Below, one piece after another: positions 1-56,895 of a stretch of DNA of 56,895 nt. The notes beneath the pieces were generated by a model. The model did not search any database. It was not told the DNA's origin and saw nothing but the letters and a program-made list of their open reading frames with translations. Where the stretch lies: NCBI RefSeq assembly GCF_004010195.1, contig NC_057719.1, positions 10,193,300 to 10,250,194 of the forward strand. The letters are read 5' to 3'. A program made the translations under genes and the position numbers. This DNA is from Chiloscyllium plagiosum. Taxonomy: Eukaryota. Within the stretch, counting starts at the first letter, position 1. Each line of letters opens with the position of its first letter.

Positions 1-256
1 TCCACCCTCCTCCCTGACCTATCACCTTCATCCCCTCCCCCACTCACCTACTGTACTCTACGCTACTTTCTCCCCACCCCCACCCTCCTGTAGCTTATCT
101 CTCCACCCTTCAGGCTCTCTGCCTTTATTCCTGATGAAGGGCTTTTGCCCGAAACGTCGATTTTACTGCTCCTCGGATGCTGCCTGAACTGCTGTGCTCT
201 TCCAGCACCACTAATCCAGAATCTGGTTTCCAGCATCTGCAGTCATTGTTTTTACT
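1..256 (+). mobile_element. Penelope-like element (family A, Neptune-like) 3' terminal repeat, cut by the window edge
   Basis: Pyrimidine-rich 3' region, HHR, then CTGCTCCTCGGATGCTGCCTGA..TCCAGCACCAC and the tail TCCAGCATCTGCAGTC. Homologous to the ends of the GIY-YIG-encoding element at 36206-37828 and to 47872-48505. Confidence 0.85.
127..162 (+). ncRNA. Minimal type I hammerhead ribozyme (PLE family A)
   Basis: attc CTGATGA a GGGC-tttt-GCCC GAAA CG TC gatt: intact core, 4-bp stem II, palindromic ACGT stem III, short stem I. Predicted cleavage after C158. Confidence 0.8.
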
Positions 257-261
257 TAGGT

Positions 262-582
262 AATTGTCTTTTTTCCTGGGAAGGAGGATTTCAAAACTAG
301 GGGACACATTTCGAAGGTGAGAGGAAATAGATTTACAAAGACATGTTTGGCAAATCTTTTACACAGAGGGTGGTTCATGTGTGGAATGAACTTCCTGAGG
401 AAGTGATGGAATTGGGTACAACTGCAATGTTTAAAAACATTTGGATAACTACATGAATAGGAAATGTTTTGAGGGATATGAGCCAGGAGGAGGGAGGTGG
501 GACTAGTTTAGTTTGGGGTTATGTTCAGCATGGACTGGTTGGATCAAAGGTTCTGTTTCTGAGCTGTATGACTCTATGGCTC
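262..582 (+). mobile_element. CR1/HER1-type LINE 3' fragment
   Basis: Degenerate TRGH..KVRG..FFTQRVV.VWNELPEEV coding remnant and the tail TGTATGACTCTATG. Confidence 0.85.
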
Positions 583-629
583 CATATGGAGAATGGTTAA
601 GTACAAGGCGGTAACTTCATTAAAGGTGT

Positions 630-805
630 ATTACGTAAAGTCGCCGCAGCCCCAGAGCACCGGAGGGCTGCTCTCTCATTAGACAGAGACGACAGGTGGT
701 GGTTTAACCTGAGGGTCACCACATCTCAGGTGAGGGGAGAGATTGAGAGGGGAAATCCACTCTATTGGCATCACTCCACATTGCAAAGCAGCCACCCAAC
801 CAACC
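630..805 (-). mobile_element. tRNA-derived SINE fragment (same family as 14843-15050)
   Basis: Reverse complement matches GTGACCCTCAGGTTAAACCACCACC..TCTCTAATGAGAGAGCAGCCC..GACTTTAC of the copy at 14843. Confidence 0.6.
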
Positions 806-929
806 AAGATTTTTATGGTCATCATCTAAACCTCCAAAAGTGATAGCCTTGTTACTCTTGCAATTTATTTCTGGTTCAAGGATTGAATTTTGGTTCCAGA
901 TGATGATAGAATCTTTAACTAGAAGTAAA

Positions 930-993
930 CAACACTTGTCACTGTATTTATAATAAATACACGTGATAATAAATCAAATCAAATCAAATCAAA
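930..993 (+). mobile_element. Rex1-like LINE 3' tail with (AAATC)n
   Basis: TCACTGTA..CACGTGATAATAAATCAAATCAAATC, the same tail as at 10320-10377. Confidence 0.6.
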
Positions 994-1104
994 CCTAATG
1001 CATTAATATTGAGAAACAATTTCTTACAGTACATACAGTACAATGTTGTTTGTTCTGTTTAAAGAGTTTACTTAATTAACAGATTTATATTTTACAATTA
1101 TTCT

Positions 1105-1360
1105 TCCATGGGTTGTGTGCATTGCTAGCTAGGCCACCATCCCTAATGGCCCCTCTTGAAGTGTAGAGAGACCCAGTGTGCTGTTAAGGAGAGATTTCCA
1201 GGAGTCTTACTCAGCACCAGTGAAAGAACAATGACATTGCTCCATGTCAGTAAGGTATATGGCTCAGAGGGAAACACGCCGACCATGTGACTTTTGCCAT
1301 GGACTTTCTGGGTGGTGGAGATTACAAATTTGTAAGGTATCGTACCTGTCATGGCCATGG
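1105..1360 (-). mobile_element. Second CR1-group LINE family, degraded 3' end
   Basis: Reverse complement of the ..TTAGGGATGG..GGCCTAGC..CCCATG tail, shared with 19228-21095 and 41488-41905. Confidence 0.55.
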
Positions 1361-1391
1361 GATGTCCAAAATCTCTTTCGAGCTAATGAAA

Positions 1392-1526
1392 GGGATAAGT
1401 TCATGAATAGAAAATATTTTGAGGGATATGGGCCGAGCACAGGCAGGTGAGGCTAGTTTAGTTTGGGAATGTGGTCAGTATGGACTGGTTGGACCGAAGA
1501 GTCTGTTTCTGTGCTGTATGACTCTA
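1392..1526 (+). mobile_element. CR1/HER1 3' tail
   Basis: GAGGGATATGGGCC..GGACCGAAG.GTCTGTTTC.GTGCTGTATGACTCTA. Confidence 0.85.
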
Positions 1527-1626
1527 AGCATTTTAGGTGCAGCCATTGTGGTCATGTATGGAAGCCTGGCAAGTCAATTTGCACAATGAAAATTCCCACA
1601 AACAGCACTGCAATAATGAGCAGGTA

Positions 1627-2432
1627 GAGTCATAGAGATGTACAGCATGGAAACAGACCCTTCGGTCCAACCCGTCCATGCCAACCAGATATCCCAACCC
1701 AATCTAGTCCCACCTGCCAGCACCCGGACCATATCCCTCCAAACCCTTCCTATTCATATACCCANNNNNNNNNNNNNNNNNNNNNNNNNNNNNNNNNNNN
1801 NNNNNNNNNNNNNNNNNNNNNNNNNNNNNNNNNNNNNNNNNNNNNNNNNNNNNNNNNNNNNNNNNNNNNNNNNNNNNNNNNNNNNNNNNNNNNNNNNNNN
1901 NNNNNNNNNNNNNNNNNNNNNNNNNNNNNNNNNNNNNNNNNNNNNNNNNNNNNNNNNNNNNNNNNNNNNNNNNNNNNNNNNNNNNNNNNNNNNNNNNNNN
2001 NNNNNNNNNNNNNNNNNNNNNNNNNNNNNNNNNNNNNNNNNNNNNNNNNNNNNNNNNNNNNNNNNNNNNNNNNNNNNNNNNNNNNNNNNNNNNNNNNNNN
2101 NNNNNNNNNNNNNNNNNNNNNNNNNNNNNNNNNNNNNNNNNNNNNNNNNNNNNNNNNNNNNNNNNNNNNNNNNNNNNNNNNNNNNNNNNNNNNNNNNNNC
2201 CATCTGATCAAGATCCTGTTGTAATCTGAGGTAATCCTCTTCACTGTCTACTACACCTCCAATTTTGGTGTCATCTGCAAACTTACTAACTGTACCTCTT
2301 ACGCTCGCATCCAAGTCATTTATGTAAATGACAAAAAGTAGAGGGCCCAGCACTGATCCTTGTGGCACTCCACTGGTCACAGGCCTCCAGTCTGAAAAAC
2401 AACTCTCCACCACCACCCTCTGTCTTCTACTT
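1627..2432 (-). mobile_element. CR1/HER1 LINE, 5'-truncated, RT core (spans the N gap at 1765-2199)
   Basis: Minus ORF VTSGVPQGSVLGPLLFVIYINDLD..SKFADDTK; (CTATGACT) tail at about 1630. Inserted into a Deu-type SINE remnant (1530-1626 and 2450-2530). Confidence 0.95.
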
Positions 2433-2547
2433 TTGATAGATAGTCAAAAAGAAAGAGTTGTTGGGTCAAATGATCAATATTGGCGAGTCCACTGGAGAGA
2501 TATCACTTGCTCTTCTTCAAAATAATACGAGCCAAGAGGTCAGTTAC

Positions 2548-3012
2548 AGTCATAGAGCCATAGAGATGTACAGCATGGAAACAGACTCTTCAGTCCAACT
2601 TGATCATGCCAACTAGATGTCCTTACCGAATCGAGTGCCATTTGTCAGCACTAGGCCCATATCCCTCTATACCCAACCAGATATTTTGTAAATGTTGTAA
2701 TTGTACCAGCCTCCACCACTTCCTCTGGCAGCTCATTCCATACACACACCACCCATGAGTGAAAAGGTTGCCCCTTAGATCCCTTTTAAATTTTTCACCT
2801 CTCACCCTAAACCTATGCCTGCTAGTTCTGGACGACTTCACCTCAGGGAAAAGACCTTGTCTACTTACCCTATCTATGCCCCTCATGATTTAATAAACCT
2901 CCATAAAGGCACCCTTCAGTCTCCGATGATCCAGGGAAAATAGCCACAGCTTATTCAGCCTCTCCCTGTAGCTCAAGTCTTCTAACCCTGGCAACATCCT
3001 TGCAAATCTTTT
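2548..3012 (-). mobile_element. CR1/HER1 3' fragment
   Basis: MRGIDRVSRQGLFPEV..HRFRVRGEKFKRDLRGNLF plus tail. Confidence 0.92.
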
Positions 3013-4152
3013 CAATCAGTTGGGGACGTCTGCTTAGCAAGGACAAAATAAGACACTTTCATCCATGAGTTGCTCAGGCATCAGGGGGTTAAACCACTTG
3101 TCAACACTGAATAAGATTGCATTAAATTGAACTGAATCACACTCTCTGGAGGTTCCAGTGCCATGTTAGAATAGACACTGTTTGAAGATTTCACTACCTG
3201 TCCAAGAGAGTCCATAGCTCACAGTTGATGGATGTTGCTGCCTCCCCAGGGCTGGAATGCAACACAGGTCTCACTCTGTAGCAATGTCGGGGGAAGGAAA
3301 ATGAGGAGTCATTCATGTCTGCAGAAGCCCACGGCAAGAGTTGTAAAAACTGTTTACAGCTAGCTTTGTGGGATCGATAGTGCTTCTTAAAATTTAATTT
3401 TCATTCTTATCATCCATTTTCACCATGCAAAGCCCTCAGGAAAGGTGACAAGATGCCTAATCACAAACTAATCACTGATAATTGTATTTTGTTAATCAAA
3501 ATTTAAATATTGATTATACAACAGAGGGAGAGGAACGGGAAAAAAGAGCAGCTGGAATAAGAGACCAGAGCGGCATTAAACTGGATTATCTGAGTTTGAT
3601 CAATACCAGTCAAATAACTAGTCATTTAAAATTTAAAGGGTTTTTGAACACACCTCCTGCAGTTCAGGCCTAATCCTAAAATGTTAAAAAGATAAAACAT
3701 TCAGAATTAATGGCTACTTTCACGTTGGCTATTCATGTAAAAAATGGCAAACATTCAATTTTCGTTTTAAGAATAGTTTCATAAGAACATAAGCAATTGG
3801 AGCAGGAGTAGGCCATCTGATCCCTAAGCATGCTCCGCCATTTAATAAGATCATGGCTGATCTTTTCATGGACACAACTCCACTTACCCGCCCTCTCACC
3901 GTGACCCTTAATTCCTTTACTGTTCAAAACCAATCTATCTTTGGCTTAAAAACATTCAATGATGTATCCTCAACTGCTTCCCTGGGCAGGGAATTCCACA
4001 GATTCACTACCCTCTGGGTGAAGAAGTTCCGCCTCAACTCAGTCCGAAATCTGCTCCCCCAAATTTTGAAGCTATGCCCCTGAGCTCTAGTTTCATCCAC
4101 CAGTGGAACAACCTCCCTGCTTCTATCTTGTCTATTCCCTTCTTAATTTTAT

Positions 4153-4945
4153 ATGCACAGGAGTTGGGAGGTTATGTTGTGGCTGTACAGGGCCTTGGTT
4201 AGGCCACTGTTGGAATATTGTGTGCAACTCTGGTCTCCCTCCTATCGGATGGATGTTGTGAAACTTGAAAGGGTTCAGAAAAGATTTACAAGGATGTTGC
4301 CAGGGTTGGAGGGCTTGAGCTATCGGGAGAGGCTGAATAGGCTGAAGCTGTTTTCCCTGGAGTGTCGGAGACTGAGGGTGATCTTACAGAGGTTTATAAA
4401 ATCATGAGGGGCATGGATAGGGTAAATAGACAAGGACTTTTTGCTGGGATGGGGGAGTCCAGAACTGGAGGACATAGGTTTAGGGTGAGAGGGGAAAGAT
4501 GTAAAAGAGACCTAAGGGGCAATTTTTTCGCTGAAGCTGTTTTCCCTGGAGTGTTGGAGACTGAGGGTGATCTTACAGAGGTTTATAAAATCGTGAGGGG
4601 CATGGATAGGGTAAACAGACAAGGACTTTTTGCTGGGATGGGGGAGTCCAGAACTGGAGGACATAGGTTTAGGGTGAGAGGGGAAAGATGTAAAAGAGAC
4701 CTAAGGGGCAATTTTTTCATGCAGAGCGTGGTGCATGTATGAAATGAGCTGCCAGAGGAAGTGGTGAAGGCTGTTACAATTATAAAATTTAAAAGGCATC
4801 TGGATGGGTATATGAATATGAAGGGTTAAGAGGAATATGGGTCAGGTACTGGCTAATGGGACTAGATTAATTTCGAATATCTGGTCAGCATAGATGAGTT
4901 GGATTGAAGGGTCTATTTCCGTGCTGTACATCTCTATGACTCTAT
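4153..4945 (+). mobile_element. CR1/HER1 3' fragment with an internal ~188-bp tandem duplication
   Basis: LYRALVRPLLEYCVQLWSP..LERVQKRFTRMLPGL; 4341-4529 is repeated at 4530-4718. Confidence 0.95.
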
Positions 4946-5111
4946 AAGATGCCCCCTCATTCTATTAAATTCCAGTGAGGATAGTCCCAGTCTACTCAAT
5001 CTCTCCTTATAAGCCAACCCACTCAATTCTAGAATCAACCTCATCAACCTCCTCTGCACCCCCTCCAGTGCCAGTACATCCTTTCTCAAGTAAGGAGAAG
5101 AAAACTGTATA

Positions 5112-5697
5112 CAAAGGAACCTCGATTATCCGAATACCAATTATCCGAAAATCGGATTATCTGAAGGAGATCCCCAGGTCCCGATGGAAACATTACATCA
5201 AAGACGTGTTTCCAACAGCGATCGCGTCGTTTGTTTACAGTGATCAAACAGCCACCGTCTCCAAATGACTGTCTGCCCACGCTTTCCCTGGAGTTCTACA
5301 CAAGGGTGTACCCTAAACCCCCCTTCCCTACGTAATCTCTCCAACCTTGTCCTGTACAGGGCAAAGGTGGAACCTGCGAAAGCGTTGCAGTAAAATGTTA
5401 GGGGTGTGTGTGTGTGTGCCAGCAATCTTGTTGTTGGTGTCCAGTCCAGCTGCGGGTGGGTGTGTGTGAGGTTGGGGGTCGTTGTTGGACAGGGCCGGGA
5501 GAGGGGGATGGTGTTGCACGGGGTCGGGGGATAGGGGGGCAGTGTTGGGGGCGGGGTCTCGCGCATGGTGCGCTGCGGGGAGCAGACTTTAAAAACCCCG
5601 AGCCCCACGGGAAAGGCATTTAATCGATTAACCAAATAATCGATTATCCGAACGAAATGGTGTCCACCCATCATGTTTGGATAATCAAGGTTCCCTG
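5112..5697. mobile_element. Tc1/mariner (Tigger/pogo-like) MITE
   Basis: TIRs CAAAGGAACCTCGATTATCCGAA / TTTGGATAATCAAGGTTCCCTG; TA on the left and TG on the right; subterminal ATTATCCGAA repeats; no ORF. Confidence 0.85.
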
Positions 5698-5805
5698 TGC
5701 AGTACTCCAGGTGTGGCCTCACCAACAGCTACACCGCAATGCAAAAAATGTAAGAAATTTTACAACCTTCCACAAGGACACAGCTGTCTTTTCCATTTTC
5801 AATAA

Positions 5806-5985
5806 TACAGGCAGTTGTAAATAGGTTCCATTCTGAAGTCTGATCGCTAGTGATTTGTACGCAAGTTGGAACACAATGCAAGACAATATAAAAGAGCCAT
5901 CCCTAATTATAGGAAATGCTCCCCTAAATAAGATCGTTTTTATAAGTTAGTAAGTCACACGTTCGGAAATCAGGGAACTTCTATT
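5806..5985. mobile_element. Possible old Tigger-like MITE
   Basis: Starts TA-CAGGCAGT and has several CG(C/T)AAGT-like subterminal motifs; right TIR degenerate. Confidence 0.35.
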
Positions 5986-6854
5986 AGCAATTAACTTATG
6001 CAGCCTGCTAAAGTGGACAGCCTCACGTTTACTCCTGTTATCCTCTATCTGCTATTGCTTAGCTCACTCCTTTAATGTCTCTGTTACGGGAACAGGGCGA
6101 GCGGGTGGGGGGTGGGGGGGGGGGTGTTGCGGGGAGGCCCCCAAAATGGCTGCCACCTAACTCTACTTTTGGCTCCAGACAGACAGTTTTCATTTCCCAG
6201 AGATCCTCAATGCCACTAATTTGCTTCTGGACCAATCAGCCCACCTGTATTTTTATGGTGGGATGATACAGGGTCAGTACCTGGAGATCTCCTGAGTACT
6301 TGTTCCCATGCCTGACTTTGAAAGTCCACTCTAGTCCTCCCTCGCTACAGGTTGCACCTGTCCTGCTGGGTAGCTCCACTATTCTCTGCGTTTCTTCTCA
6401 AAAATGCCAATTGAAGTTTGTAAACAAAATTTTCATAAAAGAAGGCTCCTTAGTCATATAATTTCTGCAGCTGTAATATACTGACATTCATGTTCTCCAA
6501 AACCTTTATGTAGGGTTGAGTTATAAGTAATTGAAGATCACAATGATCAGGGATGGATCCCAGACCCTGGTAAGTTCTTGGCTATGCAAGGAGGGGGAAT
6601 AGTTGGGTGTATGGATTTTGCTGACCAGGCAAGAACTGCCTTGGTTGAGAGGAGGTAGGTAGATAAGATTCGGATGGCAGTGCCCTCAGTGTAAACACCA
6701 CTCAGACTAGTCGTCAACCCCCTTCCTTCTCACATGTTCACCAACTGGGTTAAAAAATGATCAATCGGTCAACTGCCTGCACACATTGACCATATTATAA
6801 CATGAACAGTGTCATGCTCAGATGAAAGGGATAGTTAACATGCTCAATTATCTA

Positions 6855-8820
6855 TGTAGTGACTGGAATGAGGACCAGGTGGATCTCACTGACTATAAGA
6901 TCCCCGAATGGGGTTGTTAACCCTGGGCCAATCAGGAAGCCCTGGCTGACAGAAGTGCAGTGCATTATTTCTCCCTCCAACTCTATTTTGATTTAGTCCC
7001 TACCCTCCCCTTCACTGTTTTGATAACACAGCACTGCCCTTTGATGTGAAGGGCAGTGCTTGTCACTGGCCACCCGCGTGTTTTCCTATCTTCCTGAAAA
7101 AAAAATAAAAAATAAACAGAAGTGCAGTGCATTATTTCTCCCTCCAACTCTATTTTGATTTAGTCCCTACCCTCCCCTTCACTGTTTTGAACACACAGCA
7201 CTGCCCCTTGATGTGAAGGGCAGTGCTTGTCACTGGCCACCCGGGTGTTTTCCTATCTTCCTGGTGGTGGAAATTGAATAAAGATTTGTGCACTTTGTGT
7301 CTTTCACTGTGTCTCCCACCTGCACACACACAAAAGATAAGAAGAAAAAAAAAATTAACAGGAGATTAAGGGCAATGTTTGTCACTGGCCACTTGAGTGT
7401 TTGCCTATTGTGAGGAAAAAAAAAACAGGGGACTCACTGTCCTTTGATGTGAAGGGCAGTGTTTGTCACTGGCCAAAAAAAGAAAAAAAAATAAACAGAA
7501 GTGCAGTGCATTATTTCTCCCTCCAACTCTATTTTGATTTAGTCCCTACCCTCCCCCTCACTGTTTTGATCACACAGCACTGCCCTTTGATGTGAAGGGC
7601 AGGAATTTGAATAAAGATTCGTGCACTTTGTGTCTTTCATTGTGTCTCACACCTGCACACACACACCATGGGTGCTGGGGATAAAATAAGCACTACCGCA
7701 CTTAGGTGGTAGTGTGGGGGTTAATAAAACAAAAAGAAAAGAAAAGAAAAGAAAATAAACAGAAGAAGTGCAGTGCATTATTTCTCCCTCCAACTCTATT
7801 TTGATTTAGTCCCTACCCTCCCCTTCACTGTTTTTGATCACACAGCACTGCCCTTTGATGTGAAGGGCAGTGTTTGTCACTGGCCACCCGGGTGTTTTCC
7901 TATCTTCCTGGTGGTGGAATTTGAATAAAGATTCATGCACTTTGTGTCTTTCACTGTGTCTCACACCTGCACACACACACCATGGGTGCTGGGGAAAAAA
8001 ATAAGCACTACCGCACTTAGGTGGTAGTGTGGGAGTTAAAAATTAAAAATAAAATAAAATAAAAAATAATTTAAAAAAATAAACAGAAGAAGTGCAGTGC
8101 ATTATTTCTCCCTCCAACTCTATTTTGATTTAGTCCCTACACTCCCCTTCACTGTTTTGATCACACAGCACTGCCCTTTGATGTGAAGGGCAGTATTTGT
8201 CACTGGCCACCCGGTGTTTTCCTATCCCTTCACTGTTTTGAACACACAGCACTGTCCTTTGATGTGAAGGGCAGTGTTTGTCACTGGCCACCCGGGTGTT
8301 TTCCTATCTTCCTTGTGGTGGAATTTGAATAAAGATTTGTGCACTTTGTGTCTTTCACTGTGTCTCACACGTATACACACACACCATGGGTGCTGGGCGA
8401 AAAAATAAGCACTACCGCACAACAGTTAGGCAGTAGTGTGGGGGTTAAAAAAAAAACAGGAGATTTGGGTGCTGGAAAAAAAATAAGCACTACTGCAACT
8501 AAAAAGAATAAATAAATAAATAAATGAACAGAAGATTCACTGGCCACTCGGGTGTTTCCTTTCTTCCTGCTGATTTTGGTGCCTGCCTCCCTAGTGTTCC
8601 ATTCTTTTAAAAAAAATAGAAACAGGAGTGTCAGATATCTTGCTCACTCTAAGAAGAAAAAAAAAGAAAAAAAAAAGAAAAAAGAAAGAAAAAAAATAAA
8701 CAGAAGATTCAGAGAGTCTCCACATTCTAGGGACTGGCTCTGAGCTGGCTGGTCATTGCTCAAGCATTGTGTATGTATAAATAAAAGATGACAGGATATG
8801 GCCTCTAATACGTTATTTCA
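6855..8820 (+). mobile_element. Solo LTR-like repeat (TG...CA) interrupted by a cluster of Tx1 3' ends
   Basis: Starts TGTAGTGAC, CCAATCAGG at about 6928, AATAAA at about 8780, ends GTTATTTCA. A homologous copy lies at 22188-22778. Confidence 0.65.
6955..8700 (+). mobile_element. Tandem cluster of about 9 Tx1-like LINE 3'-end fragments separated by A-tracts and AAACAG(A/G)AG
   Basis: Near-identical to the ORF2 end and 3' UTR at 55490-55800. Confidence 0.88.
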
Positions 8821-9264
8821 ACCTGTTAATTATTATTCTACAAATGGTGGGAGGATGAGCAGATAGCTGATTTTGGTGCCTGCCTCCCTAATGTTCCATG
8901 GGAATTGGGTCAGGTATGCACAGGGTATCAATGGGCCAGCTACCTGACCTATTTTATGTGCCCTCTTCCCTCTGAAACCTGTACAACAGGGGAGCAGTGG
9001 AGAAATTAAGTGAGCTCATAACAATGGCAGGTATAATTAATGCATTTGTGAGCCATGAGAATCTTTAGCAGCAAATACAGGCCTGGACTATTCTTCAGTG
9101 GAAATGAGAAACACTGGCCAGGCTGAATGTGTTGCTGATTGCCAATTACTACAAAAGCTGCCAATTGCATTGGACTGCATTGACTTGCATTGGTTGGAGC
9201 CACAGGAGTTTTGCAAACAACAATGAGGTGACAAAGCAGCTAGATTAGTTCATTTGGCAGCATT

Positions 9265-9420
9265 GGTTTAAAAATTAATATTTTCAGTGTAGTATTCTTC
9301 AAAAAGTGTCATGGATTTTGAACAGCAAAAATAAATCACAGGAAGCTATGCTTCCAATGAATCCAAAGACAAGCACTTTCAACAGTACAGTTGTCCCCTC
9401 AAATTAACTGGGGCATTATG
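9265..9420 (-). mobile_element. Deu-domain SINE remnant
   Basis: Degenerate reverse complement of the GTGC.GTCTTT.GGAT..ATCC.ATG.CACT.TTT.GAAGAA core; similar pieces at 21965-22105 and 42465-42600. Confidence 0.5.
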
Positions 9421-9474
9421 TGCTTCAGTTAGAAGTGATGTCTGTGCTAGCAATATTCCAACTCCACAGTAACA

Positions 9475-10377
9475 ATCCATCACGTAAGCCAGCCTTCCAT
9501 CCACTGACTCCATCCATACTACTTGCTGCCTCAGGAAGGCAACCATCATCGAGGACCCCTCCCACCCCGGTTATAATATCCTCCAACCTTTTCCACCAGG
9601 CAGAAGACATGTAACAACAAGTTCAAGAACAGCTTCTTCCTCACTGTTATTCAACTTCTGAATGGACCTCACAAATGTTAAATTTAATGTGGACCTTGCT
9701 CTTTGTACACCTTCTCTGCAGCTTTAACATTGTATTCCTCACTCTGTTACTGTTATGACACAGAGGTGAATCACTCTGTTAATTAAACCAAATACCCAGA
9801 AAAGCTCACCTTGCCTCGTAATTTGTTGACGTGAGTGACAGAGACCTCACAAATTCCACTATTTAAGGAAAATATCATCAATTTATTTTTTAACTCTAAA
9901 AGTGAACATTAAACAACTATTCACAATTCTAAGCCCATTTTTCTCTTAACTGCTTATCATTTGACTCCAACTCTATAACAATATGCTGTTCCATTAAAAC
10001 ACTTATTAAAATTACATCAACTTAATTTCAAAACTCAACAGCCACTATCTTCTTCTGTGTCTTTCTTCTTCCGGCTGAAGCTCTCCCTGGGTCATCTTCT
10101 TTCTTTTTACTGTGATTATGTTTCATTTCAAAAGGTCCCTTTGATGGAGAGTGTTTCCTAATATCTTGCAGAGTAAGATGTTAGTTGTCCAGGTGTTTCT
10201 GTCTCGATGGCAGTTGTTCTCCCTTAAAGGTATAGGACACACCTTCAACTTCATACCAATTACCCTAACGCACTTTGCATGATTTGTTGATCTGCCTGTA
10301 CAGCACATAAAACAAGACTTTTCACTGTACTTAGGTGCATGTGACAAAAATAAATCAAATCAAGGATCAAATCAATC
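9475..10377 (+). mobile_element. Rex1/Babar LINE 3' end interrupted by a solo LTR
   Basis: Remnant II.DPSHPGY..LQPFPPGRR..KFKNSFF..VIQLLN; the 3' UTR resumes at 10259 and ends in (AAATC)n. Confidence 0.8.
9751..10258 (-). mobile_element. Solo LTR
   Basis: Ends TGTTATGA / TCATACCA; 5-bp TSD GTTAC/ATTAC; AATAAA on the minus strand at about 9885; cleanly splits the Rex1 UTR. Confidence 0.75.
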
Positions 10378-10504
10378 TTACCAATCACAAACAAACCAAG
10401 TGTGGTTATGGGTCCCTTTACTGAGCGACTTGTTTCCACATGTCTTTTCCCAATTTTCTGCTTTAGTGGTTTTGTTTCCTGGAATGGTTCCAGAGATGAA
10501 GGAT

Positions 10505-10850
10505 CATAGAAGCATAGAAAATAGGAGCAGCAGTGAACCATTTGGCTCTTCGAGCTTTCGCTGCTGTTTAATATGACCATGGTTGATCATTCAACTCAGT
10601 CCCCTGTTCCCATTTTCTCCCTAGACCCTTGGATCCCTTTAGCCCCAAGAACTATACCTAACTCCTCCTTGAAAACATTCTACATCTTGGCCTCATCCGC
10701 ATTGTGTGTTTGAAAATTCCACAGGGCTCACCACTCTGTAGGTGATTAAATTTCTCATCTCAGTCCTGAATGGTCTAGCCCATATCCTTAGATCATGACC
10801 CCTGGTTCCAGACTCCCCCAGTCATCAGAAACCCCCTTTGTGCATTACCC
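10505..10850 (-). mobile_element. CR1 3' fragment
   Basis: CATAGAA tail, AATAGGAGCAG..CCAT motif and W/N-LP coding remnants. Confidence 0.8.
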
Positions 10851-10879
10851 CTATGTCGTCCTTCATCACAGTTAGAGGG

Positions 10880-11415
10880 ACAGGTTGAAAAGCTGGGAGC
10901 TCAGTAATCTCCTTAAAGCAGAGGAGGCTAAGAGGAGATTTGATGAAGGTGTTTAAAAAAAGGACTAAGTAGAATAAACAGAAACCACTTCTAATGGCTG
11001 AAAGTGTGCTGATTTAGAATCAGCCAGGCTCCACGGTGTAAAACACTTTGACAGCAAATAGAAAGCACTGCCTAAAATAACAATGGACTCAACAGTAACT
11101 TTCTAATGGGAAGTAAATAAATGAAAACTGTTCACATTGCATAAAAGAATAGAGAACAAGAGGACACAGGTTTAAAGGTAATTGAGAAAATTTGCAATGG
11201 CGATTGAGAAAACCATTTATCATGAAGTTAGTGGCTGGGATCTGGACTGTGTTGCTAATTGACTTTGCTTGTTGTAGTAAGGCATTTGAGAAAGAATTGG
11301 ATTGTTAACTGAAAAGGAAGAATGTGCAGGGCTGCAGGGAGAAAGCAGGGTACTCGGTACACTGTTTGCCTTCACATGGCCAGTGAACAGCCCAAGCAGC
11401 TTCTTTCTGCTATAA
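10880..11415 (+). mobile_element. Old CR1 3' fragments
   Basis: RLEKLG..SLKQRRLRGDL..VFK and RTRGHRFKG remnants. Confidence 0.6.
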
Positions 11416-11449
11416 TGAAACTGTGACATACTTGAAGGAGAAAAGAAAT

Positions 11450-12478
11450 TGAACTGCAACATTACATCCCAACTCCTATAATCAATGCTCTGATCAATGA
11501 AGGCAAGCATGGCAAATGCCTTCTTCACGACCCTGTATACCTGCAACACCACTTTCAAGGAACTATGAACCTCTTGGTCCCTCTGTTCAACAACACTCCA
11601 CAGGGGATCACTGTTAACTTTGTAAGTCCTGCCTCGGTTTGTCTTACCATCTCGCATTTATCCAAATTAAACTCCATCCGCCACTCCTTGGCCCATTGGC
11701 TCATCTGATCAAGATCTTGTATACTCTGAGATAATCTTCTTCTCAATCCTTAATGCCACCAATTCTGGTGTCATCCACACACACTTACTAACCATACCAT
11801 CGAAATTCTCAGCCAAATCGTTAATGTAAATGACAAACAATTGTGGACCCAGAAACCATCCTTGCGGCACACCACAGGCCTCCAGCCCAAATACCACTCT
11901 CCACCACCACTCTCTGCATGAGATGTTGGTGACGCCACTTTTGGAATACTGCAAACAATTCTGGTCACCCTGCTATAGGAAGGATATTGTTAAACTCTAA
12001 AGGGTATTGAAAAAATCGACAAGGATGTTGCTAGGACTGCAGGGTTTGAGTGAGGAGAGGTTAGCTAGGCTGCAATTGTTTTCCCTGAAACATCAGAGGC
12101 TGAAGAGGTGACCGTATAGTGGTTTATAAAATCATGAAGGGCATGGATAGAGTGAATAGTCAAGGTCTTTTTCCCAGTGTAGGGGAGTCCAAGACTAGAG
12201 GGCATAGGCTTAAGATGAGAGGGGAAAGATTCGAAAGGGACCTGAGGGGCAACTTATTCCCAAAACGGGTGATGAGTGTATGGAATGAGCTGCCAGTGGA
12301 GTTGGTAGAGGAAGGTACAGTTACAACATTTAAAAGGCATTTGGATGGTACACAAATAGGGAAGGTATGGAGGGATACAGGCCAAACGCTGGCAAATGGG
12401 ACGAGTTCAATTTAGGATATCTGGTCAGCAAGTTGGACCGAAGGGTCTGCTTCCGTGCTGTATGACTCTATGACTCTA
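11450..12478. mobile_element. CR1/HER1 insertion with a 5' inversion (minus 11450-11915, plus 11920-12478)
   Basis: Minus part carries GVPQG..LFVIYINDL to SWDVMLQ; plus part continues LV.PLLEYC to the (CTATGACT) tail. Confidence 0.85.
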
Positions 12479-13424
12479 AGTTCAATAATATAGGGTAAGA
12501 GCCAGGGAATGGGATAGACTGGACTGCTTTTCAAAAGAGCTGGCACAGAATTGATGGGCCAACTGGCCGCCTTCTGCGCAAAACTACTCTAGGAGTCATA
12601 TTTAGGGTACAGTGTTTACATCAGTCAGCTGCCAGATCAGGAGAACTCTGCAAGGATTCCACCTGACTTGCGTGATCCAATGAACAGTGGAACACACTTG
12701 ATGGACCGAATGGCCCAGTTCTTCTTCCACGTTTTATGACATTGAAACCGAAAAGCTGAGCTGGGACTGTCATGTGGGCAAAAAAAAAAACGAGCAAGCT
12801 TTGTTTGCAAAAGGGACCATCGAAGATCAGTAACCCATTGGATACATAAATGATGTTACCAGATTGAATAATTTGCATGTTTTTCTTCAACAGTGTAAAC
12901 TAATTTTACATAACACAATGCCAGCTGAGCAAACTGTCTGCGTGCCCGCCAACTTGCAACAGCTCTGCTTCTGCAAATCCCAGTCTGATTTCTTACAGAT
13001 GGCTGGCATTTCACATGCTTAATGCGGTCACAGAAAGTTGCAGATACAAGAAACGAAAAGAAGAATGGAAACAAATAAAAACACAATTATGGCACCATAA
13101 TCACATTACTAGAATGCCAACCCAATAGAAATTCCAATGCAGAATTCAACTGTTCAAGAAAATTGGGTTCCATGAAGAGATTTGCTCACCAGATGAAAAT
13201 AGTAAAGTAAACGTCTATTTATATTTTGTACCATTGTAAGTATTTTCAATATATTATCCATTAATACTCTAAATCCTTCCCTCTGCTGCAAGGAAATCAA
13301 CATTCTCTGAAGTTTAGAGACTAAAGTCTGATCTCACTGAAAGGGAGGAGTTGAAAGACTGCTTTCGTTGATTGAGAATTCTCCGATTTGGTAGGTCACA
13401 TGAAGAGAAACATCTTCACTCAGA

Positions 13425-14375
13425 TGTCAGAGAGTCAGAAAGTCCAACAGCACGGAGACAGGTCCTTCAAATTCTTTCCTATCCATGTATTTGTCCAAAT
13501 GGCTTTTAAATGTTGTTAATGTATCCACCTCAAACACTTGAGCTGGCAGCTCATACTCATGTGTACCAACCTCTGTGTAAAAACGTTGCCCCTCAGGTTC
13601 CCATTTATTCTATCCCCTCTCATCTTAAACTGATGTCCTCTAGTCTTCGATTCCCCAATCCTGAGAAAAAGACTGAGTGCATTCACCCTTTCCATGCCTC
13701 TCATGATCTTATACGCTTCTGTAAGATCCCACCTCAGTGTCCTACAGTCTAAAGAGAAACGTCTTAGCTTGTCCATCCTCTCCCTATAATTCAGACCCTT
13801 GAGTCCTGGCAACATCCTTGTAAATTTCTTCACACTTTTTCCAGTTTAATAATATTTTTCCTACAGCAAGGTGACCAAAGTGCGGCTTCACCAATGTACT
13901 GTATAACTGTAAGATAACTTCCCAAGTTCTGTACTTAGTGCCCTGATGAAAGCCGGTGTGCCAAAAGCCTTCTTCACTGCCCTGTCTACCTGTGAGTCCA
14001 CTTTCAGAGAACCATGCCCCTGAACTCCCTCTGTTTCACTACATTTCTTAAGGCCATACCTTTCACCATAAAACTTCTACCTTGATTTGACTTTGCAAAA
14101 TGCAACTCCTGACACTTATCTATATTAAACTCCATTTGCCATTTCTCAGCCTATTCCCCCAGCTGATCAAGGTCCTGCTGCAATTTCGGATAACCTTCAA
14201 CTTCTGATAACTTTCCTCACTGTCCACAACACAACTTATTTTAGTGTCATCTGCAAACTTATCATCATGCCTTGTACATTCTCGTCAAATCATTGATACA
14301 GATAACAAACAGTAATGAGCCCAGAACCAATTCCTGAGGTACGTCACTAGTCACAGGCCTCAAGTCTGACAAGAA
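13425..14375 (-). mobile_element. CR1/HER1 fragment
   Basis: KFTRMLPGLKGLNYRERMDKL..TRGHQFK and a KFADDTK remnant at about 14250. Confidence 0.92.
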
Positions 14376-14439
14376 TGTTGTGAATCTTTAAGGCTTTCTA
14401 ATCTAGAACACAATGACGCTAAGCTGACATACATATTTG

Positions 14440-14740
14440 GGGTAGCACGGTGGCTCAGTGGTTAGCACTGCTACCTCACAGCACCAGGGACCTGGGTTTG
14501 ATTCCAGCCTCGGGCAACTGTCTGTGTGGGTTTTCTCCAGGTACTCCAGTTTCCTCCCACAGTCCAAACATCTGCAGCTTAGATGAACTGGCCATGATAA
14601 ATTTGCCCATTGTGTTGAGGGATGTGTAGGTTAGGTGCATTAGTTGGGGTAAATATAAGGTGAGGTCTGGGTGGGTTAATCTTCGGGGGGTTGGTGTGGG
14701 CTGAAGGACCTGTTTCCACACTGTCGGGATTCTATGATCT
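14440..14740 (+). mobile_element. HE1-type tRNA-derived SINE
   Basis: A box TGGCTCAGTGG, B box GGTTTGATTCC, central GTTTCCTCCCACAGTCCAAA, HER1-like tail CTGTTTCCACACTGT.GGGATTCTATG. Confidence 0.9.
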
Positions 14741-14842
14741 ATTTAACAGTGTAGTATGATGAATTTTTCGGGAATCTCAGAATGCGGAAGTCAGGTAGAA
14801 AAATGGAGTCACTCCAGAATCATCTTATTCGACAGAGGGATT

Positions 14843-15050
14843 GGTTATCTGAGCTGACTGGGTGGCTAGTTTGTGATACAAGATGATGCCAACAGTGCAG
14901 GCTCAATTCCGAGACCAGCCCATGTTATCATGAAGGACTCTCCTTCTCAATCTCTCCCAGATAAGATGATCCACATGTTAAAGCATTATCAGTCATCTCT
15001 CTCCAATGACAGGGCAGCCCTATGATCTGGCACTGTCTTTACCTACCTTT
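14843..15050 (+). mobile_element. tRNA-derived SINE (non-HE1)
   Basis: Degenerate A and B boxes (GGCTCAATTCC); body shared with 630-805. Confidence 0.55.
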
Positions 15051-15333
15051 ATTAAATAGCTCAGCAGACTCAATGGGCTGGATAACAGACTCCCACTTAA
15101 ATTATATTATGGCTAACATTTATGTGGTCTGCTGTGCTTCTCAAATGTCAATACTTTGCAGTTGCGAACCCACAGTGTAATTTACCTTTACATGGCCAAA
15201 CTTTACAAACTGACAGGATTTTTTCTACCTGATCAACCCATTTGGATCTTAGCAACCTCTTTGGTGCTGCCAGTTATTTTTCTGTCTTCTCAGTTCCAAA
15301 TCACTGATACACTCAATGAATGATAAACAGCAA

Positions 15334-15642
15334 TCACAGAATTCCTACAGTGTGGAAGCAGGCCATTCAGCCCATCAAGTCCACACTGCCCCCTCAAAGA
15401 ACATCCCAAAGAACATCCTTGTAACTTCACAATTCTCACGGCCAATCCACCTTGGCTGCACATGCCGAGTCACTAAGGGAAATTTAGCATGGCCAAATCC
15501 ACTCTAACCTGCACATCTTGCGATTGTCGGAGGAAACGAGAGAAATTCACAGAGTCACGGGGTGAATGTGCAAATTCTATACAGACATCGCCCAATGGTC
15601 CCCAGTGCTATAAGGTAGCAGTGCTAACCACTGAGCCACCGT
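15334..15642 (-). mobile_element. HE1-type SINE
   Basis: Reverse complement of the HE1 head (GCAGTGCTAACCACTGAGCCACCG) and tail. Confidence 0.85.
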
Positions 15643-15741
15643 TAGCACTAATTCCCACAAGTTGTTTCCTCTTTTAGGAAACAGGGCAAGGCTTAAAAGA
15701 TCAAATGATGTCCTTCTGCATTGTGTTCATTTGTGACTTTG

Positions 15742-15897
15742 AGAGTGTGGCGCTGGAAAAGCACAGCAGCTCAGGCAGCATCCAAGCAGCAGGAGAATTG
15801 ACATTTCAGTCTCCTCGGATGCCGCCTGACCGGCTGTGCTTTTCCAACATGACACTCTTGACTCCGATTTCCAGCATCTGCAGTCCTCGTTTTCTCC
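15742..15897. mobile_element. Palindromic mini-PLE (family A)
   Basis: Inverted arms of the PLE terminus; 15-bp TSD TC(A/G)TTTGTGACTTTG at 15727-15741 and 15898-15912. Confidence 0.85.
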
Positions 15898-15949
15898 TCG
15901 TTTGTGACTTTGTTGGTTTCCCTCCAATCCCTTGACGCAACTATGGGGA

Positions 15950-16285
15950 GGAATATGGGGAGGTGATGGCCTTATTGCTAGGCTATTAATCAAGAGTCCC
16001 AGGTGATGCTCTGGGGACACGGTTTGAATCATGCCATGGAAGACAGTGGAATCTGTATTTAATAAATATGCAGAATTAAGAGCCTAATGATGACCATGAA
16101 TCCATTGTTAATTGGCGGGAAAATCCCATCCTGCTTACTTTCATGCTTAGCTGATCTGGCCTATATGTGATTCCAGACCCACAACAATGTGACTGTCTCT
16201 TAACTAACTCCTGGGCAATTAGGGATGGGCAATAAATGCTGGCTTAGCCAGTGATGTCCTGACCCCATAAATGAACAAAGAAAGG
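15950..16285 (+). mobile_element. tRNA-derived SINE with a GGGCAATTAGGGATGGGCAATAAATGCTGG tail
   Basis: Homologous to 55838-56345; tail shared with the second CR1-group LINE. Confidence 0.75.
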
Positions 16286-16511
16286 GGCTCTGATATCTAA
16301 TGATTAACTTATAGCTCCATTCAGAAATGGTCTGTTATGCAGTTGCTCGATTGTCCTAACCCATGCTTTCCAAATCTATAAACTAACCTGCTATGTGTGT
16401 GGCATCATAACAACAGGCTCGCCAAAAGATGATTTAAGGAAAAATATCCACTGAGTTATGTACAAGCTGAGATGTCTTTTCAGAAGAGGTGAAGCAGGGT
16501 TATTGGGTCAA

Positions 16512-16592
16512 TAGTTGTGAAGCTGGAAAAGCACAGCAGGTCAGATGGCATCCGAGGAGCAGGAATGTCAACATTTCGGTCCAAAACCTTTT
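16512..16592 (-). mobile_element. PLE family A single arm ending in HHR stem II
   Basis: GCTGGAAAAGCACAGCAGGTCAG..CATCCGAGGAGCAGGA..CATTTCGG. Confidence 0.75.
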
Positions 16593-16765
16593 GCCAAGAC
16601 TTGAGTTTGGGTGGAAACATGACTTCTTCATATTTTATTCAACCAAAACCATTCATAATTTTCAAAACTTTCTCCCTTCAACCTCCTCTGCTCTGAGGAG
16701 GATAAACCCGGCTTCTCCAGTCTCTGCATGTAACTGAAGTCTTCCACTCTTTCCCCTGGCTGAAA

Positions 16766-17065
16766 GGGTGGCATGGGGCTCAGTGGTTAGCACTGCTGCC
16801 TCACAGTGCCAGGGACTTGGGTTCAATACCAACCTCAGGCAACTGCCAGTGTGGAGTTTGCATGTTCTTCCAGTATCTGTTTGGAGTGTCCTCTGGGTAC
16901 TCCCGTTTCCTTCCACAGTCCAAAGATGTGTAAGTTAGGTGGACTGGTCATGCTAAATTGCCCGAATCAGGTAGGGATATGAGTGGGATGCTCTTCTAAG
17001 GGTCAACGTGGACTTGTTGGGTTGAATGGCCTGTTTCCACACAGTGGGGATTCTATAATTCTATA
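16766..17065 (+). mobile_element. HE1-type SINE
   Basis: HE1 head, core and tail present. Confidence 0.88.
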
Positions 17066-18610
17066 CCTGGAGGACTCAGATTTGTGGCAATTGATGGTGA
17101 GATGAGGATCCCTTTTCTGCAGGTAGCAAGTGCAGATGATTGAGAATGCAAAGTTTGAAAGAGTGCTGGAAGCAGGCTCAAAAAAAGTGTTCAGTTTGGT
17201 GAATAATCCAAGAGGAAAATTGCTTAGACAGAGAATTAGTCTGTCTAATTTATTCAATGAGTCAATACAGGCACAATAGGCTAAATAGAACATTCCCATT
17301 TCTCAAATTTCGAGGATAGTACAATTTCCAACATCATTGAGCTGAAGTTTGCCGATGCATTATCATTAGCTATTTTCCTGCATTTTAAGCTTTAAGGACT
17401 ATTTGCATTTTACCATGCTGAAAATGTGACACATTTGGGAGCATAATGACCAATAGATCTCTTTAATGAAAGAAACTTATTTAGAGGGAAACACACAGGA
17501 GATAGTAACTAGATAAACCAGAGGCTAATCAGGAAAAGAAAGGGAAATAAAGCGAGGAAAAGATACTCGAGTGATATTTTTAAAAAAGAAAAATACGAAA
17601 GACACACTTAATTTTCAAAAAAAACTCAACCATTTCCAAAAGAGGACTCCACAGTTATGTTGTTCACTTTCTGGGCTGGAGGGACAGAGTGGCATTATGT
17701 TAGCAATTGCCACATTGTCAAAGGGATGCTATTAATTATAAGGTACCATTTTCATGTGCAGAGTTTCATAACCAATTAATATTCAAGTTCTGAAGGCATT
17801 AAGGGTAATAGCAGAGCCAATGGCAGAGATGTAAATTAACAAGTGAGTCCTGCAACTCTTTGTATTTTTCTTCCTCCCTGTTCTTGCTGGTTGTTTTAGA
17901 CATTTCTGCATGGTTGGTTTTCAAGATGATTTAGTCCAGTAATAAATAACAAAGGTCATTTTAGTCCTTTTTCTACTGCCTTACATACAAACACTGCTAT
18001 CAGCTTAGGCAAAGCATACTATGTACTTGGTGTACATTTAAAATTGCCTTTACGATCAAATGTCATCCTCAATATTATACAAAAGAACATGGTTTCTTAT
18101 ACTTTGCTACAAGCTGCTGAAGGCTGTGATATTACTGAACAATGCAAGATCATGTATCTTTCATTACTTATTTCAGTGTTTGTCTTTTGGATGGTTACAA
18201 GAAATTCAGAAAAGAGAAAAAAAAAACTCCCCTTTGAACTAATTGAAAAGCAGATTACTGTGTATGGTGGGGAACTGAAATAAAGACAGAAAATGCTAGA
18301 TACACGCAGCAGGTCATGGTAGCATCTGTGGAACAAAGAGAAGTTATCACTTCAGGCTGATGGACTGCATAGCATATTGACACAGTCAATGGCATTTCAC
18401 CAGCCTGGCTGACCCTTAATCCACACTTGAATTTCTTCCACAGCTGACTGTACTAGACAGTCGTGTTAAAGCAGAAAGATACAGAACTTTGACATTGTGA
18501 TACTTTGGGTCCAATGTAAACGATTACAATCTTACAATTCTGTTTTGGGAGGGAGGGGATAAAGGCTGTTACAGCTCTCAAAACATTGATTAAACTATGG
18601 TGTTCGTAAC

Positions 18611-18811
18611 AAACAAAAATGGAAATTGCTGGAGAAACTCAGCAGGTCTGGCAGCATCTGTGGAGAGAAAACAGACTTCACGTTTCAAATCCATTGATTC
18701 TTCTTCGGAACTGAGTTACTGGACCTGAAACATTAATTTGGTTTCTCTCTTCCACAGATGCTGACACCACGGTTTCAGATTTCCAGCATCCACAGTTCTA
18801 CGTTTTATATT
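18611..18811. mobile_element. Palindromic mini-PLE (family D)
   Basis: Inverted arms ..CAGCATCTGTGGAGAGA / TCTCT.CCACAGATGCTG meeting at HHR remnants; ~17-bp TSD ACT(A/G)TGGTGTTC(G/A)T(A/G)AC at 18594-18610 and 18812-18828. Confidence 0.7.
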
Positions 18812-19227
18812 ACTGTGGTGTTCATGACTCCCTTAAATTAAAAAAAAAACTTTTACAATGATGGTTTTCTGTGCCAATCTTTTACCCTTCTCCCTGCTCA
18901 ACGTTTGAGTCAGAAAACCAAAGGTATTTCACTTCAAGAGATGTCAAGTTTCACATTTACTGTCCTCTTCAAAATATGATGCAAATTAATTGAGAAGAAT
19001 CAGGATGTTCAAAACACATGCTGTTATGGTACTGAAAGAGGCCATTCAGCCAATTGTGGTTTCACTAGAACTTAAGTTCTCCTTTGAAGCATGGTAGCTG
19101 CTCTAATGCAATATTGAATTTGCAAACAGAAAGCTCCGATAATCAGCATTGTCTCAGTGTAGCTTGCTGGCTCAGAATGATCAGACTATCTGGTATTTTC
19201 ATTATGTTTGATTAGCTGAGTGTTTTT

Positions 19228-21095
19228 TTTTTCTTATTCATTTGGGGATGTGCATGTCATTGGCTGGGCAAGCATGAATTGCCCATCCCTAGTTGCCATA
19301 TTGAGAAGATGGTGGTCAGCTCCCTTTGAATGGCTACAGTCCACATGGTTGGGTACACCCAATGCCACAATGCTCTTGTAGCCATAGTATTTATACAGCT
19401 GATCCAATTTAGCTTCTGATGAATAAACTGCAACATTTGATCGTGGGAAATTCAGTGATGACCATGCTATTGACTGTCAAGGCGCAATGGTTAGATTCTC
19501 TCTTGTTGGAGATGGTCATTCCCTTGCACTAGCATGGCACAAATGTTACTTGCTACTTGTCTTGCTGCTTTTAAACGTCTGAGTGGTCCTGAATGGTGTT
19601 GACCTTTGTACAACCATTGGTGGCCATTCCCACTTCTGACCTTATGGAGGGAAGATCATTGGTGGAGCAACTGAAGATGGTTAAGCAGAGGACACTTCCC
19701 TGAGGAACTGCAGAGATGTCTGGGGGATGTAATGATGCACTTCAAATAACAACAACCATCTTTACTGTGCCAGATATGACTCTAACAAGTGGAGAAATTT
19801 CCCAGATTCTAGCTTTGCTTGATCTTCTTGGTCGAATGCAGTCTTGATATCAAGGGCTCACCTCTGGAATTCAGCTGTTTTGTCCATGTTTTGGACCAAG
19901 GCTATAATGAGGTCAGGAGCTGAGTGGCCCTGGCAGAACCCAAACTGGGTGCCACTGAGCAGGTGCTACTTGATAGGATTGTTGAAGACACCTTCCATCA
20001 TAGAATCCCTACAGAGTGGAAACAGGCCCTTCAGCCCAACGCATCCACACTGACCCACCAAAGATTATCCCACCCAAACCCATTCCCATACCCTATTACC
20101 CTACATTTACCCCTGACTAATGCACCTAACCTACACATCCCCGAGCACTATGGGCCATTTAGCATGGTCGATTCACCTAACTCACACATCTTTAGATTGT
20201 GGGATGAAACTGGAGCACCCAGAGGAAACCCACGGAGACACGGGGAGAATGTGCAAACTCCACACAGACAGTCACCCCAGGCTGGGAATGAACCCAGGTT
20301 CCAGTCACCGTGCCGCTTCAGTTACAGGTGATTCAGAGTAGACTGATGGGTGGTAGTTGGCCAGATAGATCTGTCCTGTTTTGAGTCTACAGGATAATAC
20401 TGGACAATATTCTCATTTCCAGTAGATGCCAGTGTTGTGACTGTACTGGATCAGCTTAGTGGTACAGCAAGATCTGGAGCTCATGTCTTCAATAGCACTG
20501 CCGAAATGTTGTCAGGGACCATAGCCTTAGCCATATCCAGTGACTTCAGTCATTTCTTGATATCACATAGAGTAGATCAAATTAGGTGTAGGCTGGCCTC
20601 TTTGATGCTGGGAACCTCTGAGAGGCTGAAATGGATCATTCATTCTGAACTTCTGGCTGAAGGTTGTGAATGTTTCAGCCTTATCTTTTGCGCTGATAGG
20701 CTAGACTCTTTCTTCATTGAGAATGGGGATATTTGTGGAGCCTTCTCCTTCTCCAATGAGTTGCCCACCACCATTCATGACTGGATGTGGCAGGACTGCA
20801 GAACTTAGATCTGATCCGTTGGTTGTGGAATCACTTTGTCTTGTCTACCACTTGCTGCTTCTGCTGTTTGGCACACAGGTAGTCTTGTTTACTAGCTTCA
20901 CCAGGTCGACATTTTATGTGCAGGTAGGTCTGCTGCGGTTCCTGGTCCGGTCTCCTGAACCAGGCTTGATCCCCGGCTCGATGGTAATGGTAGAGTGGGG
21001 GACAGCATGAGATGGCAGAGTGAATTGAAATGCAATTCTCCCGCTGTAAATGGCGCACAGCAGTTAATTAATGTCCAAGTCTTCACTTACTAGAT
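19228..21095 (-). mobile_element. Second CR1-group LINE, long degraded ORF2 fragment (HE1 nested at 19998-20316; continues at about 21725-21950)
   Basis: Minus-strand remnants LD.AKAM.PDNI.AVLLKT.AP.LA.P and .SI.ANYHPISLL; 3' tail at 19228-19300. Confidence 0.75.
19998..20316 (-). mobile_element. HE1-type SINE
   Basis: CATAGAATCCCTACAG tail through to the head CACCGTGCCGC. Confidence 0.9.
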
Positions 21096-21109
21096 CTACT
21101 TTAAATCCA

Positions 21110-21319
21110 GAGTCAAAAAGTGTGGTGCTGGAAAAGCGCAGCCAGTCAGGCAGCATTCGAGGAGCAGGAGAGTCGACGTTTCGAGTATAAGCTCTTCATC
21201 AGGATGAAGAGCTTATGCTCAAAATGTTGATTCTCCTGCTCCTCGGATGCTGCCTGATTGCTTTTCCAGTGCCACACTTTTTGACTCTGATCTCCAGCAT
21301 CTGCAGTTCCCACTTTCTC
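21110..21319. mobile_element. Palindromic mini-PLE (family A) centred on the HHR
   Basis: Arms of about 95 bp meet at CATCAGGATG; 14-bp TSD CTACTTTAA(A/G)TCCA at 21096-21109 and 21320-21333. Confidence 0.9.
21171..21205 (-). ncRNA. Hammerhead ribozyme (family A), intact core
   Basis: Minus strand: tc CTGATGA a GAG.cttata.CTC GAAA CG TC ga. Confidence 0.65.
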
Positions 21320-21399
21320 CTACTTTAAGTCCAATCTATCTAGCATAGTAATCGAGCCACACAGAATTATGGTGGGTATCTTCAAAGTGAAAACGAGAC

Positions 21400-21722
21400 T
21401 TAAAATTATGAGGGGCGTTAATAGGGTAGACAGGATGGAACTCTTCCCCTTGGTAGAGGAATCAATAACTAGGGACGTAGATTTAGAGTAAGGGACAGGA
21501 GGTTTAGAGGAGATGAGAGGAAAAATATTTTTACCCAGAGGGTGATGGGAGTCTGGAACTCACTCCCTGCAGGGACTGTAGAGGCTGATATCCTCATAAC
21601 ATTTAAGAAGTTTTTAGATATGCACTTGTGATGTCAAGCGCTGGAGAATTGCATGAGAATATTGTTTTTGCAGGATCAATGGACCAAAGGGCCTTTTTCT
21701 GTAATGTAGACCTCTATGACTT
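21400..21722 (+). mobile_element. CR1 3' fragment
   Basis: KIMRG..RVDRMELFPLVEES.TRG.RFRV remnant and a CTATGACT tail. Confidence 0.85.
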
Positions 21723-21964
21723 TAACTGTCCTGTTACCTCTGATGGCTCATTCAGGATTGGTGATGATGGTGCCTGAGACATGGCCATTCTCACAGAATC
21801 ATAACTTACAGACAATGTCAGGCTGTTGCTTGATTAGTCAGTGAGGCAGCTCTCCCAGTTTTGGCACTGGCCCCCAGATGTGAGTAAGGAAGATTTTACA
21901 GTGGTGATAGGGCTGATTCTGCTATTGTCGTTTCTAGTGCCTAGAATGGGTAAGGACAGTAGAT

Positions 21965-22105
21965 TTCTTTCCCTAAAATATTGACCAGCACACGAGAGAG
22001 GACACTCCTGCTCCTCTTCAAAATAGCACAGTGGAATCATTTACATTCACTTAATCTGTTTAATGGCTCATCCAAATGATGACATCCTTGACGATGCAGT
22101 GTAGA
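21965..22105 (-). mobile_element. Deu-domain SINE remnant
   Basis: AATATTGACCAG.ACAC..CTCCTGCTC.TCTTCAAAATAG..GG.ATC.TTTAC.TTCAC. Confidence 0.55.
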
Positions 22106-22187
22106 GTGAAAGGAATTGAACTTTAACTCTCAGCATGCTGTTGAACAAGATAAAAGGAGCTTTGTCATAATGACATGAGGTCACATG

Positions 22188-22778
22188 TGTAGTGACTATA
22201 ATGAGGTCAGTCAGATGGACCTCAGAGAATATGAGTTTCCTGATTAGGGCTGTTAATCTGGTTCAATCAGGGAGCTGTGGCCTACAGGCAAAAATGGGAG
22301 TCTTATGTTAGAGCTCGGGTGTCTCTGGAAAAGGAGCACGCGGTGTCCACCAACACCCTGGAGTTGTTCAGGGAGAGGTGGGCGCCGAAGGGAGTGGAGT
22401 GCATTATTTCCCCCTCCAACTCTATTTTGATTTAGTCCCTCCCCTCCCCTTCACTGTTTGATCACATAGCACTGCCCTTTGATGCGAAGGGCAGCGCTTG
22501 TCACTGGCCACTCAGGTGTTTCTTTGCTTCCTGGTGGTAGAAATTTGAATAAAGATTCGTGCACCTTGTGTCTCTCACTGTGTCTCACACCTGCACACAC
22601 ACAACATGGGTGCTGGGGAAAAAAACAGAAAAAGAAAAAAAGAAAAAAAGTGAAAAAAGGGGGAGTGCTGACACTCTAGTATCTGACTTTGTATGAGGCA
22701 GCACTAAAGCCAATGACTGTCTATGTTTAAATAAAAGTTGATTTTGTGACAGAATACTGACAACTGTGGAGTTATTTA
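22188..22778 (+). mobile_element. Solo LTR-like repeat (second copy) interrupted by Tx1
   Basis: TGTAGTGAC start, CAATCAGGGAG, AATAAA, GAGTTATTT end; collinear with 6855-8820. Confidence 0.65.
22303..22658 (+). mobile_element. Tx1-like LINE 3' fragment
   Basis: YVRARVSLEKEHAVSTNTLELFRERWAPKGVECIISPSNSILI*, then the 3' UTR and an A-rich tail. Confidence 0.88.
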
Positions 22779-23510
22779 GACCATAAGACATTAGAGCAGA
22801 AATTAGGCCATTCTGCCCCCACTGAATCTGCTCTGCCATTCAATCACGGCTGATAAGTTTCTCAAACTCATTGTCCCAGTTTCTCACCATAACCTTTGAT
22901 CCCCTTGTCAATCAAGAACCAATCTAGTTCTGTCTTAAATATACTCGATGACCTGGCCTCCACAGCCGCCTGCGGCAATAAATTCCACAGATTCATCACA
23001 CTCTGACCAAAAAGGTTTCTCCTTATCTCCATTCTAAAAGGTCTTCCCTTTACTCTAAGGCTATGCCCTCAGGTACTGGTCTCTCCTACCAATGGGGTGG
23101 CACAGTGGTTCAGTGGTTAGTACTGCTGCCTCACAGTAACAGGGACCCGGATTTGATTCCTGCATTGGGCGACTATTTGTGTGGAATTTGCACATTCTCC
23201 CTGTGTCTGTTTGGGTTTCCTCAGGGTACCCTGGTTTCCTCCCACAGTCCATAGATGTGCAAGTTAGGTGAATTGGCCATGTTGAATTGCCTGCAGTGTT
23301 GAGGGATGTGTAGGTTAGGTGCATTAGTCTGGGGTAAATGTAGGAGAATGGGTCTGGGTGGGTTACTCTTCAGAGGGTCGGCAAGGACTTGTTGGGTTGA
23401 AGGGCCTGTTTCCGCATTGTAGGGATTCTATTCCAATATAAACATTTTCCCAATGTCCAGCCCGTTCAGTATTCTGTAAGTTTCAATCAGATCCCTCCTC
23501 ATTCTTCGAA
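22779..23510 (-). mobile_element. CR1 3' fragment with a nested plus-strand HE1 SINE (23095-23432)
   Basis: CATAAGACAT tail; HE1 is flanked by a CCAAT duplication. Confidence 0.85.
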
Positions 23511-23559
23511 ACTTGTTTTGATGGCCTCTCTACCATTCTCTATATACAGTTATATTAGA

Positions 23560-23800
23560 TCATAAAACTATGAGACATAGGGACACAAGATGGCCATTCA
23601 GCCCAGCAAGTCTGCTCAGTGAAATCATGGCTGACCTATTAATCCTCAACTCTACTTTCCTACCTCTTTTTTATAAACTCCCTTACTGATTAAAAATCTG
23701 TCTGTCTCAGCCTTGAATCTGCTCAACAACGCAGGCTTGACAGCCCTCTGCAGTAAAGGGTCCCAAAGATTCACTCATCTCTAAGAGAAGAAACTCCTTA
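23560..23800 (-). mobile_element. CR1 3' fragment
   Basis: CATA..GAGACATAGG..GGCCATTCAGCCC tail. Confidence 0.7.
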
Positions 23801-24038
23801 TTCCAATCAGGTCTAGTGCTTTTCATTCCACCAGCAGATAGACCTTACATTACAGCAAAGCAGTACGTTCTCAGAAGTATAATAAAAGCAAAAATACTGC
23901 AGGGGCTGCAAATTTGAGACGAACACAGAGAATGTTAGAGAAACTCATCAAGTCTGGCAGCGTCTCTGCCAGGAGAAACGCAATAACATTTTGAGTCCGA
24001 TATGGCTTCTTCAGAAATCAGCTTTTTCACACATATAG

Positions 24039-25045
24039 TCATAGAGTCACAGAGATATACAGCACAGAAACAGACCCTTCGGTCCAACTCGTCCACGCCA
24101 ACCAGATAGCCTAACTTAATCTAGTCCCATTTGACAGCACTTGGCCCCTGTCCCTCTAAACCCATCCTATTAGTATACCCATCCAGATGCCTTTTAAATG
24201 CTGTAATTGTACTAGCCTCCACCACTTCCTCTCATTTCATACACGCATCACCCTCTACATGAAAAAGTCGCCCCTTAGGTCCCTTTTATATCTTTCCCCT
24301 CTCACCCTGAACCTATGCTCTCCAGTTCTGGACTGCCCCACCCCAGGGAAAAGACCTTATCTATTTATCCTATCCGTGCCCCTCATGATATTATAAACTG
24401 CTATAATGTCACCTCTCAGCTTCCAACACTTCAGGGAAAACAGCCCCAACCTCTCCCTATAGCTCAAAAGGGTTCAGAAAAGACTTACAGATATGTTGCC
24501 AGGGTTGGAGGATTTGAGCTATAGGGAGAGATTTAATAAGGTGAGGCTGTTTTCTCTGGAGCATCAGATGCTGAGAGGTGACCTTATAGGGCTTAAAAAA
24601 ATCATGAGGGTTGAAAAGTGTGGTGCTGGAAAAGCGCAGCAGGCCAGGCAGCATCCGAGGAGCAGGAGAATCGACGTTTCGGGCCTTTCTTCAGGAATCC
24701 AAAATCATGAGTGGCATGGATAGGATAAATAGACAAGGACTTTTCCCTAGGGTGAGGGGAGTCCAGAATCAGAGGGCATAGGTTTAGGGTGAGAGGGAAA
24801 AGACTTAAAAGGGACCTAATGGCAAGTTTTTCCTACAAACGGTGGCACGTAAAGGAAGTGGTGGAGGCTAGTACAATTACAACATTTAAAAGGTATCTGG
24901 CTGGGTATATGAATAGGAAGGGTTTGGAGAAATATGGGCCAAGTGCTGGCAAATGAGACTAGATTAATTTAGGATATCTGGTCAGCACGGATGAGTTGGA
25001 TCGAACGGTCTGTTTCAGTAATGTGCATCTCTATGGTTGTATGTA
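24039..25045. mobile_element. Two HER1 3' ends joined head-to-head (minus 24039-24467, plus 24468-25045)
   Basis: Both carry outward-facing tails and cover the same region of the LINE. Confidence 0.88.
24609..24700 (-). mobile_element. PLE family A single arm ending just 5' of the HHR core
   Basis: Minus strand ATTCCTGAAGA..GCCCGAAACGTCGATTC; 11-bp TSD AAAATCATGAG at 24598-24608 and 24701-24711. Confidence 0.85.
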
Positions 25046-25148
25046 GCCAAGGGTCACTCCAAACATTAGTTTTGATTTCTCTGCAGAGATGCTGCAGCAA
25101 TTTCTGTTTTTTTGTGTCAAAGTTGAACAAGGTTGTCTCAATTCAAAG

Positions 25149-25336
25149 CTGAAAAATGTGTTGCTGAAAAAACGCAGCAGGTCAGGCAGCATCAAAGGAG
25201 CAGGAGAATCGACGTTTCGGGCATAAGCTCTTCTTCATTCTCCTGCTCCTTTGATGCTGCCTGACCTGCTGTGCTTTTCCAGCAACACATTTTTCAGCTC
25301 TGATCTCCAGCATCTGCAGTCCTCACTTTCTCCCTT
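25149..25336. mobile_element. Palindromic mini-PLE (family A)
   Basis: Near-perfect inverted arms; exact 13-bp TSD TCTCAATTCAAAG at 25136-25148 and 25337-25349. Confidence 0.92.
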
Positions 25337-26019
25337 TCTCAATTCAAAGGTGTGATTGCACTACTCTAAAAGTAAGATAGATCCAAAAGCTGTGAAGGTT
25401 TTATTTGCTGAGTTCATGTCTTTTAAAAATACTTCTTCATTCCAAAAATGATTAGTGCAAAAAGGTCAAAAGCACCTTAGGTGGTTATTAAGGCGTTATA
25501 CACACATGGCAATGAGAATGCAATTTTTGCATTTAGAAAGAAAAAGAGTTGCTGTTGGCCACTGAAGGTACTTAACACTTGGGAACATGTTGCAAAAATA
25601 ATGGTCTTTATGAGCAATGTCTAATATTTAAAGTTTGACCATACTTCACATTTTCCTCGCAGGCACATCATCATTTACCAGTTCTCGTTAAATCAGTATT
25701 AATGTTGCTTCCATACAGTTTGCTAAATGACACAGCACTCCAATAATTAACGTTCGTCTCCAGACCATAAGTTAAATAGTTGCCGAAAACAAATCGCTTC
25801 AGAGTAAAGAAATGTATTAATATTTATCTCTCTACTTTATTTAAATGGGTGATTGATAATTACAACCTAACAAGTTAAAGAGCATTTACAACAACACTGA
25901 TACAACAGTGTGATGGACTATTCAGATCAGTGCTGCCTGCAGACTATGCGATACTAAACTTTGCAAGCCAAAATTTAAAACTCTGAAATGTGTCATCAAA
26001 TCCATCTCCATGTCCCGAA

Positions 26020-26312
26020 ACTTCCCAATCATATCTGTAAGATCCAGCAGCTCTAACATCCTCAAAGCCACTTAGGTCCTCCGAGTCTGCATCCTCCATA
26101 CCCTTCAGCTACTTAGGTCCTGAGCTGTGGAATTCCCTCCCTGAATACATCTATCTCTCTGTTCCTTCAATCAAACTGCGACCTCTTTCATTGATCTTGA
26201 AATGTTCTTACATGATTCAGTGTCAATTCTTGCCAACACTCCTACAAGGTGCCTTGGGGACATTTTATTAAGTTAAAGGTCCCGTATAGATGCAAGCTAC
26301 TGTTGTTGTTGT
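26020..26312 (+). mobile_element. L2-type LINE 3' end
   Basis: FSYLGPELWNSLP remnant; tail AAG.GCCTTGGG.CATTTT..TA.ATGCAAG(TTG)n. Confidence 0.65.
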
Positions 26313-26919
26313 AACATTCAGTAAGAATAGTGTTGGCATCAGAAATGAGCGTCCACACTTAGAGACGTTGTTGTCCTACTGCATAGAGCTATCACATCAA
26401 TTGTAGAGTCATGTCTCAGCCAAAGCTTCAATGGCATTTGACTCTAATGGAATTCTCATTCTGTCAGAGTTCAGTCCTTTTGGTGTTGTGTCTGAACAAG
26501 ACTTTCTGGGATTTTTGTATTTATCTTGCATTTTGCTCTTACATCCCCACTTATGAATACCCAATGCTAACTTTGCGTTACATGTAATTAAATTGAAGTA
26601 GTGTGTTTGAACAAAGCACTTCAGATTTTTGACACACAAATGGAAAACCTCCCCCACCAGCTCTTGAACTTCAATGCAGTGTCTTCAGAAGAAGTTCAAT
26701 ATTCAATCACAGAAATAGGCCATTTATACAGATGTCAGAAACACTAACATTTTTAGTATGCAAAGCAGGTAAAGTCATGCTACAAGTAAGGAGAGCTGAA
26801 TTAATTATGAATCAACCCACACAAGCATCAGACTTGAGCGAAAATGCCCACGCAATGTTCCACACCTCCAATATTCCCACAATAACTGGCGCAATGTCAA
26901 TTTTGCAACTCACATCATT

Positions 26920-27400
26920 GAAATCGTTCTAACGTGAACTTCCATTTCTGAAGCGTTCACCATTTCATTCACTCTGTCCATCAGTATCCGCAGGTCAACT
27001 GCTTTGCCATCTTCAAATCTCACAGCTTTCATCAACTTCCCTCACACTTGGAGGCTATTCTGCACTTTGTCAAGTGATTCTTTTATCACGGCGACCACAC
27101 AGATATTGGAGAGTGATGGGGACTGTAGATGGACTTGTCTCATCTCTCATCTGATTACAGTTTCACCAAATACACCCTTGAAATTAGCAATCTGACCTGT
27201 AGACAGAGGTACAATCATCGTCCCAGTCAACTCAGATCACTTCCAGCAATTTCAACAGCTTTTCTTCTCAGTTCATCCAGTCGAACACAATTTCAAAATC
27301 CACAGAGCAGGCGTATACCTCATGCTGATACTCAATGCTTCTTTTGCTTAACAACCTCATCACTGCTGTAGTGCCTCTCATTCCACAACACTTCATAAAT
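26920..27400 (-). pseudogene. Ancient RTE-clade LINE reverse transcriptase fossil
   Basis: Manual translation: CGMRGTTAVMRLLSKRSIEYQHEVYACSVDFEIVFDWMN*EEKLLKLLEVI*VDW..IR*EMRQVHLQSPSLSNIC..V*GKLMKAVRFEDGKA. This matches the RT motifs F.D..KAFD, GVRQGC.LSP.LFN and RFADD. Confidence 0.75.
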
Positions 27401-27492
27401 GTTACACAGTGCAGCACAAAGTAATGTACCACTTTGGTACTTTTCTACTTGCAATGGATTTTTGAACATTTTCTGTTTGATAATTCATCATG

Positions 27493-27835
27493 TCATAGAA
27501 ACCCTACAGTGTGGAAGCAGACGGCTTGGCCCAGAATATCCACACCAACCCACCGACGAGCATTCCACCCACCCAGCTCCCTTACTCTATCCCTGTAACC
27601 CAGCAATTCCCATGGCTAGCCCACCTAGCCTGCACATCCTTGGACACTACGGGCAATTTAGCATGGCCAAACTACCTAACCTGCACATCTTTGGACTGTG
27701 GGAGGAAACCGGAGCAGCCGGAGGAAGCCCACGCAGACACGGGGAGAATGTGCAAACTCCAAACAGACCGTGGCCGGAAGGTGGTATTAAACTCAATCAC
27801 TGGTGCTGTGGGGCAGCAGTGCTAACCGCTGAACT
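27493..27835 (-). mobile_element. HE1-type SINE
   Basis: HE1 tail, core and head on the minus strand. Confidence 0.88.
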
Positions 27836-27844
27836 GTAATTATG

Positions 27845-28050
27845 TGGGCATCACTGGTAAAGTTGGCACGTGTTGCTAATCCCTAATTGCCCTTGAACTG
27901 GGTCGCTCTCTCGGCCATTTCAAAGGTTTGGGAATAAAGTAGACCAGATCAGGTAAAGCTGGTAGATTTCCTTCCCTGAAGAGCATTGATGAACCTAATG
28001 GATTTTAACAATACATTAAATGATATGTTTCATGGTTAACATGCATGAAA
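27845..28050 (-). mobile_element. SINE fragment (family of 55838-56345)
   Basis: ATCCCTAATTGCCCTTG..AGATTTCCTTCCCT.AAG..CATT..TGAACC. Confidence 0.6.
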
Positions 28051-28245
28051 ATAGTTTTACATCAAAATTAAGAAGAGGAGTTGGCCATTTCGCCCTTCAA
28101 GTCTGGTCTGCCATTCAGTATGATCATGGCTGATCCTCTATCTCAATGCCATATTCCCGCTTTCTCCCCATTCTCCTCGATGCCTTCAAAATTTAAGCAT
28201 TTAAACTACCGCTTTCTATAATATATCCAGTAACTTGTCTGTACT

Positions 28246-28346
28246 TGGCGGCACAGTGACTCAGTGGTTAGCACTGCTGCCTCACAGCACCAGGGACCTG
28301 GGTTCAATTCCCGCCTTGGGCAACTATCTGTGAGGAGTTTACACAT
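28246..28346 (+). mobile_element. HE1 SINE head truncated by a PLE insertion
   Basis: GGCGGCACAGTGACTCAGTGGTTAGCACTGCTGCCTCACAGC..GGTTCAATTCCCG. Confidence 0.85.
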
Positions 28347-28801
28347 TGGCTACTAAGGATAGCTGGGAACACCAGGTAAGGATAACACCAACTAATCACG
28401 AAATGATACGACCAGCTATCCTTAGTAGCCACGCACTCAGGTGACAAGCAACATGAATTCGATTGGGACAACACTACTATTATAGGACAAGCCAAACAGA
28501 GAACAGCCAGGGAATTCCTAGAGGCATGGCATTCATCCACAGATTCAATCAATAAGCACATCGACCTGGACCCAATATACCGACCACTGCAGCGGACAGC
28601 TGGAACTGACAACCGGAAGCGGCAGATACAAATCACTATAAATACTGGAGGAAACATCACAGAAGTGCTTCACAGGAGGCTCCCAAGCACTGAGGATGTC
28701 ACCGAGACAGGGGACGAAACGTCTGCAACACAAATTCCCAGCTCGGCGAACAGAACCACAACAACGAGCACCCGAGCTACAAATCTTCGCTCAAACTTTG
28801 A
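28347..28801 (+). mobile_element. PLE family B 3' end with tail and a short 5' inverted piece
   Basis: HEFDWDNTTIIGQAKQRTAREFLEAWHS; HHR; tail CCCGAGCTACAAATCTTC..AAACTTTG. 28347-28366 is the reverse complement of 28411-28430. Confidence 0.9.
28687..28726 (+). ncRNA. Minimal type I hammerhead ribozyme (family B)
   Basis: GCA CTGAGGA t GTC.CC-gagaca-GG.GAC GAAA CG TC TGC: stem I GCA/TGC, palindromic ACGT stem III. Confidence 0.85.
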
Positions 28802-29254
28802 AATGAGAAATTGCTGAAGGAAGATTAGAGAATGACGGAGAATGCTGTGAGCTAAGGCAACTTGACGTTGAAAGTGGGAGCACCCTACAACTATCTGATT
28901 AGAGAAGTACACAAGGGGCAGAGAAATGAACAGAAAGGACCTGCTCTAAGGCAGATCACTACTTTTTTGCTGCTACGATTTAAGACAATGAAGAGTGATA
29001 TTAGGCAGTGTGTAAAGCTGGAGCTCCATCCAATTCCATGGGCTTGCTGTTTGGCCTGTTAGGCTGACTTTGCCTGTGGAGTTTACAGCATGGATTCGGT
29101 GCCAAAGTCAGGTTAACCCCAGTTATTCTCAAGAAATACTTTGCCTTGCCTCACTAAAGCACGAGCAAGCTGTGAGCATCACAGAATTTGAAATCCAGCA
29201 CCTGATGTGGCCCTTTCAAAGTTAAACCAAAGCAGCATGTTCCATCTTCTTGGT

Positions 29255-29562
29255 TGACAAGCAGGAGGCTGGAAGAACACTGCAAGCTTCAGGAGGTGGA
29301 GAAGCTGACCTTTCAGGTGTTACCCTTCTTCAGGACTAGGGGTGGGTGTCAGGGAAGCTGCAGATAAAGGGGAGGGGAGGGGATGATGAGGTAAGGACAA
29401 CTGAACACAGGTAGAGGGTACAACCTGGTTGGTAAATGGGAGGAATGAATCTGGTTGGTGGTTGGAAGGAAGGGTCGGTCAGAGGGATGGAAGTGAGGAG
29501 GAGGGGCTGGGAAGGGAGTTGGGAGATGGGAAGGGAGATTAGTTGAAATTGGAGAACTGAGC
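29255..29562 (-). mobile_element. PLE-like 3' terminus (family E) with a degenerate HHR
   Basis: Minus strand CCTGAAGAAGGGTAACACCTGAAA followed by ..TCTTCCAGCCTCCTGCTTG; same family at 40318-40410. Confidence 0.6.
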
Positions 29563-30169
29563 ATCTGGAGTAGTTTTGTCTGTTCCATCTCCTTGTCGAA
29601 AGTGCTTTAGGTCATTTGGTTACTGGGCAATATCCACAATAAGACAGCAAAAAAGCAAACATGGAATAAAAGGCTGAATGCATGGACTGCAACGAGCCTT
29701 CACCTGTGAGGCAGGCACAGAACTTCAATTCGGCCTTTTACAATTTATTTAAACATTTTATTAATTTAACAGGGAAAGCTATCAGTGGACAACATCGAAA
29801 AAGTTATTCATGCATGTAAATGTTATTCTTTTAAATATTTACCCATTTACTTGTTAATTATTTAAGTAGCCATCACAATACCAGTTGTTCTAAGTTTATT
29901 TTCGGAATGTTTTGTTTAATACAGATTGGAAATTCTCAAAAAGTAACCACAGTGGGATTTGAACTTATGTTCTTTAGATTATTAAACATGTCCTCTGAAG
30001 CATAAATGCAGGAACACATCATAACCCCCTTAGGAATGAAGTAAATGATTAAGCAATGCAAGTTGCACTCATTTGCTCTCAGAAGGATTACATTCAGAAG
30101 GATAACACTGCTGTCAGCTAAGACTTGCATTTTCAAATAGCCAATGCCTTTTTCAGGTAGCAACTATGA

Positions 30170-30890
30170 AAAGAAAGAAGTCTCCAAAGTCTAACACACC
30201 TGTTAGACCTCAGCTGGAGTATTGTGCACAGTCGTAGAAATGACACCAATGCGTTGGAGAAAGTTGTTGGGGCCAGTTTGTTCGATATATTCAAGAGGGA
30301 GTTGTAGCTAAGGGGATCAAGGGTTATGGAGAGATGGCGAGAATGGGATACTGAGCTTGCATGATCATATTGAACGGTGAAGCAGGCTTGAAGGGCCAAA
30401 GGGCCTACCCCTGCACCTATTTTCTACATTATTATGTTTCTAAAGTGCAGAAGCAGTTTACAAGAATGGCTCCAGGAAGGAGGAACTTCAGTTATGAGGA
30501 TAAGATTGAAATTCTCCTGGGAGATAGAAGAGATCTGACAGATGTTTTCAATATCATGATTGATCTGGACAGAAAACAGAGGGAGAGACAGTTCCCACTT
30601 ATACTAGAAACAAAAATGAGAGGACATGATTCTAAAGTGATTTACAAAAGATAAAAGGGTAATGTGAGAAAAAATGTTTTTGCATGGTGAGTACTTCGGG
30701 GATAGAATGCACTGCCTGGAAATGTGAGGGAGGCAGGATCCACTGAGGTATTCAAGAGGGGCACTGGATGGTTGTCTGGTTATAATTAACCTGCAAGGGC
30801 ATGGGATTGGCAATAGGTAATGATGAACAACCGGGGCAGGCACAATGGGCTGATTGGCCTCCATCTATACCATAAAATGTCTGTGATTAT
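30170..30890 (+). mobile_element. Nested old CR1 fragments
   Basis: LVRPQLEYC and KVQKQFTRMAPG..RRDLTDVFNIM remnants, with a younger tail inserted at about 30265-30440. Confidence 0.75.
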
Positions 30891-31456
30891 TTTCTACAGG
30901 CCAACCAACAGTGCTGCACAATTTAGGCATAAATACCACTTGCTGAAATAGGTAATGGTCTACCCTTTGTGAGAAATGCCAGAGAATGTTTCCGTGGTGC
31001 GTATCATAGTTTTTCAGATGCACAGGAATAAAGGTTTTAAGGGACGCTGCTCATGGGTCAGGTTTTCTGCATTGCACTATTTAAAATTAGAAGTACAATC
31101 AAATATAAAATACCATATTTCACATTGATTGCAGAATCTACCAAAGCATAATCCACCTCACACTGGCTTTGGTGAACTATAGTGGCCAGGGCCTAGTGGA
31201 CATAAAGGAAAATGCCACGGTTGGAAATTTCCTGCCAGCCTCTCCTGTTCAGATGGGGTGACACCGGTAAACATCCCACTCCTGTGGAAGGTGGCGGTGA
31301 GAGTGGGATTTGAGGGAGTGGTCAGCCATATGACAGACAAAGTGACAGCTGTAGGTACACCACCAAAGGAATCCCCAGGCCTCAGCAACCAAAGCTGACA
31401 TTCTCAAGTGAACCGCAAAGCCTCACAACTCGCTGTGGATCAGGAACAGCACCTTA

Positions 31457-32085
31457 GAGTCACAGAGTCATAGAGTCATACAGCACGGAGATGAGCCCTT
31501 TGGCCCAAACTGGTCCATGTTGACCAAAATGTCCATCCATGCTAACCTAATCTCCCTGCACTTGGCCCATGTATTCTGTGTCTTATGATCCTGCCCCTCT
31601 AGTTACTTGATGAAGCAGCAGTGCTCTGAAAGCTAGTACTTTCAAATAAACCTGTTGGATTATAACCCCATGTTGTGTGATTTTCAACTTTGTCCACCCT
31701 AGTCCAACACCGGCACCTCCACATCTTTCCTATCCATGTATTTGTCCAAATGCCTTGTAAATGTTGTTAATGTACCCAACTCAACCACTTCCACTGGCAG
31801 CTCATTCCATATGTGTACCACCCTCTGTACAAAAAGGCTGCCCCTCAGGTTCCCTTTTATTCTTTCCCCTCTAACCTTAAACTGGTGCCCTCTAGTCCTT
31901 GATTCCCCAACCCTGGGGAAAAGACAGAGTGCATTCACCCTGTCCATGTCTCTCATTATCTTGTACACTTCTATAAGATCCTCCCTCAATCTCTTATGGT
32001 CTGAAGAAAAAAGACCTAGCTTGTCCAACCTTTCCCTGTAACTCAGACCATTGAGTCCTGGCAGCATCCTTGCATATTTCTTCAG
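31457..32085 (-). mobile_element. CR1/HER1 3' fragment interrupted by a PLE family C terminus (about 31605-31724, plus strand)
   Basis: RMLPGLNGLSYRERLDKLGLFS..TRGHQFKVRG; the insert matches the arms at 44801-45003. Confidence 0.9.
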
Positions 32086-32489
32086 CATTCTTTCCAGGAC
32101 TCTTTGTTTCGTCTCGCTCCCTGAAAAGAATGTCTGCTTGGGCGTGGGATCCTTCCCTTGTAATGGAGGATGCCTTGTCCTGTTTTCTTCCAAGTTCCTT
32201 CAACATCAGGAAGATGCAGTGCTCCTTATTGCATACTGCATATCCTGTCTCTTCCAAAGACGACCTGGCAGGAATTTAGTAACTATATACTTCCAAGACA
32301 TTTGCAGTCTCTCAACGTTATTGTTCCCCGTAATGGAATGGTAAATAGACTATTCTGTCACAAATTGAGGAAGGAACTGGCTGCACATTTATTGATTCTG
32401 CCTGTCTGTTCTCTGTTACAAAGGCAGCAGGGTCCTTGATTTTACTGTCTATCCACGGACTCTGGTACTTACCCTGACATAGGTAGCCA

Positions 32490-32535
32490 CATATATATAT
32501 GTGTGTATATATATATATATATTATATATATATAA
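32490..32535. repeat. (TA)n/(TG)n microsatellite
   Basis: Read directly from the sequence. Confidence 0.95.
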
Positions 32536-32989
32536 AATTTTGATAGAATGATGTATAAACAGACTTAAATGTTGCTTCAGGAGCTCCTGTGTCTAAGTGC
32601 AGTATTTTCTTTCACTGAAAGGAATGTGCACTGTGGGAGGGCACAGATTTAAACAGAATAGTTCTTGCATAATGCTACACAGTCACAGCATGTGCTTTGT
32701 GAGCCACTGATGATGTCCCTATTTTGCTAAATCTTTACAGGTGCTGAATCAGCAACAAATTATTGCTTGGTCAGAAATGAGTTTGGCGGCCACTGGCCAA
32801 AATGGTTGGTGCTTTTCTTTGTCTTCAGGATCACTAGGAACATCAGCCATATCAAAAACAAAAAACATTGTACTGTGCTGCAGAACCAGAAGGCATCGAT
32901 CTGACCAACTGATGGGATCCTAAATCCCAATTTGCTGTACTCAAATTCCCAAAAGTGAGAGCTGATCACGGAGGGAAAATCTGATGAAG

Positions 32990-33235
32990 ACAGAAATAAA
33001 AAAGCCAAGCCTTGCTCGAACCTTGAGCAGCATCTGTGGAGACAGAAACAGACTGAACATTTTGAGTCCAATGACCCTGCATCAGACCGGTTTTGAGTTC
33101 TGAAGAAGAATCTTGCAGGACTTGAAACATTAACTCTGTTGCTCTCTCCACGGATGCTGCCAGACATGTTGAGTTTCTCCAGCATCCTCTGTGCTTGTTT
33201 TAGACTTCCAGCATCTGCAGCATTTTGACTTTGTT
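32990..33235. mobile_element. Palindromic mini-PLE (family D) with two opposed HHRs
   Basis: Plus HHR GAGTT CTGAAGA a gaatc..gactt GAAA CA TT AACTC (33095-33136; stem I GAGTT/AACTC); minus remnant CTGATGC.GGGTC.ATTG.GACTC at 33055-33086. Confidence 0.7.
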
Positions 33236-33385
33236 AAGAATGTGAGGATTTGCTCTAACATGTTTGGTTTCCTGAGGAAGTCAGTGCAGAATAAAGACAG
33301 GAAAATCATTACTCAAGCGATCCCAATGTCAAGGCATTTTTAAAAAAAATCATTCATAGGATTTGGGCGTTGCCAGCAAGGCCAC

Positions 33386-35530
33386 ATTTATTACCCATTG
33401 CCAATTGTCCATTACCCACATTTATTACCCATTGCTATTTGTCCATTACCTATTGCTAATTTCCCATTACCCACGTTTATTACCCACTGATAATTGCCAT
33501 TACACACATTTATTACCCATTGCTAATTGCCCATTACCCACATTTATTACCCATTCCTAATTGCCCAGTACCATATTTATTACCCATTGCTGATTGCCCA
33601 TTACCCACTTTTATTACCCATCGTTAATTTCCTATTACCCATTTTTATTACCCATTACTAATTGCCCATTACCCACAATTATTACCCATTGCTAAGTGTC
33701 CATTAACCAAGTTTATTGCTCACTGCTAATTGCCCATTACCCACATTTATTATCCATTGCTAATTGTCCATTACCTTTTGTTTCCCATTGCTAATTGCTC
33801 ATTACCCATGTTTATTACCAATTGCTAATTGCCTCTTACCTACATTACCCATTGCTAATTTCCCTATATCCATGTTTATTACCCATTGCTAATTGCCCAT
33901 TACCCACATTTATTATCCATTGCTAATTGCCCATTACCATTTTTGTTTCCCATTGCTAATTGTCCATTAACCATGTTTATTACCCATTGCTAATTGCTCA
34001 TTACCCATGTTTATTATCCATTGCTAATTGCCCATTACCATGTTTATTACCCATTGCTAATTGCTCATTACCCATGTTTATTACCAATTGCGAATTGCCC
34101 ATTACCCACGTTATTACCCATTGCTAATTTCCCTATACCCATGTCTATTACCCATTGCTAATTGCCCATTACCCACATTTATTATCCATTGCTAATTGCC
34201 AATATCCATGTTTATTACCCACTGGTAATTGCCAATATCCACATTATTACCCATTGCTAATTGCCCATTATTCAGATTTATTACCCATTGAAAATTGCCT
34301 ATTACCCACATTTATTATCCATTACTAATTGCCCATTATTTATTTATTACCCATTGCTAATTTCCAATTACCCGTTTATTACCAATTGCTAATTGCCCAT
34401 TACCCACGTTTATTACCCATTGCTAATTTCTCATTACCCACGTTTATTACCCATTGCTAATTGCCCATTACCCACGTTTATTACCCATTGCTAATTGTGC
34501 ATTACCCATGTTTATTACCCACTGCTTATTGCCAATATCCACATTTATTACCAATTACTAATTGCCCATTACCCACATTTATTATCCATTGCTAATTGTC
34601 AATATTCACGTTTATTACCCACTGGTAATTGCCAATATCCACGTTTATCACCCATTGCTAATTGCCCATTATTCAGATTTATTACTAATTACTAATTTCC
34701 CATTACCCACGTCTATTACCCATTGTTAATTGTTCATTATTCACATTTATTACCCATTGCTAATTTCCCATTACCCACATTTATTAACCATTGCTAATTG
34801 TCCATTACCCACATTCACTCCCCATTGCTCATTGCCCACTACCCATGGCTTATTACCCATTGATAATTGCCCATTACCCATATTTATTACCCATTGCTAA
34901 TTCCCCATTATTAACATTACCCATTGTTAATTGCCCATTACCCACATTTATTACCCATTGCTAATTGCCCATTACCCATGTTNNNNNNNNNNNNNNNNNN
35001 NNNNNNNNNNNNNNNNNNNNNNNNNNNNNNNNTTATTACCCATTGCTAATTTCCCATTACCCACGTTTATTACCCATTGCTAATTTCCCATTACCCACGT
35101 TTATTACCCATTGCTAATTGCTCATTACCCACGTTTATTATCCATTGCTAATTGCCCATTACCCATGTTTATTACCCATTGCTAATTTCCCATTACCCAC
35201 ATTTATTACCCATTGCTAATTGCTCATTACCCACATTTATTATCCATTGCTAATTGCCCATTACCCATGTTGACTACCCATTGCTAACTGCACATTACCC
35301 ACGTTTATTACCCATTGCTAATTTCCCATTACCCATGTTTATTACCCATTGCTAATTGCCTCTTACCCACGTTTATTACCCATTGCTACTAATTGCCTCT
35401 TACCCACGTTTATTACCCATTGCTAATTGCCTCTTACCCATGTTTATTACCTATTGCTAATTGCCTCTTATCCACATTTATTACCCATTGCTAACTGTCT
35501 GTTATCCATGTTTATTATCCATTGCTAATT
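33386..35530. repeat. 34-bp minisatellite (TTACCCACGTTTATTACCCATTGCTAATTGCCCA)n, about 60 units, spanning the gap at 34983-35032
   Basis: Read directly from the sequence. Confidence 0.97.
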
Positions 35531-36205
35531 TGCCTTGTGCTGAGTCAACTGCAAAGAAGCAAGTTTGGCAGGTGGTAGTGTCCCTATGCTTGGGCCAGCA
35601 AAGGCCCACCTGTTCTACAAACATTTTTCATAGCATCTGCAAACAGGTTGATGAGGAAATATAGTAAACTTTGCTTTAATTGGCACCTTATTTCCAGCAC
35701 TCTTGATAATCTGTCAAAAATTATATACACCTCAAATACTGCAGAGTTTACTGTATCATTCTGTCCAATTACAATAGTTTTTAAAAAAAATTAAATTATC
35801 TCAATGTAAATATACTTGTTCATTCAAATGGTAATATTAAATACTAACAGTTGATTGAATTTCGAGTTAATTTCTCCTCAAATCCAGTGATCTACCGCGA
35901 TATATAAGTGGTCAGTTGAGGGTGCAAGTGAGAAGGCTGTCTGTCAATAAGTATTACTTAAGGCAAAATTGCATTATTATTGAAGTGACTGATGCTGTAA
36001 ATATAGTGTCACAGCGATGTGTATACCTGCATTATGTTTCCATTACTTAGTGTGTTTTAGTGCATTTTTACATTGATTATGTGGGCCTCTTGATTCTCCA
36101 GATTATTTGATCAATCAGGACACTCCTGATTCCATAGATGCCAGATAATAAGAAGTTTACTGTATCTACAAGTTCCACATCGAATCAAGCAGTTGTATAT
36201 CTGGA

Positions 36206-37828
36206 GTCAAGAGTGTGGTGCTGGAAAAGCACAGCCGGTCAGGCAGCATCTGAGGAGCAGGAGAATTGATGTTCCGGGCATAAACCCTTCACCGGGAACG
36301 ACGCTTGTGGGTCGGGGCTGAGAGATAGATGGGAGGGGGTGGGTTGGGGGAGGTAGCTGGGTAAGTGATAGGTAGATAAAGGTGAGGGAGAAGGTGATAG
36401 GTCAGAGGGGACAATGATGGACAGTGCTGAAGGGCAGTGCTGAATTGGACGTTTGGGACTGCGATACTGTGGGGGAAGGGAAATGAGGAAGCTGTGGAAA
36501 TCCATATTTATCCAGTGTGGTTGCAGAGTCCCAAGATGGAATATGAGGCATTCCTCCTCCAGGCGTCAGGTGGTAATGGTTTGGCGGTGAAGGAGGCCCA
36601 AGACCTGCATGTCCTTGACGAAGTGGGAGGGGGAGTTGAAGTGTTCAGCCACGGGGTAGTGGGGTTGGTCGGTACAGGTGTCCCAGAGATGTTCTCTGAA
36701 ATGATCCACAAGAAGGTGTCCTGTCTCCCTAATGTAGAGGAGACCATATTGGGTGCAACAGATGCAGTAGATGACATTGGGAGAGGTACAGGTGAATTTC
36801 TGACAGATGTGGAAGGATCCCTTGATGCCTTGGACAGGGATGAGGGGAGTGGTGTGGGCGCAGGTTTTACACTTCCTGCGGTAGAAGGGAAAGGTGCCAG
36901 GAGTGGCGTGTGGGCTGGTGGGGGGTGTGAACCTGACAAGGGAGTTGTGGAGGGAATGGTCTTTTTGAAATGCTGATGGGAGTGAGGAGAGAAATATATC
37001 TCTGATAATAGGGTCCATTTGGAGGTGGCGGAAATGGCAAAAGATGATGCGTTGTAAGCGGAAGTTAATGGGGTGGAAGGTGAGGACCGGGGGGTTCTGT
37101 CCTTGTTGCGTTGGAAGGGGTAGGGTTCAAGGGTGGTGGTGCGTGAAGTGGAGGAGATACGCTGGAGGGCATCGTCAACCACGTGGGAAGGGAAGTTGCG
37201 ATCGTGGAAGAAGGAGGCCATCTGGGACTTTCTGAGATGGAATGGTCATCCTGGGAACAGATGCGGCAGAGACGGAGCAATTGGCAATAAGGGATGACAT
37301 TTTTACAGGGGTTAGGATGGGTGTGGTGTAGTCTAGGTAGCTGTGGGAGTCAGTAGGTTTGTAGTATATGTCTGTGGTTAGTTGGTCTCCAGAGACGGTG
37401 ATAGAGAGGTCCAGGAAGGGGAGGGAGGTTGCCGAGATGGTGCAGGTGAATTTGAGGTCAGGGTGGACGGTGTTGGTAAAGTTGATGAACTGTTCAACCT
37501 CCTCATGGGAGCACAAGGCAGCGTCGATACAGTCACCGATGTAGTGGAGGAACAGGTGGGGAGTGGTGCCAGTGTAACTGTGGAAGATGGACAGTTCCAC
37601 ATATCCGACAAACAGGCAGGCATAGCTGGGTTCCATGCGGGACTCCAACCCCACCCCCTCCTCCCATTTATCTCTCAGCCCAGACCCACAAGCCTCATTC
37701 CTGATGAAGGGCTTATGCCCGAAACATCGATTCTCCTGCTCCTCGGGTGCTGCCTGACCTGCTGTGCTTTTCCAGCACCACACTCTCAATTCTGATCTCC
37801 AGCATCTGCAGTCCTCACTTTCTCCTCA
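36206..37828 (-). mobile_element. Neptune-like PLE (family A), 5'-truncated RT + GIY-YIG, with an inverted terminal copy (37640-37828)
   Basis: SRMEPSYACLFVG..HYIGDCI..LPFLDLSI..DIYYKPTDSHSYLDY and RRKCKTC..FTCTSPNVIYCICCTQYGLLYIRETG..FREH; 13-bp TSD at 36193-36205 and 37829-37841. Confidence 0.92.
37697..37732 (+). ncRNA. Hammerhead ribozyme (family A), stem III palindrome mutated
   Basis: attc CTGATGA a GGGC-ttat-GCCC GAAA CA TC gatt. Confidence 0.7.
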
Positions 37829-38044
37829 TCGTATGTCTGGACGCTGCATTTACTAATCATGTCACCTCTCGGTGGAAGAATGAGCAGAAATGCAGTGCAA
37901 TGTTGGCTGAACATTAATCCTATTCAGTCATATTTCAAATTAACAACCTCCCGCAGAGCAGGACGTATCAGCCCCAGGTCTAAATGCATTCAGTATGTGC
38001 AGGGACACAAGGTTGACTGCAGGAACAGAAGGACTGTCCAATCA

Positions 38045-40030
38045 GAGCCAGTTGAGAAGACAGGGCATGTACACACTGGAGTATAGAAGGACAAGAGGTG
38101 ACCTTATTGAAACATGGAAGATTCTTAGGTGGTTTGACAGGGTAAATGTGGAAAGTGTGTTTCCTCTTGTGGAAGAATCTAGGACCAGACAGTATGATTG
38201 CAGAATAAGGGGTCACACATTTAAGACTGAGATGAGGAGGATTTTGTTCTCTTGGAGGGTGGTGAATCTGCAGAATTCTTTCCCATTGAGGGCTGCAGAG
38301 GCTGGGTCATTCAGCATACTCAAGCCTGAGATAAACAGGTTAATATACAAAGTTTGTGAGAAGATTTGCAGCTCGGGTGCTCGTTGTTGTGGTTCTGTTC
38401 GCCGAGCTGGGAATTTGTGTTGCTGGTTTGAATCTACTGCTTCCGGTTGTCAGTTCCAGCTGTCCGCTGCAGTGGTCGGTATACTGGGTCCAGGTTGATA
38501 TGCTTATTGATTGAATCTGTCGATGAGTGCCATGCCTCTAGGAATTCCCTGGCTGTCCTCTGTTTGGCTTGTCCTATAATAGTAGTGTTGTCGAATTCAT
38601 GTTACTTGTCATCTGCGTGTGTGGCTACTAAGGATAGCTGGTCGTGTCGTTTCGTGGCTAGTTGGTGTTCATGGACACGGATCGTTAGCTGTCTTCCTGT
38701 TTGTCCTATGCAGTGTTTTGTGCAGTCCTTGCATGGGATTTTGTACACTACATTGGTTTTGCTCATGCTGGGTATCGGGTCCTTCGTTCTGGTGAGTTGT
38801 TGTCTGAGAGTGGCTGTTGGTTTGTGTGCTGTTATGAGTCCTAGTGGTCACAGTAGTCTGGCTGTCAGTTCAGAAATGTTTTTGATGTATGGTAGTGTGG
38901 CNNNNNNNNNNNNNNNNNNNNNNNNNNNNNNNNNNNNNNNNNNNNNNNNNNNNNNNNNNNNNNNNNNNNNNNNNNNNNNNNNNNNNNNNNNNNNNNNNNN
39001 NNNNNNNNNNNNNNNNNNNNNNNNNNNNNNNNNNNNNNNNNNNNNNNNNNNNNNNNNNNNNNNNNNNNNNNNNNNNNNNNNNNNNNNNNNNNNNNNNNNN
39101 NNNNNNNNNNNNNNNNNNNNNNNNNNNNNNNNNNNNNNNNNNNNNNNNNNNNNNNNNNNNNNNNNNNNNNNNNNNNNNNNNNNNNNNNNNNNNNNNNNNN
39201 NNNNNNNNNNNNNNNNNNNNNNNNNNNNNNNNNNNNNNNNNNNNNNNNNNNNNNNNNNNNNNNNNNNNNNNNNNNNNNNNNNNNNNNNNNNNNNNNNNNN
39301 NNNNNNNNNNNNNNNNNNNNNNNNNNNNNNNNNNNNNNNNNNNNNNNNNNNNNNNNNNNNNNNNNNNNNNNNNNNNNNNNNNNNNNNNNNNNNNNNNNNN
39401 NNNNNNNNNNNNNNNNNNNNNNNNNNNNNNNNNNNNNNNNNNNNNNNNNNNNNNNNNNNNNNNNNNNNNNNNNNNNNNNNNNNNNNNNNNNNNNNNNNNN
39501 NNNNNNNNNNNNNNNNNNNNNNNNNNNNNNNNNNNNNNNNNNNNNNACAAAACGCTACATAGGACAAACAGGAAGACAGCTAACGATCCGCATACATGAA
39601 CACCAACTAGCCACAAAATGATATGACCAGCTATCCTTAGTAGCCACACACGCAGATGACAAGTAACATGAATTCGACTGGAACAACACTACTATTATAG
39701 GACAAGCCAAACAGAGAACAGCCAGGGAATTCCTAGAGGCATGGCACTCATCCACAGATTCAATCAATAAGCACATCGACCTGGACTCAATATACCGACC
39801 ATTGCAACGGACAGCTGGAACTGACAACCGGAAGCGGCAGAGACAAACCACGATAAAATCACAGAAGCGCTTCACAGGAGGCTCCCAAGCACTGAGGATG
39901 TCACCTAGACAGGGGACAAAACGTCTGCAACACAAATTCCCAGCTCGGCAAACAGAGCCACAACAGGTTTTTATACAGTAGGGGAATCAAGAGTTATGGG
40001 GGAAAGGCAGCAAACTGGAGTTGAGGATTG
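38045..40030 (+). mobile_element. CR1 3' fragment interrupted by an inverted PLE pair
   Basis: LRRQGMYTLEYRRTRGDLIETWKILR..TRQY..RIRG; resumes after 39977. Confidence 0.8.
38350..39962. mobile_element. Inverted pair of PLE family B 3' ends (minus 38350-38901, gap, plus 39547-39965)
   Basis: GIY-YIG region on both arms; 16-bp TSD AACAGGTT(AA/TT)TATACA at 38334-38349 and 39962-39977; the plus-arm HHR has GAAA mutated to AAAA. Confidence 0.88.
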
Positions 40031-40039
40031 TGTAAAGTA

Positions 40040-40280
40040 TCACAATGGTTAGCACTGTTGCCTCGGGTGACAATTTGAGTTGGGTTTCCACTGGGTGCTC
40101 TGGATTCCTCCCACAGTCCAAAAGCATGCAGGACAGGTAGATTGGCCACACTGCGATGACCAGGTTAGATGGATTAAGCCCTAGTAAACGTGGGATTATG
40201 GGGATTGGGCAGGGGCCTGGGTGTTCAGAGGTCAATGCAGACTGCCTGGGCATTGTATGGATTGTGGGGATTCTATGAAT
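40040..40280 (+). mobile_element. Degenerate HE1-type SINE
   Basis: GGTTAGCACTG..TTCCTCCCACAGTCCAAA..GGGATTCTATG. Confidence 0.75.
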
Positions 40281-40933
40281 CTGTTCTCTATGATGAGCAG
40301 ATCAGCTTTGATCTCATCCTGAAGAAGGGATACACCTGAACCAACAATGTCTCCCCCTCCTGATGCTGCCTGGTTTGCTGTGTCCTTCCAGCCTCCTGCT
40401 TGCCTACCTTGAACTCCTTGAATGGCAGTGCAGAATCAATGGGCTAGATAGTCTGCTGCTATGCCTCCTGAGAAGGATATCACAAGACTGGCTACCCCAA
40501 GTCTATTCACATTCCTGGGTCTTGAAGATCAGAAAAGTTCCTACAGAGTGAAATTTCTCTTCATTCCAGATCCTTGTCCTCTGACGTAATTAATAAAAAG
40601 TATTCAGGATGTCACAAAACATCAGAAATTTTTCTCATCTTGACAGCAGCTTTGGCTGATGTTAAGAGTGAAGTAAGCAACAGGTTCTAACCAAGAGGAA
40701 TTGTGTGACTGAGTTGCGCAGATGCATCACGGCCACCATTTTAAATGACGTTGCTGTATTAGAGCCAGAATAAAATATTTAAAGTGAACAAAAAGCAGCA
40801 ATCACTCACTCTGGATGTTATGAGCAGGTGAGAATGGATGCATCTGCACCCCTCTGTTCAACCTCATTAGTTAGTCACAACAAAGGTTTAAGTTATTTCT
40901 GCTCAAGGCTAGACCCACGTCCAATTCAAAATA

Positions 40934-41465
40934 TTGCTGCATTTTAGGAAAGCAAATCTTAACAGGACTTATACACTTAATGGTAAGGTCCTAGGGAGTG
41001 TTGCTGAACAAAGAGACCTTGGAGTGCAGGTTCATAGCTCCTTGAAAGTGGAGTCGCAGTTAGATAGGATAGTGAAGAAGGCGTTTGGTATGCTTTCATT
41101 TATTGGTCAGAGTATTGAGTACAGGACTTGGGAGGTCATGTTGCGGCTGTACAGGACAGTCCAGAACTAGAGGGCATAGGTTTAGGATGAGGGGGAAAAG
41201 ATATAAGAGAGACCTAAGGGGCAATTTTTTCATACAGAGGGTGGTAAGGGTATAGAATGAGCTGCCAGAGGAAGTGGTAGAGGCTGGTACAATTGCAATA
41301 TTTAAGAGGCATTTGGATGGGAATATGAATAGGAAGGGTTTGGAGGAATAAGGTCCGGGTGCTGGCAGGTGGGACTAGATTGGGTTGGGATATCTGGTTG
41401 GCATGGACGAGTTGGACTGAAGGGTCTGTTTCCATGCTGTACATCTCTATGACTGTGACTCTATG
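40934..41465 (+). mobile_element. CR1/HER1 fragment with an internal deletion at about 41158
   Basis: LHFRKAN..EQRDLGVQVHSSLKV..LYRT jumps directly to SRTRGHRF and the tail. Confidence 0.92.
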
Positions 41466-41487
41466 TTAACTGTGTTTTGCTGGGAGC

Positions 41488-41905
41488 AATAACAACACTC
41501 AAGAACTTTAACACCATCCAGGACAAAGTAGCCCACTGGATTGGCACTGCATCCACTCCCTCCACCACTGACACTCAGTAGCAGCAGTGTGTACTACCTG
41601 CAAGATGCACTGCAGAAGTTCACCAAAGATCCTCAGACAGCACCTTCCAAACCAACAACCACTTTCATATTGAAGGATAAGTGCAGCAGATACATAGTAA
41701 CCCCGCCACCTGCAAGATCCCCTCCAAACCACTCACCATCTTGACTTGGAAATATTTCGCCGTTCCTTCACAATCATTGGGTCAAAATCCTGGAATCCCC
41801 TCACATTGTGGGTCTACTACAGCACATGGACTGCAATGTTTCAATGTGGCACACCACTCTCTTTTCAAGGGACAGCAATGCCCATGTCCCAGCAATGAAT
41901 AAAAA
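41488..41905 (+). mobile_element. Second CR1-group LINE 3' end
   Basis: TTLKN..TIQDK.A..I..IHSLHH.H.VAAVCT remnant; tail ending AATGAATAAAAA. Confidence 0.75.
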
Positions 41906-42464
41906 TGTATAGAGAGCCAATCAATAAGGTTTTCTGAAGTAAAGAGGCAGGTAAATTTATGAACTGGTACTATGGAAAGCATTAAGGATGTGTGCTCTTA
42001 CTTTCCTACATGCAAAACGAGTTTCAGCTTATTCTAGCACTATGAAAATTTGAGAAGTCTCACTCCCCATGTACAGACATTTGATGGTCTCATTGTGAGT
42101 CATACATTCCAGTTGATGAATTTCAACATCCAAATTGTGATCTCCTAAGGGTGTGATCTACCCATGCTGTTTTGAAATTGTTTCGTAGATTCCTGGGAGC
42201 TTGTCTATTTTCAGGTCAGGTGACTTTGGAAGCCATTTTAACGCATTCCAGCCCATTTTAAATTATGCCTTTCTCAACCTAAAGTCAAATGCTTTCAAGA
42301 TCATTGATGACGTTTTAAAGATTAATAATCTGTATTTTGTATTATCATGTCAATGTAAGATGATTATTTCAATCGGGGAAGCATTAAGTTAATGGGATGA
42401 AAGCCTGATGGATTTTCAATTACGAACACATTAAACATGCACAAAACTTTAGGCGAACACATCA

Positions 42465-42600
42465 GAATGGTGTTGAGGGATTGCTGCAATATTGGAGGTG
42501 CCGCTTTTCAAAAAAGACTAAACCCGAGTTCTTGCCTGCCCTCGAACCACAACATGAGGAAATCTTCCTGGAATTCAGGCCAATTTTTATCCATCAATAT
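42465..42600 (+). mobile_element. Deu-domain SINE remnant
   Basis: TGAGGGA.TGCTGCA.T.TTGGAGGTGCCG.TTTTC..TAAACC.GAG..TGCCCTC..GGCCAAT.TTTATCC.TCAA. Confidence 0.6.
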
Positions 42601-42617
42601 CTAATTAAAATACAAAA

Positions 42618-43160
42618 TGAAAACCGAAAGAACTGCTGATGCTGGAAATCAGAAACCATAACAGAAATTGTTGGAAAAGCTCGGTAAGTCTGGCAGCATC
42701 GGTGGACAGAAATCAGAGTTAACATTTCGGGTCCAGTGACCCCCTCCTCAGAACCTCAGTGGAGCAGCACAGTGGCTCAGCGGTTAGAACTGCTGCCTCA
42801 CAGCATCAGGGACCCGGGTTTGATTCCAGCCTTGGGTGACTGTGTGCAGTTTGCAGTTCTCCCCATGTCTGCATAGGTTTTCCCCCCCCGGATGCTCTGG
42901 TTTCCTCCCACAATCCAAAGGTGTACAGGTTAGGGTGGATTGGCTATGCTAGATTGCCCCTAGTGTCCAGGGATGTGCAGGCTAATTGGATTAGCCATGG
43001 GGAAAGCAAGTTTACAAAGATAGGATATCTGGGTGGACTGGTCTTCAGAGGGTCAGTGTGGACTTGATGGACCAAATGGCCTGCTTCCACACTGTAGGGA
43101 TTCTATGATTAGATGCTGCCAGACCTGCTGAGCTTTTCCAGCAATTTCTGTTTTTGTTTC
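42618..43160. mobile_element. Palindromic PLE (family D) split by an HE1 SINE (42760-43110, plus strand)
   Basis: Left arm ends at a minus-strand HHR GTT CTGAGGA g GGGTC-actg-GACCC GAAA TG TT AAC (42716-42756); right arm AGATGCTGCCAGACCTGCTGAG. Confidence 0.8.
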
Positions 43161-44800
43161 TAAGCGAGAGCACTGTGCACAAATTCATACCTTACATGGT
43201 GCCTACATTTTACAAGGAGCTCAGCGAGCTGTGAGGTACTCTTGGGTGTGCAAAGATAATGAAAAGCGCTACGTAAATGCAAGCTGTTACTTTTCTCTCT
43301 TCTACCCAAACAGTGATGGTATTCACTCATACTAACGCAAAATACTATGGATTCGGGAAAACTGGAAGAGAAAACAAGATTGCTGCAAATGCTCAGCAGG
43401 TCAGGCAGCTTCTGTGGAGAGAATCAGAACTGGAACTGATGTCCATTGGCCTGATACATTGTTCTCTCCACAGATATCACCAAAGCAGTGAAGAATTTTC
43501 AGCATGTCTTGTTTTTATTCAATTAGATGATTTTATTAAATAAAATGTACATTTTTTACAAGGTTCAAATATGCAGATAATAATCTTGCAAGATGAAAAG
43601 ATGTTGCTGTCAATCCACTGTCCTGTCTCTGTTCTTTGTGATGTGGCAGCTATGTTAACTGTTGCTGTAATCCAAGAATCTATACAAAATAAGGCTGCAA
43701 TAAATAAATGACCAGGCAAGCCTTTGTGACAAAGATCAAATCTGATCTCTATGATATTTGGTGCATGCCTCAACAAACATGACTGTTATTCCATTATCAA
43801 ATATTTAGACAAAGTATCACAGATGTCAATGGACTGTGTGTTGAATGTTTATCAAAAATACTGTCTGCAAGAATGGGTTTATCTCTTCATGCTGAGAATC
43901 AGGAGTTCTGGGAAAATAACACAGATGTGGAGATAGACCAATCATTTCCTTGAATTACATGAAGTAATCCTTTAATCTTGAACTTTTTGTTTTAGACCTG
44001 ATAAGGAGCACTGATTTACTGCAGTAAAGTCAAACAATACACACAGGTCTGATTACACAGGAATATTGCGCTCAGCAGTGGAATGTGGCTGGAAGTATTG
44101 CAAAATGCCGTTATTAACAAATGCTTCAGACATCATTTCAACTGCATATTAATCCCTATTCCCCCATACTACCAAGTTAAATAATGGAGAAATGGCTAGA
44201 ATAAGAAAAGTGCTTTCAATTCACCAGCAACTATGTGCAATCGACCATGACTTTGACTCAATCTAATCAATCTCCCAAGGAAGTCTAAAAATGCCTTCAT
44301 ATCTTCCACATGTCTTAGATCAAGGAAAATTAAGAAAACATTGTTATCCATCTTGAGTCATTTTCCACACAATTCATTTTGTTACTGGAATGGCTTCCTT
44401 ACTGACATCACTGTGGTCCCCAAAACACGTGTCAAGGACATCCCATATATCGTAGGAATATCTCAGTTCTCAATAGACTGACAACACTCAATGCTGAACC
44501 AACCAGAACATATTGTATCTTATCTTTACCCAAATGATTTCAAGTCCCTTTCATAAAATTGATTGATAAGTCAAACGTATAAATAAGTTATCTGACCGTA
44601 GGAAATAGGACATAGGCCTTTTAGCTACTCTGCCATTCAACATGATCCTGGCTGATCTTCTACCTCTACAGCACTGTACCACATGGTACACATATCTCGT
44701 GACATCTTTAACATCAATGGCAGGGACTAGGTTGGCTCAGTTGGTACAACCTCTCCCTCATAAGTCAGTGTACTGTGGCTTCAAGGTCTTCTCCACATCA

Positions 44801-45003
44801 TGTAGAGGTGGTAGTGTTGGACTGGGGTGGACAAAGTTAAAAAATCACACAACACCACTTTATAATCCAACAGGTTTATTTGGGTGCACTAGCTTTCGGA
44901 GTGCTGCTCCTTTAGTTACCTGATGAAGGTGCAGCTCTCCAAAAGCTAGTACTTCCAAATAAACCTGTTGGACTATAACTTGGTGTTGTGTGATTTTTTA
45001 ACT
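44801..45003. mobile_element. Palindromic mini-PLE (family C) centred on the HHR
   Basis: Arms of about 85 bp; the two arms together give CTGATGA a GGAGC-agc-(G)CTCC GAAA GC TA GTG (AGCT palindrome); exact 12-bp TSD TTCTCCACATCA at 44789-44800 and 45004-45015. Confidence 0.88.
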
Positions 45004-45219
45004 TTCTCCACATCAGTTAACTTGAAAATACAGAACAGCAATAAAGGATTGCAGTCGCCTCTGAACCAAGAGCTCTTCTGTTCCATGGGTCTAGTCAGCA
45101 TTGAAGATAGCAAAGGAACACAGAGTTTGGTGCCCTGACCACAGCTTAACTCTATTGATCTGGTTGTCACTTGCGGGATCTTGTGTTGGCCTCCATTGCA
45201 AGTTGCACACGGCCATGTT

Positions 45220-45600
45220 ACATAGAACACAGATCAATACAGCGCAGAACAGGCCCTTCGGCCCTCGATGTTGCGCCGACCAGTGGACTTTTCTCAGCTT
45301 GTCCCCCTACACTAGCTCAAACTCATCCATGAGCTTATCTAAGGATTGTTTAAATCTCCCTAATGTGGCTGAGTTGACTATCTTAGCAGGTAGGGCATTC
45401 CACGCCCTTACCACTCTCTATGTAAAGATCCTGCCTCTGACATCAGCCTTAAATCTATCACCCCTCAATTTGTAGTTATGCCCTCTCGTACAAGCTGACG
45501 TGATCATCCTCGGAAAAAGTCTTTCTCTGTCTACCCTATCTAATCCTCTGATCATCTTCTATGTCTCTATCAAATCCCCCCTTAGCCTTCTTCTTTCCAA
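45220..45600 (-). mobile_element. CR1 3' fragment ((TTCTATG) tail family)
   Basis: ACATAGAACA tail; LRGDLIE..DRVD..LF remnants; related to 56562-56895. Confidence 0.88.
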
Positions 45601-45824
45601 TTATTGTATTGAGATGTTTAAAAGTTATATAAATGCATATTGTACGTAACTGTAATTATGTTCACTGGAACATAAAGGAATAAGTGGCCGAGGGTTCATC
45701 AATAAGCAACAAGGAAACAATTACTCAAATAATTTTACTTCAGTGAGCAATGCCTGGCTTGCCTGTATGGTTCAAAAATTCCAGATGACTGCAGAAGGCT
45801 GTAAAAATAACAAGTGGATTAATT

Positions 45825-46200
45825 TCCACTTGAGAAAGTTGGGACTGTTCTCCCTGTACAGAAAGCAGCTGAGAGGCGATTTGATTGGCGATTTCAAAAT
45901 AATGAGCAGGGTGGACAGAATAGATAGAGAGCTGTTCCCACTCCTAAAAGAAATTAGAACAAGAGGGTGCAGATTTAAACTAGCAAGGATGACGTGAACC
46001 AAACCTTTTCCACTCAGTGAGTACTTAAGAGTATTGAATGCACTGTTGGAAATGCGGTCGAGGCAGGTTCCATTGAGGCCATCAAGCTGCTTTTTTGGAT
46101 CATAATGATATCCTGGGATATGTGGAAAAGACATTGGTCCTGGATAATAGAGCTGGACTAGATCACAGAGCTGGTGCAGTCACAATGGGCTGAATATTCC
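45825..46200 (+). mobile_element. Old CR1 3' fragment
   Basis: LRKLGLFSL.RKQLRGDLI..FKIMSRVDRID..RTRG.RFK. Confidence 0.8.
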
Positions 46201-46639
46201 AGAAAGTTTGCTGAAGGGCTTAATAATAGTGGGCTCTGCTCTCTTTATGTCAACCACTGTTGTCTCTGGTTCCAGAAAGGCTGTGAAGATGCAAGTTCTG
46301 GTCTTAAGTAAAGCTTGACAACAGCCCTACAAAGCCCAACCAGCCCACCCAATGGTTCCTGATCCCTCCCAGCTGAAAATACCCCTATTACCATAGACCA
46401 GCATCTATCACTGATGTTCCCAGGGACTACCTTATAGTCTCAGCAGCGCCTACTAGTTGCTTCTGACATTGAGGTGTCCCTCCAAATTTTCTCACTGCTG
46501 GGCAGCCTTATTGTGAAGTTGGTGGACCAGGCAGGGAGGTGAGAAATGCACAAATCTCAATCCTTCCCCATACCCCATAAAACAAAGCACTAGGTGCTCC
46601 AGCTGAGAGAATAGTCTGCTAAAGTGGCAGAGGATATAC

Positions 46640-47165
46640 AAACATAAAAACCAGGAATAAACCATTTCAGTCTGCTCCACCATTCAGTAAGACCATGGCT
46701 GATCTGATTTTAACCCCAACTCTACATTCCTGAACACCTCCAACAACCTTTCATCCCCTTGATCATCAATAATCTATTTATGTTTGCCTTAAAAATATTC
46801 AAAGATTCTGCATCCATTGCCTTTTGAGGAAGGGAATTCCAAAGACTCACAACCCTCTCAGAGAAAAAAGATGTTTCCTCATTTCCGTTTTTAAATGGGC
46901 ACCCCCTTATGTTTAAACTATGATCACTAGTTCCACAAGAGGAAACATCCTTTCGACATCCACCTGGTCAAGTCCTCTCGAGATCTTGTTTCAATCAAGT
47001 CACCTCAGACTCTTCTAAGCTCCAGAGGATACAGGTCCAGCCTTTCCCCATAAGACAATTTGCTCATTCCATGTATAGGTCCAATAAACTTTCTCTGAAC
47101 TGCTTTCGATGCACTAACATCCTTCCTAAAGTACACCGACCAGAACTGCACACACTACTTCAGAT
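46640..47165 (-). mobile_element. CR1 3' fragment
   Basis: HLK*CVQFWS.YFRKDVSA..AVQRKF remnant on the minus strand, plus tail. Confidence 0.8.
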
Positions 47166-47871
47166 GTAATAATTTAAAAATAGTTTCGAGGCACATCCAT
47201 TTCAAGGTCTTGTACTGTGTAGGTATTATATTTATGTGTTTGAATATAAGTTTTCAGCCGAGATACATGGTTATAAATTTGCTTTTTGCACAATGCTGCT
47301 TTTGAATCATACCGAGCATTTTTGAAGATAAAATGACAATGTTACCTTGACTTTTGGGGCAGTGTCATTTCACAATCCTCAACATCAACAAGGACGTAAA
47401 TGGTTAAATTACTGTTAGCTACTGAGCCATATGAGTTCCATTTTCTTGGGTTTTTTCTCCTGTGCACTCATTGGACAAGGGTGTCACTGGCTGGGTGAGC
47501 ATTTAGTGCTTGTCCCTAGCTGCCCCTGAGAAGGTGATGGTGAGCTACCTTCCTGTACTGCTGTAGTCCATGTGCTGTAATTTGACCTATGACACCCTTA
47601 GGGAGTGAATTCCGGTGATGTTGTATCCCTTTGATCTGTGCAGTAACCACCACTCAAAATGAGTTGTAATATTCAGGGAACAGTTTCAAAGGGTTGCTAC
47701 ACTCAATTGCTGGGTTGCTAGATTCAATCTTATCTCACAATCGAGGCAGGGCTTGTCATAAGCTTTTCAATACATCACTCAGAACAGTTCAAGAATTTTC
47801 GGCAGAGGTATTCAGAGGAGAAGACTTTTAGCTTGCTAATCAGTCAGGTAACTAGCAGCAGGGAGAGAAAG

Positions 47872-48505
47872 GAGTTGAGATCAGAGTGGTGCTGGAAAAG
47901 CACAGCAGGTCAGGCAGCATCCAAGGAGCAGGAAAATCAACATTTCGGGCAAAAGCTCTTCATCAGGAATAGAGGCAGGGAGCCTCCAGGGTGGAGAGAT
48001 AAATGGGAGGAGGGTGGGGCTGAGGAGAAGGTAGCAAAGAGTACAATAGGTGAATGGGAGTGGGGATGGAGGTGATAGGTCAGGGAGGATTAGATTAGAT
48101 TAGATTAGATTACGGGAATTGAACCCGGGTCTCAGGCGCTGTGAGGCAGCAGTGCTAACCACTGTGCCACCGTGCCGCCCCTTAAGGGTGGGGGAAAGTA
48201 GCAAAGAGTACAATAGGTGACTGGGAGGTGAGGATAGAGGTGATAGGTCAGAGAGGAGGGTGGAGTGGATAGGTGGGAAGGGAGATAGGCAGGTAGGACA
48301 GGTCATGAGGACAGTGCTGAGCTGGAAGGTTGGAACAAGGTGGGGGGAGGGGAAATGAGGAAACTAGTGAAGTCCACATTGATGCCCTGGTGTTGAAGTG
48401 TTCCGAGGCGGAAAATGAGGCGTTCTTCCTCCAGGCGTCGGGTGGTGAGGGAGCAGCGGTAGAGGAGGCCCAGGACCTGTATGTCCTCGGCAGAGTGGGA
48501 GGAAG
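47872..48505 (-). mobile_element. PLE family A 3' end with a nested mini-SINE
   Basis: HSAEDIQVLGLL..RRLEEERLIFRLGTLQHQGINVDF (GIY-YIG C-terminus); CpG-decayed HHR at 47935-47970. Confidence 0.9.
48089..48180 (-). mobile_element. HE1 tRNA-like head fused directly to a (TAATC)n tail
   Basis: Minus strand GGGCGGCACGGTGGCACAGTGGTTAGCACTGCTGCCTCACAGCGCCTGAGACCCGGGTTCAATTCCCG(TAATC)5. Confidence 0.85.
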
Positions 48506-49329
48506 GGCCCATCCCAAATAGGTGCTGCTCCAACCGATTCTGAGACATAAGGACCCAGGAAATGTCCAGGGAGCCAGGAAAGGTAACCTAATACTGGGAT
48601 TAGGGCTGAGGAAAAGCCCTGATCCATGGTGATTGGAAGAAGCCAGATGCCAGCGTAATGGAGGGAGAAGGTGTCTTGTGCAACTGAGCAAAGTTTTGGT
48701 GGGGGGGAGGAAGGAGAGTAGAAAAGAAGGCACATCCATAAATGTTTTGCCGTTCTAGCTTCCACCACCATATTGAAAAATGTCAGTATTGTTGAACACA
48801 GCAAGTTCTTGCTCGTAAATTAACCTTGAGGCTAAGTTAAACCTTGCTTTCTCATCTTTTATATTTCTGATAGCTTGGGAATACATTTATCGCATCTCCC
48901 CAAGTAACAAAATTAAATGCATGCACTTTGTCCCTGACTTCAAGCATGCACCAGACAGGAAGAATGCAAACTGCAAACCCATTTGATAAGATGCTTCCCT
49001 GTGGTGGAATGACCTGCTAACTCTCATTGTCTCAGCCTCCATATGAAGACAAGCTGCTTGGATTGGGTCCTGAACAGCATCAAATCCCTGTGGAACTATT
49101 CTCTGTGTAAGTCAGTGCTTTCGAAGAAGAGGAGGAGGAAATCAGAGCAGTTAAAATCTCGGGCGATTGATAAATCTTTAAAGTGGCAGGCTGGAAAATA
49201 GATCAGCCTCACAAACTGATAATTTTATAAGTGATCAAATTCATAATGCATCCATCTATCCAGTGAATCACAACAAAATGGAGAATGATACAGAAACAAT
49301 CAGAGAGTCAGTCATTTTAACATAAGCTT

Positions 49330-49682
49330 GTTCCAGGTCTTTAAACTAACAGATGTGATTCAATAATGGGGCAACACTTGCCAAACAATCCTAACTGTGC
49401 TAAAAAGCTACATCAGCAACCAAATTAAGAAAATCAGTGGAACTCATTAATACTTGCTAGAAGCAACATAAATTCACACAGAGATACCTGTTTCCTGCAA
49501 ATAGAAGGAATTAGTTTAAGCTTTGCACTTGTTTTAATTGCCCAGCAGTTTGGAATCCTATTGTTCCCAGTTGCTTTCCCTGAGCCAAGACCTCCACTAA
49601 TCAGAATTGCCAAGCAATCCTTTTCTCCAGCAGTATAAATAGTTGTGAGAGTTTGAAATTAGGCATGCTTGCATTCAGTCTG
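49330..49682 (+). mobile_element. Old PLE (family F) GIY-YIG C-terminal fossil and 3' region
   Basis: RCDSIMGQHLPNNPNCAK..LLEAT*IHTEIPVSCK*KE resembles the PLE SAI..HL..E..I..P.L..Q pattern. Confidence 0.55.
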
Positions 49683-51084
49683 TAATTTACCATTCAGATT
49701 ATGAAAATGTATAGAGTTAGGTTAGCTGATTCAAAATTGAGGGCATCCTGGTTAAAATTGCAACGTTGCAAAGTGTGTGTGTGTGTGTGTGTAGCAAAGG
49801 GGATTAATTACACTCTTAGAGTTGGAATCTAAAATCGGCTTTGTTACTGTTATGCATCAACCTTTATTTCCACTAATTCTGCTGGTCAAGGGACACAGAA
49901 TTGCAGAAGGCGAGTTACTCGTCGAATGATGGCCACCCAGTCGCATTTCACGAAACCCTCCCACCCTGAGCCTCTACTTTATCTCCCTGTAAACCATACA
50001 AATTTGATGTGATATATGGTCATGCACTTCAACAGAATTAATTTTGCCGAGCTGTGAAAAAGCTGGGCTGAGAGACTTATTTGAATTAATCATTCCAGGA
50101 GCTGCCATGGTGTCAGCAGGCTGACTGGCCTCCTCTGGTTTGCCAAGACCTTGTAACCTTGCACATGTTTGCAGGTTTTTGATTTTCTTGGTTTTAAGTA
50201 AATGCAAACATCAGCAACAATTTAGAAAAAAATGTATTTTCATAACAGTAATATGCCGGCAACAATCTATGGGCAAATAAATTGCTTTTTTCATTGATCA
50301 ATCGAAACAAAGATAGACCACATCTGTTTGAGCCTTCCCTCAGGGATGTGCCATTGGCACTGCAGTAGGTATATTCATGAAACAGATGTTGAAGACTTAA
50401 AATCACATTTATGGAAATTGAATTCTCTATAATCTTTACCTAACATTGCTATTGAATGAAAACCACGTGTCATTTTAGCAATTATTCCAAAATGCGTATA
50501 ATTAAAATTGCTCTTATTCCAATATGCGTATAATTAAAATTGCTCTTGGGAGAGAGTGAAACACCACAAATGGGGAAAGTGAATAGTGCCGAGGGACCAA
50601 GCATTGAATGAATCAGTAAAACCCAAACATGTAGGATAAATGCAGGAACAGCAGAGGTGCTCGTTAAGATAAGTTTGAGATGAGAATAGAAAGCCATGTG
50701 ATGTTAGTTTGGCAAATTGCAAATTTGTTTTCGGATGCTGTAGCCTCAGGGCTCCAATGTGTTTTATTGATGTCTTCCTATTAAATAATGGAGAGCTCAA
50801 CTCAACCACTTTGTGTCCTGACTGCACCAGAAAGAGTCGAGAGAAAACCCAAACAAAACACACACCGCCATTCGGGAAAATGTTCACAGACAAAACCTTT
50901 TTACCACTAAACGAATTGAAGTTTTACCTCAAGATTGTAGGTAACTTTGTTTTTCTGAGATTACCTGTGTCTTTAACCCTTCCCTCATGATTCAACTGCT
51001 TCCTGTGTTGAGAACTCCAGAGGCTCACCACTCTCTGTGTGAAAACAATTCTCCTCATGTTATTCCTAAATGGTTCATCATGCA

Positions 51085-51990
51085 TTCACCACAAAGGGAT
51101 ACAGGAAAGCCATACACACAGACCAAGTCCTGAACTACAAAAGCAACCACTCCAACACACACAAAAGAAGTTGCATCAAGACACTATTCAAAAGGGCCAC
51201 AACACACTGCAGTACACCAGAACTGCAAAAAGAGGAAGAACACCTATACAATGTATTCGCCAAAAACGGATACCCCCGCAATTTCATCAACAGATGCCTA
51301 AGGGAAAGACAACGGAATGAGGACATGCCGCAACCCAAAGGACTAGCCACACTACCATACATCAAAAACATTTCTGAACTGACAGCCAGACTACTGCGAC
51401 CACTAGGACTCATAACAGCACACAAACCAACAACCACTCTCAGACAACAACTCACCAGAACAAAGGACTCAATACCCAGCATGAGCAAAACCAATGTAGT
51501 GTACAAAATCCCATGCAAGGACTGCACAAAACACTACATAGGACAAACAGGAAGACAGCTAACGATCCGCATCCATGAACACCAACTAGCCACAAAACGA
51601 CACGACCAGCTATCCTTAGTAGCCAAACGCAGATGACAAGCAACATGAATTCAACTGGGACAACACTACTATTATAGGACAAGCCAAACAGAGAACAGCC
51701 AGGGAATTCCTAGAGGCATGGCACTCATCCACAGATTCAATCAACAAGCACATCAACCTGGACCCAATATACCGACCACTGCAACGGACAGCTGGAACTG
51801 ACAACCGGAAGCGGCAGATTCAAACCACTATAAATGCCGGAGGAAAGATCACAGAAGTGCTTCACAGGAGGCTCCCAAGCACTGAGGATGTCACCTCGAC
51901 AGGGGACGAAACGTCTGCAACACAAATTCCCAGCTCGGCGAATAGAACCACAACAACGAGCACCCGAGCTACAAATCTCACAAACTTTGA
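51085..51990 (+). mobile_element. PLE family B 5'-truncated copy acting as the upstream pseudo-LTR
   Basis: YRKA.HTDQVLNYKSNH..LPYIKNISE..NVVYKIPCKDCTKHYIGQTGRQLTIRIHEH (thumb + GIY-YIG), then TATAAA, HHR and tail. Confidence 0.93.
51879..51918 (+). ncRNA. Minimal type I hammerhead ribozyme (family B)
   Basis: GCA CTGAGGA t GTC.CCT-cgac-AGG.GAC GAAA CG TC TGC; predicted cleavage after C51915. Confidence 0.88.
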
Positions 51991-53998
51991 ACACCTACGG
52001 GTGAGAGACGCTAAGACAAGCCAGGAAATGGGAATCCTGTGCCAACCGCCTAAGCGCCACATACAAACAACTCCGGCTCCTGCATGAATGCCGAAAGAAT
52101 CAAATCCTTCCACCATGTGTCAGATACAGACCGCCAGTCAACAACCTACAAGCCAGGGACACAGCCAGACAGAACGTATTCAGGATGATCCAGGTAATGC
52201 TTATAGATGCTCACAACAGACTTCACAAATACAGACAAGAAACTGCGCGCCAAAAATCGTTAATTTCAAAAACCACCAATCAGGAATGGACCCAGACCAT
52301 AGAACGGGCTGTCACCATAGGACAGAACAGGACCACACACCGCAAAAAAACGTCACTAAAAGAAAAAATGGCCAAACTAACACACAAACAATACTGGCCA
52401 AGGGACTCAACTACAACCAAAGGCACGCCTAGACAGCAGACTTCCTAGCAGCACTAGAATGCACACTCAGGAACAATGGACTGACAGAGAGACACAACAA
52501 ACAGTGAGACAAAGTATCGTACCCTGATAACAAGGAAAAGACAAACATATAACCTCAACACCAAGGAGAGGAAAGCACTAAAATCACTAAGAAACAATAA
52601 GAACATAATCATACTACCAGCAGACAAAGGCAGAATGACGGTCATCCTGGACAAAGCAGACTGCATCCAAAAAGTGCAACAACTACTTGCAGATACCAAC
52701 ACCTACCAAAAGAGGGAGTTTGACCCCACGCCACAGCTCACCAATAGGATAAACAACACACTGAGGAACCTATAAAAAAACGGACAGATAACCAGGTCTG
52801 ACCTACAAAGAATGAAACCTGAAAGCAACAACACCCCCAGATTCTATGGACTACCTAAAGTGCACAAACCAGACATCCCACTCAGACCCAGAGTATCACT
52901 ACCAGGGACACCATCACACAAACTAGCTAAAGAACNNNNNNNNNNNNNNNNNNNNNNNNNNNNNNNNNNNNNNNNNNNNNNNNNNNNNNNNNNNNNNNNN
53001 NNNNNNNNNNNNNNNNNNNNNNNNNNNNNNNNNNNNNNNNNNNNNNNNNNNNNNNNNNNNNNNNNNNNNNNNNNNNNNNNNNNNNNNNNNNNNNNNNNNN
53101 NNNNNNNNNNNNNNNNNNNNNNNNNNNNNNNNNNNNNNNNNNNNNNNNNNNNNNNNNNNNNNNNNNNNNNNNNNNNNNNNNNNNNNNNNNNNNNNNNNNN
53201 NNNNNNNNNNNNNNNNNNNNNNNNNNNNNNNNNNNNNNNNNNNNNNNNNNNNNNNNNNNNNNNNNNNNNNNNNNNNNNNNNNNNNNNNNNNNNNNNNNNN
53301 NNNNNNNNNNNNNNNNNNNNNNNNNNNNNNNNNNNNNNNNNNNNNNNNNNNNNNNNNNNNNNNNNNNNNNNNNNNNNNNNNNNNNNNCTACCATACATCA
53401 AAAACATTTCTGAACTGACAGCCAGACTACTGTGACCACTAGGACTCATAACAGCACACAAACAACAGCCACTCTCAGACAACAACTCACCAGAACGAAG
53501 GACCCAATACCCAGCATGAGCAAAACCAATGTAGTGTACAAATCCCATGCAAGGACTGCACAAAACACTGCATAGGTCAAACAGGAAGACAACTAACGGT
53601 CCACATCCATGAACACCAACTAGCCACGAAACGACACGACCAACTATTCTTAGTAGCCACACGCACAGATGACAAGCAACATGAATTCGATTGGGACAAC
53701 ACTACTATTATAGGACAAGCCAAACAGAGAACAGCCAGGGAATTCCTAGAGGCATGGCACTCATCCACAGATTCAATCAATAAGCATATCAACCTGGACC
53801 CAATATACCGACCACTGCAACAGACAGCTGGAACTGACAACCGGAAGGGGCAGATTCAAACCACAACAAATGCCGGAGGAAAGATCACAGAAGCGCTTCA
53901 CAGGAGGCTCCCAAGCACTGAGGATGTCACCTAGACAGGGGACGAAACGTCTGCAACACAAATTCCCAGCTCGGCGTACAGAACCACAACAACGAGCA
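51888..53998 (+). pseudogene. Near-full-length PLE family B ORF (N-terminus, RT, GIY-YIG), disrupted; RT core falls in the gap at 52936-53387
   Basis: TYG*ETLRQARKWE..LHECRKNQILP; LAKGLNY; IILPADKGRMTVILDK; PRFYGLPKVHKPDIPLRP; LPYIKNISE; frameshifted GIY-YIG. Confidence 0.9.
53915..53954 (+). ncRNA. Minimal type I hammerhead ribozyme (family B)
   Basis: GCA CTGAGGA t GTC.CCT-agac-AGG.GAC GAAA CG TC TGC, intact. Confidence 0.88.
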
Positions 53999-54826
53999 GT
54001 CTATGCCAAACCATGTTTCCAAACTAAACTAGTCCCACATGCTTGCGCTTGGTCCATATCCATCCAAACCATTCGTGTTCATGTATTTATCCAAATATCT
54101 TTGAAACATTGTAACTGTACCTACATCCACCAGTTTCTCTGTCAGTTCATTCCACATACTAACCACTCTCTGCGTAAAAAAGTTACCCCTCATGATCTTT
54201 TTAAACCTTTCTCCTCTCACTTTAAAAATATGCCCCCTTGTTTTGAACACCTCCCATCATAGGAAAATGACCCTTGTCATTCACCTTATCTATCCCTCTA
54301 ATGATTTTATAAACCTTAAAAAAATCACCTCTCAATCTCCTATGTTCCAGTGAAGAGTCTCAGCCTCTCCAGTCTAATTTTATATCTCAAACCCTCCATG
54401 CCACAACATCCTGGTAAATCCTTTCCTGAATCTTATCTAGTTTAATAATATCCTTGCTGTAACAGGCAACCCGAACTGCCCACAGTACTTCAGAAGAGGC
54501 CTCATCAACACCCTGTACAACCTCAACATAACGTCCCAACTCCTGTAGTCAATGGTCTGAGCAATGAATGCAGGCGTGCTAAACACCTTCTTAACTACCC
54601 TGTCTACGTATGACACAAATTACAAAGAATTATGCACATGAACCCCTGGGTCTCTCTGATCTACCCAGGGCCCCACCATTTACTGAGTAAGTCCTGCCCA
54701 CGTTTGTTTACCAAAATGAAATACCTCACATTTATTCAAATTAAACTTCATTGGCCACTCCTCAGCGCGTTGATCGAATTGATCAAGATCTCTTTGTAAT
54801 CTTGGATAACTTTCTTCATTGTTCAC
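53999..54826 (-). mobile_element. CR1/HER1 fragment
   Basis: FKTRGHIFKVRGERFKKIMRGNFFTQRVVSMWNEL. Confidence 0.9.
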
Positions 54827-55233
54827 TCGGTTTTTTAAAGCTTTCATGACTGTTTATTGTCTTCTTTTCTATATTTTGGCCCATCTAAGTATCGACATCA
54901 TGTATTCTATTCTACACCATTTCACTCAATCACCACTGATCGTCATTTGCTCCGGTTCATCTTTGTTTTTAAATCCCTTTATGGACCCACTCTCCTTCAT
55001 TCTCTTACTTCCGAATGCAATGCGAATTATTTTTACACCTTGGAGCAAATGCAGATTTCCATACCAGTTTTGATGCACGCAGGATATTAAGTTACTAGAG
55101 ATTTTGTAAAATATCTGACGTACTTGTAGGTTTTTGGTTCCAGCAACGTTTAGCATTTATTTACCTTTTCTCTGCCTCCAAAGCCAGCCTAAACCAATCA
55201 AAAACAATGAGCATCAGCAGTAAACAGACTTAC

Positions 55234-55804
55234 CCCACGCTCCTGATCTTTGGGCACCTGGTACGGAGGAGGGAGGGCAGGTCTGAAGACCTCCTCGTGG
55301 GTCTGCTCCTGGGCCTGGCCAAACTGGCCATTAACAGGTCCAGGCAGCGGGCCGTGGAGGGGGTCGTTAGGGCCGACTGCCTGACCCTCTTCCGCGGTTA
55401 CGTTAAAGCCCGGGGTGTCCTTGGAGAAGGAGCACGCGGTGTCCACCAACACCCTGGAGTTGTTCAGGGAGAGGTGGGCACCGCAGGGAGTGGAGTGCAT
55501 CATTTCTCCCTCCAACTCTATTTTGATTTAGTCCCTACCCTCCCCTTCACTGTTTTGATCACACAGCACTGCCCTTTGATGTGAAGGGCAGTGTTTGTCA
55601 CTGGCCACCCTGGTGTTTTCCTATCTTCCTGGTGGTGGAATTTGAATAAAGATTGGTGCACTTTGTGTCTTTCACTGTGTCTCACACCTGCACACACACA
55701 CCATGGGTGCTGGGGAAAAAAATAAGCACTACCGCACTTAGGTGGTAGTGTGGGGGTTTAAAAAAAAAAGGAAAAGAAAAAAAAGAAAAAAAAAGGAAAA
55801 AAAA
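55234..55804 (+). mobile_element. Tx1-clade LINE, 5'-truncated ORF2 C-terminus + 3' UTR + poly(A)
   Basis: PTLLIFGH..DLLVGLLLGLAKLAINRSR..CLTLFRGYVKAR (typical Tx1 C-terminus); 13-bp TSD TAAACA(G/T)ACTTAC at 55221-55233 and 55805-55817. Confidence 0.9.
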
Positions 55805-55837
55805 TAAACATACTTACACAATCAAAAAAATAACAAT

Positions 55838-56345
55838 TTGGGGAGGTGATGGCTTAGTGCTATTATCACTGGACTGTTAATCAAGAGACCAGGTAATATT
55901 GTGGGGACCAGGGCAGATGGTGAAATTTGAATTCGATAAAAATCTGGAATTAACAGTGTAACTGTTTTTTATTCATTCATGGTATGGGGACATGACTGGC
56001 TAGGTCAACATTTATTGCCCATCCCTAATGACCCAAGGGCAGTTAAGAGTCAACTGCATTGCTGTGGGTCTGGAGTCACTTGCAGGCCAGGCCAGGTAAG
56101 AATGGCAGTTTCCTCCCCTAAAGGACATTGGATGACCATGAATCTATTGTTGGTTGTTGGAAAAACCCATCTGGTTCACTAATGTCCTTTAGAGAAGGAA
56201 ACTGCCAACTTCCATGATATGGCCTATATATGACTCCAAACTCACAGCAATGTAGTTGACTCTTAACTGCACTCTGGGTAATTAAGGATGGGCAATAAAT
56301 GTTGGCCTAGCCAGTGATGCTGTCATTCCGTGAATGAAAAAGAAA
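55838..56345 (+). mobile_element. tRNA-derived SINE with a nested antisense related fragment (55965-56135)
   Basis: GGGGAGGTGATGGCTTAGTG head; tail GGG.AATTA.GGATGGGCAATAAATG..GAATGAAAA. Confidence 0.78.
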
Positions 56346-56472
56346 AACTGATCTCTACAATGTACAATATTAAATTTCACCCCCTCTAGCCTGGGTTAAA
56401 CATTGTGTCAGATGTAAAGGATTAGTATTTTCACCATCGATACAACCCATACTCTCCAACACTTGCTCAACA

Positions 56473-56561
56473 GGGTGGCACAGTGGCTCAGTGGTTAGCA
56501 CTGCTGCCTCACAGCGCCAGGGGTGTGGGCTCAATTCCAGTCTTGAGTGACTGACTGTGTG
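56473..56561 (+). mobile_element. HE1 SINE head interrupted by CR1
   Basis: GGGTGGCACAGTGGCTCAGTGGTTAGCACTGCTGCCTCACAGCGCCAGGG. Confidence 0.85.
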
Positions 56562-56895
56562 AACATAGAACATGGAATAATACAGCACAGAACAGGCCCT
56601 TCGGCCCACGATGTTGTGCCGAACATTTGTCCTGGCTTAAGCACCTATCCATATACCTACCCAATTGCCGCTTAAAGGTCACCAATGATTCTGACTCCGC
56701 CACTCCCACAGGCAGCGCATTCCATGCCCCCACCACTCTCTGGGTAAAGAACCTACCCCTGACATCCCCCCTAGACCTTCCACCCTTCACCTTAAATTTA
56801 TGTCCCCTTGTAACACTCTGTTGTACCGGGGAAAAAGTTTCTGACTGTCTACTCTATCTATTCCCCTGATCATCTTATACACCTCTATCAAGTCA
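56562..56895 (-). mobile_element. CR1 3' end (runs off the window)
   Basis: RGDVRGRFFTQRVVGAWNALP; (TTCTATG) tail. Confidence 0.9.

What the first reader, a model, noticed from the sequence alone, without database searches (positions are those of the whole stretch)
127..53954. At least five distinct hammerhead families (more than 15 motifs) in 57 kb, with covarying stems
Seen: family A CTGATGA-GGGC/GCCC-GAAACGTC (131, 37701, and minus at about 21200, 24690, 25230 and 47960). Family B CTGAGGA-GTC..GAC-GAAACGTC (28690, 39892, 51882, 53918). Family C CTGATGA-GGAGC/GCTCC-GAAAGCTA (44920, 31608). Family D CTGA(A/G)GA-GGGTC/GACCC-GAAA(C)GTT (33100, minus 42750). Family E (minus 29330, 40319). Stems I and II differ between families but keep pairing, and stem III is reduced to a 4-nt palindrome (ACGT or AGCT) in families A-D. 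Established: this is the dimer-dependent minimal HHR form. Inference: families sharing ACGT could cross-dimerise, and intact copies could cleave a host pre-mRNA crossing this region.
Basis: partly seen in the sequence, partly recalled or inferred. Interest (0 to 1): 0.7.

Follow-up and report, generated by a model that had tools for sequence, protein, structure and literature searches.

The report
Penelope retrotransposon hammerheads, mostly decayed
These motifs are the already known tiny hammerhead ribozymes at the ends of Penelope-type jumping genes, which fill this shark-like genome, and most copies in this window are broken; elsewhere in the genome, copies fused to U6 RNA exactly at the predicted cut suggest that the ribozymes likely do cut in living cells.

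Summary
The five motif families are real, but they are the known minimal hammerheads in the pseudo-LTRs of Penelope-like elements: A, C, D and E are Neptune-like, B is Poseidon-like. Only 5 of the 16 listed sites are intact (131, 21202, 28690, 51882, 53918). Intact-motif density is ordinary (0.09 versus 0.07 per kb), and the genome holds about a million remnants. Stem I covaries between families (17 of 18 native pairs versus 44 of 90 crossed). A dimer needs crossed stem I pairing, so an A+B heterodimer is predicted to fail. No host exon was found, and copies decay neutrally, so host pre-mRNA cleavage has no support. Two genome-wide patterns matter more. First, 75 of 172 family A copies begin at the first bases of stem I, likely run-off copies of uncut RNA. 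Second, U6 snRNA is fused exactly at the predicted cut at 9 loci in families A, B and C; in a search that left the junction free, 7 of 7 matches were at the cut. That is indirect evidence of cleavage in vivo. This scan noted both patterns earlier on other windows of this genome; I took the U6 lead from those notes and retested it.

The parts
127..235 (+). Family A pLTR end with an intact minimal hammerhead (core 131-158, predicted cut after 158)
15743..15876 (.). Family A head-to-head pair, both arms truncated inside or after the core
16514..16598 (-).
18622..18807 (.).
21117..21299 (.). Family A head-to-head pair; minus arm (C3 at 21202) has an intact core with a weak 2-bp stem I; plus arm truncated and decayed
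23925..24016 (-). Family D remnant, G12 lost
24615..24698 (-). Short family A copy starting at the first base of stem I (-4); stem II deleted
25154..25312 (.). Family A fold-back; minus arm lacks C3, plus arm starts at about the cut site
28386..28803 (+). 5'-truncated Poseidon-like PLE: end of the GIY-YIG region plus pLTR with an intact family B hammerhead (28690-28723)
29248..29453 (-). Family E copy with at least 120 nt of element sequence upstream; palindrome and stem I closing pair broken
31572..31699 (+). Family C copy, C3 changed
33026..33192 (.). Family D head-to-head pair, both arms decayed
36200..37830 (-). 5'-truncated Neptune-like PLE (RT fragment, Cys linker, GIY-YIG region) with a decayed 3' pLTR hammerhead at 36295 (minus) and an inverted 5' pLTR carrying the 37701 motif (plus, palindrome broken)
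38348..39966 (.). Poseidon-like PLE in inverted arrangement across an assembly gap; 39892 motif has lost G12; the left end lacks the core
40315..40413 (+). Short family E copy, decayed
42661..42753 (-). Family D copy, near-intact (wobble palindrome)
43111..43430 (.). Two family D 3' fragments without a core, on opposite strands
44824..45011 (.). Family C head-to-head pair; plus arm has lost G12, minus arm truncated
47883..48086 (-). Family A copy with at least 120 nt of element sequence upstream; stem II and palindrome degraded
51070..53998 (+). Poseidon-like partial tandem (truncated copy, pLTR, RT and endonuclease ORF with a gap, pLTR) with two intact same-strand family B hammerheads (51882-51915, 53918-53951); the only natural same-element homodimer candidate in the window; the ORF's first ATG lies inside the hammerhead

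Best explanation
The motifs are minimal type I hammerheads in the pseudo-LTRs of at least five Penelope-like retrotransposon families, and the window holds mostly broken, truncated insertion copies that likely do nothing for the host, while in active elements the ribozyme is predicted to cut only as a same-family dimer and likely does so in a minority of transcripts. Shown: PLE reading frames upstream in all five families, partial-tandem and head-to-head layouts, decay of copies, and stem I covariation between families. Inferred model: the element transcript likely starts at the first base of stem I. The PLE reverse transcriptase would prime 60-100 nt downstream of the cut site and run off that uncut 5' end, giving the common 100-130 nt stubs, often joined head to head. 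A smaller share of RNA would be cut at the NUH site, and the new 5'-OH end would occasionally be ligated to U6 snRNA and retro-copied. Family-specific stem I would limit dimers to the same or closely related families.
For: PLE link: a sense PLE protein match ends within 700 nt upstream of the motif in 2 of 30 A, 10 of 10 B, 2 of 30 C, 3 of 30 D and 10 of 30 E loci. Relatives of the B protein carry RVT_1, PF26215 and in some cases GIY-YIG (16 hits of 843 candidates). Layout matches the partial tandems and inverted 5' copies described by Craig et al. 2021. Stem I columns, not selected by the search patterns except the first base in A, pair in 10/10/10 of 10 B loci, 21/25/21/20 of 30 D, 18/24/20/23 of 30 E and 29/28/1/28 of 30 A. 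Across six lineages 17 of 18 native pairs form versus 44 of 90 crossed; 4 of 720 permutations reach the native value. 5' ends: 75 of 172 family A copies end at -7..0 relative to C3 (mode -4) versus 16 in -110..-8; 100 of 172 have an inverted arm; 28 of 29 short non-inverted copies have unrelated upstream DNA. RNA reads show the same junction, with 147 loose ends at -4. U6: with the junction free to lie 1-60 nt upstream, 7 of 7 matches (6 loci) join five T's to the first base after the predicted cut, control 0. A seventh family A locus came from the Rfam U6 search. One C locus is exact, and one B locus is exact in its inverted arm. U6 ligation needs a 5'-OH partner (Moldovan et al. 2019).
Against: No cleavage was measured. 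RNA reads showed no place where many molecules begin or end, neither at the cut nor at -4 (one poly(A) single-cell run, about 2% read, poorly suited; the second run laid 0 reads). The designed double hammerhead is not the minimum-energy fold for any pair. Main family A has a U-U mismatch in stem I. Ordinary copies show only a weak excess of 5' ends at the cut (14 in 9 nt versus 12 in 24 nt, window chosen after looking, at least 2 of them internal deletions). An extra G as a cap mark was not significant (4 of 15, p = 0.39). Two of 48 U6 matches join the PLE coding region away from the cut. Pfam support for the window's own fragments is sub-threshold (GIY-YIG E 0.03-0.08). In the anole element, cleavage needed protein, was not needed for insertion, and left no RNA-seq ends at the cut (Frangieh et al. 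2024).
Confidence: 0.8

Rival explanations
1. Host-acting network: families sharing the palindrome cross-dimerise, and intact copies cleave a host pre-mRNA crossing this region.
For: Three intact B motifs lie on one strand. Family A copies occur in poly(A) RNA in both orientations. About 84 core-plus-palindrome motifs per 1.16 Mb means many introns will hold same-strand pairs (15 pairs within 4 kb, families not matched). A x A' and A x E are compatible on paper.
Against: A x B fails the stem I closing pair in both cores. Only 5 of 16 listed sites are intact. Copies lose core CpG bases freely: core and palindrome intact in 45 of 98 A, 16 of 48 C and 1 of 39 D copies. No host exon was found. Published dimer activity is low. 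Transcription across the window was not tested with reads.
Confidence: 0.05
2. The motif does not self-cleave in vivo. It serves as a folded signal or protein-binding site, and the U6 junctions come from another nuclease or from a template jump where reverse transcriptase stalls at the palindromic site.
For: Frangieh et al. found cleavage dispensable for insertion and saw no RNA ends at the cut. No ends were seen. The cut site lies in a short palindrome. U6 also joins SINE, LINE and PLE coding sequence in this genome.
Against: The junctions fall on the same bond in three families with different flanking sequence, carry exactly five T's, and in A and C show no microhomology. None lies at the much commoner -4 end (0 of 7). 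The catalytic core is kept across families whose stems differ.
Confidence: 0.12
3. The pile-up of 5' ends at stem I marks a reverse-transcriptase stop, a processing site or a splice boundary rather than a transcription start.
For: No molecule starts were seen at -4. The extra G was not significant. In D. virilis Penelope the intron's 3' end maps to the 5' end of helix I and the start site lies further upstream. The peak spans several bases (-7..0).
Against: Short copies share no upstream exon (28 of 29). Family A has no AG at the boundary. The boundary in A, D and E resembles an initiator consensus (recalled, not from a call).
Confidence: 0.3
4. The short copies are separate self-propagating non-autonomous elements (SINE-, MITE- or retrozyme-like) rather than stubs of full PLEs.
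For: Most copies are 100-130 nt or hairpins without coding sequence.
Against: The same sequence continues into PLE reading frames in all five families. No tandem arrays of the motif occur in the window. Inverted junctions differ from copy to copy.
Confidence: 0.05

Closest known systems
Minimal hammerheads in pLTRs of metazoan PLEs (Cervera and de la Pena 2014, PMC4209133; parts 1-2 of 4 read, supplements not seen)
   Same: Same core, bulged base before stem II, G10.1-C11.1 pair, palindromic 15.2-16.2, several consensus families per genome with covariation, mostly single motifs from truncated elements, pairs on opposite strands; reported in fish, coelacanth, Xenopus and reptiles.
   Different: Stem II is shorter here in A and E (4 bp) and stem I is 3-4 bp. 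Copy number is far higher (over 41,000 exact cores from five narrow patterns versus 4,000-9,000 reported for coelacanth and Xenopus). Sharks are not named in the parts read.
Poseidon element PAc of Anolis (Frangieh et al. 2024, PMC11167929; parts 1-2 of 4 and passages read, supplements not seen)
   Same: ORF start inside the hammerhead (cut 26 nt after the start codon there, 28 nt in family B), internal priming downstream of the ribozyme, extension of both target strands, uncut RNA as the main template.
   Different: The parts read report no pile-up of genomic 5' ends at stem I and no U6 fusions; RNA-seq showed no ends at the cut.
Neptune and Penelope/Poseidon clades of EN+ PLEs (Craig et al. 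2021, PMC8557442; passages read)
   Same: C-terminal GIY-YIG, partial tandems, inverted 5' copy, optional tail, hammerhead in the pLTR; Cys linker in Neptune as in A, D and E.
   Different: Clade assignment here rests on motifs and similarity, not on a tree. The paper calls hammerhead function in EN+ PLEs unclear.
U6/LINE-1 chimeras made by RtcB ligation (Moldovan et al. 2019, PMC6789731; passages read)
   Same: U6 ending in five U's joined to a retroelement RNA and retro-copied; needs a 5'-OH partner.
   Different: L1 junctions are variable and the nuclease is undefined; here the junctions sit on one predicted ribozyme bond. 'Penelope' occurs 0 times in that paper.
Animal non-LTR retrozymes (bioRxiv 10.64898/2026.07.22.740005; passages read, supplements closed)
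   Same: Hammerhead-bearing non-autonomous sequences derived from PLE pLTRs; one cartilaginous fish was sampled.
   Different: Retrozymes are defined by tandem arrays; none is present in this window.

Membership tests
Metazoan PLE minimal hammerhead | Core boxes C3-A9 and G12-A15.1 with N-U-H | tested here: met
   Met in tens of thousands of genomic copies; fully intact in 5 of 16 listed window sites
Metazoan PLE minimal hammerhead | Bulged base before stem II and G10.1-C11.1 pair | tested here: met
Metazoan PLE minimal hammerhead | No stem III; palindromic 15.2-16.2 | tested here: met
   All five families genome-wide
Metazoan PLE minimal hammerhead | Covarying stems between consensus families | tested here: met
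   Stem I 17 of 18 native versus 44 of 90 crossed; stem II was fixed by the search patterns, so it is not an independent test
Metazoan PLE minimal hammerhead | Located in the pLTR of a PLE | tested here: met
Metazoan PLE minimal hammerhead | Self-cleavage as a dimer | not testable with these tools
   Indirect only: U6 fusions at the predicted bond
EN+ Penelope-like elements | Single ORF with RT followed by GIY-YIG endonuclease | tested here: inconclusive
   No gap-free full ORF was recovered. RT and endonuclease fragments lie in the right order; relatives carry RVT_1 and GIY-YIG; direct Pfam hits are sub-threshold
EN+ Penelope-like elements | Partial tandem pLTRs, inverted 5' copy, optional tail | tested here: met
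   51070-53998, 36200-37830 and 38348-39966; tail present or absent among family A loci
Neptune versus Penelope/Poseidon clade | Cys linker between RT and endonuclease, and position in the RT tree | tested here: inconclusive
   Cys linker seen in A, D and E and absent in B; C matches family A protein at 34-41% but its linker was not seen. No tree was built
Rfam hammerhead families | Score against the covariance models | tested here: not met
   0 hits at gathering score; no hammerhead among 12 matches at E up to 10
Non-LTR retrozymes | Tandem arrays of hammerhead units | tested here: not met
   No such array among 33 tandem-repeat rows

The most novel reading that the evidence does not exclude
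This genome keeps a fossil record of the PLE RNA's two 5' ends: a dominant uncut end at the first base of hammerhead stem I, and a ribozyme-made 5'-OH end captured by ligation to U6 in three families. That would be in vivo evidence that animal PLE minimal hammerheads cut in the germ line, with family-specific stem I acting as a dimer-partner code.
Probability: 0.65. Interest if true: 0.65.

Novelty: new member of a known kind. Interest (0 to 1): 0.45.

Why it matters
As stated, the finding is an ordinary slice of a genome full of a known motif. The added value lies outside the window. Whether PLE hammerheads cut in vivo, and what for, is open (Craig et al. 2021 call it unclear; Frangieh et al. 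2024 saw no RNA ends at the cut). Base-exact U6 junctions at the predicted bond in three families, and a sharp 5' boundary at stem I, give two specific predictions for CAGE, cyclic-phosphate sequencing and dimer assays. The stem I matrix says which heterodimers should and should not cut.

Tried and rejected
Rfam found no hammerhead; its miRNA-like hits at 25173 and 44869 are the inverted pLTR pairs. Pfam gave nothing on 10 window fragments at E 0.01 and only sub-threshold GIY-YIG at E 1. The long 'open frames' picked for full-length family B elements were assembly gaps, and no long gap-free ORF came from the family A picks either. The first 5'-end mapping was confounded by inverted arms in the references and was redone with the arms removed. 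Family D 5' ends are unreliable (2 long references, 28 of 86 copies mapped). The short family B copies were an artefact of a related B' family. The extra-G cap test was inconclusive (4 of 15). The cut-site peak among ordinary copies is weak. Lower average divergence in the core than downstream (A 3.6% versus 9.9%, p = 0.01; C p = 0.38; D p = 0.025) was not taken as selection on copies: the downstream set includes subfamily-diagnostic sites, and invariant downstream positions are as conserved as the core. The 'family C' tags on U6 loci were SINE matches through one reference's flank and were dropped. No RNA holder was listed for the window stretch. Transcription across the window was not tested with reads, so a host transcript remains open. 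148 ORFs in unmasked DNA gave one sub-threshold Pfam hit; short exons could be missed. Folding energies did not favour the designed dimer; the nearest-neighbour model does not score the catalytic core.


Full report
Observation. All 16 listed motifs are present near the stated coordinates, and a family-profile scan finds 32 related remnants in the window. A strict minimal-hammerhead descriptor gives 4 hits against a mean of 0.03 in 100 shuffles, so they are not chance. Rfam does not recognise them, as expected for a form without stem III. Site by site, only 131, 21202, 28690, 51882 and 53918 keep both core boxes, the palindrome, a G-C-closed stem II and the start of stem I. Site 42751 is near-intact and the other ten are broken. 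'More than 15 motifs' is true of remnants, not of working ribozymes.

Genome context. The window lies on contig C10 of a 3.56 Gb assembly. Protein relatives include bamboo-shark (Chiloscyllium) entries at 78-88% identity, so the genome is shark-like. Exact matches to five narrow patterns number 17,217 (A), 18,102 (C), 5,568 (B), 614 (D) and 133 (E), with 0 in the reversed controls. In 120 evenly spaced 10-kb stretches (1,156,093 non-N bases) there are 383 remnants, 0.33 per kb, which extrapolates to about a million. The window has 0.58 per kb; 1.2% of resamples reach that. For motifs with core and palindrome intact, the window has 5 in 55.3 kb and the sample 84: 0.09 versus 0.07 per kb, which is ordinary.

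What they belong to. Every family continues upstream into PLE coding sequence in some loci: 2 of 30 A, 10 of 10 B, 2 of 30 C, 3 of 30 D and 10 of 30 E. Relatives of the B protein carry RVT_1 and PF26215, and some GIY-YIG. A, D and E show a Cys linker before the endonuclease, which Craig et al. 2021 give for Neptune; B lacks it and resembles Penelope/Poseidon; C is a more distant match to A. No tree was built. The window shows the typical layouts: a Neptune-like element with an inverted 5' pLTR at 36200-37830, an inverted Poseidon-like copy at 38348-39966, and a partial tandem at 51070-53998 with two intact same-strand B hammerheads. In B the first ATG lies inside the hammerhead, 28 nt before the cut. 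It opens the same peptide in several copies, and a relative's predicted RT-containing protein continues from that peptide, as in the anole element.

Covariation and dimer specificity. Stem I columns were not part of the search patterns (except the first base in A). They pair in 10/10/10 of 10 B loci, 21/25/21/20 of 30 D, 18/24/20/23 of 30 E and 29/28/1/28 of 30 A, where the third pair is a U-U mismatch; a subfamily A' has a full 4-bp stem. Across six lineages 17 of 18 native pairs form versus 44 of 90 crossed ones, and 4 of 720 permutations match that. The lineages are related, so this is not a strict probability. In a double hammerhead, stem I joins the 5' strand of one copy to the 3' strand of the other, so a shared palindrome is not enough. 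A x B fails the closing pair in both cores; B and C have no partner that forms both cores; A x A' and A x E fit; A x D and D x E fit in one core. The designed dimer was never the lowest-energy fold, consistent with the low activity reported.

Host cleavage. No exon was identified among 148 ORFs in unmasked DNA, and transcription across the window was not tested with reads. Copies decay freely: core and palindrome are intact in 45 of 98 A, 16 of 48 C and 1 of 39 D copies that inherited the whole core, with G12 (a CpG base) changed in 15-41%. The lower mean divergence of the core reflects differences between subfamilies downstream, not protection of copies. The B trio is the only compatible intact same-strand set in the window.

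Where copies begin. Mapping 172 of 188 sampled family A copies onto long references (dropped: near a stretch edge, N at the junction, or no alignment) puts 75 5' ends at -7..0 from C3, with the mode at -4, the first base of stem I. Only 16 lie in the 103 nt upstream and 18 run past -116. 100 of 172 have a head-to-head inverted arm. 28 of 29 short non-inverted A copies have unrelated upstream DNA, so these are true junctions. Family C shows 19 of 76 at -9..-2, though 3 of its 8 short non-inverted copies share upstream sequence with another copy; D and B could not be judged. In a poly(A) single-cell run from the same species label, 1,285 reads laid on a family A pLTR came from both strands about equally. 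Depth fell about fourfold at this boundary and 147 reads had loose ends at -4; no place showed many molecule starts or ends. The simplest reading is run-off of internally primed cDNA at the 5' end of uncut RNA, which fits Frangieh et al.. That the boundary is a transcription start is inferred; the initiator resemblance is recalled, and the extra-G test was inconclusive.

Evidence of cutting. Earlier notes of this scan pointed to U6 fusions, and I tested that lead. Of 48 Rfam U6 matches, all examined, 5 (at 4 loci) join family A at the first base after the predicted cut, 2 join the PLE coding region, and 1 joins family B. A search with one fusion as query added 3 loci but is biased toward that junction. 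A pattern that left the junction free over 1-60 nt, a range that includes the -4 boundary, returned 7 of 7 matches at the cut, each with five T's, across different A subfamilies, control 0. The same design gave one exact C fusion and one B locus that is exact in its inverted arm and in register, with four changed letters, in the other arm. That makes 9 loci in three families. Only 3 of 172 ordinary A copies start within 1 nt of the cut. Moldovan et al. show that U6 is ligated to 5'-OH ends, the end a hammerhead leaves (established chemistry). This is indirect, and a stall-and-jump or another nuclease is not excluded.

Literature. The motif class, its dimer logic and its abundance in fish genomes are published (PMC4209133, parts 1-2 of 4; review passages in PMC6765202; Lunse et al., RNA Biol 14:1499, seen only as a reference). 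Passages were read from PMC8557442, PMC3846280, PMC2377424, PMC6789731 and bioRxiv 2026.07.22.740005; PMC11167929 parts 1-2 of 4 and passages. A search for Penelope + shark + hammerhead ribozyme returned one review, seen as a listing. U6 snRNA + chimeric + Penelope + ribozyme returned 0 papers. None of the 12 papers listed (of 54) contained 'strong-stop' or 'truncated copies'. The library lacks most subscription journals, and unseen supplements of the 2014, 2024 and 2026 papers could list shark motifs or 5'-end data.

Verdict. The finding is a new member of a known kind, and the window is an ordinary sample of it. Interest 0.45 rests on the genome-wide 5'-end and U6 evidence, which makes the open question of in vivo cleavage testable and which this scan has noted before on other windows.

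Noticed in passing
L105, L077, L232, L235, L267, L276 (sampled genome stretches): A further Poseidon-like hammerhead family (B') related to B, with a changed third stem I pair and a fully paired 6-bp stem II where B has a mismatch; not seen in the window.
   Followed up: partly
window 33382-35530: A 34-bp tandem array of about 60 copies, split by a short gap, with strong strand skew.
   Followed up: no
window 6949-7263 and 8145-8308: Short tandem duplications (167 and 81 bp periods) sharing one unit, next to A-rich tracts.
   Followed up: no
U6 loci L293, L300, L301, L305, L310, L313-L320, L323, L326, L332-L334: About a third of the 48 U6 matches are followed closely by the 5' end of one SINE-like repeat; others by CR1-like or Tx1-like sequence (labels recalled) or a tRNA-like sequence.
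   Followed up: no
L312, L322/L337/L340, L372: Both arms of some head-to-head insertions carry the U6-pLTR junction, as if two cDNAs were made from the same kind of chimeric RNA.
   Followed up: partly
P0002: A bamboo-shark MAP3K7 isoform in the protein database ends in family B PLE endonuclease sequence: either exonisation or an annotation artefact.
   Followed up: no
window 55099-55584 (minus): ORF resembling the 3' end of a Tx1-type LINE (label recalled).
   Followed up: no
window N runs at 38902-39546 and 52936-53387; L051-L054: Assembly gaps fall inside family B elements again and again, so full-length young copies are probably under-assembled.
   Followed up: partly

Follow-up and report, generated by a model that had tools for sequence, protein, structure and literature searches.

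Results

Two LTR-like repeats are split by one Tx1 family

The window, by which we mean the whole stretch of 56,895 nucleotides that was analysed, contains two LTR-like repeats that are both interrupted by 3' ends of a Tx1-like LINE family, and a third copy of this family in unrelated DNA. The features are as follows:

6855..6951, + strand: LTR-like repeat 1, left part, which begins with TG and has a CCAAT-like box at about 6928
8697..8820, + strand: LTR-like repeat 1, right part, with the target word at 8697-8711, AATAAA at 8780 and a CA end
8866..8899, + strand: flanking DNA that matches a 34-nt piece of unit 9 (33/34 identical)
22188..22302, + strand: LTR-like repeat 2, left part, with the left target word at 22290-22301
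22303..22654, + strand: Tx1 copy 2 (ref 55398-55722), with the last 42 ORF2 codons, the 3' UTR up to an internal A run (22625) and a tail
22655..22779, + strand: LTR-like repeat 2, right part, with the right target word at 22655-22666 and AATAAA at 22730
55221..55817, + strand: Tx1 copy 3, with Tx1 sequence at 55234-55762 and a tail to 55804, outside any LTR and with a 13-bp target duplication

Inserts included, repeat 1 extends over 6855-8820 and repeat 2 over 22188-22779, and both open with TGTAGTGACT (at 6855 and 22188). The left halves of the two repeats are homologous (alignment score 90, against a mean of 20 and a maximum of 38 in shuffles; 0/500), and so are the right halves (score 46, shuffle maximum 37; 0/500). 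Repeat 1 has the traits of a solo LTR, with TG at 6855, CA at 8819-8820 and AATAAA at 8780; in repeat 2, TG and AATAAA were found, and the aligned end reads AG instead of CA. The 4-6-bp duplications around the repeats match at 3/5 positions for repeat 1 (ATCTA/ACCTG) and at 2/5 for repeat 2 (ACATG/ACCAT). A third copy of the LTR-like repeat was not found in the window, and a scan of viral contigs with the LTR motif gave 0 matches. We rejected the reading that repeats 1 and 2 are the two ends of one element, as identity between their left parts is no more than about 70% and the intervening 13.4 kb holds scattered other repeats.

In both repeats, 3' ends of the 55234-55762 family interrupt the homologous site and point the same way, which bears out the earlier note's statement that one Tx1 family breaks both copies at an equivalent position. 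All Tx1 copies in the window are 5'-truncated and carry an A-rich tail. The truncation points differ between locus 1 (ref 55489) and copy 2 (ref 55398), and in pairwise comparison with the seven remaining alignment rows copy 2 shows 6-19 differences in 88-142 columns (18/142 against copy 3), while the stack units at locus 1 differ from copy 3 at 3-6 of 89-143 columns. Because the truncation differs and the divergence exceeds that of the stack units, copy 2 represents a separate insertion event, as had been proposed. The duplication around copy 3, TAAACAGACTTAC (55221-55233) and TAAACATACTTAC (55805-55817), matches at 12/13 positions and begins with TAAACAG, likewise as described before; that of copy 2 matches at 10/12.

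Relationship to Tx1-type LINEs

Judging from protein similarity, the C-terminus of the family's ORF2 is homologous to Tx1-type ORF2 proteins. The window peptide matches P0003 at 72%, P0003 matches P0009 at 70% and P0012 (1,304 aa) at 37%, 26 of the last 42 codons of copy 2 agree with P0009, and P0001 matches P0012 with an E value of 7e-9. One relative found, P0047, co-clusters with the NCBI entry 'transposon TX1 uncharacterized 149 kDa protein' of Oryzias latipes. In a quick tree of 42 C-terminal regions, in which P0009 stood in for the window family, P0009 groups with P0012 and P0160 (100), and these nest within a 34-row group (99) that includes the Oryzias TX1 cluster; this tree holds no named Tx1L, Keno or Tx1-Mar rows and no L1 outgroup, and excludes rows covering 450 or fewer residues of P0009, turtle proteins among them. 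The structural hallmarks of 5' truncation, A-rich tail and target-site duplication are all present, the last also in unit 9 of locus 1, where the 15-nt word agrees with 8697-8711 at 14/15 positions.

The endonuclease part of the family is absent from the window, where every copy is 5'-truncated. Exo_endo_phos and RVT_1 domains are present in all four full-length relatives scanned (4/4), and the best solved relative of P0012 is human L1 ORF2. Pfam gave 0 families on P0001 and P0003, and Rfam gave 0 families over 6400-23500, which gives no indication of an snRNA target.

Locus 1 is a stack of ten units

The earlier note took each locus for one insert. The Tx1 family is indeed present at both, but at locus 1 ten units follow one another (6947-8696) before the LTR picks up again at 8697:

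6947..7112, + strand: unit 1, target-word remnant, Tx1 3' piece (ref 55489-55631), A-rich tail
7113..7355, + strand: unit 2, target word, Tx1 ref 55489-55700, tail
7356..7421, + strand: unit 3, target word, Tx1 ref 55584-55624, tail; own 5' junction
7422..7491, + strand: unit 4, target word, Tx1 ref ~55567-55607, tail; own 5' junction
7492..7755, + strand: unit 5, target word, Tx1 from ref 55489 to the full 3' end (46 nt deleted internally), tail
7756..8079, + strand: unit 6, target word, Tx1 from ref 55489 to the full 3' end, tail
8080..8452, + strand: unit 7, target word, Tx1 from ref 55489 to the full 3' end with an internal duplication of ~80 nt, tail
8453..8524, + strand: unit 8, target word, Tx1 ref 55704-55736, tail; own 5' junction
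8525..8618, + strand: unit 9, 15-nt target word, Tx1 ref ~55601-55631, 34-nt copy of 8866-8899, short A run
8619..8696, + strand: unit 10, ~38 nt of LTR-like sequence and an A-rich tail, without Tx1 sequence

Each unit begins with a copy or a remnant of the target word; comparing the first 8-15 letters of the junction words in units 2-9 with the right-hand word gives 8-14 identities. The stack has five distinct Tx1 5' junctions, one of which (ref 55489) is common to units 1, 2, 5, 6 and 7. These five units also carry a letter that is absent from copies 2 and 3; a further letter, at place 8242, is common to units 2 and 7 and occurs in at most 63 of 3,738 X20 reads, and a 3-nt doubling is common to units 6 and 7. 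The shared junction, letters and doubling together point to local copying of part of the stack. The exact layout rests on the assembly, and no single read or contig spans the stack.

The first ~38 nt of unit 10 resemble the sequence that follows the target word in the LTR of a sister subfamily, a weak likeness whose score is reached by 9/500 shuffles; read depth over 8617-8647, from the boundary of units 9 and 10 into unit 10, is that of multi-copy sequence. Splicing as the source of unit 9, with GT behind its Tx1 piece and AG ahead of the flank piece, is a weak possibility, the acceptor side being purine-rich.

The insertion site and its word

The copies of the word are 8-15 nt long and all begin within about one base of the same position. 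The motif AAA(C/T)(A/G)G(G/A)AGT, which had been described as duplicated around the insert, flanks neither insert on both sides: in a window scan it matches at 7114, 7493, 8620, 22292 and two unrelated places, but neither the left junction nor the final right-hand word (8697) of locus 1 fits it, and nor does the right side of locus 2 (22655, AAAAGGGGGAGT). On the left, the junction at locus 1 has fewer letters than the one at locus 2, the start of the word being absent. Of the proposed target TAAACAG(G/A)AG, the preference for the word is upheld by the junctions, locus 3 and the reads, but at locus 2 no fewer than three places of the word differ from TAAACAG.

A generic preference for A-rich DNA as in L1, with the LTR word as one good site among many, would agree with the T/AAA at which the word begins, with Tx1 reads that far exceed those of this LTR subfamily, and with loose read ends past the Tx1 tail that show only an A-run majority (430 and 371 reads). 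The window holds 659 TAAA sites, 13 of which read TAAACAG, and 1,520 [TA]AAA sites. Two homologous hits would then be expected with P ~1e-5 for the 659 TAAA sites and ~1e-5 to 3e-6 over both site classes, and the A tails of earlier units offer plentiful sites, yet every unit begins at the word; we consider such a preference very improbable as the explanation. LTR-like DNA makes up 468 of 52,643 background bases, which gives P ~2e-4 for two of three loci lying anywhere inside it. All these chance figures are post hoc, since the window was chosen for showing the pattern.

The site lies between the CCAAT-like box and AATAAA, where a TATA box would be expected; locus 2 reads GCAAAAAT at this presumed TATA position. 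Tethering of retroelements to a transcription factor is known from other elements. A host factor or open chromatin, for example a TATA-binding complex, could draw the element to LTR promoters, where a loose endonuclease would cut the nearest A-rich step, and the position of the site as well as its conservation at locus 2 in spite of the degenerate word would fit. However, copy 3 sits at TAAACAG in non-LTR DNA without a TATA-like context, the stack reuses the word behind A tails at up to 1.7 kb from the CCAAT-like box, and neither insertion site in the window shows an intact TATA box, which makes tethering unlikely.

Junctions at other loci

Raw reads and contigs from two organisms contain Tx1 tails joined to the LTR word, as well as tandem stacks, at other loci. 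Among the 15 joint rows listed (126 in all), six have Tx1 3' ends joined to the AAACAGGAGTGTCAGA word, in organisms A and B, with five different Tx1 break points (8377, 8404, 8444, 8456 and 8566). Tandem joints from tail to Tx1 were found in 21 and 12 reads, where less than 0.2 would be expected from locus 1 with its single-copy flank depth of 0-1, and one X1 contig reads tail, word and Tx1 again. The A run 5' of the word continues through 8617 in 46/65 reads (X20) and 63/82 reads (X21), a count biased upwards because A-run reads align further and are kept preferentially; T at 8619 occurs in 32/68 and 48/83 reads, the letters at the two places not being phased. The read alignment excludes the A-rich 8648-8706 and hence the junction into LTR 1, and the depth bin 8456-8478 mixes tail ends, word and a second Tx1 piece and is unusable for the fraction of tails followed by the word.

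Depth in X20 is about 5,300 for Tx1 and about 320 for the LTR-1-like core, a ~16-fold excess, so many copies must sit in stacks, in diverged subfamilies or elsewhere. The Tx1 3' motif had 1 match in metagenomes, in an unrelated protein-coding contig, which we take as chance.

With these junctions at hand, it appears improbable, more so than tethering, that Tx1 truly inserted into only a few LTR copies and that the targeting looks stronger than it is because these composites were multiplied along with the LTR element or through unequal exchange between the duplicated words. The common junction of units 1, 2, 5, 6 and 7 with its letter missing from copies 2 and 3, the rare letter of units 2 and 7 and the doubling in units 6 and 7 are what such a course would produce. 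It would leave unexplained the other four 5' junctions, all of them preceded by a separate copy of the word, the 13%-diverged copy in a ~30%-diverged LTR, the copy outside the LTR, and the five Tx1 break points joined to the word at other loci and in other organisms.

Discussion

Our data indicate, with a probability of roughly three in four, that Tx1-like 3' ends came to lie at a homologous LTR site because the endonuclease of this family is predicted to nick (T)AAACAG(G/A)AG, a word which the LTR family has at its presumed TATA position. A preference of the family for one word in this LTR family is supported by the five 5' junctions at locus 1 and the diverged copy at the homologous site of locus 2, together with TAAACAG at locus 3 and the read joints at other loci in two organisms. 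The targeting is probably a preference and not exclusive. Tx1 families have been called target-specific where one sequence type occurs in more than 20% of flanks (Kojima 2015, available text of PMC4494074); in the window, two of three loci lie in the LTR and one (copy 3) outside it, and the reads add such junctions elsewhere.

Insertion may proceed by target-primed reverse transcription, in which the first nick is fixed and the position of the second cut varies. Every insertion would then duplicate the word and rebuild the site for the next one, and the stack, with its five units sharing one junction, could have been enlarged further by local copying. Since the word serves again behind an A tail and also outside the LTR, the word itself, more than a working promoter, would be what is recognised. 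The insert would break the LTR's own transcript, the upstream part of the promoter staying in front of it. That it inactivates the LTR promoter, as the earlier note proposed, is doubtful, because the target duplication would leave the upstream flank and the full word before the insert, which would more likely come under the promoter.

An extension of this idea is that the element aims at the TATA word in order to capture the promoter, which the duplication would keep intact ahead of the insert: the LTR would transcribe Tx1 and downstream DNA, and these RNAs would be reverse-transcribed into the same site. Such a cycle would explain why five units have one 5' junction but different 3' ends, and why unit 9 carries a 34-nt copy of DNA from just past the LTR. 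We regard it as a rather doubtful possibility, if slightly less so than tethering.

Word-directed insertion of a Tx1 element into an LTR is no new principle. For two crocodilian families, Tx1-8_Crp and Tx1-4_AMi, a preference for specific groups of LTR retrotransposons is reported (Kojima 2015, PMC4494074), so the earlier note's 'new target specificity' does not hold in kind. These families, which we compared by description only, belong to another host lineage, and the main text of PMC4494074 gives neither their target word nor the placement of the site in the LTR or at a TATA box. It is the only source we found to bear on LTR targeting by Tx1. We found no paper on Tx1 at an LTR promoter or TATA box, and none that links Tx1 in sharks to Gypsy and a target site duplication; as the literature covered lacks most subscription journals and Repbase Reports, this says little about absence. 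Tx1 repeats occur in sharks, about which the accessible text of PMC8455134 says no more, and the accessible part of bioRxiv 10.64898/2026.06.26.734816 holds nothing on Tx1 targets. Neither the exact target word nor the host lineage, shark-like to judge from its other repeats, may have been reported so far, and both would be additions to the target-specific Tx1 LINEs. For repeat annotation, Tx1 targeting explains why the LTR family occurs split at one position.

Multicopy targets are found throughout the clade, although the targets themselves differ: according to the available text of PMC4494074, Keno inserts into U2 snRNA genes, Kibi and Koshi into microsatellites and Tx1-9_AMi into Harbinger. 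As here, Tx1L of Xenopus laevis uses one site of another transposon, Tx1D (PMC4494074, available text), and its endonuclease nicks almost only its target in vitro and carries the specificity (PMC1950540, available text). The Tx1L target is a piggyBac-type DNA transposon, and the enzyme was assayed there, whereas the endonuclease is absent from our window. With thousands of copies and one short target, the family described here is good material on how AP-type endonucleases read DNA, a question that bears on site-directed gene insertion.

Sequential tandem Tx1 insertions that sandwich a target duplication are also in print, in the available text of PMC4494074. There, Tx1-Mar and SINEU-3 occupy a fixed site in Mariner-N4_AMi, again another transposon, with a target duplication of ~16 bp that tandem copies sandwich through sequential insertion as in our stack, and transcription of the inserts from the flanking target was proposed. 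Their target is a DNA transposon and the tandems are pairs, in contrast to the ten-unit stack with captured local DNA at locus 1. Stacks at such a self-renewing site record the order of insertion and, occasionally, captured sequence.

Target preference and the loci that carry it

The inserted Tx1-like family has a real target preference. Its sites lie in two LTR-like repeats and in one stretch of unrelated DNA:

6855-8820: locus 1, LTR-like repeat 1, interrupted
6947-8696: ten-unit stack within repeat 1; the LTR resumes at 8697 with a copy of the target word, whose general form is (T)AAACAG(G/A)AG
22188-22779: locus 2, LTR-like repeat 2, interrupted by Tx1 copy 2
55234-55762: locus 3, Tx1 copy 3, the reference for Tx1 positions

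An earlier note had seen two LTR-like copies at 6855 and 22188, and both begin with TGTAGTGACT and have homologous halves. When left and right halves were aligned separately, each against 500 shuffles, the left halves scored 90 (shuffled maximum 38) and the right halves 46 (shuffled maximum 37), with 0/500 shuffles as high in either case; a search of the window for a further copy found none beyond these two. AATAAA lies at 8780 in repeat 1, which closes with CA at 8820, and at 22730 in repeat 2, whose aligned end is AG; the flanking duplications are poor (3/5 and 2/5). Judged by this anatomy, solo LTRs are a good reading of both repeats.

Locus 2 holds a single insert. Its truncation point is reference 55398, it stops at an internal A run, it differs from copy 3 in 18/142 columns, and it is bracketed by words that agree at 10/12 letters. 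Locus 3 lies outside any LTR, and its duplication (12/13) does start with TAAACAG, as had been noted. The motif first proposed, AAA(C/T)(A/G)G(G/A)AGT, fails to match at three junctions: on the left of locus 1, at the last word on the right of that locus, and on the right of locus 2. In the window, TAAACAG occurs at 13 of 659 background TAAA sites; the probability of two homologous hits under a generic TAAA preference, calculated after the fact, is about 1e-5.

Copy 3 codes for the end of an open reading frame, with a frameshift near residue 61, and its peptide has seven protein matches in the sequence search. Through one of them, P0003, we reached P0009 and a 1,304-residue protein that carries both an endonuclease and a reverse-transcriptase domain; among solved structures, human L1 ORF2 is the best relative of this protein. 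One match falls in the same cluster as the NCBI protein "transposon TX1 149 kDa", and a quick tree, built without named references and with P0009 as stand-in, places P0009 within the group containing that cluster. The predicted membership in Tx1 is well supported, by similarity rather than phylogeny.

A stack of units at locus 1

Repeat 1 had been described as broken by Tx1, and it is, by a stack of ten units (6947-8696) rather than a single insert. Tx1 3' pieces occur in nine of the ten, all in LTR orientation, and each unit is headed by the word at 8697, as a copy or as a remnant (in units 2-9, 8-14 of the first 8-15 letters agree). The Tx1 5' junctions fall at five separate points: reference 55489, 55584, ~55567, 55704 and ~55601. 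Units 1, 2, 5, 6 and 7 have the junction at 55489 in common, together with a letter not found in copies 2 and 3; a letter common to units 2 and 7 occurs in at most 63/3,738 and 53/3,521 reads of raw-read runs X20 and X21. Because units share a junction and letters, one of them rare among reads, the stack is partly local copying: serial insertion with local duplication, in about five events rather than ten. The recurrent junction possibly reflects a short non-autonomous derivative or a microhomology hot spot.

Unit 9 includes a 34-nt piece (8569-8602) that matches DNA about 45 nt past the LTR end (8866-8899) at 33/34 positions on the same strand, either a templated insertion or re-inserted read-through RNA. 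In unit 10, which lacks Tx1, the sequence is like that following the word in a sister LTR subfamily and has multi-copy read depth; its likeness to repeat 1 is weak (score reached by 9/500 shuffles). Since one 15-letter duplication encloses both, units 9 and 10 may be a single event.

The junction common to five units (window 6954, 7121, 7500, 7767 and 8091) sits where Tx1 resembles the word. An early 3' end recurs: in units 1 (6954-7096) and 9 (8540-8569) the Tx1 part stops at reference 55631, before it reaches the AATAAA of the element at 55645, and an organism B contig breaks nearby (read joints at 8566).

Junctions at other loci

The Tx1 stretch is present in 18 of the 22 listed runs, from organisms A, B and C. 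Four runs were aligned to 8226-8900, excluding 8648-8706: from organism A two sets of raw reads and a set of contigs, and from organism B a single contig set. Depth in the two raw-read runs is 0-1 in the single-copy flank, ~5,300 and 5,000 in the Tx1 3' region and ~320 and 270 in the LTR core, so that Tx1 is about 16 times as deep as this LTR subfamily; with 1,934 million letters, about half-fold coverage of an assumed 3.6-Gb genome, this would put the number of Tx1 ends, as an order of magnitude, at ten thousand.

Joints from tail to Tx1 in tandem number 21 and 12 reads in the raw-read runs, and locus 1 alone should yield fewer than 0.2 (19 usable read starts, depth at most 1). Of the 15 joint rows listed out of 126, six connect unit 10's LTR word with Tx1 3' ends, at five different break points, in organisms A and B. 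As joint reads far exceed the locus 1 expectation and break points vary in two organisms, Tx1-word junctions and stacks occur at many loci. An A run reaches unit 10's LTR word in 46/65 and 63/82 reads, counts that favour tailed reads and are not a ratio of filled to empty sites. Loose read ends behind the Tx1 tail show only an A-run majority, and no read or contig in the four aligned runs spans the whole stack; these two points, the excluded stretch 8648-8706 and the excess of Tx1 depth over LTR depth weigh against a strong claim. A 20-letter metagenome match (L001 601-620) was discarded as a chance hit in an unrelated prokaryote-like coding region.

Proposed mechanism and the LTR promoter

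Judging from insert anatomy and from Tx1L, we give a probability of about three in four to a mechanism in which the predicted endonuclease would nick DNA at the word, reverse transcription would be primed at that nick, and the target duplication would restore the word and so renew the site. A Tx1L report describes in vitro nicking almost confined to that element's own target (PMC1950540). Alternatively, the element could be tethered to the promoter instead of recognising the word, which we favour less because the word is reused behind A tails within the stack and is used outside an LTR at locus 3.

Kojima 2015 (PMC4494074) lists piggyBac, Mariner and Harbinger transposons, U2 genes and microsatellites as Tx1 targets, reports two crocodilian families preferring specific LTR retrotransposon groups, takes tandem insertions with a duplication sandwiched between them to have arisen one after another, and proposes that inserts are transcribed from the flanking target. 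In the literature covered, which mostly excludes subscription journals, we found no publication that describes a Tx1 element of sharks at the TATA site of an LTR.

The earlier note placed the word where the LTR's TATA box would be expected; this is plausible by position, but no intact box can be seen at locus 1 or locus 2, and read letters near the presumed TATA position are not phased. Its further proposal that insertion inactivates the promoter is doubtful, because the duplication geometry keeps the upstream flank and full word ahead of the sense-oriented insert. The left word at locus 1 has since lost its start. Insertion would break the LTR's own transcript.

Other repeats in the window

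The window (56,895 bases; G+C 42%; 1,582 N across four gaps) is dense in dispersed repeats throughout, with what we take to be shark-like CR1, tRNA-type SINE and Penelope-like pieces. One repeat, presumably Penelope-like, encodes a reverse-transcriptase tail and a GIY-YIG-like nuclease in five copies of 89-95% identity:

28384-28802: GIY-YIG-like nuclease repeat
38348-38901: GIY-YIG-like nuclease repeat
39547-39965: GIY-YIG-like nuclease repeat
51346-51991: GIY-YIG-like nuclease repeat
53388-53998: GIY-YIG-like nuclease repeat

The area 51070-53998 appears to be a tandem arrangement of this repeat spanning a gap. A tandem repeat of short units extends for ~2.1 kb at 33382-35535, with a 50-N gap at 34983-35032. 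A second reverse-transcriptase-bearing family has short inverted terminal pieces strewn across the window:

36196-37827: second family
47883-48502: second family
15739, 16507, 21102, 24604 and 25150: short copies of the second family

Follow-up and report, generated by a model that had tools for sequence, protein, structure and literature searches.

Inverted PLE repeats in the window

The window analysed here is a 56,895-nt stretch of Chiloscyllium plagiosum contig NC_057719.1. It contains short hairpins and longer inverted pairs, in which two PLE repeat arms lie head-to-head, one with and one without a tail. An earlier sequence-only reading had described eight such elements, most of them with TSDs; all eight were found where it had placed them, and seven have a TSD, the exception being that at 32990. 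They are given below in window positions, together with one solo arm and one additional pair.

15727..15912, family A hairpin: tail-less arm 15742-15807 (-), tailed arm 15811-15897 (+); TSD 15727-15741/15898-15912, 15 bp, 1 mismatch; hammerhead core missing from both arms
18594..18823, family D hairpin: tail-less arm up to 18710 (-), tailed arm from 18721 (+), internally deleted; TSD 18594-18605/18812-18823, 12 bp, 1 mismatch
21096..21333, family A hairpin: tail-less arm 21110-21204 (-), tailed arm 21203-21319 (+), 2-nt overlap at centre; TSD 21096-21109/21320-21333, 14 bp, 1 mismatch; core motif kept on tail-less arm
24598..24711 (-), solo family A tail-less arm: 11-bp TSD; 5' end at the initiator-like A, with a non-native G before it
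25136..25352, family A hairpin: tail-less arm ending 25237 (-), tailed arm 25237-25336 (+); TSD 25136-25151/25337-25352, 16 bp, 1 mismatch, 13 exact
32988..33238, family D hairpin: tail-less arm at left (-), tailed arm 33098-33235 (+); no TSD, the best flanking repeat (10 bp, 2 mismatches) being at chance level
36195..37841, long family A (Neptune-type by motifs) pair: tail-less arm 36206-37640 (-), 1.4 kb, with broken RT end, cysteine linker and GIY-YIG-like motif; tailed arm 37645-37830 (+); TSD 36195-36205/37831-37841, 11 bp, 1 mismatch
38334..39977, long family B (presumably Penelope/Poseidon-type) pair: tailed arm 38350-38901 (-), hammerhead region deleted at 38423/38424; tail-less arm 39547-39961 (+); centre hidden by a 645-N gap at 38902-39546; TSD 38334-38349/39962-39977, 16 bp, 2 mismatches
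42632..43160, additional family D head-to-head pair: centre split by a SINE-like repeat (42760-43109); no assigned TSD
44789..45015, family C hairpin: tailed arm 44801-44912 (-), tail-less arm 44918-45003 (+), its continuation an imperfect match to the TSD; TSD 44789-44800/45004-45015, 12 bp, 0 mismatches

RT motifs were checked in family A, families C and D being known from repeats without an ORF. Long family A copies carry the PLE-type motifs PADKG and YIDD, with a weak RVT_1 match below the cut-off. By pattern search, a GIY-YIG motif was located in three family A copies (L193, L196 and L202) and at 36206-37640 of the window, and for family B at 51000-52000 of the window. Six window fragments gave no match in Pfam, and no solved structure matched the RT. 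The tail continues inward in ten aligned family A loci, with an ATG 36 nt further on, and 11 of 30 family A loci reach the 5' repeat. Clade labels for families B to D follow from motif likeness and what we take to be typical of each clade. A CxRxxCxxC cysteine linker precedes the endonuclease motif in three of four translated long family A copies. Such a linker between RT and endonuclease is a criterion of the Neptune clade in the accessible part of one survey (PMC8557442), and by these motifs, rather than by a tree, family A is classed as Neptune-type.

Head-to-head pairing and the one-tail rule

The pairing was analysed in 1.41 Mb of the same genome, window included. Adjacent head-to-head pairs numbered 76 in family A, 32 in C and 24 in D (22 in a rerun), against three, two and one tail-to-tail pairs, respectively. 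Three other repeat families, used as controls, were paired head-to-head in 0/189, 0/218 and 1/60 copies. This excess and the near-zero pairing of the controls exclude chance. One arm was tailed and its partner tail-less in 70 of 76 A pairs (p 3e-15), 27/32 C pairs and 19/22 D pairs, the tail measuring about 36 nt, which is the distance between the two clusters of outer ends. The asymmetry had been ascribed to families A, B and C; it is upheld in A and C and is not limited to them, as family D shows it also. All 13 long pairs with a confirmed TSD, among 49 tested, obey the same rule. Family B, for which mini-elements had been claimed as well, yielded long pairs only, with no tight pair among its 18 arms in the sample.

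The hairpins are 110-310 bp long, with both arms of most units shorter than about 130 nt, and they occur at about 94 per Mb, making up 1.9% of the sampled bases. Unpaired A arms were flanked by a TSD in 26 of 137 cases (null 0/274), 14 of them tail-less and 12 tailed, two of the latter being tandem units. Since solos of both kinds have TSDs, either end type is able to insert alone.

TSDs, outer ends and centres

TSDs scoring at least 9 were found for 33/76 A hairpins against 0/228 swapped-flank controls, and for 13/32 C hairpins against 2/96. The D hairpins (4/24 against 3/72) were not above chance at this score; a wider search gave 5/29 against 0/87, two of the five being locus-end artefacts. 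Family D is older than the other families, and its TSDs are mostly lost to view. For family A, ends and TSDs were tabulated in 57 of 125 pairs, selected loci among them. The TSD was 13-17 bp in 49/57 (range 10-20, mode 15, sequence not fixed), the tail-less outer end fell at 89-96 in 50/57, and the tailed one at 125-131 in 51/57. No target-site consensus was detected beyond purines at the primer ends. The centres differ from element to element, with 75 distinct junctions in 76 A hairpins and 32 in 32 C hairpins; they overlap in 29/76 A hairpins.

From the mostly 13-17-bp TSDs, the near-fixed outer ends and the differing centres, the hairpins are independent retro-insertions of the ends of endonuclease-bearing PLEs, now dead, and not MITEs, in agreement with the sequence-only reading. 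That reading had named beforehand shared centres with TA or 8-bp TSDs, and random tail asymmetry, as results that would speak against it, and neither was seen.

Subfamily markers agreed between the two arms of one element in 53/56, 55/57 and 17/17 comparisons, which fits one RNA as well as two RNAs from one source locus. Arms in the sample group by element, not by arm type, and CpG sites decay independently in the two arms of one element. In family A, the tail-less arm reached further 5' in 39 pairs and the tailed arm in 18 (p 0.0075); in family C no bias was found (13 vs 11).

The tail-less end had been described as blending into the TSD. Scored against the element's own arm, microhomology at this end averaged 1.85 nt against a null of 0.69, so that the description holds in kind, but the overlap is only about 2 nt and is absent from 13 of 54 ends. 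Against the family majority sequence, the tail-less and tailed ends were alike (1.28 and 1.18 nt; tailed null 0.67), and confinement of microhomology to the tail-less end was unsupported.

The hammerhead motif

Minimal type I hammerhead core boxes with a foldable helix II are present in the majority sequences of families A, B, C and E, and are degenerate in D. Rfam gave no hammerhead match, and the covariation of helix II had a p value of 0.19. Among the 76 A hairpins, the core motif was kept on both arms in three and on neither in 46. Arm ends showed no excess at the predicted cleavage site (30-34), with only 6/290 in A and 2/107 in C, and ribozyme cleavage as the origin of the centre was rejected on these counts. 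The predicted hairpin fold (-152 kcal/mol) would bury the motif. The role suggested earlier for sense and antisense ribozyme halves is not supported, in view of the same three observations. The central position of the motif is better accounted for by an RNA whose 5' end coincides with the edge of the motif. In all five majority sequences, a long-range stem was predicted in which the tail pairs around the tail-less site; one natural copy folded no better than shuffles (z -0.75).

A pile-up of 5' ends with an extra G

The 5' ends of the arms pile up at an initiator-like A (position 0) beside the hammerhead motif. Sixty of 126 arm ends fell within 12 nt at the 5' edge of the motif, and five lay upstream of -10. 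Genome-wide, the non-native base preceding position 0 was G in 6513 cases, A in 3548 and T in 1733, whereas before +1 it was G in 1751 and C/T in 9545; G preceded -1 in 1446. None of 80 read-through arms, with native sequence across position 0, has G there, and a subfamily with a native G at -1 was rejected on this ground. The extra G of family C is anecdotal (seen in 3/3 arms at -4, of which the partner arm accounts for one). Such a G marks a template end or the action of a terminal transferase, and not necessarily a cap.

The same edge is seen in longer copies. Four of eight distinct ungapped near-full-length copies start within -14..+5, five loci jump from the motif's 5' edge into the ORF, and in some pairs both arms stop at the edge with ORF pieces lodged between them. 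When family A arm pairs reached the edge, both stopped in 25 and both crossed in five, with one discordant (30/31 concordant); this coupling is open to detection bias, since a TSD within 6-7 kb is needed for a long arm with a short partner to be recognised. In family C it was not significant (p 0.3). The exceptions are C38:2592 and L243, a full-length copy whose inverted arm stops at +1.

Discussion

Strict tail pairing, variable centres, TSDs, arms of the same subfamily and the 5' pile-up with an extra G are observed. We consider it probable that one RNA repeat is copied by a pair of RTs, each cut strand being extended from its own site, and that the run-off cDNAs are joined as hairpins. The target would be cut with a stagger of 13-17 nt and each strand would prime one cDNA, the tailed start site lying about 36 nt from the tail-less one. 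Position 0 would be the capped transcription start. Priming on the 5' repeat of the transcript would then give two run-off cDNAs, neither longer than about 130 nt, which end-joining through short microhomology or small inserts could link into a hairpin of 110-310 bp; priming on the 3' or a read-through repeat would give the long inverted pairs. The hammerhead would be central only because the transcript begins with it.

A more specific form of this proposal, to which we give somewhat less than even credence, is same-template double priming. In it, the active sites of two RTs, each serving one cut strand, would be spaced about 36 nt along a single RNA repeat, and both would copy the one stretch; on the capped 5' repeat the result would be paired 'strong-stop' cDNAs. 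The hairpins, some 300,000 in number and making up about 2% of the DNA sampled, would then be a fossil map of start site, cap and dimer geometry, and the mechanism might account for both tail and inverted repeats wherever PLEs carry an endonuclease. Counting against the model are the missing reach bias in family C, the coupling exceptions and the lack of short B hairpins among 18 arms.

Double target-primed reverse transcription on two RNAs or repeat copies, held by an asymmetric dimer, would explain the pairing rule, TSDs and solos equally well, the 5' pile-up then being a stall or a processed RNA end; we hold this to be unlikely, if a serious contender. In its favour are L243 and C38:2592, in each of which one arm stops at the edge while the other crosses it, and the edge can be a processing boundary: according to the accessible parts of two reports, the D. 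virilis start is located upstream, at a distance of 46 nt plus a 75-nt intron, the intron ending at the motif's 5' edge (PMC2377424, PMC4209133). Against it are the 30/31 coupling and the extra G, which is confined to one base and absent from read-through arms; a structural stall, moreover, would be expected on the 3' side of a fold.

Single priming followed by fold-back, in which self-priming on cDNA or an antisense template makes the second arm and microhomology joins the target, was put forward for head-to-head Penelope structures, as the accessible part of that work has it (PMC3846280). The above-chance microhomology of tail-less ends and the 29 overlapping centres agree with it. However, the longer arm is usually the tail-less one (1.4 kb vs 0.19 kb at 36206-37830), so that the tail-less arm was not copied from tailed cDNA and fold-back of the latter is excluded, while a tail-less cDNA is unable to supply the tail. 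The 14 tail-less solos with TSDs and the ORF pieces between edge-stopping arms are further against it; fold-back on sense templates is disfavoured, and we judge the whole scheme improbable. Least credible by far is a spread of MITE-like units from few founders, whether moved by a DNA transposase or copying themselves as ribozyme elements: among the 28 genome-wide sequences that best match the 21110 hairpin, about six do share one centre, exactly or nearly, but with new flanks each time and at a hot spot with a 2-nt overlap, whereas in the unbiased set 75/76 junction descriptors are distinct, TSDs of 10-20 bp have no fixed sequence, ends are asymmetric, arms are closer within an element (8.4% divergence) than between elements (13.4%; 52/58) and hammerhead cores are mostly lost.

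In L1 twin priming, the two target strands each start cDNA synthesis on a single RNA, and an inversion results; the internal site at which the second primer anneals is variable, and the two arms have no overlap. In the hairpins, the two start positions are fixed, and one and the same stretch is copied into both arms. MITEs are likewise small, non-coding and of high copy number, but the hairpins have no shared founder centre, symmetric ends or short TSD of the fixed transposase type, such as TA or 3, 8 or 9 bp. Priming of each cut strand at one of two fixed positions, as the sequence-only reading had it, agrees with the two end clusters and has an in vitro precedent in the anole Poseidon PAc, in which both strands are cut and extended, two internal start sites bound the tail and a dimer is predicted (PMC11167929, Frangieh et al. 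2024). The tail running into the ORF region and insertion without need for ribozyme cleavage are shared with PAc. In that assay, however, the strands did not differ in start site and inverted products were not addressed, whereas the genomic pairs imply one site per strand per event.

Penelope/Poseidon, Neptune and Naiad insertions have an inverted 5'-truncated copy and a 30-40-bp tail at one end, in the accessible parts of two descriptions (PMC8557442, PMC3846280). These units share with ours the head-to-head arms, one-arm tail, TSD around the unit and hammerhead in the repeat; inverted copies and one-sided tails, like the two start sites, have been published before. In the same parts, the tail is optional or often one-sided, and the 5'-end hot spot with an extra G does not appear, whereas here the tail is near-obligate and the units are mostly minimal, at 94 per Mb. 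The opposite-strand dual minimal hammerheads of Schistosoma, 100-700 bp apart, are probably the same kind of product; the accessible text gives them a single sentence and says nothing of ends, TSDs or mechanism (Cervera and de la Pena 2014, PMC4209133). Non-LTR retrozymes are also small, non-coding, abundant and derived from PLE repeats, but in the accessible part of their description they form head-to-tail arrays with intact hammerheads (bioRxiv 10.64898/2026.07.22.740005), unlike the head-to-head units here. In the openly readable literature, no account of strict pairing, of the extra G or of PLE twin priming was found.

The origin of inverted, tailed PLE insertions was named an open question (PMC8557442, accessible part), still unsettled by the 2024 in vitro work (PMC11167929). 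The hairpins add in vivo constraints, from which three things are predicted: each strand would use a single start site, the two sites would belong to the same copy of the repeat, and the capped transcript would begin at the edge of the hammerhead. For annotation, the hairpins can be mistaken for MITEs, and their scores as microRNA precursors are weak. A single tandem array turned up elsewhere in the 1.41-Mb sample; the paired arms themselves are head-to-head, not head-to-tail.

Window elements and pairing of the arms

The hairpins, head-to-head pairs of 3' ends (arms) of Penelope-like elements (PLEs), are real and abundant; they represent a minimal form of an insertion pattern already known from PLEs, and no new element class. 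By self-comparison and direct sequence reading, all eight hairpins or inverted pairs that the sequence-only reading had reported in the window (G000:C10:10193300-10250194) were found; the family B pair (38350-39962) crosses an N gap. TSDs of 12-17 bp had been claimed for most of them, and seven of the eight carry one of 11-16 bp, while the element at 32990 has none above chance. A ninth head-to-head pair, of family D and with a SINE-like repeat at its centre, lies at 42632-43160.

The pairs were counted in a sample of the 3.56-Gb host genome, i.e., the window and 14 blocks hand-picked irrespective of content (1.41 Mb excluding N). An extra 0.49 Mb of search-selected loci was used for end mapping only. 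Adjacent head-to-head pairs numbered 76 in family A (290 arms), 32 in C (107), 24 in D (136) and 4 in E, and tail-to-tail pairs 3, 2 and 1 in A, C and D. Family B, also described as forming inverted pairs, did so in the long window pair, and in no adjacent pair among 18 sampled arms. Control repeats were in head-to-head pairs in 0/189 (SINE-like), 0/218 and 1/60 (two LINE-like ends) copies, the sole pair lying at window 55965-56345. Outside the window, 128 hairpins were present in 1.357 Mb (94 per Mb, 1.9% of bases); extrapolation from these non-random blocks gives a rough genome-wide total of 300,000.

One tailed and one tail-less arm were joined in 70/76 A and 27/32 C pairs, as had been proposed, where independent assortment predicts half (p 3e-15 and 6e-5). 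Thus, the tail asymmetry is not random in the sample. Of the six A exceptions, four have both arms tailed and two neither. Asymmetry had been limited to A, B and C; it extends to D (19/22, p 4e-4) and to three of four E hairpins. Among 49 long pairs tested, 13 had a TSD and all 13 obeyed the pairing rule. Measured against swapped-flank controls, TSDs were in excess in family A (33/76 vs 0/228) and in family C (13/32 vs 2/96), and not in D (4/24 vs 3/72).

Numbering begins with the T that follows an initiator-like A (position 0), with the predicted hammerhead cleavage site at 31/32. In 57 well-bounded A pairs, the tail-less arm ended at 89-96 in 50 and the tailed arm at 125-131 in 51, and TSDs were 10-20 bp (13-17 in 49). 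The tail, expected at 30-40 nt, had a median of 36 nt in A and 37 in C. The tail-less end was said to blend into the TSD; microhomology with the element's own arm was small, 1.85 nt against a null of 0.69, and 13/54 ends showed none. Against the majority sequence it was 1.28 and 1.18 nt at the two ends.

Family identity

Of the four PLE families claimed, A and B are backed by ORF motifs; C and D, like the fifth family E (window 29252-29336 and 40317-40417), are assigned by repeat and motif only. Long A copies carry PADKG, YIDD, a cysteine linker and a GIY-YIG-like motif, and B an endonuclease (GIY-YIG-like) motif. The RVT_1 profile match for A was weak, and a Pfam search of window fragments gave no match. 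Judged from sequence, family A is Neptune-type by the criterion in PMC8557442. Families A, B, C and E each have a minimal hammerhead core in their majority sequence; an Rfam search gave nothing but microRNA matches below threshold. The repeat lies upstream of the ORF in 11/30 loci spanning the ORF start, where the tail continues and the ATG follows 36 nt on.

Arm 5' ends at the hammerhead edge

In 63 tight A hairpins (both arms short), 60/126 arm 5' ends fell between -2.5 and +9.5, and 5 upstream of -10. Only 6/290 A arms ended at 30-34, around the predicted cleavage site. Position 0 matches an initiator consensus, and in family C a TATA-like box sits at -36. G preceded 14/26 arms ending at 0 vs 6/44 ending elsewhere (selected loci included). 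Exact genome-wide counts of the preceding base were G 6513, A 3548 and T 1733 at position 0; G 1751 and C/T 9545 at +1; and G 1446 of 28,290 A/G/T at -1. Native read-through arms have C or T before position 0 (G 0/80). Cap copying can yield an extra G in other retroelements, a point on which a literature search turned up no paper; here the extra G marks, at the least, a template end.

Of the eight distinct, ungapped copies that reach the 5' repeat, four begin between -14 and +5, three downstream of this range and one upstream of it. In five ORF-selected, TSD-flanked loci, both arms end at -2 to 0, the presumed RNA start, with a 150-850-bp ORF piece between them, which suggests a template jump after the run-off of one cDNA.

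Arm-ORF-arm loci (search-selected)
L218:1258-2026
L226:1234-2269
L254:565-953
L257:888-1845
L270:1085-1806

Where both arms of an A pair reached the edge, 25 pairs had both stopping, 5 both crossing and 1 was discordant (p 4e-5; long-arm pairs are under-detected). This coupling was not significant in family C, and locus L243 is an exception to it. L243, L245, L265 and L226 share one ORF-to-repeat junction sequence, and L243 and L265 also share flanks; some of these loci are therefore duplicated segments or assembly copies.

Proposed double priming on a single repeat copy

The hairpins follow the pairing rule and carry TSDs; their outer ends are fixed and their centres variable, their two arms belong to the same subfamily, and the arm 5' ends share a hot spot with an extra G. 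Double priming on one repeat copy with run-off at a capped 5' repeat is, as a whole mechanism, the reading we favour as fairly probable. One RNP would nick both strands 13-17 nt apart, and two RT sites would start 36 nt apart on a single repeat copy. The RNA would outlast the first pass as the PLE enzyme is not known to carry an RNase H domain, and the downstream enzyme would trail and stall more often. With the capped 5' repeat as template, two run-off cDNAs would arise and then be end-joined. A variant with two RNAs, or with a stall at the edge, is possible though rather unlikely.

Two fixed priming positions, one per cut strand, had been proposed, and solo TSD arms, a reach bias and outer ends about 36 nt apart favour two primings. 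Unpaired A arms had their own TSD in 26/137 (null 0/274), 14 tail-less and 12 tailed, two of the latter being tandem units. The tail-less arm reached further 5' in 39 A pairs and the tailed in 18 (at 36206 the 1.4-kb arm is the tail-less one); the bias was absent in C (13 vs 11). A single priming with fold-back making the second arm is improbable on these grounds: a copy of the tailed cDNA could not exceed its template's length, yet the tail-less arm is often longer; a tail-less cDNA could not supply a tail to its partner; and both kinds of TSD-bearing solo arm exist. If the TSDs derive from 3' overhangs, each arm would have been made by antisense extension from one of the two cut strands. Two primings agree with the anole PLE in vitro, where both strands are cut and extended, two starts bound the tail and a dimer is predicted (PMC11167929); in that assay the start sites on the two strands showed no difference, whereas the hairpins here imply one site per strand.

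Independent insertions

Variable centres had been named as the mark of independent insertions, and junction descriptors were distinct in 75/76 A and 32/32 C pairs (A: 29 overlaps, 5 blunt, 42 with inserts). Centres also vary among the best 28 genome-wide matches to the 21110 hairpin, where one centre recurs about six times, exactly or nearly, with different flanks each time. Arm divergence was 8.4% within vs 13.4% between elements (closer within in 52/58). The two arms of an element agree at subfamily markers and differ at CpG sites, which argues against later homogenisation. With centres distinct and arms closer within than between elements, a MITE origin was rejected as highly implausible.

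A role for sense and antisense ribozyme halves was not supported: the core motif is on both arms in 3/76 A hairpins, on one in 27 and on none in 46. The predicted fold at 21110 is an almost perfect duplex (-152.1 kcal/mol, z -19.6), which would bury the hammerhead motif.

Relation to known elements

PLEs are known to leave truncated copies in inverted orientation that have a TSD and a tail on one side (PMC8557442, PMC3846280). In Schistosoma, pairs of hammerhead motifs on opposite strands, separated by 100-700 bp, have been noted (PMC4209133); PLE-derived retrozymes are tandem (bioRxiv 10.64898/2026.07.22.740005), and in D. virilis transcription begins upstream of an intron (PMC2377424). Nothing of relevance came from PMC5753468. 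A search of mainly open-access literature gave no description of the strict pairing, of the extra G or of the coupling. The value of the hairpins lies in quantitative constraints on the PLE insertion mechanism.

Several tandem structures were also seen. The segment G000:C18:4168052-4168430 (68052-68430 in the sampled block C18) is a head-to-tail series of 139-bp family A units, at least 2.5 of them and nearly identical, each spanning about position -3 to just beyond the tail. It ends at an assembly gap and resembles a young retrozyme-type array, or the outcome of several rounds of run-off and re-priming. In the window, an array of about 2.1 kb with a period of about 34 bp (33382-35535) adjoins the 32990 element. 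Young family B copies, 95-97% alike, partly tandem and with broken ORF pieces, surround an N gap at 51000-54000, and another young repeat family forms complex tandems with ORF-like pieces at 6949-8461, 22303-22625 and 55398-55810.
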